Positions 1 to 32,000 of a stretch of 32,000 nucleotides of DNA are shown here, piece by piece. The notes beneath the pieces are model-generated. The model saw only the letters and a program-made list of their open reading frames with translations. It made no database searches and had not been told where the DNA came from. The stretch lies in contig JBAZRV010000008.1 in the NCBI GenBank assembly GCA_041662745.1, positions 1-32,000 on the forward strand. Direction: 5' to 3'. Numbering within the stretch: position 1 is the first letter of the stretch; each line of letters begins with the position of its first letter. Source of the stretch: Patescibacteria group bacterium (GTDB lineage: Bacteria > Patescibacteriota > Patescibacteriia > 2-01-FULL-39-33). The position numbers were made by a program, and so were the translations under genes.

Positions 1-75
1 GCGACGCTCGACTGCTCTTTTCGCCTTCCGGCTCAAAGCTTGTCTCGCTTCTGACCTGTTCGATTCTCGCCCCGA

Positions 76-119
76 TATTAAATATTTAAAACCAACTTGA
101 TAATTGGTTTTAATATTTA
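76..119. other. Long AT-rich imperfect hairpin just downstream of tRNA-Trp; possible terminator or processing signal
   Basis: 81-95 aatatttaaaaccaa pairs with 104-118 ttggttttaatattt (one bulged T). The loop is 96-103 cttgataa. It sits 5 nt beyond the 3' end of the minus-strand tRNA-Trp. Confidence 0.35.
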
Positions 120-123
120 CTAG

Positions 124-194
124 CACGGGGTGAAGGAATCGAACCCTCGCTAAAGGTTTTGGAGACCTCTGTACTACCACTATACGAACCCCGC
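124..194 (-). tRNA. trnW: tRNA-Trp (anticodon CCA)
   Basis: The reverse complement folds by hand as a 71-nt cloverleaf. Acceptor GCGGGGT/ACCCCGT, D-stem GTAT/GTAC, anticodon stem GAGGT/ACCTT with loop CTCCAAA (CCA), T-stem GAGGG/CCTTC with loop TTCGATT, discriminator G. No CCA is encoded. Confidence 0.9.
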
Positions 195-237
195 ATAAAG
201 CGCGGTTTAATCCAACGCTAAATACCAAAATTAATAA

Positions 238-393
238 TTATTTGGTTTCTTTATGCATCGTGTGCTTGCGGCAGTGTTTGCAGTATTTGTTCATTTCCAA
301 TCTGCTCTTGAGAAGCTTCTTATTTTTGCTGGAAAAATAATTTATCTTCTTGCACTCGGTGCACTCAAATTTGATCATGTTGTCTTGAGACAT
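238..393 (-). CDS. rpmG: 50S ribosomal protein L33 (zinc-ribbon type), 51 aa; below the ORF-track length cutoff
   Basis: Manual translation gives [51 protein letters not shown]. It has the CxxC...CxxC pattern and the characteristic L33 C-terminus KYCxxCRKHTxHKETK. It lies between tRNA-Thr and tRNA-Trp, a common bacterial context. Confidence 0.9.
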
Positions 394-416
394 AAAATTT
401 ACATTAGTTTTACCTA

Positions 417-489
417 AGCCAACTGTCGGACTCGAACCGACGACCTACGGTTTACAAAACCGTTGCTCTACCAGCTGAGCTAAGTTGGC
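417..489 (-). tRNA. trnT: tRNA-Thr (anticodon UGU)
   Basis: The reverse complement is GCCAACT TA GCTC AGCTGGT AGAGC A ACGGT TTTGTAA ACCGT AGGTC GTCGG TTCGAGT CCGAC AGTTGGC T. It is a perfect 73-nt cloverleaf with anticodon TGT. Confidence 0.93.
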
Positions 490-549
490 CTATATAGTAA
501 AATGGCCTTAAATATTAAAATTGCCCTTTTATCTTAACATATTTTTATC

Positions 550-576
550 AAAAAAGCAAGCCAAGCCGATTTTGGC
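550..576 (-). terminator. Weak candidate intrinsic terminator after miaB
   Basis: On the minus strand, GCCAA-aatcggc-TTGGC (572-576 pairs with 560-564) is followed by TTGCTTTTTT. The stem is only 5 bp. Confidence 0.35.
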
Positions 577-581
577 CAAAA

Positions 582-1850
582 TCAACCGAGAATCTTCTCC
601 CCGGCCAAAGAAAAACTCTTGGCTGATGTTATCTTAACCTTAACCGTCTGTCCGATTAGTTTCTTGGGCCCGCCAAAAGCCACTACTTTGCCCGAGGCGG
701 TTCGGCCGTAGCATTTACCTGCCTTGTAGCCGTCAACCAAAATCGCTTCCACCCGTCCCAGATACTTCTGATTATTAGCCAAGGCCGTCTGCTTTAAAAT
801 ATCATTCAACTCCTCCTCGCGCCGTTTCTTCTCCGCTTGGGGCACATTATCCTTCAACTTGGCGGCGGCGGTTTGCGGCCGCGGCGAATATTGCGCCAGA
901 TAAGCCATATCAAACCGGCACTGACGCATCAATTTAGCTGTATTCAAAAATTGTTTTTTGGATTCGCCGGGAAAACCGACGATGATATCGGTGGAAATAG
1001 CGATATCGGGTCTGGCGCGCCTGAAACGATTAACCAAAGCCAAAAATTTCTTGGCCGTATATCTGCGATTCATGGCTTTCAGAATCACATCGTCGCCTGA
1101 CTGCAAAGCCAAATGCAAATGTGGCGCGATATGCCGGCCATTGGCCATAACCCTTATCAATTCAGCAGACAGGTCTTTAGGGTGCGAAGTCATAAACCTT
1201 AACCGGTAATTTCCGGGCAACTTGTCAATCTTGCTTAATAACTGCGAAAAATCAATTTCGCCGCATAAATAAGAATTAACATTCTGTCCCAACAGAATAA
1301 TTTCCTTATAACCCCGCTTAATCAAGCTCCGACATTCTTTGATGATGCTGTCAGCCGGCCGATGTTTCTCCCGGCCTCGCGTATGAGGCACGGCGCAATA
1401 AGAACAAAAATTATTACAGCCGTTACTAATCGGCACCAGGGCGGAAAATTCCGATGAAGGCTGGGCCGGCAAACACAGGTAATCTTCCGCCTTAAACGCT
1501 TCGCCGCCGCCCAAAATTTCCGGCAAGCGCCAAATTTCCGTAATCGGCATGATACTGTCGAAAAATTTCGACAGTTTTTTCCGATCCCTATCCAGAACGC
1601 AACCGGTCAAAATAGTCGTCAGCCGACCGGCCTGACGGCGTTTTTGCCACAATTGCGCCTTGCCCATAACCCGGTCCACGGCCGCTTGCCTGACCGAACA
1701 AGCCACGACGACAATCAAGTCGGCCGCACCCTCAGCCTCGCTCGCTCGCCAGCCCGAATCATTAAGCAAACGGCTGATGCGTTCGGCATCAGCCTGGTTC
1801 ATTTGGCAACCCAAGACAAGAAGATAGTATTTTTTAGCGGATTTTTTCAT
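582..1850 (-). CDS. miaB: tRNA methylthiotransferase of the MiaB family (radical SAM, UPF0004 + TRAM domains)
   Basis: N-terminal YYLLVLGCQMNQADAE, radical-SAM cluster motif CNNFCSYCAVPHTRGRE, and a C-terminal TRAM-like region GRVEAILVDG. The likely start is MKKSAKKYY at 1850; the ORF-track start at 1886 adds an implausible 12 aa. Confidence 0.85.
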   Translation of the reverse strand: MKKSAKKYYLLVLGCQMNQADAERISRLLNDSGWRASEAEGAADLIVVVACSVRQAAVDRVMGKAQLWQKRRQAGRLTTILTGCVLDRDRKKLSKFFDSIMPITEIWRLPEILGGGEAFKAEDYLCLPAQPSSEFSALVPISNGCNNFCSYCAVPHTRGREKHRPADSIIKECRSLIKRGYKEIILLGQNVNSYLCGEIDFSQLLSKIDKLPGNYRLRFMTSHPKDLSAELIRVMANGRHIAPHLHLALQSGDDVILKAMNRRYTAKKFLALVNRFRRARPDIAISTDIIVGFPGESKKQFLNTAKLMRQCRFDMAYLAQYSPRPQTAAAKLKDNVPQAEKKRREEELNDILKQTALANNQKYLGRVEAILVDGYKAGKCYGRTASGKVVAFGGPKKLIGQTVKVKITSAKSFSLAGEKILG

Positions 1851-1922
1851 GCAATTCATTATACAAAAAACACGAAAACAAATCAATGCTTCCGTGCCTC
1901 GGCCGATTATCCGATCGGACCG

Positions 1923-2057
1923 TTAGCTGGTCGCCACCCAAGCCAAGAGAGCGGAAATAGCCGCCGAACCCAAAAGCATCCAGGCGGTCATAGCGACAAC
2001 CTTTTTGACAATTGAAGTCTTGACGGCGGTAATAGTTGACGGCTGTTTATAGTTCAT
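1923..2057 (-). CDS. Possible 44-aa single-pass membrane peptide (not in the ORF track)
   Basis: Manual translation gives MNYKQPSTITAVKTSIVKKVVAMTAWMLLGSAAISALLAWVATS, with a hydrophobic C-terminal helix. It fills the gap between the 365-aa gene (stop at 2069) and miaB (start at 1850), starting 11 nt after the upstream stop. No clear SD. Confidence 0.35.
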   Translation of the reverse strand: MNYKQPSTITAVKTSIVKKVVAMTAWMLLGSAAISALLAWVATS

Positions 2058-2068
2058 AACCGCTATGA

Positions 2069-3166
2069 TTATTTAATGACGATTTTAATGCGTCCGGCAT
2101 CATCGGGGGTAATATCACGCCAAGACGGAGAAATATCCACTTTGATATCCTTAATTACTCCCGTCTTCTGGGCATAATCCATAATCTCATCGGCGGTACG
2201 GCCGGTAAAATTTGATTTTTCCAATATGGGGCTGTCGGCGGTTAAATATCCTTGCAAAGGGTAGTTGATTTTAACCGCTATGTTTTCCGAATTATTGGCA
2301 TCCAAAACAGTAATTTGTATCAATCGCTGATCAATGTCTTCCACGCTTAAATCATTAAAGTTAATTTTCTGAGCCTTGTCTTTTATCAACTCGGCTAAAG
2401 CGCCGGTATCCGCGCTGATAGTCTTAAGGCGCACTGTTCCGGTCATGGTGAAAAAACTCGCCTCGTCGCCCAACTTTTTATCAATCTTATAGCTGACCAA
2501 TTCGCCCAAAACGATTCCGGCGGTAGTAGAGGCCTGGGCTTCGGCTACGGCTTGAGCCACGAGTTCCTTTTTGGCGCGATTAATATCGGTTTCGCCGATT
2601 ACCTTAACGGCACCGGCAGCATTCTGTTGCAACGGACTGATAATCTGCCCAAAAATCTTGCTTTGCAGAACCGTTGCTAATTTAATTATGGTCAAATTCC
2701 CGCTGGTAATCGGCTGGAAAGCAGCCGGATCCTTGGGGAAGACGTTAACCGTTACGCTGCCGCCGGCCGGTATGTTGACACCTTCATCAGTCCTGACGAT
2801 AACCCCATTCTCTCCCTGCAATTGGGTGGTTCTGACCAACTGTTGGCTCTTGCTGTATTGATTGACTATTTTTACTTGGCCGACTATGTTTGAAGCTTGG
2901 GATTTGGTGGATGAAGCCTCAAACATTTTTTCTACGGTTTTATTAGTAATACTGAGAGTGCCGCCCACCGCTCCTTGCTTGGCGATTTCCGCCGGCGTAG
3001 AACTGGTTTTTATTTCCGTATTGAAACTTAAATTAACCACTTGCACCTCGGGCGTAATCACGATAGTCGCTTGAGAATAAAACAACAAAAACACGGCCGA
3101 GATGACAACCGCGGCGCAAATAATGAAAACAATGGCAATATTGCGATAGAGCGTTATTCTGCCCAT
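2069..3166 (-). CDS. Hypothetical protein with an N-terminal TM anchor and a beta-rich ectodomain, 365 aa
   Basis: Long ORF. N-terminal hydrophobic segment IAIVFIICAAVVISAVFLLF. Starts 4 nt after the stop of the upstream AAA+ gene. I recognise no family motif. Confidence 0.75.
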   Translation of the reverse strand: MGRITLYRNIAIVFIICAAVVISAVFLLFYSQATIVITPEVQVVNLSFNTEIKTSSTPAEIAKQGAVGGTLSITNKTVEKMFEASSTKSQASNIVGQVKIVNQYSKSQQLVRTTQLQGENGVIVRTDEGVNIPAGGSVTVNVFPKDPAAFQPITSGNLTIIKLATVLQSKIFGQIISPLQQNAAGAVKVIGETDINRAKKELVAQAVAEAQASTTAGIVLGELVSYKIDKKLGDEASFFTMTGTVRLKTISADTGALAELIKDKAQKINFNDLSVEDIDQRLIQITVLDANNSENIAVKINYPLQGYLTADSPILEKSNFTGRTADEIMDYAQKTGVIKDIKVDISPSWRDITPDDAGRIKIVIK

Positions 3167-3170
3167 AAGC

Positions 3171-4100
3171 TTAATTGTTTACCAGCCACTCTCTAACCAC
3201 CTTCCGGATGTCTTGATCGGTAACCCGCAACGGCTTCTTGCCGGCGGCGGCTAAATTCTCTATGTGAACCCGGCTGCAAGCCTCGTCAATGGCGTCAATG
3301 GCCTTATCCGGATAAGAACGCCCCTTGATGGCCTTAGTGGCCGTAACGGCCGTTTTAATGGCTGAGGGAGTGATAATAACTTTGTGGTACTTCTCGTAAA
3401 TAGCCTTGATGCCTTGCAGTATCTGTTCGGTTTGAGCCGCTGTCGGTTCGGAGACAAACACCGGCTGTAAACGGCGATCCAAAGTCTTGTCCTGCTTGAT
3501 GAATTTCAAGTATTCGTCTTTGGTGGTGGCGCCTACGACTTGCAATTCGCCACGCGCCAAAAGAGGCTTCAAGATATCGGCGGCGTTAATGGCTCCTTCA
3601 GCCACTCCGGCTTCGGCCAAAATATGTATCTCATCAATAAATAAAATAATAACGCGTTTGGCGGCAATAATCTCATCGGTTATCTTCTTTAATCGCTGTT
3701 CAAACTCGCCACGATACTTGGTGCCGGCCAAAATACCGGTCAAATCCAAGGCCAGAACTTTCTTGCCGTACAGGGAGTTGGGCACTTGTTTGGCAACAAT
3801 GCGCAAAGCCAAACCCTCCGCCACCGCAGTTTTGCCGACACCGGCAGCGCCGACCAAGACGGGATTATTCTTAGTGCGACGGGACAAAATCTCCACCACC
3901 CGAGAAATCTCATGATCGCGCCCGATAACCGGATCAAGCTTTTTTTCTACGGCCAAACGAGTCAGATCTCTGGAATATTTGGCTAAAATAGAACCGGAAT
4001 TAATGCCGACGCTGCCTCCGCCCCAACCTGATTGGCGATAAAGATAATATAAAACGGGGGCCAGAATCAAAACTCCGACAAGCAAAAGAATCTGATCCAT
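3171..4100 (-). CDS. Membrane-anchored AAA+ ATPase corresponding to only the D1 module of ClpA/ClpB/ClpC
   Basis: N-terminal TM helix ILLLVGVLILAPVLYYLY plus a Gly-rich linker. This is followed by LAKYSRDLTRLAVEKKLDPVIGRDHEISRVVEILSRRTKNNPVLVGAAGVGKTAVAEGLALRI (Walker A), ILFIDEIH (Walker B), GATT, LDRRLQPV and SYPDKAIDAIDEA. This is collinear with Clp/Hsp100 D1. There is no Clp_N domain, M-domain or D2. Confidence 0.85.
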   Translation of the reverse strand: MDQILLLVGVLILAPVLYYLYRQSGWGGGSVGINSGSILAKYSRDLTRLAVEKKLDPVIGRDHEISRVVEILSRRTKNNPVLVGAAGVGKTAVAEGLALRIVAKQVPNSLYGKKVLALDLTGILAGTKYRGEFEQRLKKITDEIIAAKRVIILFIDEIHILAEAGVAEGAINAADILKPLLARGELQVVGATTKDEYLKFIKQDKTLDRRLQPVFVSEPTAAQTEQILQGIKAIYEKYHKVIITPSAIKTAVTATKAIKGRSYPDKAIDAIDEACSRVHIENLAAAGKKPLRVTDQDIRKVVREWLVNN

Positions 4101-4164
4101 AAAAATTCATTAATTTTAAGACCGCTGACTTATGGTACTGCTTAAATTATAGCATAATTGCGGC

Positions 4165-7100
4165 CTAAGCCACAACCGTACCCGGCCCCAAAAGCTTTTC
4201 TGCGGCTTGCTTGAAAGATTCAGAATAATTAACCCGAAAATTAGTGCGGATCTTCTCTTTTCCGGCAGTATTGCTTATCATCAACTCAATGATATGATTG
4301 CCTGGGTAGGCGAAGATAAGCGCTTTAAGCTGTTTGGTTAAGTCATAATCCAAGGGCGGATTCAAATTGAAAGTAATAATCTTCTCAATTGTTTTCGGGG
4401 CCGAGACCGAAACAGCCGACTGCCGGCTGTTATCATAGCCATTGCCGTTACCCCACTGCCTCCGTCCGCGACTCGGCTGATCCCTAGAACTGACCAAAAA
4501 ATTATCCAAAGTTTCCTTTAATCCCTCTTGATTCAATATCGCCGCTAAATCGCAAAGGATCTTACGCTCACCGTCCTTGTCGGAGACGGTGCCGCTGGCG
4601 ATGATAATCGTATCCGGTTGCCATAAATGCGGGTTCTGTTCCAAAATTTTGGGAAAAACCAGAATCTCTATTTCGCCGGACGTATCTTCAACTTTGACAA
4701 ACAGCATGGCATCGCCTTTTTTGGTATAAATTTTCTTGACGTTAGTAATCACTCCCGCCACCCTGACTTGAACGCCGTCAACACAGCCCCTTAAGGTGGC
4801 GCAAGCGGCGGCATAATTGGAAGTAACAGCCGCATAATCGCTCATAGGATGCTCGGAGATATACAAACCCAGCGATTCTTTTTCCCATAACAGCTTGGTT
4901 TTTTTATCTAACGGCGGAGCCGGTTCCAATTTTAACCGAGGCAAAGCCACTTGGGGCGACAAATCAAACAGTGAGTCCTGTTTCTCATCGGTGCTTCTGG
5001 TTGCTTCCTGAATAAATTTCAACAGTCGCTCCATGTTCTGCAATAATAGATTGCGTTCGCTTAAAGAATCAGACGCTCCGGCTTTGATTAAAGCCTCCAG
5101 TGACCGTTTGTTCAAGTCCTTGCTTTTGACGCGGGACAAGAAATCAACCAAATCGGAATAGCGGCCGTTGGCTTTCCTCTCCGCGATTATTTCTTTGACA
5201 ATATTTTCGCCCAAACCTTTCACCGCCATCAAGCCAAAACGCACGCGAGGCTTGGCCGTGGCTAAAGTTTGCGCCACCACGCCGAAATCGGCAAACGACT
5301 CGTTAATATCGGGAGGCAGAACTTCAATGCCCAATTGGCGGCATTCATCAACCTCAATGGCGATGCGGTCAAGATTCTGCTGATCGGAAGTCAATAGCGC
5401 CGCCATGAACTCGGCCGGATAATTGGCTTTCAGGTAGGCGGTCTGATAAGCGATCAAGGCGTAGCAAGCGGCATGAGAACGATTGAAACCGTAAGCGGCA
5501 AAAGGCAAAATGAATTCCCAAATCTTCTCGGCCACGCGACGATCAATATTATTTTTGACCATGCCGTCCACCATTTTGATTTCCTGTTCATGCAATAATT
5601 CCTTAATCTTCTTGCCTACGGCCTTGCGCAACACATCGGCTTCGCCATAAGTGAAACCGGCCAAATCCCGGGCAATACGCAATAATTGTTCCTGATAGAC
5701 GGCCACGCCGTAAGTGCCTTTAAGAATCGGCTCCAGCTTTGGATGCAGATATTGAGGCTTCTTACGGCCATGCTTGCCGTTAATGTAATCAGGAATATAT
5801 TCCATCGGTCCGGGACGATACAGCGCCACCATGGCGATCAAATCTTCCAGATCTGTCGGGGCCAGTTGCTTTAAGTAACGTTTCATGCCGGCGCTTTCAA
5901 ACTGAAATACGCCGGTGGTTTTGCCTTCCTGAAAGAGCTTATAGCTTTTCTTGTCGTCTAAGGGAATACTATCAACATCTATGTCAATGTTATGAATTTT
6001 TTTAATGATGCGCAGCGCCTGTTCAATGATAGTCAAATTGGACAGGCCCAAAAAGTCCATTTTTAACAGCCCCAAATCTTCCACTGAGTGGCCTTCGTAC
6101 TGGACAACGATTGATTCGCCCGAGCCGTATTGGCGCGGCGCATAATAGTCCAGCGATTCCGGCGTAATCACTACGCCGCAGGCATGGGTGGAGGCATGAC
6201 GGCAGACGCCTTCCAACCGTTTGGCCGTGGCAATCAGCTTGGCGCCGTCGCTGTCATTTAAAATATCCTTCATCTCGGGCACCGCTTCGCAGGCCTCAGT
6301 CAAATTCATACCCATGGGTATCAGCTTGGCTACGCGATCGCAATAATTATAAGGCAGGCTCATTACCCGGCCCACATCGCGAATGGCGTTTCTGGCGGCC
6401 ATAGTGCCAAAAGTGATAATCTGCGCCACATGATCGCGTCCGTACTTGTCGGCCACATAGCTTAATACTTCATCACGCCGGCTGTCAGCGAAATCAGTAT
6501 CAATATCAGGCATGGAAATACGTTCGGGATTTAAGAAACGCTCAAACACCAAATCATACTTAACCGGATCAATATTAGTGATCTGCGTCAAATAAGACAC
6601 CAGGGAACCGGCGGCGGAACCGCGGCCCGGACCGACGACGATATTGCCATCTTTAGCCCAATTGATAAAATCGGAGACAATCAAAAAGTATCCGGCATAA
6701 CCGGTTTTAGCGATAACCGAAAGCTCGTAGGACAAACGCTCCCTGATCTCCGGCGTAATCTGTTCCGGTTTAAATCTCTCCCGTAACCCCTGCTCGCATA
6801 ATTCCCGCAAATAATCATCGGCGGTCTGGCCTTCGGGCAAAGGGAAATTGGGCAAGATATTATCGCCCAACTGCAATTCCAAATTGCACATCTCCGCCAC
6901 CTTCAGCGTATTGGCTATGACTTCAGGATGATCGGCGAAATCAGCGATCATTCGTTCCTGTGATTTGAACGACAAATCAAAACCGATGTAACTCATGCGA
7001 TCCTGGTCGCTCAAAGTTTTTTTGGTCTGAATGCAAAGGAGGGCATCCTGGGCATACTCGTCTTCCTGTCGCGGATAATGGACATCATTAGTCGCTACCA

Positions 7101-7704
7101 CGGCCGCACCGGTTTCTTCGGCCAAACGGTAGATTTGTTCATTTAGTTTATTCTGCTTGTCAAAATTAGGATGGTACTGCGCTTCCAAGAAAAAATTTTC
7201 CCGACCCAGCAAATCCTGATAGCGAGCGATCATCTCGCGCGCGCTTTTTAAATCATTGTTTAGAATATAACCCGGCAACTCTCCGGCAACGCAAGCGGTC
7301 AAGGCTATTAATCCTTCGTGATGTTCCTGCAACAACTCCCAATCAATGCGCGGCTTATAATAAAATCCCTGCAGATGGGCAATGGTCGTTAGTTTGACTA
7401 AATTATGATAACCAATCTTGTCTTTGGCTAACAAAATCAAATGCCAGGGCCGCTCGTCAATTTTGGGACGTTTATTCAAATGGCCGTTCCTGGCCACATA
7501 AGCCTCCACGCCGATAATCGGTTTTATCCCCGCCTTCTTGGCTTTTTTATAAAACTCTATCGCTCCGTACATTACGCCATGATCGGTCAAGGCCATGGCC
7601 GGCATCTCGTATTGCTTGGCGATTTTTATCAACTCATCAATCTGCCCCAAGCCGTCAAGCAAAGAGTAATGGGAGTGGACGTGGAGATGGACAAATTGAG
7701 ACAT
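4165..7704 (-). CDS. dnaE: DNA polymerase III alpha subunit
   Basis: PHP domain FVHLHVHSHYSLLDG. Collinear DnaE motifs PDIDTDF, GRVMSLPY, HACGVVI, DFLGL, ALYRPGP, FNRSHAACYA. OB-fold near the C-terminus. The likely start is MSQFVHLH at 7704; the ORF track extends to 7749. Confidence 0.95.
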   Translation of the reverse strand: MSQFVHLHVHSHYSLLDGLGQIDELIKIAKQYEMPAMALTDHGVMYGAIEFYKKAKKAGIKPIIGVEAYVARNGHLNKRPKIDERPWHLILLAKDKIGYHNLVKLTTIAHLQGFYYKPRIDWELLQEHHEGLIALTACVAGELPGYILNNDLKSAREMIARYQDLLGRENFFLEAQYHPNFDKQNKLNEQIYRLAEETGAAVVATNDVHYPRQEDEYAQDALLCIQTKKTLSDQDRMSYIGFDLSFKSQERMIADFADHPEVIANTLKVAEMCNLELQLGDNILPNFPLPEGQTADDYLRELCEQGLRERFKPEQITPEIRERLSYELSVIAKTGYAGYFLIVSDFINWAKDGNIVVGPGRGSAAGSLVSYLTQITNIDPVKYDLVFERFLNPERISMPDIDTDFADSRRDEVLSYVADKYGRDHVAQIITFGTMAARNAIRDVGRVMSLPYNYCDRVAKLIPMGMNLTEACEAVPEMKDILNDSDGAKLIATAKRLEGVCRHASTHACGVVITPESLDYYAPRQYGSGESIVVQYEGHSVEDLGLLKMDFLGLSNLTIIEQALRIIKKIHNIDIDVDSIPLDDKKSYKLFQEGKTTGVFQFESAGMKRYLKQLAPTDLEDLIAMVALYRPGPMEYIPDYINGKHGRKKPQYLHPKLEPILKGTYGVAVYQEQLLRIARDLAGFTYGEADVLRKAVGKKIKELLHEQEIKMVDGMVKNNIDRRVAEKIWEFILPFAAYGFNRSHAACYALIAYQTAYLKANYPAEFMAALLTSDQQNLDRIAIEVDECRQLGIEVLPPDINESFADFGVVAQTLATAKPRVRFGLMAVKGLGENIVKEIIAERKANGRYSDLVDFLSRVKSKDLNKRSLEALIKAGASDSLSERNLLLQNMERLLKFIQEATRSTDEKQDSLFDLSPQVALPRLKLEPAPPLDKKTKLLWEKESLGLYISEHPMSDYAAVTSNYAAACATLRGCVDGVQVRVAGVITNVKKIYTKKGDAMLFVKVEDTSGEIEILVFPKILEQNPHLWQPDTIIIASGTVSDKDGERKILCDLAAILNQEGLKETLDNFLVSSRDQPSRGRRQWGNGNGYDNSRQSAVSVSAPKTIEKIITFNLNPPLDYDLTKQLKALIFAYPGNHIIELMISNTAGKEKIRTNFRVNYSESFKQAAEKLLGPGTVVA

Positions 7705-7760
7705 GATTAATGGCTTAAATGTTTTTATAATAAGGGGAAAAATAACCAAAAATAACCGAT

Positions 7761-7794
7761 TAAAGACAAAAACTCCCCGATCAGAGAGAGTTTT
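7761..7794 (-). terminator. Candidate hairpin terminator after the HtrA-like gene
   Basis: 7769-7775 aaaactc pairs with 7788-7794 gagtttt (7 bp, 12-nt loop). On the minus strand it is followed by TGTCTTTAAT. It lies in the 163-nt gap upstream of dnaE. Confidence 0.3.
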
Positions 7795-7867
7795 GTTTAA
7801 TTAGAAAAAACCTTATCTCAAGTTTTATTATACAAAAAAACAGCGTTTAAACAAAATTAACAGCCGC

Positions 7868-8950
7868 CTATTTTAGAACGGCCGCAACTGTCAGATCTTG
7901 GCCGCCGCGGGACAAAACAATCTCTATCTTATCGCCCATCTTAAAATTATTAATCGCATCGGCTAAACCCTGATAAACATTAAGTTCAAAATCGTTTATT
8001 TTTTTAATAATATCGCCCTTCTTAACTAAGCCGAAGGCCGCACTCCCGCGTACCGGCTCGGCAATGACATAAGCGCCTTTATCACCCCAATCAGCCAAAC
8101 CGTCAGCCTGAGCCAAATCAATGTAATCCACTCCCAGGGCCGCTCGAACAATTTTCTTGTTATTCAATAATCCGGCAATCAACTGGGAAAAATAATCAAC
8201 GGGAATGGCTGAGCCATTATCAATTACGCCGATTACCTCTCCCTTAAAATTAACCAGCAGACCGCCGTTATAGCTATCGGCTAAAACCCGATCCAGATAA
8301 ATTCTTTTTTGCGGATAATCCGAGTTAAGCTTCAAATCGCTGGCGGTGGAAAAAATATAGCCGATCTTGGTTATATGATTCACTTCCAAGCGGTTATGTC
8401 CGGAAACAATCACGACCGTCTGGCCCAGTGATAAACTGCTGGATTTGCCGATTTTAGCAACTGGCAAATTATTAGCCGGCATTTTGCCAAAAACCATCCC
8501 AGTAGCCTGATCATCAATAAAGTCAGACAGCGCATATTGCTTATTCTGATAACCCACAGCCGCATAAGTCCCCTTGAGGTTGCCAATAACGGCGCGAGAA
8601 CTGACTACCCAACCGTCGGCAGTCAAAACAAAACCGTGACCCAAAGCTTCGCTGGCGGTGAAAGCGGCGCTCAGGGGCTCGGTTGATTTTTTGCTATGGT
8701 AAATATTGACGATAGCGGGCAAGAGGTCGTTTTCTATCTGTTTCATTTGCGTATCCTGCTCAATCACCACGCTGCGCGGTTGCTGAATGACGATTCTATC
8801 AGTTAAGGCCGCCGAAGAAAAATTCAGTTGATTAAGAATCGGGATTTGCAACGAGGAGGAGCTGATAATGACAAAACCCAAGAAACCGGACAACAAGCCG
8901 AAACAGATTGATAAAATGATGACCAAAAATGTCTGTGATGGTTTAAACAT
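7868..8950 (-). CDS. HtrA/DegP-like trypsin-fold + PDZ protein with an N-terminal TM anchor; catalytic triad apparently substituted
   Basis: GHGFVLTADGWVVSSRAVI, DSYNGGLLVNFKGEVIGVI and a C-terminal PDZ-like segment (GAYVIAEPVRGSAAFGLVKKGDIIKKIND) are collinear with HtrA. The expected H, D and S positions read A120, T150 and N228. Confidence 0.8.
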   Translation of the reverse strand: MFKPSQTFLVIILSICFGLLSGFLGFVIISSSSLQIPILNQLNFSSAALTDRIVIQQPRSVVIEQDTQMKQIENDLLPAIVNIYHSKKSTEPLSAAFTASEALGHGFVLTADGWVVSSRAVIGNLKGTYAAVGYQNKQYALSDFIDDQATGMVFGKMPANNLPVAKIGKSSSLSLGQTVVIVSGHNRLEVNHITKIGYIFSTASDLKLNSDYPQKRIYLDRVLADSYNGGLLVNFKGEVIGVIDNGSAIPVDYFSQLIAGLLNNKKIVRAALGVDYIDLAQADGLADWGDKGAYVIAEPVRGSAAFGLVKKGDIIKKINDFELNVYQGLADAINNFKMGDKIEIVLSRGGQDLTVAAVLK

Positions 8951-8963
8951 AAAAAATATTATT

Positions 8964-9737
8964 TTAAAGCCAGATAGCGGTGATAAGAGTTAAAACGACC
9001 ACCAAGGAGAAAATAAAGATTGCCCTTAAACCAGAGCCGCCTTTATTGCCTTTTGTTAAGCGGGCTGGGGATGATAAAGACAGAGACAGCATTAAATAAT
9101 AGGTGGCGGACAACAAGATGGCTAACACATAAAAACTAACCGGCCAAAACAACAACAAAAACAGCAATTCCGTTAATACTATAGCCTGTATTAAAGCATA
9201 AATCAAGGCGTTACGCCGGCCGGATAAATATTTAAGGTAAAGCCAATAATAAAGGACAAAATAAACCAAGCTCAAAATCGGGACAATCACCACCGCCGGC
9301 CAATTCAAAAAAATAGAAAAATTAACCAGAGCGGCCGTCAAGAAAAAAATTATCAGAATATCAAAGTATGAATGTAAATTATTCAAATTGGCCACGCTAA
9401 CCTTGGCGGTTTCATAAAAATCATGGAACACCACCTCCAGATAAAGCCAGAATAAAAAAGCCCAGGAGAGCAGGAACAGGTTAAGAACATAAAAACTTTC
9501 CAAAATCAATAAAAAAACAAAACCGGCAATAACGAAAATCAAACTGTAAAGATAGGCAAAAGTAACCGATTTGGTCTTGTGGTTAGATTTAATTAAAAAA
9601 AAATAAATACTGGGAACTGCTAAGATGACAATAAAAAACCACGACCAATAACCGGGCCAATAAAAAAGCGCTTGGCAAAGAAGAAAAAAGGCTACCGCCG
9701 CCAGATAAGGAAAAATTCGTAAAAGAAGCAAGATCAT
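8964..9737 (-). CDS. Polytopic integral membrane protein, unknown function, 257 aa
   Basis: Long ORF with about 8 hydrophobic segments, very rich in F/L/Y. Contains an A9 run (9595..9603) that does not break the frame. Confidence 0.7.
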   Translation of the reverse strand: MILLLLRIFPYLAAVAFFLLCQALFYWPGYWSWFFIVILAVPSIYFFLIKSNHKTKSVTFAYLYSLIFVIAGFVFLLILESFYVLNLFLLSWAFLFWLYLEVVFHDFYETAKVSVANLNNLHSYFDILIIFFLTAALVNFSIFLNWPAVVIVPILSLVYFVLYYWLYLKYLSGRRNALIYALIQAIVLTELLFLLLFWPVSFYVLAILLSATYYLMLSLSLSSPARLTKGNKGGSGLRAIFIFSLVVVLTLITAIWL

Positions 9738-9742
9738 AATCC

Positions 9743-10204
9743 TTATTTCTGATTGATTATGCTTTTCAATTCTGCCAGCTTCTTGCTAACCGCCGCTTGC
9801 TGGCCGGAAACTGACAACTCGCCAATTTCGCCTAAAGTCAGAATGACGGCCAGATGCTTAGCTTTATCATTGGGCGGGACCTTGAGCGCCAACAATTTAT
9901 CTTGAGCGGAGCGAGCCAAAACCGCCAAGTCATCACTGACCGCCACTTGATTCAAAAACTCACCGGTAATAGCGCTAAAATTATCGGCATAATCGGCGTC
10001 TAATTTAATCAGGTCAACCGGCTGGCTGGGTTGATCCAAATTAGCCGTTACCTGTTTGATCTGGCCGGGTGGAAGTCCGATACTGTTAACGGCCCCATAA
10101 AATTTATAAACCAAGAACGCCGAACCGCATAAAACAACCAACCCAATCAAAAAACCGATCAGTATTTGCTGATTTAATTCCAACTTCAAACTGTTTTTGA
10201 TCAT
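9743..10204 (-). CDS. Hypothetical protein with an N-terminal TM anchor, 153 aa
   Basis: ORF with the TM segment ILIGFLIGLVVLCGSAFLVY. Tight spacing to both neighbours. Confidence 0.65.
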   Translation of the reverse strand: MIKNSLKLELNQQILIGFLIGLVVLCGSAFLVYKFYGAVNSIGLPPGQIKQVTANLDQPSQPVDLIKLDADYADNFSAITGEFLNQVAVSDDLAVLARSAQDKLLALKVPPNDKAKHLAVILTLGEIGELSVSGQQAAVSKKLAELKSIINQK

Positions 10205-10219
10205 ATAACTGAATTTTAA

Positions 10220-10576
10220 TTAGATGGCGCTGAATAAGGCTAAACCGATAAAGATAACGGCGAAGATAACAAACATCGTAGCGACCGTAGAAATAAACGC
10301 GGTTAGGGATTCCTTGTAGCGTTTATCTAAAAAATAACGCACCGGCCAAATAAAAACGATTACGCCGGACACGGCGACTGACAAAACCAATAAGGCAAGA
10401 AAAGCCACAATACCAAAAACCGCTGTCCAGGGCCGGGGCGTGGCAAAAAATGTCTGCGTGCCGACTATGAATATCGCCACTAAAGCGATGTAGCACACTT
10501 CCATAATGCCAGCCACCAAGCCTTGGCCGGCCGGAGTGGAAAAACGATCGCGCTTGAAAGGATTGAGTTTGAGCAT
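10220..10576 (-). CDS. Small integral membrane protein (3-4 TM), 118 aa
   Basis: ORF with several hydrophobic helices. Same strand and operon spacing as its neighbours. Confidence 0.65.
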   Translation of the reverse strand: MLKLNPFKRDRFSTPAGQGLVAGIMEVCYIALVAIFIVGTQTFFATPRPWTAVFGIVAFLALLVLSVAVSGVIVFIWPVRYFLDKRYKESLTAFISTVATMFVIFAVIFIGLALFSAI

Positions 10577-10623
10577 ATGATTAAAAATTAATTATTGATT
10601 ATTGGCCGATGGTTTTGATTCTG

Positions 10624-10974
10624 CTACAAAGAAAAATTATCCTTAAGATTTATTTCTATCCAATCAACCAAGGCGTCATCCCATTTATAGGCCTTAATCA
10701 GGTGGGTGAAATCGGTTTCCGAATAAACATATTCTACTTCATGATGGCTGCCGATACGCCGGCTGCCGTGAGTCTGCTTGTCCAATATTACCGGCCGGGT
10801 GATAAAATCTATCTTCATCCTGCCCAAAGGACCGGTAAAACACAGCGTTTCTTTTTCACCGACCTCCGGTTCAGGCAATTCCTCCGCGGTTATTTGAACG
10901 TCGGGAAAATTATCCTGAATCATGCCTTTGATTTGCTGCCATTTTTGCGGGGTCATATAATTATATCTTACCAT
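10624..10974 (-). CDS. Hypothetical soluble protein, 116 aa
   Basis: ORF on the coding strand, preferred over the antisense + ORF 10609..11064. It overlaps the queH stop by 14 nt. An alternative start at MTPQKW (10956) would remove the overlap. Confidence 0.6.
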   Translation of the reverse strand: MVRYNYMTPQKWQQIKGMIQDNFPDVQITAEELPEPEVGEKETLCFTGPLGRMKIDFITRPVILDKQTHGSRRIGSHHEVEYVYSETDFTHLIKAYKWDDALVDWIEINLKDNFSL

Positions 10975-11509
10975 TTTTTAGGCTGTATTCGCAACCGCAA
11001 TATTTCTGACGATAAAATCCTTGATCTTTGGCGAATGAGAGGGCGGCGGCATAACCGGGATTAGCTTTAAAATCAAGATCTAAATATTCCAAGCCGTATT
11101 TGCGGGCCAATGCTTTACCCAGCTGGCGAATGATTTTGTCATCTTTATGCGGCGAGATGCTAAGCGAGGTAACAAAGCAATTGAATCCATGGTCAGCCGC
11201 ATAATCGGCGGCGTTATTAAGACGCAAGTTATAACAGATTCGGCAACGTTTGCCCCGTTCCGGTTCCCGCTCCAAACTCCGAATTGATCTTAGCCAGCGA
11301 TCATGATCCCGATCAACTGAAATGAAGTCAACGCCTTGGCCGGTAAAATATTTCCCGGCTTCTTCGGCGCGTTTATGGAATTCCTCTTCCGGCCAAATAT
11401 TGGGGTTATCAAAATAAACAGTGAGATCGTATTTTTCGATCAATTGTTGCGACAAAAGGCCGCTGCAAGGCGCGCAGCAGACATGAAATAATAGTTTTTC
11501 CTTGATCAT
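10961..11509 (-). CDS. queH: Epoxyqueuosine reductase QueH (DUF208 family)
   Basis: N-terminal LLFHVCCAPCS and C-terminal YRQKYCGCEYS cysteine motifs, with a length (182 aa) typical of QueH. Confidence 0.85.
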   Translation of the reverse strand: MIKEKLLFHVCCAPCSGLLSQQLIEKYDLTVYFDNPNIWPEEEFHKRAEEAGKYFTGQGVDFISVDRDHDRWLRSIRSLEREPERGKRCRICYNLRLNNAADYAADHGFNCFVTSLSISPHKDDKIIRQLGKALARKYGLEYLDLDFKANPGYAAALSFAKDQGFYRQKYCGCEYSLKNGKI

Positions 11510-11761
11510 TTAGGCCAGCTTAAAAACTTCATCGCCCTCTTTTACCGGCTGATCAACCTTAAAGCCGACGGCTTGGCCGACATTAGCCATAGACACTTCT
11601 GCGCGATCAATCTGCAAAGAATTAACGGCCTGCTCAAACTCTCTGTCTCCCCCCTTGACTTTAATGGTATCGCCAACGGCCAGTTGACCGTCACTCAGTT
11701 CAATCACGCCGACCCCGATCTTGCCGAAGTAGTGAGTGATTTTACCGATTTTTTCTTCCAT
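11510..11761 (-). CDS. Small beta-barrel protein resembling EF-Tu domain 2 (translation-factor-like), 83 aa
   Basis: GKITHYFGKIGVGVIELSDGQLAVGDTIKVKG...VGFKVDQPVKEGDEVF has the pattern of translation-factor domain II barrels. Its stop abuts the queH start. Confidence 0.65.
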   Translation of the reverse strand: MEEKIGKITHYFGKIGVGVIELSDGQLAVGDTIKVKGGDREFEQAVNSLQIDRAEVSMANVGQAVGFKVDQPVKEGDEVFKLA

Positions 11762-11765
11762 ATGT

Positions 11766-12206
11766 TTAATTTTTTAATGTTTTGATCAAATTATCAGCTT
11801 CCGCCAGAATTTCTTTCGGCTGTTTAAAACGCACTAATTTCTGGGCGGTCGTCAGATCAAACCAACCATAACCGTTATGTTCGTGGGAAATTTTCGGTTC
11901 GGTGCCGGGCGGAACTTCAGCCAAATAAATCACAAAATCCTTTTTAATCAGGTCGTTTCCCCCATGATGCGTTTCCCGAAACATAAACTCCGTCTGTTCT
12001 CTAAAACCGTCAATTACTTTAATATCTTTTAAGCCGGCTTCTTCGTACAGTTCGCGCAAACCGGTTTCTAACTCGCTCTCTCCTTCCTCCATTTTGCCTT
12101 TAGGAAAATTCCAATAACTGCCCCGGTGATACAATACCAAATATTGCAAGCCTTCTTTAGGATGGCGGCGAAAAATAATAAAACCGACTGATTTTTGTCT
12201 GATCAT
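11766..12206 (-). CDS. Nudix hydrolase
   Basis: Complete Nudix box GKMEEGESELETGLRELYEEAGL (Gx5Ex7REUxEExGU). Confidence 0.88.
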   Translation of the reverse strand: MIRQKSVGFIIFRRHPKEGLQYLVLYHRGSYWNFPKGKMEEGESELETGLRELYEEAGLKDIKVIDGFREQTEFMFRETHHGGNDLIKKDFVIYLAEVPPGTEPKISHEHNGYGWFDLTTAQKLVRFKQPKEILAEADNLIKTLKN

Positions 12207-12214
12207 ATTGGTAA

Positions 12215-13465
12215 TTATTTCAGATATTTCTTTCCTTTTAATTTTTCCGGCAGATATTCCTGCTCTTCTTGATAAGCAAAATCAGGCGAATACTTGTAAT
12301 CTTTGCCATAACCCAACTCCCTCATCAGTTTAGTCGGGGCATTGCGCAAATGGATCGGTACTGGCTCATCAGCCGTCTCCTTAACATCAAGCTGGACTTT
12401 AAGGTAAGCCTCGTAAAGGTCGTTTGATTTTTTACATTTAGCCAGATAAACAGCCACTTGAGCCAGAATCACATTACATTCAGGCATACCTAAATAATGG
12501 CAGGCCGTATAGCCGGCGACGGCTTGTTCTAATGCCCGTGAATTGGCCAGGCCGACATCTTCGCTGGCAAACCGTATCAAACGCCGGGCGATATACAAAG
12601 GATCTTCTCCCGCCTCCAGCATCCGGGCCAGCCAATACAGCGCGGCATCGGCATCCGAACCGCGCAAGGATTTATGCAAGGCGGAAATAATATTATAATG
12701 CTGCTCGCCGGACTTATCGTATAAATGGGCATTACGCTGTAAAGAATCCTTGATTTTATTTTTATCCAACTTAATTATACCAGATTTACCGGGTTTGGTC
12801 GCTGTTACTGCTAATTCCAAAACATTCAAAGCGGTACGAGCATCGCCATTAGCTAATAAGGATAAGTATTCTAAAACTTCATCGCCGTAAGCTATCTTAT
12901 AATTTCCCAATCCCCGGTCCTTATCCGCCAAAGCTTTGAGGATTATCGCTTTAATATCAGCTGGCGCCAATTGTTCCAAAATAAAAACTCGCGAACGCGA
13001 TAATAAAGCTGAATTAATCTCAAAAGACGGATTTTCCGTAGTGGCGCCGATCAAAATAACGATGCCGCTTTCCACATGCGGCAATAAAGCATCCTGCTGG
13101 GATTTATTCCAACGATGAATTTCGTCAATAAACAAAATAGTCCGCTGCCCGGAAAATTTCAACCGTTCTTGCGCTTCTCCGATTATTTTTTTTAATTCTT
13201 TGACGCCGCAACTGACAGCGGAAAAGGAGACGAAAAACGAACCGCTCATGCCAGCGACGATCTTCGCTAAAGTAGTTTTGCCTGTGCCTGGCGGACCCCA
13301 AAAAACCAAAGAGGGCAGTTGGTCGCTTTCCATCAGCCGGCGAAGCAGTTTACCCTTGCCCACCAAATCATTCTGACCCACAAATTCCTCCAAATTACGC
13401 GGGCGGAGGCGATCGGCTAAAGGCGCATTAGCGCTGAGTTTTGAATCAAATAAATCCATAGCCAT
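12215..13465 (-). CDS. rarA: Replication-associated recombination protein A (AAA+ ATPase of the MgsA/RarA family)
   Basis: LRPRNLEEFVGQ, Walker A GPPGTGKTTLA, Walker B ILFIDEIHRWNKSQQD, and HYNIISALHKSLRGSDADAALYWLARML are collinear with RarA. Confidence 0.92.
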   Translation of the reverse strand: MAMDLFDSKLSANAPLADRLRPRNLEEFVGQNDLVGKGKLLRRLMESDQLPSLVFWGPPGTGKTTLAKIVAGMSGSFFVSFSAVSCGVKELKKIIGEAQERLKFSGQRTILFIDEIHRWNKSQQDALLPHVESGIVILIGATTENPSFEINSALLSRSRVFILEQLAPADIKAIILKALADKDRGLGNYKIAYGDEVLEYLSLLANGDARTALNVLELAVTATKPGKSGIIKLDKNKIKDSLQRNAHLYDKSGEQHYNIISALHKSLRGSDADAALYWLARMLEAGEDPLYIARRLIRFASEDVGLANSRALEQAVAGYTACHYLGMPECNVILAQVAVYLAKCKKSNDLYEAYLKVQLDVKETADEPVPIHLRNAPTKLMRELGYGKDYKYSPDFAYQEEQEYLPEKLKGKKYLK

Positions 13466-13564
13466 ATCTTAGCTGACTTTCCAAACGATTACAAACCCCT
13501 GATCATTTAATGAGCAATTTTGTGTTCAATGACGCAACTCAGCCTTGGCGCCGGAAAAATTAAC

Positions 13565-13586
13565 AAAAAAAAGGGGCGATCCCTTT
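13565..13586 (-). terminator. Rho-independent terminator closing the signalling/giant-protein operon
   Basis: Minus strand: AAAGGG-atcgc-CCCTTT (13581-13586 pairs with 13570-13575), followed directly by a T run (A run 13565-13569 on the + strand). It lies 24 nt after the histidine kinase stop and is the only sizeable intergenic gap in about 18 kb. Confidence 0.7.
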
Positions 13587-13609
13587 GTTGCAGATCTTTC
13601 ATTAATCGA

Positions 13610-15985
13610 TTAAGCCGGACTTAATTCCTTAGTGCCCACTTTTTTCTTCATGCCTTTAAGGGGTAAAGAAATATAAAAAGTTGAACCCTTATTTTCTTTG
13701 GATGTAAACCATACTTTGCCGCCCGCTTTTTCCACTATAGACTTGACCATATACAACCCCAAACCGGTGCCATCGGTTTCTTTATTCCTGACATTATCCG
13801 CCCGAAAAAGCTTGGTGAAAATTTTGACTTTAGCGTTCTCCGGTATGCCATAGCCATTATCAGCAATACTAATCAAGATATTTTCTCCTTGCTTGGATAA
13901 AATAACGCTCACCTTGCCCTTGGCCGGCGTATATTTGATTGCATTAGTCAGTAAATTTTGGATCAAAATCCTAACTAAATTGGGATCGGCCTTGACTAAG
14001 GGCAGATCTTTGCTGTAATGTTCTGCCAGTTTAATTTTCTTTTTGACGATTTGAGGCTTCAGCTCTCCAATAATGCTGCGGGAAATCTTTTTGAAATCAA
14101 TCAGTTTCGGTTCAATAGCAAAAGTTCCAAGATCAATCCGTGAAACATTGAGGAAGGCGTTAACCAACGCCACCATTCGCTTATTACTGTTGCGCACCTC
14201 GGTTAAGTAACTCTTCTGATCCTTATTAAGCTTGCCGGCAGCGCCTTTCAATAAGATTTCCGTGTACCAATTGACTGCCGCTAAGGGTGTACGCAACTGA
14301 TGTGATGCCAAAGAAACGAACTCAGTCTTCGCCTGATCTATTTGTTTTTCCTTAGTAATATCAATCTGAACGGCGGAAGCGCCTATAATCCGCCCTTGAG
14401 AATCTTTGACTGGTGAAACAGACAATGAAATATCCACTAAACTTCCATCTTTCCTCTTCCTGACGGTCTGAAAATGCTCAATTTCTTTGCCTTCAGAGAT
14501 TTTCTTCAAAAAATCATCAATTTCTTGATAGCGATCGGGGGGCGCCGTTATCCTGATGTTTTTTCCAATCGCTTCTTTAGCCGTATAGCCATACAGATTT
14601 TCCGCTCCCTTATTCCAACTAGTGATCGTACCAGCCAGGGTTTTACCGATAATCGGCTGTTCAGCGCCACGAACAATCGCCGCTAAATCTTCAGCTCTGT
14701 TCTTTTCTTCTTCTACGTCTTCTAAAATATTCAAAATCGCTTTCTGCTGTTTGGCCATGACTTCGGCGCGGCGGGAAATTTCTTTGGTTTGTTGTTTGAC
14801 TTTTTTTTCTGTTTCTTGCTTGCTATTATTGACGGCTGATAACATTTGATTGAAAGCCTCGGTCATCGTCTGTAATTCATCGTAATGTTTCAATGGCTGC
14901 AAATAAGCCCCCCAATCGCCCCGGCTGATCTTCAGCGCCGCCTCATTTAATTTTTTGATAGGGCGCAATAGATTGCGTATAAACAAAACAGAAATAAAAA
15001 TAGCGGAACCGGCGGCCAAAACAACAAATAAAACCAACAATAAGGAGATATTCAAAGCTGGTCTGATATAGCGCGATGCATCCGCCTCAAAAATCATATA
15101 AAAATCAAATTTTCCTACTTTTATCACCCCCAAAAGCTCTCTCCGACCTTCCTGCCGATCATTAAAGTCAAATAACTTATAACCGGTAATGCCGGCTATG
15201 TCGGATTGCAAAAAATCATAAAACAACGGCTTAATAGCCTGATCTTGATAACACAGACAGTCGCTAATATTCTTTTGCTGTTCCGCGCTTAATACCCCCA
15301 AGCTTTTCAACTTCCTATCCTGGACCGAGGAGGCGATGATTACGCCGTTATCATCAACAATCATTAATTTATAACTGGCATCAAAATTAAACCAATTCAG
15401 ATCATTGACGACAGCATCGGAATTTATTTTTATAACCACCGCACCCAATATCTGACCTTGATTATCCTTAACCGGCACCGCATAATAAAAACCCAACTCA
15501 TGCGTGGTGACACCAAAATTGGCTACCATTTTCGCTTGGCCGTCAATGGCATTATGGAAATAATTACGGAAACGGTAATCATTGCCGAGTAAAGAAGGAT
15601 CGGTGGAAACAATGGCGACGCCATTCTTATCCAACAGATAAATAATGGAATATTCACCGCCGATATTGGCATCATTCAATCTTTCTACGACAGCCGGATC
15701 TTGGATGGCCGGCTGTTCACTGCTAAGAACATTAATTATCGCCGTGCTTTTGGATAAATAGTCAGCAGCAGCAATACTGTCGTCAAACAGCTGCTCAACC
15801 TGATGGCTGGAACTTTGAAGAGTGGCTGATAGGATATTTTTATTCTCATCGTAAAAAGAATTTTCTGCCAGCCAAAAAACACTCAGAGCGGCTAAAAAGC
15901 CAAAAATAATAATTACTAAAGCGATACTAAGAGTGGCCCTGCTAATCAGACTCCGATAAGGAATTTTTTTATTTGTTATCGCCAT
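13610..15985 (-). CDS. Sensor histidine kinase: TM, Cache-like periplasmic domain, TM, HAMP, coiled coil, PAS, HisKA, HATPase_c
   Basis: Two TM segments flank a sensor region of about 270 aa. HAMP (LLRPIKKLNEAALKISRGDW), PAS (SWNKGAENLYGYTAKEAIGKNI), H-box FVSLASHQLRTPL, N-box LLTNAIKYTP, G-boxes DNGYGIP and GTGLGLYMVKSIVE. Confidence 0.92.
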   Translation of the reverse strand: MAITNKKIPYRSLISRATLSIALVIIIFGFLAALSVFWLAENSFYDENKNILSATLQSSSHQVEQLFDDSIAAADYLSKSTAIINVLSSEQPAIQDPAVVERLNDANIGGEYSIIYLLDKNGVAIVSTDPSLLGNDYRFRNYFHNAIDGQAKMVANFGVTTHELGFYYAVPVKDNQGQILGAVVIKINSDAVVNDLNWFNFDASYKLMIVDDNGVIIASSVQDRKLKSLGVLSAEQQKNISDCLCYQDQAIKPLFYDFLQSDIAGITGYKLFDFNDRQEGRRELLGVIKVGKFDFYMIFEADASRYIRPALNISLLLVLFVVLAAGSAIFISVLFIRNLLRPIKKLNEAALKISRGDWGAYLQPLKHYDELQTMTEAFNQMLSAVNNSKQETEKKVKQQTKEISRRAEVMAKQQKAILNILEDVEEEKNRAEDLAAIVRGAEQPIIGKTLAGTITSWNKGAENLYGYTAKEAIGKNIRITAPPDRYQEIDDFLKKISEGKEIEHFQTVRKRKDGSLVDISLSVSPVKDSQGRIIGASAVQIDITKEKQIDQAKTEFVSLASHQLRTPLAAVNWYTEILLKGAAGKLNKDQKSYLTEVRNSNKRMVALVNAFLNVSRIDLGTFAIEPKLIDFKKISRSIIGELKPQIVKKKIKLAEHYSKDLPLVKADPNLVRILIQNLLTNAIKYTPAKGKVSVILSKQGENILISIADNGYGIPENAKVKIFTKLFRADNVRNKETDGTGLGLYMVKSIVEKAGGKVWFTSKENKGSTFYISLPLKGMKKKVGTKELSPA

Positions 15986-16001
15986 ACCGCCTCAATGTCA
16001 T

Positions 16002-16202
16002 TTAATTAATCAGCTGACTTAACTGTCCGGCAACAGACATATGCTCTATCTCCTGATCGCGAATAAGCAGTACGGCATCACGTTCAAAAGGATCAGCTAA
16101 GCTTTCCAAGAATTCATCATAGAGATTCAAAGCTTGCTTTTCCAGGGCATACAATTCAACAAAACTTTCAGCTAGCTCGGCTTTGCTTTTTTTTGTTTTC
16201 AT
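16002..16202 (-). CDS. 66-aa helical ORF overlapping the end of the PAS-PAS gene; possibly its displaced C-terminus
   Basis: MKTKKSKAELAESFVELYALEKQ...RDQEIEHMSVAGQLSQLIN. It overlaps the upstream ORF by 35 nt across a T8/A8 run (16187..16194). Its sequence resembles the last ~60 aa of the upstream ORF. Confidence 0.5.
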   Translation of the reverse strand: MKTKKSKAELAESFVELYALEKQALNLYDEFLESLADPFERDAVLLIRDQEIEHMSVAGQLSQLIN

Positions 16203-17307
16203 ATTTGATTAATTCTTTAAATTTTTTCTCATGTTCCCGGCTCTCCTCAAGCAGCTGTTCAAGAAGTTTTTTTATCTTTCTGACCTCAACGGCGCTTAAA
16301 TCGTAACTGCTTATCTTTGCCAAATAATCAGTAGTTAAGCTCTGCACCAGATCATCTTCCAGTTCTACGGCCTCCTGAAATTTTTGCGACCAGCTTTTTT
16401 CTGTCGCTGCTGGTTGCTCAACCGAACCCTTCCTAAGTTGTTCTTTAAGCTTGATTATCCGCAGTTCCCGTCCGACCATAAGCTCATTCAAACGTTCCAA
16501 GTCCCTCATTTTCTCCTTCAAACTATTCTCCGCCAGCCGCCGCTTAGTGATATCCAATGTAAAACCGATAACGCCCACGATGTCGCCGGCGGCATCGCGA
16601 TAAGGGATTTTATCGGTTTGGACCCAGAGAGTTTTATTAGGCAAAACCAAAGTTTCAATAATATTCCTCTTGGCCTTGCCCATTCTAATTACTTCCTTGT
16701 CATCATCCCAATAGGCTTGAGCCTGGTCTTTGCTGAAAAGATCAAACATGGATTTGCCCTGAAGCTGTTTCTTAGACATCCCCATTACATCGCTGAAGGC
16801 CCGGTTAACGCGGATAAAGCGATTATTTATATCTTTATAAAATATCCAAGCCGGCACGGAATCAAGAATTACTTCTATCTCCTGCTGCTGCCTGTGCAGA
16901 GCGTCTTCTATTTTCTTGCGCTCGGTAATATCACTGATTATACCCACCAAATAAAAATTTTTATTGCCGCTCTTAAAGACGTTCTTTTTAGTTATGATAT
17001 TATGCGTGACACCCCTGGCATCAGTGAATAATTCTTCATTGATATTCTCTTTGCCATTTTTAAACACCATTTCATCTTTACTCCAAAAAACCTTGGCCTC
17101 TTTATCCGAAAAAAAATCATAATCGGTTTTACCGATAAGCTTCTGCCGAGGGTACCCCATAAAAAGACAGTAAGCATCGTTAAGCAGAATCCAACGATGC
17201 TTGCGGTCTTTGACAAAAATCGGATCAGAAACCTTATTAATGATATCCAAAAGCACTTGCTCATCTTTGATAGAAAAATCAGAAGGCTTTGAAATTGGCG
17301 TTAGCAT
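16168..17307 (-). CDS. Cytoplasmic PAS-PAS protein with a coiled-coil/helical C-terminus; no kinase or other output domain in this frame
   Basis: Two PAS units (FVKDRKHRWILLNDAYCLFMGYPRQKLIGKTDYDFF and IFYKDINNRFIRVNRAFSDVMGMSKKQLQGKSMFDLF). These are followed by LKEKMRDLERLNELMVGRELRIIKLKEQL and a helical tail. Confidence 0.88.
   Translation of the reverse strand: MLTPISKPSDFSIKDEQVLLDIINKVSDPIFVKDRKHRWILLNDAYCLFMGYPRQKLIGKTDYDFFSDKEAKVFWSKDEMVFKNGKENINEELFTDARGVTHNIITKKNVFKSGNKNFYLVGIISDITERKKIEDALHRQQQEIEVILDSVPAWIFYKDINNRFIRVNRAFSDVMGMSKKQLQGKSMFDLFSKDQAQAYWDDDKEVIRMGKAKRNIIETLVLPNKTLWVQTDKIPYRDAAGDIVGVIGFTLDITKRRLAENSLKEKMRDLERLNELMVGRELRIIKLKEQLRKGSVEQPAATEKSWSQKFQEAVELEDDLVQSLTTDYLAKISSYDLSAVEVRKIKKLLEQLLEESREHEKKFKELIKYENKKKQSRAS
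16187..16194 (-). other. A8 (mRNA sense) homopolymer at the junction of the PAS ORF and the 66-aa ORF
   Basis: ...GAA AAC AAA AAA AAG CAA AGC CGA GCT AGC TGA. Removing one A gives ...ENKKSKAELAESFVELYALEKQ..., which joins the two ORFs. Confidence 0.6.
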
Positions 17308-17317
17308 AAGGAGGGGG

Positions 17318-17689
17318 TTACTTAATGCCCAATTTTTGCTGGACTTTAACGGCTACATCGGCGACATTCCAATCCACCTTGACCAAGTATTCAAAAGTTC
17401 CCAAGGCCACGGCTTGAGCGACCTTAGCTGAGTCGCTTAAATTACTCAAAATTACCACTTCGGCTTTCTTGCCCCACCGATCCTTACGTAACTTGGCTAA
17501 CATTTCCAAACCGTCCATCTTGGGCATTACCAAATCTAATAGAATTAAATCAGGTTTCTCTTTCTTGGCTAACCGTAAGCCCTCAACACCGTCTTTGGCA
17601 AGTAATACCTTAACCTGCCCGGCGTCAAATTGCGATGACAACGCCTTAAGCACGATTGGTTCATCATCAATGATTAACAATTTTTTCAT
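17318..17689 (-). CDS. Stand-alone response-regulator receiver domain (CheY-like), 123 aa
   Basis: IIDDE, phospho-acceptor context LILLDLVMPKMDG, ILSNL, YLVK. No output domain. Confidence 0.92.
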   Translation of the reverse strand: MKKLLIIDDEPIVLKALSSQFDAGQVKVLLAKDGVEGLRLAKKEKPDLILLDLVMPKMDGLEMLAKLRKDRWGKKAEVVILSNLSDSAKVAQAVALGTFEYLVKVDWNVADVAVKVQQKLGIK

Positions 17690-17723
17690 ATTGTATTTTA
17701 AATTTATAACCGTTTAACAATGA

Positions 17724-20699
17724 TTATTTAACGGGCAGGGTAAAATAGAAAGTTGTGCCCTTATTCTCTTTGGAATCAAACCAAATCCTGCCGCCATGCG
17801 CTTCAACTATGCCTCGGGCGATATACAGCCCCAAACCTGTGCCTTCCGGCGCCACCCCCCTGATGTTATCCGCCCTGAAAAATCTCTCAAAAATACGATG
17901 TTGCTGATACTGCGGTATGCCATAACCCTGATCGGTAACGGCTATGGACCAATAGTCCCCTTGGCGCTGGCAATCAAAAGTTATTTTAGCTTTATCGGGA
18001 GAATACTTAATGGCATTGCTAATCAAATTATTCAGCATTTGGACGATTTTATCAAAATCAAAAACACAAATAATTTTCCCGTTTAAACCGCAACCAAAAA
18101 TCATGCTGATTTTCTTTTTATTGGCGGTTAACGTCTGATCTTCTATGGCGCGGCTAAGGGCTAAACGCAAATCGGCTGGTTTTTTGTTTAAGGTGAATTT
18201 TCTTCCCGTCTCAAGATGGGAAACGTCTAACAAATCATTAACCAACTTAATCATTCGTTCATTGCTATGATAAATCTGCTCAACAAAATCACGTTGCTCC
18301 TGATTCAACTTGCCAATCTTCTCCTTTAACAGCAATTCGCCAAACCATTTAATGCCGGTTAAAGGCGTCCGCAACTGATGTGAAGACATGGACACGAATT
18401 CTGATTTTAAACGATCAATTTCCTTGGCCTTGCTGATATCGCGCAAAATAGCCATGTCGGCCGGTTGACCATTTAAAACAACAACTGAACTATTGGTTTC
18501 TACCGGTATGGCTTTGCCGTGCTTATCAATAACGGCGAATTCATAACGAGTATCCACCCTCTCCCCCTGCATGCGACGCTTGTAATTGGAAGCGACCAGG
18601 CTCTTATATTGCGGAGCGATAAAATCAACCATGGGTTTGCCGATGACGTCTTGAGGAACCATGCCGGTAATCTTCTCTATGGCCGGATTGGCATATTTAA
18701 CTATACCCCCCTGAATCAGTATAACGGCATCATTACTGCGTTCCACCAGGATACTGTATCTTTCCTCCGATTGCTTGATTTCCCGTTCCCAGATCTTATG
18801 CTGAGTAATATCTTCAACAACTGTCAAAAAATATAGCGGCTTATCACTATTGTTTTTAATTAAAGTAGCGTTAACTCGGCCATAAACAATTTTTTTGTCT
18901 TTCCTGATATAACGTTTGTCCACGCTATAAACAGAAATCTTACCTTTAAGCAACAATTTGACTTTTTCTATATCCCTTTTGACTTCATCGGGATGCGTAA
19001 TATCGGCAAAGGTCAGCTTCTCAAGTTGGTCCTCGGAGTAACCCCAAAATTTAACAGCAGCCGGATTAGCACTAATGAATTTATTATCCAAGCCGACCAA
19101 GACAATGGGTATCGGGCTGTTTTCATAAATCGCTCGCAGGCGATCTTCGCTGTTAACCAGCTTTGTTTCTGTTTGGTGACGCGCAGTAATATCGCGGATG
19201 TTGCACTGAACGACTTTGGTGCGGCCAATATTATAGACATTACTGACAAATTCCACGCTGATCGGCTTGCCGGACTTGGTTCTTAAAGGCAAATTATCAT
19301 AATGGACATACTTCTTTTTCTTTAAAATTTCAAAAGATTTCTTGGAAGCCATTATGTCCTTAAATAACCCGATTTCCCACAATTTCTTCTGTAAAAATTC
19401 GTCTCTTCCATAGCCCAGCATCTCAATTAAATACGGATTAACCTCTTCAATTTCTCCGGTCTCAACATTAAGAATCAAAATGCCGTCCTTGGCCGCTTCA
19501 AACAACCGACGATATTTCTGCTCTGACTTAACTAAACTTTTTTGGATTTTTGTATCCTTAGTGACATCAGTGAAGCGCCAAACCCGGCCTACGATCTTAC
19601 CGTCAATTTTTTGCGGTAAAGACAAACGATCAAAAACCCGGCCATCCTTAAAATAAACAGTATCGGAACTTTTATTTGCCGGATGTTTATAAAGGTAGTT
19701 TACTTTGGTTAAAAATTCTTTGGCATCGGTAAGCTGGCTCACGACATAAGACAACAGCTTCTTGTCATTCTTCGTCTTCGCTAATTTCTGGGGTATTTTC
19801 CATAACTCCAAAAATTTTTCATTATAAAATGACACTCTGCCCCGGCGATCAATCACCAGGATGCCATCCGATGAAGTATTTGTGATTGAATCCAACAGGG
19901 AAACATAATTTTTTACGGTTATTTCATTTTTTTTAGTTTCGGTAATATCGCGGGAAAAACCCATGACATTGCTTATTCGGCCTGACTGATCCCTGACCGG
20001 CGTTAATTGCGTACTCAGCCAAACATCACCATGGGCAAAATGAGAAAGATCTTCCCGATAAGAGTGTTGACCGCTACGGAATACCTTATTAAGGTTAGCT
20101 TTTTGCCGTTTGGCCACGGCGGGCGGAAACAAATCCTTAACGCTTTTACCGACAATGTGAATCGGCTGGGCATTAAACTGTTTGGCTCCGAATTCATTAA
20201 CATAAGTTATCCGACCGCCCCTATCAACCAAGTAAATACTGTCATGAGCCATCTCAGCTAAGGTTTTATAAAGCACTTCGCTTTCTTTTTTTTCGGTAAT
20301 ATCGCGAAAAAAAGCGATTAAGCAATCGCGAGAATTAATCTTTATTCTGCCAAAGCCGGCAGAGACGAATTTAATTTTTCCCTTCTTGGTTATTATCTGC
20401 AAGTCCGCGCTTTTATCAAAACCCTTGCCTTTAGCCAATTGCGTAAAAACTTTTAGCGTTTTTTTAATGCTGTTTGCCGGATGCAAATGCCTGATGGACA
20501 ACTTAAGCAATTCTTTTTTGGCATAACCGAATAAACGGCAGGCGGCCGGATTAGCATCAATGATCTTGGTTGACAAGTCAGCAATCACAATGGCATCAGC
20601 CGTGTTATTAAACAACATCCGATAATTATATTCGCCACCGGCCATCAGTTCGTCCGGGGTGGGGCAGGATTGTTTTTGATTAAAAATCAGCCAATTCAT
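17724..20699 (-). CDS. Cytoplasmic multi-PAS sensor histidine kinase (about six PAS/PAC units + HisKA + HATPase_c)
   Basis: Repeated PAS signatures with no hydrophobic TM segment. H-box FVSMSSHQLRTPL, N-box LISNAIKYSP, DQGYGIP, GTGLGLYIARGIVE. I favour the ATG at 20699 (MNWLIFNQ). The ORF-track start at 20726 is a TTG that overlaps the giant gene's TGA stop. Confidence 0.9.
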   Translation of the reverse strand: MNWLIFNQKQSCPTPDELMAGGEYNYRMLFNNTADAIVIADLSTKIIDANPAACRLFGYAKKELLKLSIRHLHPANSIKKTLKVFTQLAKGKGFDKSADLQIITKKGKIKFVSAGFGRIKINSRDCLIAFFRDITEKKESEVLYKTLAEMAHDSIYLVDRGGRITYVNEFGAKQFNAQPIHIVGKSVKDLFPPAVAKRQKANLNKVFRSGQHSYREDLSHFAHGDVWLSTQLTPVRDQSGRISNVMGFSRDITETKKNEITVKNYVSLLDSITNTSSDGILVIDRRGRVSFYNEKFLELWKIPQKLAKTKNDKKLLSYVVSQLTDAKEFLTKVNYLYKHPANKSSDTVYFKDGRVFDRLSLPQKIDGKIVGRVWRFTDVTKDTKIQKSLVKSEQKYRRLFEAAKDGILILNVETGEIEEVNPYLIEMLGYGRDEFLQKKLWEIGLFKDIMASKKSFEILKKKKYVHYDNLPLRTKSGKPISVEFVSNVYNIGRTKVVQCNIRDITARHQTETKLVNSEDRLRAIYENSPIPIVLVGLDNKFISANPAAVKFWGYSEDQLEKLTFADITHPDEVKRDIEKVKLLLKGKISVYSVDKRYIRKDKKIVYGRVNATLIKNNSDKPLYFLTVVEDITQHKIWEREIKQSEERYSILVERSNDAVILIQGGIVKYANPAIEKITGMVPQDVIGKPMVDFIAPQYKSLVASNYKRRMQGERVDTRYEFAVIDKHGKAIPVETNSSVVVLNGQPADMAILRDISKAKEIDRLKSEFVSMSSHQLRTPLTGIKWFGELLLKEKIGKLNQEQRDFVEQIYHSNERMIKLVNDLLDVSHLETGRKFTLNKKPADLRLALSRAIEDQTLTANKKKISMIFGCGLNGKIICVFDFDKIVQMLNNLISNAIKYSPDKAKITFDCQRQGDYWSIAVTDQGYGIPQYQQHRIFERFFRADNIRGVAPEGTGLGLYIARGIVEAHGGRIWFDSKENKGTTFYFTLPVK

Positions 20700-20722
20700 T
20701 ATAATATCTAAATATTTATATT

Positions 20723-23700
20723 TCAAACATTAGCTGACTGCCTTTTTCTGACCCGATACAGCCAGAAAATGACAGCGACTAAGACAATTAAGGTTATAAC
20801 TGTCGTCTGCCAGTTTAGATAACGATAAATCATTACCCAAAAGTTGCGCTTGACCGTAAAGGTGCTGACCGGACTGGGACGGCTCTTGACCTGCGCCGTT
20901 GAATCCAGGGTAACGGCAAAAACAGTATGCTGGCCCGGGGCCAGTTCTGTTATATCTTGCGAGTGATCAATACGCCAATTGCCCTGACTGTCAGCGCGCG
21001 TACGATAAATCAAAGCCTGATCGCTATGAATATAAATGATAACATCCCGATTGGGCAAAGAGACGCCGGAGAAACTCAGAGTATCGCCCGTAACCACGGT
21101 CTGCACGTTGGTAACTTGCGGTACCGGGATGCCGGCCAATTCTACGGCTTGAGCGTTCAACTCCACCAACTCTGCCGTTGGAGTCGGTCCAGTGGGGATG
21201 GCGGCAGCGGTTATTGCCGGCACAGCCGGCGTCGGCAGAACCACGACCTTATTAACAGCCACACTGGCTGAATCGCTGGTGTTGCCGGCCTGATCGCGAC
21301 TGACAGCGCCAATAATATGTTGGCCGTCAACCAGCGCCGAGGCGCTGGGCAATCGGAAACTCCAAGCGCCGGACGAATCGGCGGTTACGGTAAAGCTGCT
21401 GCGGTTGTCTAAAGTGATAATCACCTCAACGAGCGGTTCAGCTACGCCGGTGATTATTGGTGTCGCTTCAATTATGGCTGAATTATTAGCCGGATTTAAA
21501 ATTATCGGAACCGCCGGCGCCACACTGGTAATTATCAGAACAACCGGATCAGAAACCTGGCTGATATTCCCCGTTCCGTCAGTCGCCCTGACCGTTAAGG
21601 AATGGTTGCCCGGTAAAAAATTAAAAACCTGATTGAATCGGCCGCCATTGTCGGTAGCATTGCTTAATTGAGCGAACAAAACTCCGTTGTCAAACAAGTC
21701 AATACGCGATCCCGGTTCAGCCAAACCGCCGATAATAGTTATTGTGTTGTTGGTCGGCGAGTCCAGCGGATTCAAAAGCGGCTTAACCGGCGCAGTCGTA
21801 TCCGGCACCAAAATGGCACCACCGCCGACCACTGGCGGGATGACGGGCGGAACAACCGGAGGAGTTACCGGAGCAAAGACGTTAAGCTGGGTAACCGTCG
21901 CTTCATTGCCGTAATCGTCTATGGCCCAAATCTTAACATAATAATTGTCAGTGATATTCAAACCGGTGATGACCGTGGAGATGGCTAAGGGATTGGACAA
22001 GTTAGCATCGTTAACCACGCTCCATTTGCTGGCCGCGCCCGTGCGATTTATGACATCGCTTTCCGTTGCGTCATGCCATAACTCGTAGTGATTGAAATTA
22101 GCATCGGTTGTCGCTTGCCAATTCACGGTAACAGTCGTGGCGGTTTCCGAAAACTTGCTCAAAGAAGAAAGCCCCAAAGGCGCTCCCGTATCAACGGAAA
22201 AGTTAGCTGATTCATAATACGCGCTGGCATTGCCAAAACTGTCAGTGCCGCTAAAACGCACTCGCATATTGGAATTTTCTTGATTGATGAAATCCGCGCC
22301 GGCGTTCCAAATAATTGCTTTATTATTGCCCGCCGTTACCGTCCCCAAATCACCGGTCGCAGCAACCTTAGTAACCGTCCAAGTCAAACCGCCGTCAGAA
22401 GAAATATCCCAAGCAACATCAGCAGTCTCGCCCAAATCATAGCTTATCGCAACATTGTCCGTGCCAATGGTTTGGCCGGCTGAGATGCCGGAGATAATCG
22501 GGGCCTTAGTATCCAAAGCAAAATTGCCGGAAGAGTCATAAGCGCCTTGATTGCCGAAATAATCTTTAGCGCGGACGCGAACTCTCACCGTCGACAGATC
22601 TTGACCGGTAAAATCCGTACCGGCGGCCCAAGTGAAGGTCTTAGTCCCGATAGTCTGGCCGGGACCGATTTGGCCGCTTCTGGTTGTCGTGGGCACCGTC
22701 CAAGTAATGCCGCCATCATCGGAAATGCTGAATTCAATCAGATTGCCGGCCGGCGTAATATCCGTTAAGTTATAATTTATAACCACATCGGTCGTGCCGG
22801 CCGATTGGCTGGCAGTAACGTCACTGACTGCCGGGCCTTTAGTGTCAATGGTAAAATTATCAGAAATAACGATTGAACCGACGTTGCCATAACGATCCGT
22901 GCCTTGGAGTTTTATTTTAACGGCAGAATTTTCTTGATTAGGCAGGTCAACTTGCGGATTCCAACTGATACTCTTGCCGGCGCCGGCCGTAACGTTACTG
23001 CCGATATCGCCAGTTGCCGTAGTAAGAGCGACGGTATAAGTTAAACCGCCGTCAGCGGAAATTAATAAGCTAACGGTGTTGCTGGCACCGGAATTATCAG
23101 ATAAATCATAAGTGATTGCGGCCAAGCCCGTACCCGGAGCCTGCGTTAAATCAATATTGGAAACAACCGGTCCCAGGGTATCCGCATAAAAAGCCGAGGA
23201 AGCCGCCAAATTACTGTCAGCCAAAGCATCCGAGGACTTCAAGCGCGCATAGACCGTGGAATTCTCCTGATTGGGCAAATCAATCGCTATGTCCCAGGCA
23301 AAAACGTAAGCCGTACCGGCGGAAGCGAAAATTAGACTGGAAGTGCCGTTTGAACCCACCCCTAATTTTTCGGTCATAGCCTGCCAGTTGACATTATCAA
23401 TAGAATACTCAAAAACAGTTAAGTCATTAGTGTCATTTTGCGCGTCCGCGCCCGTATAATTGATTAATACGTAACCGCCGCTGGCCTGCTGAGCTGCGCT
23501 TGAGATATTAATTGAGGGGGCGGTATTAGCAATACCGGCCACTGTGGAAAAATCGGATTCGGAAGAGACTGAATGCGCGGCATCACTCGGATTGCGGGAT
23601 TTGATTTTAAAGCTATAGTTAGCCACCGGCGAACTCAAGCCATTAATGGTTACTTGACCGCTGTTACCGCTGGTTTGGCCCCATTGGCCGATGCCGGTGC

Positions 23701-25570
23701 CCAGTGTCTGCCAAACCGCACTGGCGCCTAAGGTACCATTGCTTTGCACGTATTGATCGGTGAAAACTTCATAAATGGCGTACGGCACATCACTGGCCTC
23801 GCCAAAAGCCGGATTGATCGTTACATCTACCGCAGTGTTCTGCGGATTATTAACTGTGGGCGCTGAGGGCGTATATGGCTTGACATATTTATAACTCGCC
23901 GTAGGAGAGGTGTTCTCATTTATCCTGGCGTGGCCGTAATTATCGGTTTCTATAATTTTAACCTTGGCAATATAGTCATGGCCGGTGAGCGTACCGCCAG
24001 CCGGTACGGCTTGGTTAGCCGGAGTCGCAGTATTACTTTCTCCCGTGGTGGTGGCCGAATAGGCGTTGCCGCTAAAAGCGACAAAAAACTCATTGGTAAT
24101 CGGATTAGCCTCGGTAAACGACCCGCTGACAATCGCATCAGTGTCGCCGGCTTGCGGCTGAGCCGCCAAATCGGCAGTCGCCAAGATCGCCGGAGCCAGG
24201 GTGTCCACGCTAAAGACGCCGGCTAAAACGGCATACGCGCTGCTATTGCCATAGGTATTGGTGCCGCGAATGCGGACTTTCATATTGCTGTTTTGCTGGC
24301 TATTGAAATCCACTCCCGGATTCCAAGAAACCGTCTTACCAAGTCCCGGTGCGACCCCATAACCGACAGCGCCAGTTAAGGTGGTGGTAACCACACTCCA
24401 AGTGACGCCGCCGTCATCGGAAATATCGACACTAATAACCACATTATCGCTATCAAATAAATTGTAAGTTATAGTGACATTATCGGAACCGACAACCTGC
24501 GCCGCCGTTAGGCCATTAATCACTGGGGCTTGAGTGTTAACGGCAAACAGGTTGGAAGTGACATTGCCGGTCGCATTGGCGTAAGCGTCAACGGCTCGCA
24601 AGCGAACCTGCATATTATTAACCTGCTGATTGGGAAAATTCGCTCCAGCATCCCAAGTGATGATCTTACCGTTGCCGGTTGTTATGCCCGAGCCAATGGC
24701 GCCGCTAACGCTTGAAGAAGCGACATCCCAGGTACTGCCTCCGTCCGAGGATATATCCATAGCCACAACAGAACTGTTAGCATCGCTAAAATCGTAACTT
24801 ATGGACACTAAACTGCTACTGACGACCTGAGCCGCGGCAACATTGGCAAAAACCGGGGCCTTGGTATCAACGGAAAAATCAGCAGATGAAACAAGCGTTC
24901 CGATATTGCCAAAATTATCCCTGGCTCCCGCTCGCACTCTGACCGTACCCGATTCTTGGCCGGAGTAATCAACACCGGGATTCCAGTTGATAGCCTTGCC
25001 GCTGCCCGGCACGACATTATCTCGAACATCGCCGGAAGCCGTGGAAGTCGCGACAGTCCAAGTTGATCCGCTGTCCGAAGAAACATCAAATTCCACATAA
25101 GAATCGGATAAATCGGTCAAATTATAACTTACGGATACATTATTTGAATCGGCATCTTGGCTGGCGGTGACCGAGGCCGTTACGGGGTTTTTGGTGTCAA
25201 TAATAAACGCCGCGGAAGCCGTTATGCCGCCACTGCTGGTGCCGTCGTTAGCCTGCAATCTGACAAAAACCGTCTCATCTTCGGTGTTAGGCAAATCCGC
25301 GCCCGCGTCCCACATAAAATCATGCGCGGTTCCGGAAGAAACAAAAGTTAAATCGGTTTTTCCGTCCGAACCCACCCCCGTTTTCTCGGTCATAGCATGC
25401 CAAACGGCATTGTCAGTGGAATATTGATAAATGACCAGGGTAGTGGTTTCGCTTTCCAAATCCGAACCGGTATAATTGATAATCGCATACTTGGTGCCGT
25501 CGGCAGTCTGAGCAACCGAATCAATGGCAATGGTCGGCGACTGGTTGACTGAAGAGGCGCTGCTGGACAA
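20723..25570 (-). CDS. Distal part of the giant repetitive surface protein: super-repeats 3-4, FN3, Pro-rich linker, three bacterial Ig-like domains, C-terminal TM anchor
   Basis: 1615-aa ORF with no signal peptide. The listed first codon is a TTG inside a frame that stays open upstream to 25726. The repeats each carry an Asp-box SxDxGxTW. Also present are FN3 (TVTVNWQA...YYVKIWAIDDYGNE), the linker VTPPVVPPVIPPVV, Ig-like units (ADSSGAWSF...DGQH, ADSQGNWRI...PGQH), and the C-terminal anchor WQTTVITLIVLVAVIFWLY followed by RVRKRQ. Confidence 0.85.
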   Translation of the reverse strand: MSSSASSVNQSPTIAIDSVAQTADGTKYAIINYTGSDLESETTTLVIYQYSTDNAVWHAMTEKTGVGSDGKTDLTFVSSGTAHDFMWDAGADLPNTEDETVFVRLQANDGTSSGGITASAAFIIDTKNPVTASVTASQDADSNNVSVSYNLTDLSDSYVEFDVSSDSGSTWTVATSTASGDVRDNVVPGSGKAINWNPGVDYSGQESGTVRVRAGARDNFGNIGTLVSSADFSVDTKAPVFANVAAAQVVSSSLVSISYDFSDANSSVVAMDISSDGGSTWDVASSSVSGAIGSGITTGNGKIITWDAGANFPNQQVNNMQVRLRAVDAYANATGNVTSNLFAVNTQAPVINGLTAAQVVGSDNVTITYNLFDSDNVVISVDISDDGGVTWSVVTTTLTGAVGYGVAPGLGKTVSWNPGVDFNSQQNSNMKVRIRGTNTYGNSSAYAVLAGVFSVDTLAPAILATADLAAQPQAGDTDAIVSGSFTEANPITNEFFVAFSGNAYSATTTGESNTATPANQAVPAGGTLTGHDYIAKVKIIETDNYGHARINENTSPTASYKYVKPYTPSAPTVNNPQNTAVDVTINPAFGEASDVPYAIYEVFTDQYVQSNGTLGASAVWQTLGTGIGQWGQTSGNSGQVTINGLSSPVANYSFKIKSRNPSDAAHSVSSESDFSTVAGIANTAPSINISSAAQQASGGYVLINYTGADAQNDTNDLTVFEYSIDNVNWQAMTEKLGVGSNGTSSLIFASAGTAYVFAWDIAIDLPNQENSTVYARLKSSDALADSNLAASSAFYADTLGPVVSNIDLTQAPGTGLAAITYDLSDNSGASNTVSLLISADGGLTYTVALTTATGDIGSNVTAGAGKSISWNPQVDLPNQENSAVKIKLQGTDRYGNVGSIVISDNFTIDTKGPAVSDVTASQSAGTTDVVINYNLTDITPAGNLIEFSISDDGGITWTVPTTTRSGQIGPGQTIGTKTFTWAAGTDFTGQDLSTVRVRVRAKDYFGNQGAYDSSGNFALDTKAPIISGISAGQTIGTDNVAISYDLGETADVAWDISSDGGLTWTVTKVAATGDLGTVTAGNNKAIIWNAGADFINQENSNMRVRFSGTDSFGNASAYYESANFSVDTGAPLGLSSLSKFSETATTVTVNWQATTDANFNHYELWHDATESDVINRTGAASKWSVVNDANLSNPLAISTVITGLNITDNYYVKIWAIDDYGNEATVTQLNVFAPVTPPVVPPVIPPVVGGGAILVPDTTAPVKPLLNPLDSPTNNTITIIGGLAEPGSRIDLFDNGVLFAQLSNATDNGGRFNQVFNFLPGNHSLTVRATDGTGNISQVSDPVVLIITSVAPAVPIILNPANNSAIIEATPIITGVAEPLVEVIITLDNRSSFTVTADSSGAWSFRLPSASALVDGQHIIGAVSRDQAGNTSDSASVAVNKVVVLPTPAVPAITAAAIPTGPTPTAELVELNAQAVELAGIPVPQVTNVQTVVTGDTLSFSGVSLPNRDVIIYIHSDQALIYRTRADSQGNWRIDHSQDITELAPGQHTVFAVTLDSTAQVKSRPSPVSTFTVKRNFWVMIYRYLNWQTTVITLIVLVAVIFWLYRVRKRQSANV

Positions 25571-28500
25571 AGCGCTATCACTGGAAGCGGCATGGGCTCC
25601 ATCACTGCTATTGCGCGATTTAACCTGGAATTGATAATGGTAGGAATCGAGGATTAAACCGCTGATATTAACTTTGCCGGCTACGCCTGAATAAAATCCC
25701 CACTGAAAAAAAGCCGGTACCGCTCACCTGCCAAACAGGACTGGCGCCTAAAGTTCCGTCGCTCTGCACATATTTATTCTGGGAACCTTCATAAATCGCG
25801 TATTCCAAACCATCGGTTTCTGCCGGATTTTTATTGATTAAAACATCCACCGTGCCAACGCCGGGATTGTTAACGGTCGGCGCCGACGGCGTGTACGGCT
25901 TAACATACTTATAGGCTGAATTAGGCGAGCCATTCTCATTGGTTATAGTCTGGCCGTAATCATCCGTATGAGTGATTTTGACTTGGGAAATATAATCATT
26001 ACCGTCCAAAGTGACGCCGACAACCGTAGCCTGATCGGCCGGCGAAGCGGTATTGACGCTTCCGGCAGTGGCGGAACCGTAAGAACCGCCGTCAATCGCT
26101 ACATAAAAATCATTGGTATTGGGGTTGGCCTCGGTAAAAGAACCGCCGATCAATGTTGTTGTTGCTCCGGCCAAAGGCTGGGCTGACAAATTAGCTATGA
26201 CGCTAACGGCCGGCGGCAGAGTATCAAGAGAAAAATCGGCTGAAGGCACATTGGCCGATTGATTGGCAAAAATATCCAAAGCCCTGACCCGCGCTTGCAT
26301 CGTACTTAAATTTTGATCGGGAAAATCAACGGCCGCATTCCAGGTGACGGTTTTGCCCGTTCCCGGGGTTATGTTGGCGCCGATCTCACCACTTAGGGTT
26401 GAGGTGGCCACTAACCAAGTTGACCCGCTATTGTTAGAAATATCCAATATTACCAAAGAATTGTTCTGATCGGCTAAATCATAAGTAATTGTTACGCTTG
26501 TTCCGCCCAAAGGTTGCGTGGCTGAAACATTGGTTAGGCGCGGGGACTTAGTGTCCAAAGAAAAATCAGAAGAGGCTAAAGCGCTATTATTGCTAAAACT
26601 GTCGGTCGCGGTCAAACGGAATTGCATGTTAGTCTTTTCCTGATCATTATAATCGGCGCCAGCGTCCCAAGTGATGGTTTTGCCGGATCCGGGTATGACT
26701 GCTACGCCCAAATCGCCAGTTGCCGAAGAGGTGGCCACAGTCCAAGTTGATCCCCCGTCGGCGGAAACAGCCAATAATAGATTAGCATTGCCGGCGTCTT
26801 CGGAAACATCATAATGAAAAGTAAAAGTATTGGCATTGCCGTCTTGGCCGGCGGAAAGATTAGACAATACCGGCGCATGCGTATCAACGGTAAAGATTGC
26901 GGAACCGCTATAAGATCCCTGATTGCCAAAGCTGTCCCGAGCTCTAACCCGCACCAGGACATTGGTATTATATTGATTGTCATAATCAGCTCCGGCATTC
27001 CAAGCAACGCTTTTGCCAACGCCCGGCGTTACCCCTGAACCGACGGCGCCGGTTAAGCTTGAGGTGGCGACAGTCCAGGTTGACCCGCCATCGCCGGAAA
27101 TATCTATCTGAATCAAAGAGCTGTTAGCGTCGGTTAAATTATAAGTTATGGCCACGGTTCTGGCGCCGGCGTTTTGGCTGGCGGTTACATCCGAGACAAC
27201 CGGAGCCTTGTTATCCAAAGAAAAATTCGCCGAAGCGACTAAACTGCCGTCAGTCAAGGTGTCGTTTCCTCTTAAACGAATCTTGGCTGTGGTTGTTTCC
27301 AAGCTCGGTAAATCCGCGCCCGAATCCCAAACAAAACTATAAGCGCTGCCGGTCGGCAAAAATATCAGATTAGCCGTGCCATTACTGCCTGCGCCGGACT
27401 TCTCTGTCATGGCCTGCCAACTGGAGCCGTCAACGGAATACTCGTAAGCGGATAAATAAGTAACATCGCCCTGGCCATCCGTACCCGTATAAGCAATGGG
27501 GCTGTACTGCGAGCCGTCTGTTGTTTGGGCATAACTGTCTAAAACAATGCCGGGGGCGGTATTGGTGATTTGCGCCGTAGCGGAAAAAGCCGAGTCCGAA
27601 GACGCCGCATGGCCGGCATCACTGGGGTTGCGCGACTTAACCTTAAAAATATAATTAGCCACCGGCGAAGATAAGCCGGTTATTCTGACCGTACCGGCCG
27701 AACCGGTATTATTGCCCCATTGGCCGGAACCGGTGCCGATAATCTGCCAAACCGGGCTGACGCCTAAAGTGCCGTCGCTCTGCACATATTTGGAAGTCGT
27801 GGTTTCAAATAGAGCGTATTGCACATCACCGGCTTCGCCGGCGTGCGAATTAATTGTCAAATCCAAACGCGTGGTAACGGGATTGCTCAAGGTCGGGGCT
27901 GACGGCGTATAAGGCTTAACATACTTATAAATGGAATTCGGAGTTAAATTTTCATTAACTCCCAGGTTGAAGTAATCATCGGTATGAACAATCTTAACCT
28001 GAGAAATATAATCATTGCCGTCCAAAGTGGCGCCGACAGCCGTGGCAAGATTAGACGGAGTAGCCGTATCACTGTCGCCGGCCGTAGATGAGCTGTAACC
28101 GCCTCCGTCAATCGCCACATAAAAATGATTGGCATCGGGATTAACCTCGGTAAACGATCCGCCGATTAAAACCGCAGTGTCGCCGGCGTTGGGTTGAGCT
28201 TGCAAATCAGCCGCGGTTAATGTCGCTGCCGGCAAAGTATCCAAAGAAAAATTAGCCGAGGCGGAATAAACGCCCTGGTTCTGCCACTTGTCCTTGGCCC
28301 GGATGCGCACTCGCATATTGCTTTTCTGTTGGTTGGGATAATCCGCGCCGGCAGTCCAATAAATTGTCTTGCCATTGCCGGCCGTTACTCCCGCGCCGAC
28401 AGCGCCGCTAACGCCGGTTGCCGGTACCGTCCAAGTATCTCCGTCATCGCCCGATATTTGCATCTCTACCAAAATATTATCGGCGGTATCATCAAATAAA

Positions 28501-28922
28501 TCATAAGTGACGGCCACTGTCGTTGTGCCCAAGGGTTGAGTGGCTAAAACATTGGAAACGGTGGAAGAAACATAATCAACGGTGAAAACGGAGGAAGTGG
28601 CATAAATGCCATTGCCGATGCCGTCATTAGGCCGTAAACGAACATAAGTGGTGGTAACGACGTCGCCCAATTGCGAACGGGCGTCCCAAACGAAAGTGTG
28701 GGGCGTACCGCCGGAAGAAGCGGGCAAGCCGGAAACTCCGCTATGGGCCGGATCGGTGGTGGAGGCGGTCATAGTCACCGCGTCGGCAAAGGTGCCGGAT
28801 AAGGAATACTCATAAGCCGTCAAACTGGATATATCGTCTTCCGCGTCTTGCAAATTATAATTGACATGGACATAACCATAAGTTGTGTCTTGCGCCGGCG
28901 CCACAGATTGCACCTGGGGTCG
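22187..28922 (-). repeat. In-frame array of four diverged super-repeats inside the giant gene, period 2016 nt (672 codons)
   Basis: Unit 1 is 27552..28922 (A-B-C). Unit 2 is 25532..27551 (A-B-B-B-C, contains the frameshift). Unit 3 is 23516..25531 (A-B-B-B-C). Unit 4 is 22187..23515 (A-B-B-B). The landmark INYTG occurs at residues 31-35 and 703-707 of ORF 20723..25570. The landmark YKYVKPYTPSAPT recurs near 27915, 25895 and 23880. Confidence 0.85.
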
Positions 28923-30269
28923 CTGATTTTGCGTGTAAGTAATGGTGATATTATCCAAAATCACCTGCTGAGTGCCATCGCTCGACAAGTAAGCGCGCCA
29001 TTTTATTTGATTGGTAGAAGTGGTGAATTTAGAAATATTGGCGTTAACATCGGTTGCTGTATTATAATCAGTCGTTAAGGTGGTGGTCGCCCAAGCTGAG
29101 CCGTTGTAATATTGCCAATTAGACCCGTCATCAGCTGACAATTGATAATAAATTTCTCCGCCGTTTTTAGTCGCTGTTTCCACGAAAGAATTCCAACTTA
29201 CCGTCTTGAGCATCGTCAATGAGGCGACTGGAGTAGTTGTTGGCTTATCGGAAGCATAAGCATGAGTGGTTTTCGACCAATCCAACTGGATATTGTCAAA
29301 ACCAACCGTATAAGGACCAATATTAGAACCGCCGGTTTCCAGCCAAACAGCTAACTTAAGATAATAAGTGCCAATAGCCGTTACCTTGGAAGAAACATCC
29401 AAATTGCTGACCGAAGTCCAACCTTGGGTAGCGGTTATTTCTCCCGACGACCAGACCTCTTGGCCGATAGTCGGCGCGCCGGTGCCAGTATCAATAAAAG
29501 CGTAAACCTTAAAGGTTATGGGCGGATTGGGAGTAGAATCATAAGCTGTAACATGATAATCAAAACTTACAGTTGCTGTCGGATCGGTAACAGTGGTGGT
29601 AAAGCCCTGCCGCCAATAACCGCCTAATTCATCATCTTTGCCGGACGGCGCGCTGATATTTACCCAGCCGCCGGGATTGCCGCCAGTCGTAATCCTAGCT
29701 CCGGTAATATTAACCTCGCCCCCTCCCTGGCCCCAATCGGCATAAGTCCAACCGGTGGTATCGCTGTCAAAACCGGGGTTGGTGATGTTGCCACTATCGG
29801 TCGTACCATTATCTTTTAATTGAGCTACCCCGCCGGTTACCTCAATTTTGGCAGGGTCATAAGTGTAATCGCCGGCGTTGTCAAAAGTCCAATCCTGCGT
29901 GTCGGCCAAAATCTGAATTGCGCCCAAAAAAATAAAAGATAAGATGCCGACGACCAAAATTTTCAAAACAAACAGGCCTCCCGCGCCGCCTGCAGTGGCC
30001 AAACTGATGCGCCGCCTGACGGTGTAAACCCGCAGAGGCTTAACGGCTTTCTGCCGGCTGGGAAAAATCATTCCTTGCTCTTGCAATCGGTCCGGCGGAA
30101 CCAACAGGTACATGGGCAAGGAGACAACGGCAAACACGACTTCTATCGCCAATAATTCTACGGCTAAAGGCAGGACTCTGTACCATTGTCCGGTTTTAAC
30201 GACTTTTTGACGCAAACCGAAAACATAGCCGGAATAAGAAAAAAATAGATTTAGCCAGCGCTTAGACAT
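25668..30269 (-). CDS. Proximal part of the giant repetitive surface protein: N-terminal TM module, lectin/CBM-like jelly-roll region, super-repeats 1-2. It is truncated 14 codons after a T7 run
   Basis: The likely start is MSKRWLNL at 30269, 2 nt after the stop of the 273-aa gene. Two hydrophobic segments are followed by NPGFDSDTTGWTYADW, a CBM-like signature. After that come Asp-box beta-sandwich repeats and FN3-like modules. Confidence 0.88.
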   Translation of the reverse strand: MSKRWLNLFFSYSGYVFGLRQKVVKTGQWYRVLPLAVELLAIEVVFAVVSLPMYLLVPPDRLQEQGMIFPSRQKAVKPLRVYTVRRRISLATAGGAGGLFVLKILVVGILSFIFLGAIQILADTQDWTFDNAGDYTYDPAKIEVTGGVAQLKDNGTTDSGNITNPGFDSDTTGWTYADWGQGGGEVNITGARITTGGNPGGWVNISAPSGKDDELGGYWRQGFTTTVTDPTATVSFDYHVTAYDSTPNPPITFKVYAFIDTGTGAPTIGQEVWSSGEITATQGWTSVSNLDVSSKVTAIGTYYLKLAVWLETGGSNIGPYTVGFDNIQLDWSKTTHAYASDKPTTTPVASLTMLKTVSWNSFVETATKNGGEIYYQLSADDGSNWQYYNGSAWATTTLTTDYNTATDVNANISKFTTSTNQIKWRAYLSSDGTQQVILDNITITYTQNQRPQVQSVAPAQDTTYGYVHVNYNLQDAEDDISSLTAYEYSLSGTFADAVTMTASTTDPAHSGVSGLPASSGGTPHTFVWDARSQLGDVVTTTYVRLRPNDGIGNGIYATSSVFTVDYVSSTVSNVLATQPLGTTTVAVTYDLFDDTADNILVEMQISGDDGDTWTVPATGVSGAVGAGVTAGNGKTIYWTAGADYPNQQKSNMRVRIRAKDKWQNQGVYSASANFSLDTLPAATLTAADLQAQPNAGDTAVLIGGSFTEVNPDANHFYVAIDGGGYSSSTAGDSDTATPSNLATAVGATLDGNDYISQVKIVHTDDYFNLGVNENLTPNSIYKYVKPYTPSAPTLSNPVTTRLDLTINSHAGEAGDVQYALFETTTSKYVQSDGTLGVSPVWQIIGTGSGQWGNNTGSAGTVRITGLSSPVANYIFKVKSRNPSDAGHAASSDSAFSATAQITNTAPGIVLDSYAQTTDGSQYSPIAYTGTDGQGDVTYLSAYEYSVDGSSWQAMTEKSGAGSNGTANLIFLPTGSAYSFVWDSGADLPSLETTTAKIRLRGNDTLTDGSLVASANFSLDNKAPVVSDVTASQNAGARTVAITYNLTDANSSLIQIDISGDGGSTWTVATSSLTGAVGSGVTPGVGKSVAWNAGADYDNQYNTNVLVRVRARDSFGNQGSYSGSAIFTVDTHAPVLSNLSAGQDGNANTFTFHYDVSEDAGNANLLLAVSADGGSTWTVATSSATGDLGVAVIPGSGKTITWDAGADYNDQEKTNMQFRLTATDSFSNNSALASSDFSLDTKSPRLTNVSATQPLGGTSVTITYDLADQNNSLVILDISNNSGSTWLVATSTLSGEIGANITPGTGKTVTWNAAVDFPDQNLSTMQARVRALDIFANQSANVPSADFSLDTLPPAVSVIANLSAQPLAGATTTLIGGSFTEANPNTNDFYVAIDGGSYGSATAGSVNTASPADQATVVGVTLDGNDYISQVKITHTDDYGQTITNENGSPNSAYKYVKPYTPSAPTVNNPGVGTVDVLINKNPAETDGLEYAIYEGSQNKYVQSDGTLGASPVWQVSGTGFFSVGILFRRSRQS
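25706..25712 (-). other. A7 (+ strand) / T7 (coding strand) homopolymer: the frameshift site in the giant gene
   Basis: Coding strand: GGT ACC GGC TTT TTT TCA GTG ... TAA. The +1 frame is open from 25726 downstream and carries the expected paralogous sequence. Confidence 0.8.
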
Positions 30270-30271
30270 AG

Positions 30272-31093
30272 CTAAAGAGTTAATATGGTTAAGAAAATTC
30301 CTAATAAGATGATAATAATCACCGACCAATTGGCCAAGGAATCAATATTCTTGGCGATTAAATCAAACCAAGTGGAAGTTACTTTGAAATATTGGGTCGG
30401 CGCAGTCTCGCTCCTGGTCCCCTGCTGTTGATTGTAACTAAAAACCAGCACCGAATGATTGCCCTCGCTTAAACGAAAATTGCTTTGCAGTTGTTCTATC
30501 CGCCAGTTGCCGGCTGAATCCGCATCGGCCGTATAAACCGCCGTCTGCTGATCCGACAACAATAAAACAACCGTAGCCAGCGGTTGTCCAACGCCTGAGA
30601 AGACGTAATTGCCTCCCCTGATTTTTTTGACTTGTCGCAATTCCGGCCTCGCCATAGTGTTTACTACGCGAGCCGTCTGGATTCCCGTATCAGCGGCCAC
30701 CAATTCCTGTTGCGTAATGTCGGCCGGCTGTAAATCGCCTACCGAATAAAGTTGCAAGGGACCGAAAACGGTCGGTGTCAAAACAATAATCAATAATTTT
30801 GCCAGCCAAACCAAAGCGATAACGCCAACGCCGGTAACTGTTAGGATGCGGCGTAAATTATAATCAAAATTCACTTGGGCATAAGACCCTTGGTCGGCGA
30901 AATAAGCCGTAACGTCGCGAGACTTCAAGGTCAGATATAACGGAAGAGAGGTCACGGCTAAAAATATCTCCCAGAAAAAAAGTAGGAAAATATTATAAAC
31001 TGCCTCCAACCCAGTTTGCCCTACGATAAGTTGTTTGCGATTATAGATGCGGTTGGTTAAAAGCAATACGAGATTTAACCATTTATTCTTCAT
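30272..31093 (-). CDS. 273-aa membrane protein: a mini-paralog made of the giant protein's N-terminal TM module plus its last Ig-like domain and C-terminal TM anchor
   Basis: MKNKWLNLVLLL...EIFLAVTSLPLYL...RRILTVTGVGVIALVWL aligns with MSKRWLNLFFSY...EVVFAVVSLPMYL...RRISLATAGGAGGLFVL. FSGVGQPLATVVLLLSDQQTAVYTADADSAGNWRIEQ...EGNHSV aligns with FSGVSLPNRDVIIYIHSDQALIYRTRADSQGNWRIDH...PGQHTV. The C-terminal helix is WSVIIIILLGIFLTILTL. Confidence 0.85.
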   Translation of the reverse strand: MKNKWLNLVLLLTNRIYNRKQLIVGQTGLEAVYNIFLLFFWEIFLAVTSLPLYLTLKSRDVTAYFADQGSYAQVNFDYNLRRILTVTGVGVIALVWLAKLLIIVLTPTVFGPLQLYSVGDLQPADITQQELVAADTGIQTARVVNTMARPELRQVKKIRGGNYVFSGVGQPLATVVLLLSDQQTAVYTADADSAGNWRIEQLQSNFRLSEGNHSVLVFSYNQQQGTRSETAPTQYFKVTSTWFDLIAKNIDSLANWSVIIIILLGIFLTILTL

Positions 31094-31105
31094 CTATTGT
31101 AGTAT

Positions 31106-31489
31106 TTAAGTGCTTAAAATTTTCTCAACCTTGTCTTTTAAGACGGATAAGTCCGTATCAGCCTTAATAAAATAATCCCTGGCGCCCAAATCCTTGGCTT
31201 TCTTAATATCTTCTTCATCGCCCAAATTAGACAAAACGATTACCGGCGTGGCTCGTAAATTAGTATTGGCCTTAATATTCTTAAGAAACTCAAAACCGTT
31301 CATTTTCGGCAATAACAGATCAAGCAAAACAACATTCGGCTTGGTTCTTTCCGCCATGTGCAGGGCGGTTTCACCGTCAGTGGCGGTAGCGATAGTAAAG
31401 CCGCCTTCATGAAAAACCAGATACAGCGCTCTTAATAGAATTTCATCGTCTTCAACTATCAAAACTATTTTTGTTCCTTCTTTCGCCAT
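31106..31489 (-). CDS. Stand-alone response-regulator receiver domain, 127 aa
   Basis: LIVEDDE, VVLLDLLLPKMNG, VLSNL, YFIKAD. No output domain. Confidence 0.92.
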   Translation of the reverse strand: MAKEGTKIVLIVEDDEILLRALYLVFHEGGFTIATATDGETALHMAERTKPNVVLLDLLLPKMNGFEFLKNIKANTNLRATPVIVLSNLGDEEDIKKAKDLGARDYFIKADTDLSVLKDKVEKILST

Positions 31490-31492
31490 ATT

Positions 31493-31912
31493 TTAATCTT
31501 TTAACGACTTTTTAATATAATCGATGATTTTTTTCATCTCCGTATTGGCTTTAATGAAATATTCTTCGGCGCCCAAGGCCTTAACCGATTTAACATCGCC
31601 AATCTCGTCAAGATTTGACAGGACGACAACGGGGATATTTTTTACTTTGTCATCGGCCTTCAACTCCTTAAGCACCGTAAAACCGTCAATGCCGGGAATA
31701 ACCAAATCCAACAAAATCAGCTGAGGTAAGAATTTTTTGACCATGGCGACGGCATCATTGCCGTTATCCACCACCATGACCTCAAAGCCTTCGTTTTTTA
31801 AGCTTTCTGCCAACACTTTGGATAACAAAGAATCATCCTCCACAACCAGGACTTTTCGGGGTTGTTTTTTGGATTGACCTTTCTCTCCAAGGCCAAAAAT
31901 GGTTTTTAGCAT
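31493..31912 (-). CDS. Stand-alone response-regulator receiver domain with a short basic N-terminal extension, 139 aa
   Basis: LVVEDDS, LILLDLVIPGIDG, VLSNL, YFIKAN. No output domain. Confidence 0.92.
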   Translation of the reverse strand: MLKTIFGLGEKGQSKKQPRKVLVVEDDSLLSKVLAESLKNEGFEVMVVDNGNDAVAMVKKFLPQLILLDLVIPGIDGFTVLKELKADDKVKNIPVVVLSNLDEIGDVKSVKALGAEEYFIKANTEMKKIIDYIKKSLKD

Positions 31913-31948
31913 AATTTGATTAAGTTGCCCCCCAAATTAGTTAAATAT

Positions 31949-31993
31949 AGTATACCACAATATTATACCATAAACAAAATAAATGCGCATCAA
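31949..31993 (-). promoter_or_regulatory. Candidate sigma70-type promoter for the operon (extended -10)
   Basis: The minus strand reads agcgcgcTTGATGcgcatttattttgtttaTGgTATAATattgtggTATACTatattt. TGGTATAAT is at 31962..31970. A second -10-like element, TATACT, lies at 31949..31954, 17 nt downstream of TTGTTT. The first ATG follows about 40-50 nt later at 31912. Confidence 0.4.
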
Positions 31994-32000
31994 GCGCGCT

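Follow-up and report, generated by a model that had tools for sequence, protein, structure and literature searches.

Organization of the Locus

The window analyzed here is a 32-kb stretch (32,000 nt) of DNA from a member of the Patescibacteria, in which every large open reading frame (ORF) lies on the minus strand. ORF calling places ten ORFs on this strand between a candidate promoter and a terminator (Table 1), in the order REC1, REC2, MINI, a frameshifted gene for a giant surface protein, a kinase with five PAS domains (HK1), REC3, a PAS-PAS protein, a 66-aa ORF (ORF66), and a dCache-HAMP-PAS kinase (HK2). Pfam agrees with the gene order and domain content given in the initial annotation, whose ten ORFs and junctions of 3, 12, 2, (frameshift), 23 or -4, 34, 10, -35, and 16 nt match exactly when recomputed from the coordinates.

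Table 1. Features of the locus, with positions counted from the first nucleotide of the window.
Feature	Position	Strand	Description
Candidate promoter	31949..31993	-	Two extended -10-like boxes, read from the sequence
REC1	31493..31912	-	139-aa stand-alone receiver, slightly extended at the N-terminus; Pfam Response_reg only
REC2	31106..31489	-	127-aa stand-alone receiver directly 5' of MINI; Pfam Response_reg only
MINI	30272..31093	-	273-aa membrane protein; no Pfam or NCBIfam family
Giant surface protein	20723..30269	-	3181 aa after repair of a 1-nt frameshift
Frame-change homopolymer	25706..25712	-	T7 on the coding strand (A7 on the plus strand)
HK1	17724..20699	-	1000-aa soluble kinase; Pfam 5xPAS, HisKA, HATPase_c
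REC3	17318..17689	-	123-aa stand-alone receiver that pairs with HK1; Pfam Response_reg only
PAS-PAS protein	16168..17307	-	379 aa; two PAS domains (Pfam, NCBIfam)
ORF66	16002..16202	-	66-aa ORF; 35-nt overlap with the PAS-PAS stop; ExxH motif
HK2	13610..15985	-	791-aa transmembrane kinase; Pfam dCache_1, HAMP, PAS, HisKA, HATPase_c
Terminator	13565..13586	-	Intrinsic-terminator-like hairpin (AAAGGGATCGCCCCTTT), then a T-run; 23 nt past the HK2 stop

The three receivers share 35-39% pairwise identity, and all of them possess the acidic pocket, the phospho-acceptor Asp, the Thr/Ser, and the Lys; the nearest solved relative of REC2 is Spo0F, which is a generic match. Both kinases score well over the Pfam cut-offs for HisKA and HATPase_c, and their catalytic cores are closely related, as first described, with 42% identity over 233 aa (E = 2e-70). 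HK1 begins with an ATG at 20699 and has an alternative TTG start at 20726. The PAS-PAS protein ends in a helical region of ~120 aa that has no family match in Pfam or NCBIfam, and it is uncertain whether ORF66 is a real gene, its only NCBIfam matches being weak, sub-threshold ones to encapsulin-associated ferritin-like proteins.

The candidate promoter boxes are TGGTATAAT at 31962-31970 and TGGTATACT at 31949-31957, and a GC hairpin at 31985-31999 lies before them. As the ORFs are called, the candidate promoter falls within an upstream 270-aa ORF, over its final ~36 codons, and this tail shows no protein-level conservation. The intergenic DNA 5' of REC1 in loci L003 and L009 keeps the motif TGTGGTATAAT...TGGTATACT, and a TATAAT-like box lies upstream of REC1 in most other loci. 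The terminator proposed after HK2 is real, with its hairpin and T-run at 13570-13586. Consensus scans of the window gave no enrichment over shuffles for either promoters (41 vs. 33 ± 5) or terminators (22 vs. 25 ± 5). Because these scans are unenriched and all of the large ORFs share one strand, we infer rather than observe a single transcription unit; one 18-kb transcript is plausible for the block, since the gaps of at most 34 nt leave no intergenic room for terminators.

The Membrane Protein and Its Giant Paralogue

MINI, which has no Pfam or NCBIfam match, represents an unannotated family, which we define here. The protein opens with a conserved helix, followed by two hydrophobic helices on either side of a basic YxxRR loop; an Ig-like domain then leads to a transmembrane (TM) anchor at the C-terminus. 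Members of the family are ~255-285 aa long and feature W5 and K20 in the N-terminal helix, E42..S49-x-P51-x-Y53 in TM1, R81-R82, W96..K99 in TM2, the Ig-like domain, and D251..N255 followed by the C-terminal TM. All of these hallmarks are found in the MINI of the window and are at least 90% conserved over 54 representatives with identities down to 20%, and two of the residues that lie within membrane helices, Glu42 and Lys99, are nearly invariant. Among 201 homologues the length is near constant. Full-length relatives reach down to 20-30% identity, and the close (ABY1-type) homologues have a mean column identity of 70%; this constancy of length and sequence is unusual for a surface protein. 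In the AF2 model of MINI (pLDDT 77), matches to solved structures are limited to the Ig domain (Bap, SiiE, and MpIBP RII).

The giant protein begins with a MINI-like membrane module and a jelly-roll/Reelin-B-like region, continues through three 672-aa super-repeats with 10 Asp-box Ig domains and through Big_13 domains, and ends in a TM segment with a basic tail. The Asp-box (BNR-motif) S-x-D-x-G-x-T-W occurs in ten of its repeats, and the AF2 model of the repeat is an all-beta sandwich (pLDDT 84.5) whose fold matches are weak and of a generic Ig/PKD-like kind. An adhesive role is suggested solely by these Ig-like folds. Orthologues vary in length from 1109 aa to beyond 4600 aa, and in a distant branch the large paralogues are as small as 283 aa. 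MINI is a paralogue of both ends of the giant: the E..SxPxY motif is found in 62 of 64 MINI proteins and 48 of 52 large paralogues, RR in 52/52, and W..K is likewise common to both. These proteins have three hydrophobic segments, yet positive charge is placed at the N-terminus, in the TM1-TM2 loop, and in the C-tail of the giant, a distribution that leaves their cytoplasmic face putative.

In the window, one surplus base at GGC-T7 breaks the giant ORF in two; L003 has an in-frame GGT-T6 there. Removal of one T yields a 3181-aa ORF, equal in length to the orthologue that is intact in a relative with 89% identity. With its giant gene frameshifted, the MINI/giant system may be off or decaying in this genome, and in the complete genome L034 a large deletion has removed most of the module; together these cases indicate that the system is dispensable at least sometimes. 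That the whole cluster is a decaying set of pseudogenes without current function is nonetheless quite improbable. Such decay would fit the loss in L034 and the identity of the frameshift in a second assembly (L001), but the two halves of the giant remain long and open (1553 and 1615 aa, uninterrupted by other stops), the nine other ORFs are intact, and a single base at T7 could equally result from phase variation, transcriptional slippage, or assembly error.

Conservation Across Relatives

Gene order was compared over 60 distinct loci, with ~20 kb inspected per relative and counts drawn from the assessable subset with enough flank. In all genome-collection loci whose flanks are long enough, REC1, REC2, MINI, and the giant keep one order and share a strand. 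These loci cover 28 species, with Buchanan-, Magasanik-, Uhr-, and Falkowbacteria among them, and further metagenome loci agree. The functional link first proposed between bare receivers and the two membrane or surface proteins thus withstands the refuting condition set for it, a gene order that fails to hold in relatives. At least one bare receiver lies immediately 5' of MINI in 52 of 55 assessable loci, two loci, L062 and L068, lack one, and a large paralogue with a MINI-type N-terminal membrane module adjoins MINI in 50/51 (46 downstream and 4 divergent). In the distant branch, where MINI is 20-30% identical, the arrangement is a single REC2-like gene followed by MINI and the paralogue. Flanking genes vary by lineage (e.g., LeuRS, ABC, and MFS), indicating that conservation is specific to the core, which is REC(-REC)-MINI-large paralogue.

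The 18-kb block first put forward as the unit is not conserved as such. A kinase is present in 14 of the 28 loci that are 12 kb or longer, and its position varies from downstream to upstream to none at all. HK1 has an orthologue 3' of the giant in L003, L009, and L010, and other kinases occupy this position in L014, L017, L028, L030, L043, and L051, while none adjoins the module in the Uhrbacteria loci. The pair of kinase and REC3 recurs in L010, L028, and L030, with a weaker receiver after the kinase in L051, and no other locus compared showed the PAS-PAS protein, ORF66, or the Cache kinase. REC3 and these three genes are lineage-specific.

REC1 is confined to the ABY1-type branch of the module, where the orthologous group has 57-86% identity among the homologues listed and 34-35 of 35 orthologues keep the acidic pocket together with the phospho-acceptor Asp and the Ser, Asn, and Lys. 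In the REC2-like set, which spans both branches, D57, K109, S/T87, N88, and Y/F106 are each found in 67/67, and typically 1-54 nt separate the gene from MINI. Of the receivers, REC2 is the deeply conserved partner. Synteny can stem from co-expression without physical contact, and the receivers may be phosphate sinks or connectors for variable kinases that are simply needed in the same condition as the membrane proteins. Stand-alone receivers are well known in such roles, as with the single-domain receiver hub MrrA (PMC5964349), three similar receivers sit beside two kinases here, and the pairing of REC3 with HK1 is that of a standard kinase-receiver operon. If the receivers were sinks, however, they should move together with their kinase and not with MINI, and the adjacency of REC2 and MINI outlasts divergence to 20-30% identity while the surroundings, kinases included, are reshuffled; the short gaps further suggest coupled expression and stoichiometry. 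Co-expression alone is therefore a rather unlikely explanation.

Output Domains and Pathway Class

No HTH, GGDEF/EAL, Hpt, CheA, or CheW domain was found in the ten block proteins (Pfam, E ≤ 0.01), in keeping with the initial annotation, and no DNA-binding or enzymatic output domain was found elsewhere in the window or in the ORF just past 32000, where a partner DNA-binding regulator had been a concern. Over 478 kb of related loci, all 75 receiver-containing ORFs are at most 160 aa and no receiver fused to an output domain was seen. Conventional transcriptional control of the operon would call for a partner, Hpt-like or DNA-binding, that is encoded elsewhere and has escaped recognition, or for such a function in the C-terminal region of the PAS-PAS protein or in ORF66. 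Both of these are without assigned function, and the inspection covered ~20 kb of each relative. They are not conserved with the core, however, and the lack of Hpt, HTH, or other output domains in the block, window, and upstream ORF, together with the lack of receiver-output fusions, makes this explanation very improbable.

Several established pathway classes were considered for the block. The kinase and phospho-receiver features of a canonical two-component system are present, but no effector is fused to the receivers (123-139 aa). The multi-step phosphorelay that had been suggested does not fit: there is no Hpt/Spo0B match in the ten proteins (E ≤ 0.01) or the neighboring genes, neither kinase is a hybrid with a REC domain, and no output-bearing regulator is present. 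For a chemotaxis-type CheY pathway, the window has no genes for CheA, CheW, or chemoreceptors, and for LapADG-type control it has no GGDEF/EAL, LapG-like protease, or T1SS genes and a giant with its own membrane anchors. In the case of PorXY/T9SS, the receivers are bare and MINI resembles no known membrane core protein in sequence or fold.

Comparison With Known Systems

Like regulators of the CheY/Spo0F/DivK type, the proteins described here combine bare receivers and intact Asp/Ser/Lys chemistry with no DNA-binding output and with PAS-rich, often cytoplasmic kinases. Signaling by REC-only proteins through protein-protein contact dominates archaeal two-component systems, in which most REC-only genes were found to be without a conserved neighborhood (PMC5847659). 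Unlike single-domain regulators elsewhere, the present receivers occur in a deeply conserved neighborhood with a specific pair of membrane proteins, and unlike CheY-type systems they are accompanied by no CheA/CheW/MCP, flagellar switch, or Hpt. The contact made by phospho-CheY is with an N-terminal peptide of a membrane-associated target protein; MINI and the giant have in common a conserved N-terminal helix.

A further parallel to the proposed docking is found in the PorXY-PorL system, where the CheY-like PorX binds not promoters but the cytoplasmic part of PorL, a small membrane core protein of the type IX secretion/gliding apparatus, a machine for very large surface adhesins (PMC5005315). 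PorX has an extra enzymatic domain, however, PorL/PorM and other T9SS components are absent here, PorL and MINI have no sequence or fold relationship, and the hosts here are monoderm-like Patescibacteria.

In the LapD-LapG-LapA system, a cytoplasmic signal passing through a small membrane protein sets the fate of a giant repetitive adhesin encoded alongside, and the Ig domain of MINI resembles the repeats of adhesins of this kind (Bap and MpIBP RII). The signal there is c-di-GMP, whereas here it would be phosphorylation; the GGDEF/EAL/HAMP receptor, LapG-type protease, and type I secretion genes have no counterpart at this locus, and the giant has anchoring membrane segments of its own at both termini. 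Multi-thousand-residue repetitive Ig-like ectodomains are also encoded by the giant genes of Omnitrophota (bioRxiv 10.1101/2023.11.21.568195), bacteria thought to depend on other cells, although the present proteins are smaller (1.1-4.7 kaa) and are set apart by the MINI-type membrane module.

The literature yielded no published description of the REC-MINI-giant module. Among ultra-small or predatory bacteria such as Omnitrophota, no module of receivers and a mini-paralogue is known to us to accompany giant surface proteins.

A Model for Receiver Action at the Cell Surface

The pairing of receivers with surface proteins suggests signaling directly on the surface apparatus and not via gene regulation. 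In the model that we favor, and to which we give about even chances, the MINI/giant pair is bound at its putative cytoplasmic face by a phosphorylated receiver, which thereby exerts inside-out control over an attachment apparatus. Histidine kinases, here the cytoplasmic 5xPAS kinase and the Cache-domain membrane kinase and in other lineages different kinases or ones encoded elsewhere, would supply the phosphoryl groups, and the phosphorylated receiver would act through protein-protein contact and not on DNA. The likeliest docking target would be the positively charged, conserved face formed by the N-terminal helix (W5...K20) together with the YxxRR loop. Docking would then alter the display, clustering, retention, or conformation of the surface fiber. 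The large paralogue shares MINI's N-terminal membrane module and C-terminal Ig+TM anchor but has a variable, often giant Ig/Asp-box ectodomain. Synteny, the intact phospho-acceptor residues, the hallmarks common to MINI and the giant, the lack of an output domain or Hpt, and the precedents of PorX-PorL and of archaeal REC-only proteins argue for contact between receiver and MINI/giant; the ambiguous placement of positive charge relative to the three hydrophobic segments, the inconsistent kinase linkage (half of the long loci), the two loci named above with no upstream receiver, the frameshifted giant, and the module loss in L034 count against it.

The signal may also run in the opposite direction, with MINI and the giant serving as a contact or mechanical sensor (a co-receptor) that is read by the kinases or receivers, the target lying elsewhere, for example in type IV pili, division, or metabolism. 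A variable giant ectodomain on a conserved membrane module is receptor-like, near-invariant charges inside membrane helices suggest that a signal is transmitted across the membrane, and kinases are often adjacent. Receivers, however, obtain their phosphate from kinases and not from such membrane proteins, it is the receiver linkage that is invariable and the kinase linkage that is not, and no conserved neighborhood contains a candidate downstream target. We thus regard outside-in sensing as unlikely, and prefer docking from the cytoplasmic side.

A more speculative extension of the docking model, to which we assign a low probability, is that REC-MINI-giant constitutes an unrecognized phospho-gated surface machine of the Patescibacteria. 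In such a machine, a heteromeric membrane module would receive a CheY-like protein directly, the giant Ig-repeat fiber would be extended, retracted, or moved by this module through membrane energy or a switch in conformation, and the homopolymer tract would turn the system on or off. If true, this would represent a new attachment or motility device of episymbiotic cells. The near-invariant intramembrane Glu and Lys of this module resemble the charged residues of ion-driven stators such as MotB, ExbD, and GldL.

Composition of the Block

The 18-kb block, running from REC1 to HK2, sets a giant surface protein among two-component signalling genes, and this description was confirmed as a whole. 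Recomputation agrees with the initial annotation on the ten ORFs and their junctions (3, 12, 2, frameshift, 23 or -4, 34, 10, -35, and 16 nt). As had been proposed, the histidine kinases HK1 and HK2 have closely related cores (42% identical, E=2e-70), and the stand-alone receivers REC1, REC2, and REC3 are bare and related, with 35–39% identity pairwise. Pfam detects no HTH, GGDEF/EAL, Hpt, CheA, or CheW domain in the block, in line with the earlier statement that no output domain is encoded. A search of NCBIfam with the block proteins returned nothing above cut-offs, the receivers giving only sub-threshold generic matches. Output through a transcriptional route not recognised as such is considered highly improbable. 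The suggested phosphorelay was dropped, since Pfam finds neither an Hpt protein nor a hybrid kinase. ORF66 features an ExxH motif, and its resemblance to encapsulin-associated ferritin-like proteins is weak and below threshold. It may encode a small helical protein that binds metal, or it may be no gene at all.

Features of the window and of the loci compared with it (window coordinates on the forward strand; domains from Pfam)
Feature	Position	Strand	Length	Description
Block, ten ORFs	31912 to 13610	-	18 kb	REC1 to HK2
REC1		-	139 aa	Response_reg only
REC2		-	127 aa	Response_reg only
REC2 residues 87-88	about 31226-31231	-		Ser/Thr, then Asn
MINI		-	273 aa	membrane protein
Giant ORF		-	1553 + 1615 aa as listed	two pieces
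Giant super-repeats	about 27926, 25910, 23890	-		residues 782, 1454, 2127
Giant GGC-T7 tract	25706-25712	+ (coordinates)		one extra base
HK1		-	about 991-1000 aa	5 PAS + HisKA + HATPase_c
Promoter-like match	20726-20698			TTGAAA-17-TATAAT
REC3		-	123 aa	Response_reg only
PAS-PAS protein		-	379 aa	two PAS domains
ORF66	16002-16202	-	66 aa	overlaps PAS-PAS stop
HK2		-	791 aa	dCache_1 + HAMP + PAS + HisKA + HATPase_c
Terminator	13570-13586			terminator-like hairpin + T-run
Housekeeping genes	downstream of block			RarA, NUDIX, QueH, HtrA-like, DnaE, AAA+ protein, MiaB-like
Two tRNA genes	124-194, 417-489	-		low-coordinate end of window (Rfam RF00005)
L034 deletion	L034 10001-12117			MINI into kinase
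L062 recombinase-like ORF	L062 158-1483		441 aa	directly upstream of MINI
L056 MINI-sized pair	L056 304-1969			tandem, after receiver
L057 MINI-sized pair	L057 1004-2668			tandem, after receiver
L001 inverted repeat	L001 60-170			contig start

A Conserved Core of Receivers and Paired Membrane Proteins

Loci were collected from context look-ups, a scan in which each species was represented by a single genome (28 loci), and a metagenome scan (41 loci) seeded with a 6-sequence sub-alignment of distant MINI members. They were annotated with profiles made from the window proteins, and 60 loci remained after duplicates were removed. Of the 55 loci with sufficient sequence upstream of MINI, 52 have one or more bare receivers immediately before it. 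Locus L041, counted among the three without, is a miss due to ORF overlap, the receiver in fact being there. Unrelated genes stand where the receiver is expected in L068, and in L062 its place is taken by a recombinase-like gene of the serine type, pointing to insertion of a mobile element or to a rearrangement. A protein that carries the MINI-type N-module, ranging from 283 aa to >4600 aa, adjoins MINI in 50/51 assessable loci (46 directly downstream, 4 divergently upstream). The sole exception is L034 (OW818634.1), a complete 896-kb chromosome in which a deletion has removed everything between MINI residue ~220 and a point within the kinase’s fourth PAS domain, the giant included. What is left is a truncated MINI and, directly after it, an HK1 orthologue reduced to its last PAS domains and catalytic core, its first ~520 residues being gone; this is either a natural deletion variant or a misassembly.

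The surroundings of this core are variable. The ABY1-type branch, which comprises the module’s close relatives, carries a pair of receivers, clear orthologues of REC1 and REC2, and the distant branch has a single receiver that is always REC2-like. Flanking genes change between lineages, and kinases are present in 14 of the 28 loci that are 12 kb or longer, either 3' of the giant (in some cases together with a REC3 orthologue) or 5' of the receivers; in Uhrbacteria no kinase lies beside the module. The PAS-PAS protein, ORF66, and the Cache kinase were seen in none of the other loci compared. Taken together, these counts and the variable kinases and flanks indicate that the conserved functional unit is REC(-REC)-MINI-large paralogue and not the 18-kb block. 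The proposed link between receivers and membrane proteins is thus partly supported, narrowed to the core; its extension to the whole block is not. As a reading of the same linkage, co-expression without contact, with the receivers serving as sinks or connectors, is rather unlikely. In some distant loci (L056, L057) the “giant” partner is just 283 aa, so that two MINI-sized paralogues stand in tandem after the receiver (in L056 with a kinase following), indicating that the huge ectodomain is optional and the paired membrane modules are not.

The MINI Family

No family in Pfam or NCBIfam covers MINI. It has 201 homologues, nearly all of 272–275 aa and with 70% mean column identity, in Buchanan-, Magasanik-, Uhr-, and Falkowbacteria and in unclassified Patescibacteria. 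A profile search run exhaustively over 1.84 billion representatives found ~60 more full-length clusters (254–285 aa), down to 20–30% identity. Across the full-length set, distant clusters included, residues conserved to at least 90% are W5 and K20 of the N-terminal helix, E42, L45, S49, P51, and Y53 of the first hydrophobic helix, R81-R82, W96 and K99 of the second hydrophobic helix, several residues of the Ig domain, and D251 and N255, which precede the C-terminal TM. The AF2 model (pLDDT 77) features helices at 2–24, 29–55, and 78–110 and a beta-hairpin at 62–73, then a flexible linker, an Ig sandwich at 151–238, and a C-terminal helix at 250–272. Relatives in structure or sequence exist for the Ig domain only (Bap, SiiE, and MpIBP repeats). 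Foldseek against the PDB returned nothing outside this domain apart from KirBac matches, and KirBac was rejected as a fold relative, the likeness being one of architecture only (rmsd ~28 Å). The N-termini of the large paralogues share the MINI hallmarks, with E..SxPxY in 48/52 and RR in 52/52, and MINI with its membrane module could now be defined as a family. Hydropathy indicates three membrane segments in MINI, and the N-terminus, the TM1-TM2 loop, and the giant’s C-tail are strongly basic. The simplest consistent picture would place these three parts in the cytoplasm and the repeats outside.

The Giant Surface Protein

The two pieces of the giant are a single gene carrying one extra base at its T7 tract. 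Removal of one T gives 3181 aa, which equals the length of the intact orthologue in a close relative’s 958-kb contig. A second assembly carries the identical lesion. Possible causes are phase variation, slippage, and assembly error, or the gene may be a recent pseudogene with a fixed frameshift. That the locus is merely decaying in the window’s genome is judged very unlikely.

The giant begins with a membrane module homologous to the MINI N-terminus (23% over 120 aa, E=2e-5), followed by a jelly-roll/Reelin-B-like region and three super-repeats with a 672–673-aa period. The super-repeats hold ten domains of ~110 aa that bear the Asp-box motif S-x-D-x-G-x-T-W, and three Asp-box Ig domains close each of them. 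Big_13 domains lie C-terminal to the super-repeats; the last Ig domain and TM are homologous to the MINI C-terminus (28% over 116 aa, E=2e-14), and a basic tail ends the protein. Modelled with AF2 from its ten internal copies, the repeat comes out as a beta-sandwich (pLDDT 84.5) whose structural neighbours are generic Ig/PKD-like only. Orthologues vary from 1109 to >4600 aa, which suggests that super-repeat units are gained and lost.

The Receivers

The phospho-acceptor Asp, acidic pocket, Ser/Thr, and Lys are kept in 34–35 of 35 REC1 orthologues and in 67/67 REC2-like sequences, together with an Asn that invariably follows the Ser and, where CheY has residue 106, a Tyr/Phe. Judged by these residues, the receivers look functional. 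Their nearest solved relatives are generic, namely the Spo0F, PleD, and PhoB receivers. All 75 of the 75 REC-containing ORFs in 478 kb of related loci are of at most 160 aa; bare receivers are the norm around the module. In REC2 the Ser/Thr at residue 87, after beta-strand 4, is followed by Asn 88 (67/67), where most receivers have Ala. This pair may be diagnostic of the family, with an effect on phosphorylation kinetics or on the binding of partners.

Proposed Mechanism and Relation to Known Systems

We rate the module as two-component signalling whose output is by protein contact and which is linked to a giant surface protein and to a family of membrane proteins that lacks annotation. The variable kinases, in the window a cytoplasmic PAS kinase and an extracytoplasmic Cache kinase, would phosphorylate the receiver or receivers, and the phospho-receiver would then dock on the MINI/giant membrane pair, at the conserved basic surface that the pair would present to the cytoplasm. 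Docking would alter the surface fibre, for which we infer an adhesive role. Such inside-out control is given about an even chance; the opposite direction, outside-in sensing by the membrane pair, is unlikely.

In the Lap system, a cytoplasmic signal acts through a small membrane protein on a giant adhesin. The module resembles this system conceptually; LapD, LapG, and a T1SS were sought in the window and are absent, and it is no Lap member. In its working the module is also like CheY-type and other single-domain regulators, which act by protein contact. CheA, CheW, and MCPs were sought in the window and are absent, so the module is not a member of a CheY-type pathway; Hpt was likewise sought there and is absent. 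The proposed receiver action can also be likened to that of PorX, which binds PorL, a membrane core protein of the T9SS, rather than promoters (PMC5005315). PorL/M were sought in the window and are absent, and the module is no PorX-type member.

Stand-alone receivers are very common, but since their genes seldom lie in conserved neighbourhoods, most of their targets have yet to be identified (PMC5847659). In an archaeal two-component census, REC-only regulators predominate, mostly without conserved neighbourhoods, so that targets cannot be inferred (PMC5847659). Unlike most REC-only regulators, the receiver of the REC-MINI-giant module has a neighbourhood that does indicate a candidate target: it is locked to a specific membrane-protein pair across deep divergence, which provides a target that is concrete and testable. 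The module offers an entry point for asking how ultra-small Patescibacteria that probably depend on a host might tie environmental sensing to the cell surface without transcription factors. Within the literature searched, no account of it in Patescibacteria/CPR was found.

Block Ends and Predicted Transcript

The terminator-like hairpin and T-run of the initial annotation are real. The minus strand holds every large ORF of the 32-kb window, and since the whole window is co-directional, same-strand order means little as evidence for a single transcript. Gaps inside the block are at most 34 nt and leave no room for terminators, and scans with promoter and terminator consensus sequences gave no enrichment vs shuffled sequence. 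The top promoter-like match in the block is discounted as an internal promoter because it overlaps the start codon of HK1 and relatives do not conserve it. From the short gaps, the scans, and this non-conserved match, a single transcript is a plausible prediction.

L001, a second assembly of the same organism, carries sequence further upstream of REC1. A 270-aa ORF stops there 28 nt before REC1, and the candidate promoter falls within its last ~36 codons. This ORF has no family match, NCBIfam included, and a PDB sequence search was likewise empty. Its tail is not conserved: the orthologue of a relative whose genome is 89% related resembles the ORF product only up to residue 234. The motif TGTGGTATAAT..TGGTATACT is kept in the intergenic DNA before REC1 of two relatives, one of which has a different gene upstream, and most other lineages have a TATAAT-like box before the first receiver, often 3' of a hairpin. 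This conservation makes a promoter before REC1 plausible. Beyond window position 32000, upstream of the 270-aa ORF, L001 features a long near-perfect inverted repeat, ggccgtggcgggcgggcaaaaa...tttttgcccgctttgatccgccacggcc.

Follow-up and report, generated by a model that had tools for sequence, protein, structure and literature searches.

A giant surface-protein gene of a Patescibacteria group bacterium split at a T7 run, probably by a recent frameshift mutation

The analysis of a 32,000-nucleotide stretch of DNA from a Patescibacteria group bacterium (GenBank assembly GCA_041662745.1, contig JBAZRV010000008.1, positions 1 to 32,000, hereafter the window) has revealed that two very long open reading frames of the minus strand are parts of one gene of 3,181 codons, which is interrupted by one extra T in a homopolymer run. 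The whole gene occupies positions 20723..30269, with the ATG at 30269 and the stop codon at 20723..20725. The explanation considered most probable, with moderate confidence, is a real and recent slippage frameshift in a single giant surface-protein gene, neither a switch nor an assembly error.

As written, the giant gene contains 9,547 nt, that is 9,546 nt (3,181 codons and the stop) plus the extra T. The break maps to a T7 run of the coding strand (A7 on the plus strand) at 25706..25712, 3' of a GGC codon, and the frame is lost after the codons TTT TTT of Phe1520-Phe1521; the reading of this region given in the first-pass annotation (GGT ACC GGC TTT TTT TCA GTG GGG ... AGT TAA) was confirmed in the sequence. 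The upstream ORF, listed at 25668..30329, is annotated from the ATG at 30269 (25668..30269, minus strand, TAA stop at 25668..25670, NCBI MFA6228504.1), and its product of 1,533 aa, a length that had been anticipated approximately, consists of 1,521 native residues and 12 aberrant out-of-frame residues (SVGILFRRSRQS). A tail peptide specific to this truncated product is ...GTGFFSVGILFR, and VSGTGFFQWGFYSGVAGK is an example of a junction peptide of the frame-corrected protein. When one T is removed, the upstream ORF and the downstream ORF (20723..25570) fuse into a single 3,181-codon frame, in which the continuation of the gene in the next frame (20723..25705, minus strand) provides codons 1522-3181 of the intact protein. 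A test of run lengths gave an open frame with T6 (3,181 aa) and with T9 (3,182 aa), and the T5, T7 and T8 versions reached a stop 7 to 12 codons past the run.

The window has a G+C content of 46% and 34 long homopolymer runs, 30 of them inside ORFs, and the T7 run is the only one that breaks a frame. The 29 other in-ORF runs, T8, A8 and A9 runs among them, are all unbroken; the A9 run at 9595..9603, already described as lying in an unbroken ORF, sits within ORF 8964..9737. A second homopolymer frameshift was considered at the A8 run 16187..16194, between a PAS-only ORF and a 66-aa ORF, and was rejected in favour of a conserved overlapping gene pair: a 51%-identical homologue has the same endpoint and is overlapped by the same small gene, which starts at an ATG of its own, and the homopolymer is lacking there.

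The proposal that the two ORFs are one gene of about 3,181 codons split at the T7 run is borne out by intact orthologues that match it in length and synteny. In Patescibacteria, about 35 to 40 orthologues of 3,139-3,212 aa are each encoded by a single ORF, and they cover 100% of the corrected product. The closest one (P0001) shows 82% identity, has a length of exactly 3,181 aa and the sequence ...GTGFFQWGFYSG... at the residue of the break, and its gene (10001..19546 in contig L004) is 9,546 nt long, the length of the corrected giant gene. The sample identifier of this orthologue (JGI 3300029288) is cited in a landfill metagenome study. In a tblastn search with P0001, residues 1-1525 aligned in frame -1 (30269..25695) and residues 1520-3178 in frame -2 (25711..20738) with 81-83% identity and exactly one frame switch, and because both halves are collinear with the orthologue in adjacent frames the split can not be due to chance. 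A protein-guided scan of GTDB genomes and JGI metagenomes retrieved 16 loci, all of them more distant and none closer than the 82%-identity orthologue, which are continuous across the junction wherever the contig covers it.

The gene order is also conserved and comprises two response regulators, a 273-aa gene, the giant gene and a PAS kinase. In the window, the conserved 273-aa upstream neighbour (30272..31093, minus strand) stops 2 nt before the ATG of the giant gene, with the same spacing in the orthologous loci, and the longest ORF of the downstream PAS sensor histidine kinase, another conserved neighbour (17724..20726, minus strand), overlaps the stop of the giant gene by 4 nt. Type IV pilus and two-component genes adjoin the loci of this family, which was found here essentially only in metagenome-assembled genomes labelled as Patescibacteria. 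The family, as yet unnamed, comprises doubly anchored giant surface proteins with an N-terminal 'M..WLNLFF' membrane module, a CBM-like head, supermodules of about 672 aa, a Big_13 stalk, a C-terminal transmembrane segment with 'WLYR.RK' and the conserved locus, and all these features are present in the window after frame correction. Two other members of the family are also disrupted, one split by an in-frame TAA (L011) and one with its 3' end replaced by phage-like genes (L009), which fits a large gene acting as a large mutational target.

The corrected protein begins with the N-terminal membrane module (29898..30182, minus strand), in which a Kyte-Doolittle scan located hydrophobic segments at residues 30-59 and 88-124, and which is conserved in nearly all family members. 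The head region (residues 125-470; 28860..29897, minus strand) was modelled with AlphaFold2 as two beta-sandwich domains (pLDDT 91.6), and its Foldseek matches include CBM61, CBM11, CBM4, CBM22, phage tailspike proteins and a gingipain adhesin domain, with E values of about 1e-4 to 1e-3; the best single-domain fold matches of the model are carbohydrate-binding modules, and the head is thus predicted to be CBM-like. It is followed by three tandem supermodules of about 672 aa (residues 471-1142, 1143-1815 and 1816-2488; 22805..28859, minus strand) composed of Ig-like domains with an Asp-box-like motif and FN3 domains, with 47-48% protein identity and 67-70% DNA identity to one another. The break falls in the second supermodule, and the two intact copies of the module quoted in the first-pass annotation were located at corrected residues 845 and 2190. 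A Big_13 stalk lies between the supermodules and the C-terminal transmembrane anchor (residues 3150-3175, ...VITLIVLVAVIFWLYRVRK; 20744..20821, minus strand; Kyte-Doolittle scan), which is missing from the truncated product. Of the 70 family matches tabulated, 66 have a corresponding C-terminal region, in all size classes, and judging from these sequences the anchor matters.

The domain that contains the break (corrected residues 1453-1580; 25529..25913, minus strand) had no match in a Pfam search, and therefore its fold was obtained by structure prediction. The AlphaFold2 model (pLDDT 89.6) is a beta-sandwich of FN3 type, and almost all of the top 50 Foldseek matches listed from the PDB are FN3 domains or FN3-containing proteins. 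The frameshift occurs after residue 69 of this 128-residue model, with two of the seven modelled strands (80-83 and 95-100) beyond it. The prediction that the truncation keeps the N-terminal membrane module and removes half of the repeats, the stalk and the C-terminal anchor is likewise upheld by the orthologues.

The comparison of the site with related genomes, proposed in the first-pass annotation, revealed no relative with the frame break and a run that is lineage-specific. None of the orthologues examined is out of frame here; the closest relative has a T7 in frame (GGT TTT TTT), the next one has TTC TTC, and the run is absent in 10 further loci, those in which the motif at the site could be read. 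The dN/dS values were 0.13 for the upstream half and 0.10 for the downstream half against P0001, and 0.11 for both halves against a second orthologue (P0003), and since the downstream half has not decayed, the lesion looks recent. A fully intact downstream frame of 4.98 kb is also expected from an artefact or from an expressed (rescued) gene.

The identical 1,533-aa product and the T7 were found in three assemblies, namely the JGI/NCBI contig, the ENA MEGAHIT contig k141_1534693 and the Logan contig SRR18595301_472315. These assemblies differ mutually at SNPs 26907, 26877 and 17925, and therefore represent independent path choices. Judging by their accession pattern, the reads behind them are probably the same or overlap, so that an assembler-specific artefact is excluded, and a bias at the level of the reads or a mixed T6/T7 population would still be compatible with them; the reads themselves presumably support T7. 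No tract-length polymorphism within the strain was seen in the three consensus assemblies, in which minor variants may go undetected. An exact-pattern scan for the site with T6-T8 in GTDB genomes and JGI metagenomes gave no match, and there is consequently no independent population for comparison. Queries with small proteins of the neighbourhood located the same strain in a second run (SRR6484324; L031, 100% identical), where its 1.9-kb contig ends short of the giant gene. They also reached a relative of about 90% nucleotide identity (JGI 3300037067), on a contig of 1 kb. The corrected 3,181-aa product was not found by exact look-up in the protein collection, a weak result because the window's own two proteins were also missed, and a homology search with a junction-spanning peptide, which was not exhaustive since it missed P0001, retrieved only fragments from an error-rich contig.

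According to the favoured explanation, a recent frameshift mutation, Phe-Phe is encoded as TTT TTT in this lineage and T6 would have become T7, most simply by replication slippage. Set against the GG-TTTTTTT-CAA of the closest orthologue, the additional nucleotide may just as well be the C of GGC as a T. The extra T shifts the frame in the second supermodule, within its FN3 domain, and T7 would be the dominant or consensus allele of the sampled population and evolutionarily very recent. The resulting product would be a 1,533-aa N-anchored fragment ending in half of an FN3 domain, in which the second half of the repeats is missing, together with the stalk and the C-terminal anchor. The downstream ORF of 1,615 codons is an artefact of annotation in the shifted frame, and its translation as a separate unit is improbable; the downstream part would remain untranslated, and the function would presumably be lost. 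In effect, a gene that offers a large target for mutation has newly acquired a truncation or pseudogene allele here, which might revert to T6. The present evidence points to a mutation of an ordinary kind.

Among the other explanations, a reversible ON/OFF phase variation, in which T6 encodes the full-length doubly anchored protein, T7 encodes the short form and the consensus represents the OFF state, is the best placed, and is nevertheless judged improbable. A mononucleotide run inside a surface-protein gene is the classic setting for such a mechanism, T6 and T9 are the sole nearby lengths that open the frame, and the undecayed downstream half is in line with it. In addition, if the reads are shared, as seems to be the case, the three SNPs between assemblies would indicate that more than one variant coexists in the sample, and the same strain occurs in at least one other run. 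However, T7 is found in all three assemblies despite their different alleles at the three SNPs, the tract is short (7 nt), not conserved and in frame in the closest relative, and only three runs of at least 7 nt occur in the 9.5-kb gene, which therefore lacks the enrichment of a contingency locus. No T6 product was found in public collections either, in searches of weak power.

A sequencing, library or assembly artefact, with a true T6 and an intact gene, is also unlikely as the origin of T7. A homopolymer excess of 1 nt together with an intact downstream frame and normal dN/dS is what would be expected of an error, and assemblies can disagree on indels, as occurs with the kinase adjacent to P0003, frameshifted in a JGI contig (L007) and open in a Logan contig (L008), which differ in a C3 or C4 run. 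Against this, T7 is common to the outputs of the JGI pipeline, MEGAHIT and Logan. The k141 contig names from MEGAHIT and the length of the Logan contig point to short reads, and with short reads a 7-nt run is not expected to carry an indel error in the majority of them. The unbroken state of the 29 other in-ORF runs points in the same direction, as does the very different appearance of a truly error-rich contig (L028), in which the orthologous gene and those next to it are broken up into small ORFs spread over the three frames. Repeat-collapse misassembly was rejected, the longest exact internal repeat being only 20 nt and the repeats being too diverged.

A rescue at the level of expression, by a +1 shift of tRNA-Phe on UUU_U or by slippage of RNA polymerase on U7/A7, would yield some full-length protein and is considered very unlikely. 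Re-pairing of the P-site UUU with UUU would be perfect in the +1 frame and would produce the native ...FFQWG..., compensatory frameshifting is a recognised class (PMC5009743), full-length products are reportedly made by transcriptional slippage from homopolymer-frameshifted genes of Blochmannia and Buchnera (PMC3017870), and the undecayed downstream half also agrees with a rescued gene. On the other hand, the break is conserved in no orthologue, the A site has neither a slow nor a stop codon (UCA, 8.6 per 1,000 codons, is not rare), the nearest SD-like sequence (AGGUGA, about 11 nt upstream of the run) is present in the unbroken orthologue too, and the downstream RNA shows no structure (fold z-score -0.5). 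Moreover, the loss of one U would be needed, whereas most transcription errors at A/T runs insert a base and deletions seldom coincide with homopolymers (PMC5574713), and it is typically only from about 9 nt that selection against slippage shows (PMC1088944). The sequence features of the T7 run thus lend no support to a slippery site that was programmed or evolved. Taking switch and rescue together, there is only a slim chance that the T run works as a reversible switch of a giant doubly anchored adhesin, whose short form would keep the CBM-like head, or allows a low-level +1 or slippage rescue that tunes the amount of full-length protein.

The remaining possibility, two genuinely separate genes for proteins of 1,533 and 1,615 aa, as annotated in both NCBI and JGI, is ruled out for practical purposes by the collinearity with orthologues that are almost always single ORFs, and the downstream CDS (MFA6228503.1) is annotated only from an internal in-frame TTG at 25570, inside the FN3 domain, with the frame open for 48 more codons 5' of it, back to the T run, with no Shine-Dalgarno-like sequence found before this TTG or nearby in-frame starts and no hydrophobic, membrane or signal segment near the ORF start in a Kyte-Doolittle scan. 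The TTG is translated as L in JGI and as M in NCBI, the two proteins being otherwise identical, so that the listed M was correctly recognised as a TTG in the first-pass annotation. Of the three options that it had offered for the broken frame, assembly error has become unlikely and phase variation or slippage at an evolved site is unsupported, which leaves a plain recent frameshift.

MFA6228504.1 and MFA6228503.1 are consequently better treated as one frameshifted gene, and no separate protein corresponds to the '1,615-aa Ig-like protein'. A highly conserved Patescibacteria surface protein of about 3,180 aa can drop to half its length in a natural population, and this, together with the two other members broken by a nonsense codon or a phage-like insertion, suggests that, under some conditions, the giant protein can be dispensed with or is selected against. 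A switchable run would provide a handle on contact-surface variation in these ultrasmall bacteria. A true switch would be the first SSR-type phase variation, and a true rescue the first compensatory recoding, documented for a host-contact protein of the Candidate Phyla Radiation, the switch operating in an uncultured, possibly episymbiotic Patescibacterium.

Contingency loci with slipped-strand phase variation of surface proteins occur in Neisseria, Haemophilus, Campylobacter, Helicobacter and Mycoplasma. The giant gene resembles them in having a mononucleotide run in a large surface-protein coding region, where one unit toggles between full-length and truncated forms, but here the tract is single, short and lineage-specific, no length polymorphism was seen and the gene has no repeat enrichment. 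In endosymbionts, homopolymer-indel frameshifts are first steps of gene erosion and are sometimes rescued by transcriptional slippage (PMC3017870). As in Blochmannia and Buchnera, an undecayed gene is split by one indel within an A/T run, and the ambiguity between 'very recent' and 'rescued' is common to both cases; however, their tracts typically have 9-12 nt in very AT-rich genomes, in contrast with 7 nt in a window of 46% G+C, and some of their frameshifts are conserved between populations or species, whereas the break described here was seen in no relative.

Compensatory ('savior indel') frameshifting has been described in endosymbionts, mitochondria and the G7 run of the HSV thymidine kinase (PMC5009743). 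The T7 site shares with the HSV thymidine kinase and with prfB-type sites a run that allows perfect P-site re-pairing in +1 and a shifted product that is the native protein, but it is unconserved, lacks a stop or hungry A-site codon, a suitably spaced SD-like stimulator and an RNA structure. Programmed transcriptional slippage, as in T. thermophilus dnaX, Shigella mxiE and IS elements, typically uses a conserved run of at least 9 nt (PMC1088944), in contrast with the lineage-specific run of 7 nt found here. With regard to the protein, the likeness to BapA/Bap/LapF and SiiE lies in a multi-thousand-residue surface protein made of tandem Ig-like or Big_13-type domains; BapA-type proteins gave weak partial matches, with Big_13-type similarity over 6-17% of the query, and a Pfam search of the giant protein detected neither a BapA prefix domain nor any other Bap-family domain. 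Unlike BapA, Bap and LapF, the family described here is membrane-anchored at both ends and combines a CBM-like head with FN3 domains.

The two giant minus-strand ORFs listed at 25668..30329 and 20723..25570 had been read in the first-pass annotation as a single surface-protein gene split at a homopolymer, and this reading is correct. The ORF coordinates and the coding-strand sequence at the run were as described there: the minus strand at 25740..25668 reads GGT ACC GGC TTT TTT TCA GTG GGG ATT TTA TTC AGG CGT AGC CGG CAA AGT TAA, and the run itself (25706..25712) is A7 on the plus strand and T7 on the coding strand. Once one T is removed, a single reading frame stays open for 3,181 codons, starting at the ATG (30269) and stopping at 20723..20725. 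With T9 this frame is likewise open; the T5, T7 and T8 variants each meet a stop 7 to 12 codons past the run. As written, the gene product consists of 1,521 native and 12 aberrant residues. The listed initial methionine of the downstream ORF is really an in-frame TTG, as had been noticed; the JGI and NCBI versions of this protein differ solely at residue 1 (L and M, respectively). The downstream frame has 48 more open codons upstream of the TTG, reaching back to the T run.

A search with the corrected protein recovered some 35 to 40 sequences with lengths of 3,139-3,212 aa, all covering 100% of the query and labelled, where the source names them, as Patescibacteria, Buchananbacteria or Uhrbacteria. 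The best match (P0001) has exactly 3,181 aa and 82% identity, and at residue 1517 it reads ...GTGFFQWGFYSGVSGKINISGL..., in agreement with the corrected junction initially proposed; another orthologue, P0003, has 3,178 aa and 78% identity to the corrected protein. In a tblastn comparison with the window, P0001 aligned in exactly two segments, which are collinear, lie in adjacent frames and meet at the T run. Synteny is kept in the relatives, comprising two response regulators, a 273-aa gene that stops 2 nt ahead of the giant gene's start codon (ATG), the giant gene itself and a PAS histidine kinase, after which type IV pilus genes are found. The surroundings retrieved for P0001 and P0003, both 3.2-kaa members, have two-component genes flanking the giant gene and type IV pilus genes after them.

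The domain at the junction (corrected residues 1453-1580) was modelled as a seven-strand beta-sandwich (pLDDT 89.6), and almost all of the best 50 PDB matches listed were FN3 domains or FN3-containing proteins. The frameshift falls after residue 69 of its 128 residues, which removes the final two strands of the model (80-83 and 95-100). The truncated product ends in a partial FN3 domain, with 1.5 supermodules missing along with the stalk and the C-terminal anchor. The dN/dS values against P0001 were 0.13 in the upstream half and 0.10 in the downstream half, those against P0003 were 0.11 in each half, and the control pair P0001/P0003 gave 0.09 and 0.10. Neither relaxation nor a second lesion was found in the downstream half (4.98 kb), and the frameshift is therefore very recent relative to species divergence, unless the lesion is not real or the gene is still expressed. 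A real, recent slippage mutation leading to a truncated, probably non-functional allele is considered the probable explanation. Compared with the closest orthologue, it is formally possible that the C of GGC is the additional base, but with dS between both genes near 1 the simplest path is a synonymous GGC/GGT difference followed by slippage from T6 to T7. Such a frameshift adds a further case of a well-known type, useful for annotation and of low general interest unless read data show a T6/T7 mixture.

A reversible phase switch, in which changes in run length would alternate a short and a full-length surface protein, would also account for the undecayed downstream half but is considered unlikely. 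The same site was compared in relatives, as the first-pass annotation had suggested: the closest relative has an in-frame T7 (GGT TTT TTT CAA), the next one TCT TTC TTC CAG, and ten more orthologous loci have other residues there, their T runs being no longer than five. The T run at the break is thus not conserved.

A read-level artefact is likewise improbable. The window belongs to a 32,953-nt contig present in both JGI/IMG and NCBI, from a MAG named 'Patescibacteria group bacterium', with MFA6228504.1 and MFA6228503.1 as the two proteins. The identical truncated product is also encoded in the ENA MEGAHIT contig ERZ27249449:k141_1534693 and in the Logan contig SRR18595301_472315, and hence T7 is present there too. 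The three assemblies presumably share the same or overlapping read sets. Compared with the window, the MEGAHIT and Logan contigs have other bases at 26907 and 26877, with the protein unchanged, and they differ from each other at 17925, so the assemblers chose differently at polymorphic sites, yet T7 was kept throughout. The same strain was found in a second run (Logan SRR6484324, 100% identity over 1,877 nt to the fetched locus L002, 1,021 nt of it overlapping the window) and a relative at about 90% nucleotide identity in a third sample (JGI 3300037067), both as short contigs ending before the frameshift site. Assembly comparison can expose discordant indels where present, as in the PAS histidine kinase next to P0003, which forms two pieces of 685 and 305 aa in L007 (a JGI contig) and one open frame in L008 (a Logan contig), with CCC versus CCCC and two SNPs within 11 nt (L007 15840..15850, L008 12334..12344); either the strains vary here or one of the contigs contains an assembly error. 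In contrast to the single T7 break, error-driven breaks look like those of a 9,753-nt contig (L028, JGI 3300038404), apparently an error-rich assembly, where the orthologue and the kinase beside it are broken up into ORFs of 42-305 aa across all three frames. This contig is the origin of the short 'proteins' P0105 and P0106. Repeat-driven misassembly is unlikely, with internal repeats at 67-70% DNA identity and a longest exact repeat of 20 nt.

Homopolymer errors are not pervasive in the window, as had been proposed: 30 of its 34 long runs, including T8, A8 and A9, lie within ORFs, and the frame is broken only at T7. An apparent second frameshift at the A8 run (16187..16194) was instead a conserved overlapping gene pair. 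A 66-aa ORF (16002..16202, minus strand) overlaps by 35 nt the end of a PAS-only 379-aa ORF (16168..17307, minus strand), and the overlap spans the A8 run on the coding strand. A 51%-identical homologue has the same end point and an overlapping 64-aa gene with its own ATG and no homopolymer (locus L029: PAS protein ending in YENxK, 2501..3280; 64-aa ORF in the +1 frame, 3264..3458). An ExxH motif occurs in both the PAS-protein C-terminus and the small protein, so the two might form one helical domain. Elsewhere in the window, the similarity of a 309-aa ORF (3171..4100, minus strand) to ClpB/ClpA is confined to the D1 AAA domain (roughly positions 155-400 of the 853-position model), and 4 nt downstream lies a 365-aa ORF (2069..3166, minus strand) with no family match; the pair is either a minimal Clp-like ATPase with its partner or a remnant.

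Rescue of the T7 allele during expression is very improbable, if conceivable at a low level: indels compensated by frameshifting or slippage are known (PMC5009743, PMC3017870), but no recoding signal was found at the run when the A-site codon, SD-like elements and downstream RNA folding were checked (0-frame UCA, 8.6 per 1,000 codons; a sole AGGUGA about 11 nt upstream, also present in the intact orthologue; 106 nt downstream folding no better than shuffles, z = -0.5), and rescue by RNA polymerase requires the loss of one U, whereas slippage at A/T runs gives mainly insertions genome-wide and deletions are rarely homopolymer-associated (PMC5574713). Selection against slippage-prone runs is typically seen from about 9 nt (PMC1088944).

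Other family members are broken as well. In locus L011 (861..11963) an in-frame TAA at about 6660 (...PANQVV*VYTTLDGDDY...), a nonsense mutation and not a frameshift, cuts a member into 1,933 and 1,736 aa. In L009 and L010 a member stops early, directly followed by phage-like genes (terminase, methylases). In L009 (2556..18114), the protein P0068, of 1,852 aa, has no C-terminal stalk or anchor, and the phage-like block there includes AAA_24, two DNA methylases and a GpA-type terminase; a prophage may have inserted itself into the giant gene of this Patescibacteria MAG, at the 3' end. These very large genes have thus been disrupted repeatedly, by mechanisms unrelated to each other, which fits plain mutation of a large target, and perhaps fluctuating selection on a surface protein.

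Three hydrophobic segments were located in the corrected protein (residues 30-59, 88-124 and 3150-3175), and RVRKRQ follows the third. Residues 125-470 were confidently modelled as two beta-sandwich domains (pLDDT 91.6), and the best fold matches of this head region, with modest scores (E about 1e-4 to 1e-3), were carbohydrate-binding modules (CBM61, CBM11, CBM4, CBM22), phage tailspike proteins and a gingipain adhesin domain. After the head come three supermodules of about 672 aa with 47-48% mutual protein identity; the protein as a whole has ten Asp-box-like motifs (S.D.G.TW pattern), four of them upstream of the break and six downstream, and the C-terminal part contains a Big_13 match. Family members (P0001-P0069) fall into size classes of about 1.8-2.0, 3.0-3.2, 3.6, 3.9-4.1 and 4.7 kaa, a spacing consistent with one to five supermodule copies. 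Among the 70 family matches tabulated, the N-terminal module is kept in all but one and the C-terminal stalk and anchor region is matched in 66. All size classes retain the N-terminal membrane module with its CBM-like head as well as the C-terminal anchor. By analogy, the product would be a giant surface protein of adhesin-like type with an anchor at each end; it does not belong to the BapA or SiiE families.

Follow-up and report, generated by a model that had tools for sequence, protein, structure and literature searches.

Ebh of S. aureus and Bap are giant surface adhesins made up of Ig repeats and fixed by a membrane helix or a wall anchor at the C-terminus; SiiE, LapA and MpIBP are further repeat adhesins. 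Conserved extensions of the signal peptide are found in autotransporters and two-partner secretion proteins (ESPR) and in Gram-positive bacteria (YSIRK-G/S); both are short stretches of about 10-25 aa that do not cross the membrane. EsaA and YhgE/Pip have ectodomains that are anchored at both ends and form helical hairpins, and in the chemoreceptor-CheA-CheY, YycH/YycI-WalK and LiaF-LiaS systems a non-enzymatic membrane protein controls a separate kinase. Much of bacterial diversity belongs to the Patescibacteria, whose cultivated members are attached to host cells; to our knowledge, host recognition and the control of attachment in these bacteria are largely unknown. The literature found contains general statements only, which name giant membrane proteins as the probable means of attachment (PMC8080830).

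The window (the whole 32,000-nt stretch of DNA analysed here) contains a gene for a small protein directly upstream of a giant gene, with genes for CheY-like receivers and a histidine kinase on the two sides (Table 1). The source organism is an ultrasmall groundwater bacterium of the Patescibacteria. As in the giant Ig-repeat adhesins, beta-sandwich modules are strung in tandem over thousands of residues of the giant, its last Ig-like domain has the fold of those in Bap, SiiE and MpIBP (Foldseek), and in its C-terminal anchor a hydrophobic helix is followed by basic residues. Unlike them, the giant begins with a three-helix membrane module of ~120 aa (N-module), has no ordinary, YSIRK-type or type-I-secretion signal, and is accompanied by an obligate adjacent mini-paralog and co-inherited CheY-like receivers. 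With ESPR and YSIRK it has in common that a conserved N-terminal extension comes before the hydrophobic core and A-x-A-type site, but the N-module adds two helices with an invariant, presumably buried Glu, appears to be uncleaved in the paralog, and occurs as a separate gene elsewhere. By analogy with chemoreceptors, YycH/YycI and LiaF, the pair may represent a non-enzymatic membrane component encoded together with a kinase lacking transmembrane (TM) segments and with single-domain receivers, and two species have a trio reduced to receiver, module and bare kinase core; however, neither the small nor the giant protein contains a HAMP or methyl-accepting domain (Pfam), there is no sequence similarity to these systems, and the link here is one of gene neighbourhood. 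A large extracellular region between membrane helices, as in EsaA and YhgE/Pip, is the likely topology of the small paralog, although no homology was detected, the chains here are Ig-like and the N-terminal tether of the giant is possibly cleaved.

Table 1 Features of the small/giant locus in the window (a slash marks the candidate cut).
Feature	Coordinates	Strand	Description
Distal CheY-like receiver	31493..31912	-	139 aa
Proximal CheY-like receiver	31106..31489	-	127 aa; ortholog found with the module at 11 of 12 loci
Small paralog	30272..31093	-	273 aa; from ORF list and translation, homologs, AF2 model
N-terminal membrane module, small protein	30758..31093	-	residues 1-112
Ig-like beta-sandwich, small protein	30374..30646	-	residues ~150-240; homologous to last Ig domain of the giant
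C-terminal TM helix, small protein	30275..30334	-	residues ~254-273, ...ANWSVIIIILLGIFLTILTL; no cytoplasmic tail
Giant gene, first ORF	25668..30269	-	1,533 aa; N-module, head domains, Asp-box/Ig-like repeats
N-terminal membrane module, giant	29895..30269	-	residues 1-125
Candidate signal-peptidase I site, giant	29901..29906	-	...AIQILA/DTQDW (A122/D123)
T7 run splitting the giant gene	25706..25712	-	one extra base, judged against an intact relative
Giant gene, second part	20723..25705	-	~1,660 aa in frame; repeats, three Big_13 Ig domains, C-terminal anchor
C-module, giant	20726..21130	-	last Ig domain, juxtamembrane helix NFWVMIYRYLNWQTT, TM helix (20756-20806), basic tail RVRKRQSANV
Multi-PAS histidine kinase without TM segment	17724..20726	-	directly downstream of the giant
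Third single-domain receiver (REC3)	17318..17689	-	kept after the kinase in G164 and G122

Homology and pairing of the small and giant proteins

From N- to C-terminus, the small paralog consists of the N-module, a one-helix linker, one Ig-like domain, a juxtamembrane helix and a TM helix, the end of which is the last residue of the protein. An AF2 model (mean pLDDT 83) predicts beta strands between residues 151 and 238, and in Foldseek the whole model gave matches only via its Ig domain, namely to Ig domains of Bap, SiiE and MpIBP. The stop codon of the small gene (TAG, 30272-30274) is separated from the start codon of the giant gene (ATG, 30267-30269) by two nucleotides (ct, 30270-30271), as stated in an earlier, sequence-only reading of this DNA, and the spacing is 1-2 nt in L001 and L005. 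That reading had given 30269 as the lower coordinate of the small gene, which belongs to the ATG of the giant; the ORF itself occupies 30272-31093. The giant, treated there as one gene, is present as two ORFs (25668-30269 and 20723-25570), the first of which ends in an out-of-frame tail past the frameshift. With the intact ortholog in L001 (3,181 aa) as reference, the gene is judged to be split by one extra base in a T7 run and, since the giant is frameshifted, the system may not be fully functional in this genome.

In BLASTP the small protein matched both the N-terminus (32% identity, 56 aa, E 6e-4) and the C-terminus of the giant (28%, 116 aa, E 2e-12), with a weaker match to the preceding Ig domain. 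Profiles of 25 small proteins and 10 giants, compared by hhalign, aligned over 106 columns at the N-ends (E 6.7e-17) and over 121 columns at the C-ends, which comprise the last Ig domain and the helix (E 2.1e-21), while controls with swapped ends were null (E 0.011 and 0.41, probability <4%). The homology first proposed from the letters of the window, to the N-terminal ~110 residues and the final Ig domain and helix of the giant, is borne out by these profiles, and on this evidence the ancient paralogy of the small protein to both ends of the giant (~3,180 residues) is genuine. In the N-module tree, small-type sequences group in one clade (support 98/92) and giant-type modules lie opposite, so that the two types go back to one old duplication.

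A search of a library of 1.84 billion representatives returned N-module matches in 176 protein clusters; residue 1 was the start of the module in all matches listed, and its position among the library matches was always residues 1-125. Family members fall into two size groups, of about 270 aa and of 900-5,700 aa. A C-terminal hydrophobic helix was identified in 51/59 small and 24/30 large members, most of the rest looking truncated, and the co-occurrence of N-module and C-terminal helix, which had been put forward for checking with an N-module profile, thus holds across the family. The small protein is the more length-constrained member of the pair, nearly all of its 201 homologs being exactly 273 aa long. 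Six of 201 genomes of the class carry the N-module, each with exactly two matches, and both copies were adjacent wherever coordinates were examined; the window's own genome has exactly two copies, and the pair is present in another class too. The ancient paralogs are obligately paired and are built of two separable parts. Ten mid-size module proteins, considered as possible kinase fusions, contain no kinase domain and resemble truncated giants. Mean-field coevolution analysis of 172 small-family sequences (Neff 135) recovered a few contacts inside the Ig domain, and pairs between TM1 or TM2 of the N-module and the C-terminal helix were at noise level.

Topology and possible cleavage of the N-terminal module

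The N-module (~110-125 aa), which also bears a WLN motif, comprises in the small protein a helix H0 (residues 2-24), TM1 (29-55), a basic loop and TM2 (83-110). AF2 places helices at 2-24, 29-55, 58-67 and 72-110, so that the two hydrophobic segments of the sequence-only reading become three predicted helices before the ectodomain, plus one short helix. In a mixed alignment of five small and five giant N-modules, residues L6, N7, L38, E42, S49, P51, Y53, Y78, R81, R82, K99 and G111 are invariant; in the small protein E42 and S49-x-P51-x-Y53 lie in TM1, Y78-x-x-R81-R82 in the loop and K99 in TM2. The N-module gave no match in Pfam, NCBIfam or a PDB sequence search, a module-only model (pLDDT 68) gave a best E of 2.4 in Foldseek, and a literature search found no description of the module or of the small/giant pair. 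The sequence-only reading had not recognised it as a known secretion signal or sorting domain either, and it is a specific, previously undescribed membrane module. The invariant RR was considered as a Tat signal, yet no TatC was found in the genome; the RR is therefore not taken as a Tat motif, and the export route is assigned to Sec.

The N-tail (net charge +4.3) and the inter-helix loop (+2.5 in the small protein, +4.4 in the giant) are both strongly basic, a charge distribution that would put both in the cytoplasm. For this reason a plain topology of two helices with the ectodomain outside has the wrong parity, and an N-tail and loop that are both inside would be irreconcilable with TM1 as a simple span. 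Opposite or dual topology of the two paralogs was considered and dropped, as the charge bias is the same in both.

Directly behind the second hydrophobic helix, small or neutral residues at -3 and -1 of one aligned position, in accordance with the signal-peptidase rule, are present in 31/35 giant clusters, compared with at most 19/35 at other offsets, and SPase I is encoded in the genome. In the window, the giant sequence directly after the candidate cut (A122/D123) is DTQDWTFDNAGDYTYDPAK. Divergent giants have textbook c-regions (APGRAKA/D, GSHGHKAHA/E, TNSASKASA/M), and the signal peptides of other Ig+TM proteins of the class are of the ordinary cleaved kind, with the same A-x-A/A appearance (ending AKA/A or VQA/A). 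By the same rule, the small family has no site of this type after the module. As a signal-peptidase-type site is conserved right behind the module of the giants, their N-terminal anchor may be cut off, which makes the 'tethered loop' earlier envisaged for the giant doubtful. The hydrophobic stretch ahead of the candidate site begins near residue 85, behind two other helices, and is 30-37 residues long (12-19 when counted from the conserved Lys), not the short core (about 7-15 residues near the N-terminus) of a Sec signal peptide. Hydrophobic stretches far beyond the normal signal-peptide core are usually uncleaved anchors, and the conserved Ala at the candidate site could instead be structural, belonging to the first residues of the head domain. 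The sequence-only reading had itself named a cleaved signal as the scenario opposed to its double anchor, and this scenario is live, if unproven, for the giants and has no counterpart in the small family.

With a double anchor, both proteins would be fixed in the membrane at both ends, the ~3,000-aa ectodomain of the giant would be closed into a hoop and the module would serve only as a double-helix anchor. The shared chassis and the family-wide C-terminal helix are parts of this idea that stand: long hydrophobic helices are present at both ends in both families, a TM2 of 30-35 residues is typical for uncleaved signal anchors, and the small paralog, with no cleavage motif, conserves the module equally to the giant. 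However, a -3/-1 site with variable polar c-regions behind TM2 is a feature of giants only, which makes their N-terminal anchor the doubtful part, and, should the basic N-tail be inside, the parity is wrong for two helices preceding an external domain. The invariant Glu, S-x-P-x-Y and RR would be needless in a pure anchor, for which strict linkage to a receiver and a stand-alone module gene beside a kinase (see below) would also be unexpected. Closure of the giant into a hoop therefore seems unlikely.

The C-terminal anchor

The C-terminal part of both proteins is a generic anchor, in which a Big_13-type Ig domain is followed by a juxtamembrane helix and then by a TM helix of stop-transfer type. 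Against Big_13 (PF19077) the C-terminal part of the giant scored 42.3 bits over three stretches, above the Pfam gathering threshold of 27 bits, and the small protein 17.3 bits, under this threshold. Weaker Ig(+TM) matches were found in 38 other genomes of the class, all without the N-module. Similar ends are used by other surface proteins of this bacterial class, and many proteins of this genome have a plain helix and basic tail at the C-terminus. The basic residues described earlier behind the C-terminal helix are present in the giant (RVRKRQ), but in the small protein nothing follows the helix.

The giant ends in ...YRYLNWQTTVITLIVLVAVIFWLYRVRKRQSANV and the small protein in ...DSLANWSVIIIILLGIFLTILTL. 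The three-part look of the giant's end (a conserved Y-L-N/D-L-x-T-T motif, hydrophobic helix, basic tail) and the presence of one sortase in the genome would be compatible with a sortase, exosortase (PEP-CTERM) or rhombosortase (GlyGly-CTERM) signal that is removed to leave a wall-linked protein. This appears very improbable: an LPXTG-type motif is absent from both C-ends, the single sortase adjoins a canonical LPNTG protein of its own (ending ...KLPNTGASS...KRRAF, with a helix before the KRR), and exosortase (Exosortase_EpsH) and Rhomboid gave no match in the 98%-complete genome, in which control searches matched. The small paralog, moreover, has the same helix with no tail at all, and the giant's type of ending is shared by many proteins of this genome. 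The C-terminal helix, seen as a membrane anchor from the start, is thus not a recognised sorting signal.

Signalling neighbours and the role of the pair

The proximal receiver lies directly upstream in L001, L003, L005, L006, G164, G045, G039, G122, G519, G571 and G216. In the two cassette genomes tested its orthologs show 58-63% identity, whereas the best receiver in three relatives that lack the pair is only 35-46% identical to it. Orthologs of the multi-PAS kinase come after the giant in several other genomes; kinase and/or third receiver follow the giant in G000, L001, G164, G122, G519 and G571, with the third receiver directly after the giant in G519. At the L003 and G045 loci there is no kinase within reach, and the pair in G112 has no receiver or kinase nearby. 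In two species a stand-alone N-module of 116 aa is flanked by a receiver and a bare kinase core (250 aa, HisKA+HATPase, with no sensor and no TM segment); as query in a homolog search, the stand-alone module returned three proteins. Because the stand-alone module adjoins receiver and kinase genes and a receiver ortholog is found at 11/12 loci, gene neighbourhood suggests a signalling role for the N-module, which, given this two-component gene linkage and the stand-alone form, looks like more than an anchor.

Alternatively, the module may be only a long conserved export leader, which would direct cargo of very large size to a given site or slow its export, with the small paralog as helper, dock or decoy and the signalling genes merely co-regulated. 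Its n-h-c-like layout with an A-x-A-type site at the end, the Sec route indicated by the lack of TatC, and the precedent of ESPR and YSIRK-G/S, which are N-terminal signal-peptide extensions in very large surface proteins, are in keeping with this. Cargo-less modules between receiver and kinase in two species are not, nor is a small paralog that holds the module with no cleavage site and is the more length-constrained of the two, nor the co-inheritance of the receiver ortholog with the module, and an export leader alone is considered rather improbable.

The explanation preferred here, to which we give about an even chance, is that the paired paralogs, each combining the generic C-terminal anchor with the new N-module, serve a two-component circuit without DNA-binding output as its membrane and surface arm. 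The last helix of the module would act as Sec export signal for the part that follows. In the small paralog the module would stay on, with both ends of the protein held in the membrane; in the giant it would probably be cut off at the signal-peptidase-type site, giving a ~3,000-aa fibre held by the C-terminal helix alone and a free module of ~120 aa. The two proteins might form hetero-oligomers, and the basic cytoplasmic faces of the module (N-terminal helix and Y-x-x-RR loop) would touch the CheY-like receivers and the TM-less kinase. Signals could run in either direction, with the pair as a receptor that reports host or surface contact to the kinase, or as a target, with a phospho-receiver acting on the surface fibre.

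More tentatively, and on the doubtful side of possible, the N-module may be a new transmembrane signalling element that couples an extracellular antenna, whose size ranges from a single Ig domain to a fibre of 5,000 residues, to a soluble histidine kinase and to CheY-like receivers without DNA-binding output. If this were true, the cleaved giant would release a module equal to the stand-alone 116-aa proteins, and epibiotic ultrasmall bacteria would wire contact sensing and adhesion control via membrane phospho-signalling, with no transcription factor. The locus also raises a question of biogenesis, namely how a 3,000-residue ectodomain is exported behind a three-helix leader and whether this leader is then removed. 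Receivers, mini-paralog, giant fibre and a kinase with no membrane segment make up a compact conserved cassette, in which the N-module is a specific candidate for what connects phospho-signalling with the cell surface.

Similarity of the two proteins and distribution of the pair

The 273-aa small protein and the ~3,180-aa surface protein encoded 2 nt downstream (the giant) resemble each other at both ends, as the sequence-only reading had proposed. BLASTP aligned 56 aa of the N-ends at 32% identity (E 6e-4) and 116 aa of the C-ends (last Ig domain and C-terminal helix) at 28% identity (E 2e-12). Comparison by hhalign of family profiles, built from 25 small proteins and 10 giants, aligned the N-ends across 106 columns (E 6.7e-17) and the C-ends across 121 (E 2.1e-21), with null results for swapped-end controls (E 0.011 and 0.41). 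Judged by these alignments, the similarity at both ends is real. In the shared N-terminal membrane module (N-module), 12 residue positions, not counting the start Met, are invariant among five small proteins and five giants, including W/L-L-N near the start, E42, S49-x-P51-x-Y53, Y78-x-x-R81-R82 and K99.

For the small protein, 201 homologs were detectable (51–89% identical; nearly all exactly 273 aa), in genomes labelled Buchanan-, Magasanik- and Uhrbacteria. A mixed N-module profile searched against 1.84 billion representatives matched 176 clusters, with the module beginning at about residue 1 in all listed matches. Family sizes are bimodal, at ~250–330 aa (59 members) or 900–5,686 aa (30 members). 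The N-module co-occurs with a C-terminal helix in both groups: a hydrophobic helix is flush with the C-terminus in 51 of the 59 smaller members and is followed by a basic tail in 24 of the 30 larger ones, most of the others being fragment-like. The proposal that small protein and giant are built on the same chassis is thus right, and general across the family. Small-type N-modules form one well-supported clade (98/92), with giant-type modules on the other side of the tree, pointing to an old, single duplication. The genome itself (1.0 Mb, 98% complete) contains exactly two copies of either end, both from this pair, and the N-module was matched in 6/201 genomes of a class sample (exactly two matches each) and 9/401 of a phylum sample, one pair in another class among them. 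From these counts, the pair is sporadic in occurrence and almost always complete where present.

Gene order and the split giant gene

Every gene of the region lies on the minus strand. A T7 run (25706–25712) holds one extra base (T or C), which splits the giant gene. Locus L001, from a relative with a small protein 89% identical to that of the window, has identical gene order, is in frame at the same site (GGT TTT TTT CAA) and carries a single intact 3,181-aa giant gene.

Features of the window, of the small protein (AlphaFold2 model) and of loci in relatives
Feature	Position	Strand	Remarks
Distal single-domain receiver	31493–31912	minus	
Proximal single-domain receiver	31106–31489	minus	
Small gene (273 aa)	30272–31093	minus	intact
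Giant gene	25668–30269 and 20723–25570	minus	two ORFs; ATG 2 nt past TAG of small gene
Multi-PAS histidine kinase (1,000 aa)	after giant	minus	no membrane segment
Third receiver, PAS protein, dCache-HAMP-PAS kinase	after multi-PAS kinase	minus	in this order
Three successive ORFs (257, 153, 118 aa)	8964–10576	minus	no Pfam match; two end in a hydrophobic helix
Small protein, predicted helices	residues 2–24, 29–55, 58–67, 72–110		
Small protein, linker	between helices 72–110 and 124–140		poorly defined
Small protein, predicted helix	residues 124–140		
Small protein, predicted beta-sandwich	residues 151–238		
Small protein, predicted helices near C-terminus	residues 242–248, 250–272		
L028 (G216:C1)	9686–11184		receiver (122–126 aa), stand-alone module (116 aa), bare kinase (249–251 aa)
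L040	1035–2520		receiver (122–126 aa), stand-alone module (116 aa), bare kinase (249–251 aa)
L033 (G018:C21)	217–5439	minus	1,741-aa protein

Proposed membrane anchoring of the two ends

In the small-protein model (120 sequences; mean pLDDT 83), Foldseek matches were confined to the predicted beta-sandwich, a fold similar to that of Ig domains from Bap, SiiE and an ice-binding adhesin. The N-module alone had no Foldseek match, and none in Pfam, NCBIfam or PDB sequence searches.

Anchoring at both ends, suggested earlier for both proteins, is likely for the small protein but uncertain for the giant because of a conserved cleavage-type site. Of 36 large members aligned, 35 were scored; 31/35 obey the signal-peptidase (-3,-1) rule at one position, five residues ahead of a conserved Trp, compared with ≤19/35 at any other offset, and divergent giants have typical c-regions before the site (marked by a slash; e.g. 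APGRAKA/D, GSHGHKAHA/E, TNSASKASA/M). Nothing comparable was found in the small family. Signal peptidase I is encoded in the genome; the Tat route was rejected, as TatC is absent. Elsewhere in the class, three unrelated Ig+helix proteins begin with ordinary signal peptides (ends AKA/A, VQA/A and LWA/Q). Counting against cleavage, the hydrophobic stretch before the giants' candidate site is 30–37 residues, the length of a signal anchor.

Charge counts (168 small and 37 large sequences) gave a net +4.3 for the N-tail across both types and +2.5 (small) or +4.4 (giants) for the loop that joins the two main helices; the region past the second helix is acidic. The basic N-tail and basic loop create a topology parity conflict: were both cytoplasmic, the first long helix could not be a plain span, and were it a plain span, the ectodomain would lie inside, implausible for Asp-box/Ig repeats. 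In a coevolution analysis, signals for packing of the C-terminal helix against the N-module stayed at noise level.

A sortase/exosortase-type signal at the C-end was rejected: the giant's C-terminus has no LPXTG-type motif, neither exosortase nor rhomboid was found in the genome, and its single sortase adjoins a 606-aa protein with a canonical sorting signal of its own (LPNTG, helix, KRR; contig C5:7457-10049). Since these tests were negative, the C-terminal helix is most simply read as a stop-transfer anchor. At its start giants have a conserved juxtamembrane motif, Y-[LFIV]-[ND]-[LWIF]-x-[TS]-T, where the small family has D-x-x-L-x-N-W. Ig+helix ends occur in other proteins of the class without the N-module; the C-terminal anchor is generic and the N-module is the specific part. 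The protein at L033 has an Ig+TM C-end similar to the giant's and a different N-terminus, also with two hydrophobic segments (…VLLFLTYLQYAFVHSFILLFL … YRNQVRFASLSGFFVLLTAAVATFAIVV…), that does not match the N-module profile and may be an analogous leader.

Association of the N-module with signalling genes

In 11/12 loci examined, the gene directly upstream of the one that bears the module is the proximal receiver; the distal receiver is also upstream in all nine loci examined from the window's own class. The proximal-receiver ortholog is 58–63% identical in the two cassette genomes tested; in three relatives of the same family or order that lack the pair, identity of the best-matching receiver reaches only 35–46%. 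In several genomes the giant is followed by a PAS-kinase ortholog (core 49–58% identical to that of the window), the third receiver or both, and in the other class it is followed by a kinase as well; no signalling genes are nearby in genome G112, and no kinase at L003 or in G045.

The most telling sign of a signalling link is a stand-alone 116-aa N-module, found in two species (the two modules being 67% identical) between a receiver and a 250-aa HisKA+HATPase kinase that has neither sensor nor membrane segment, these three-gene cassettes being flanked by housekeeping genes. A kinase of this kind needs some partner that provides input or localisation, and a single-domain receiver needs a protein target; judged by gene neighbourhood, the N-module is the obvious candidate for partner of the bare kinase and/or target of the receivers. 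Describing the module as an anchor undersells it: given the stand-alone trios and the receiver linkage, it behaves as an autonomous, signalling-linked unit.
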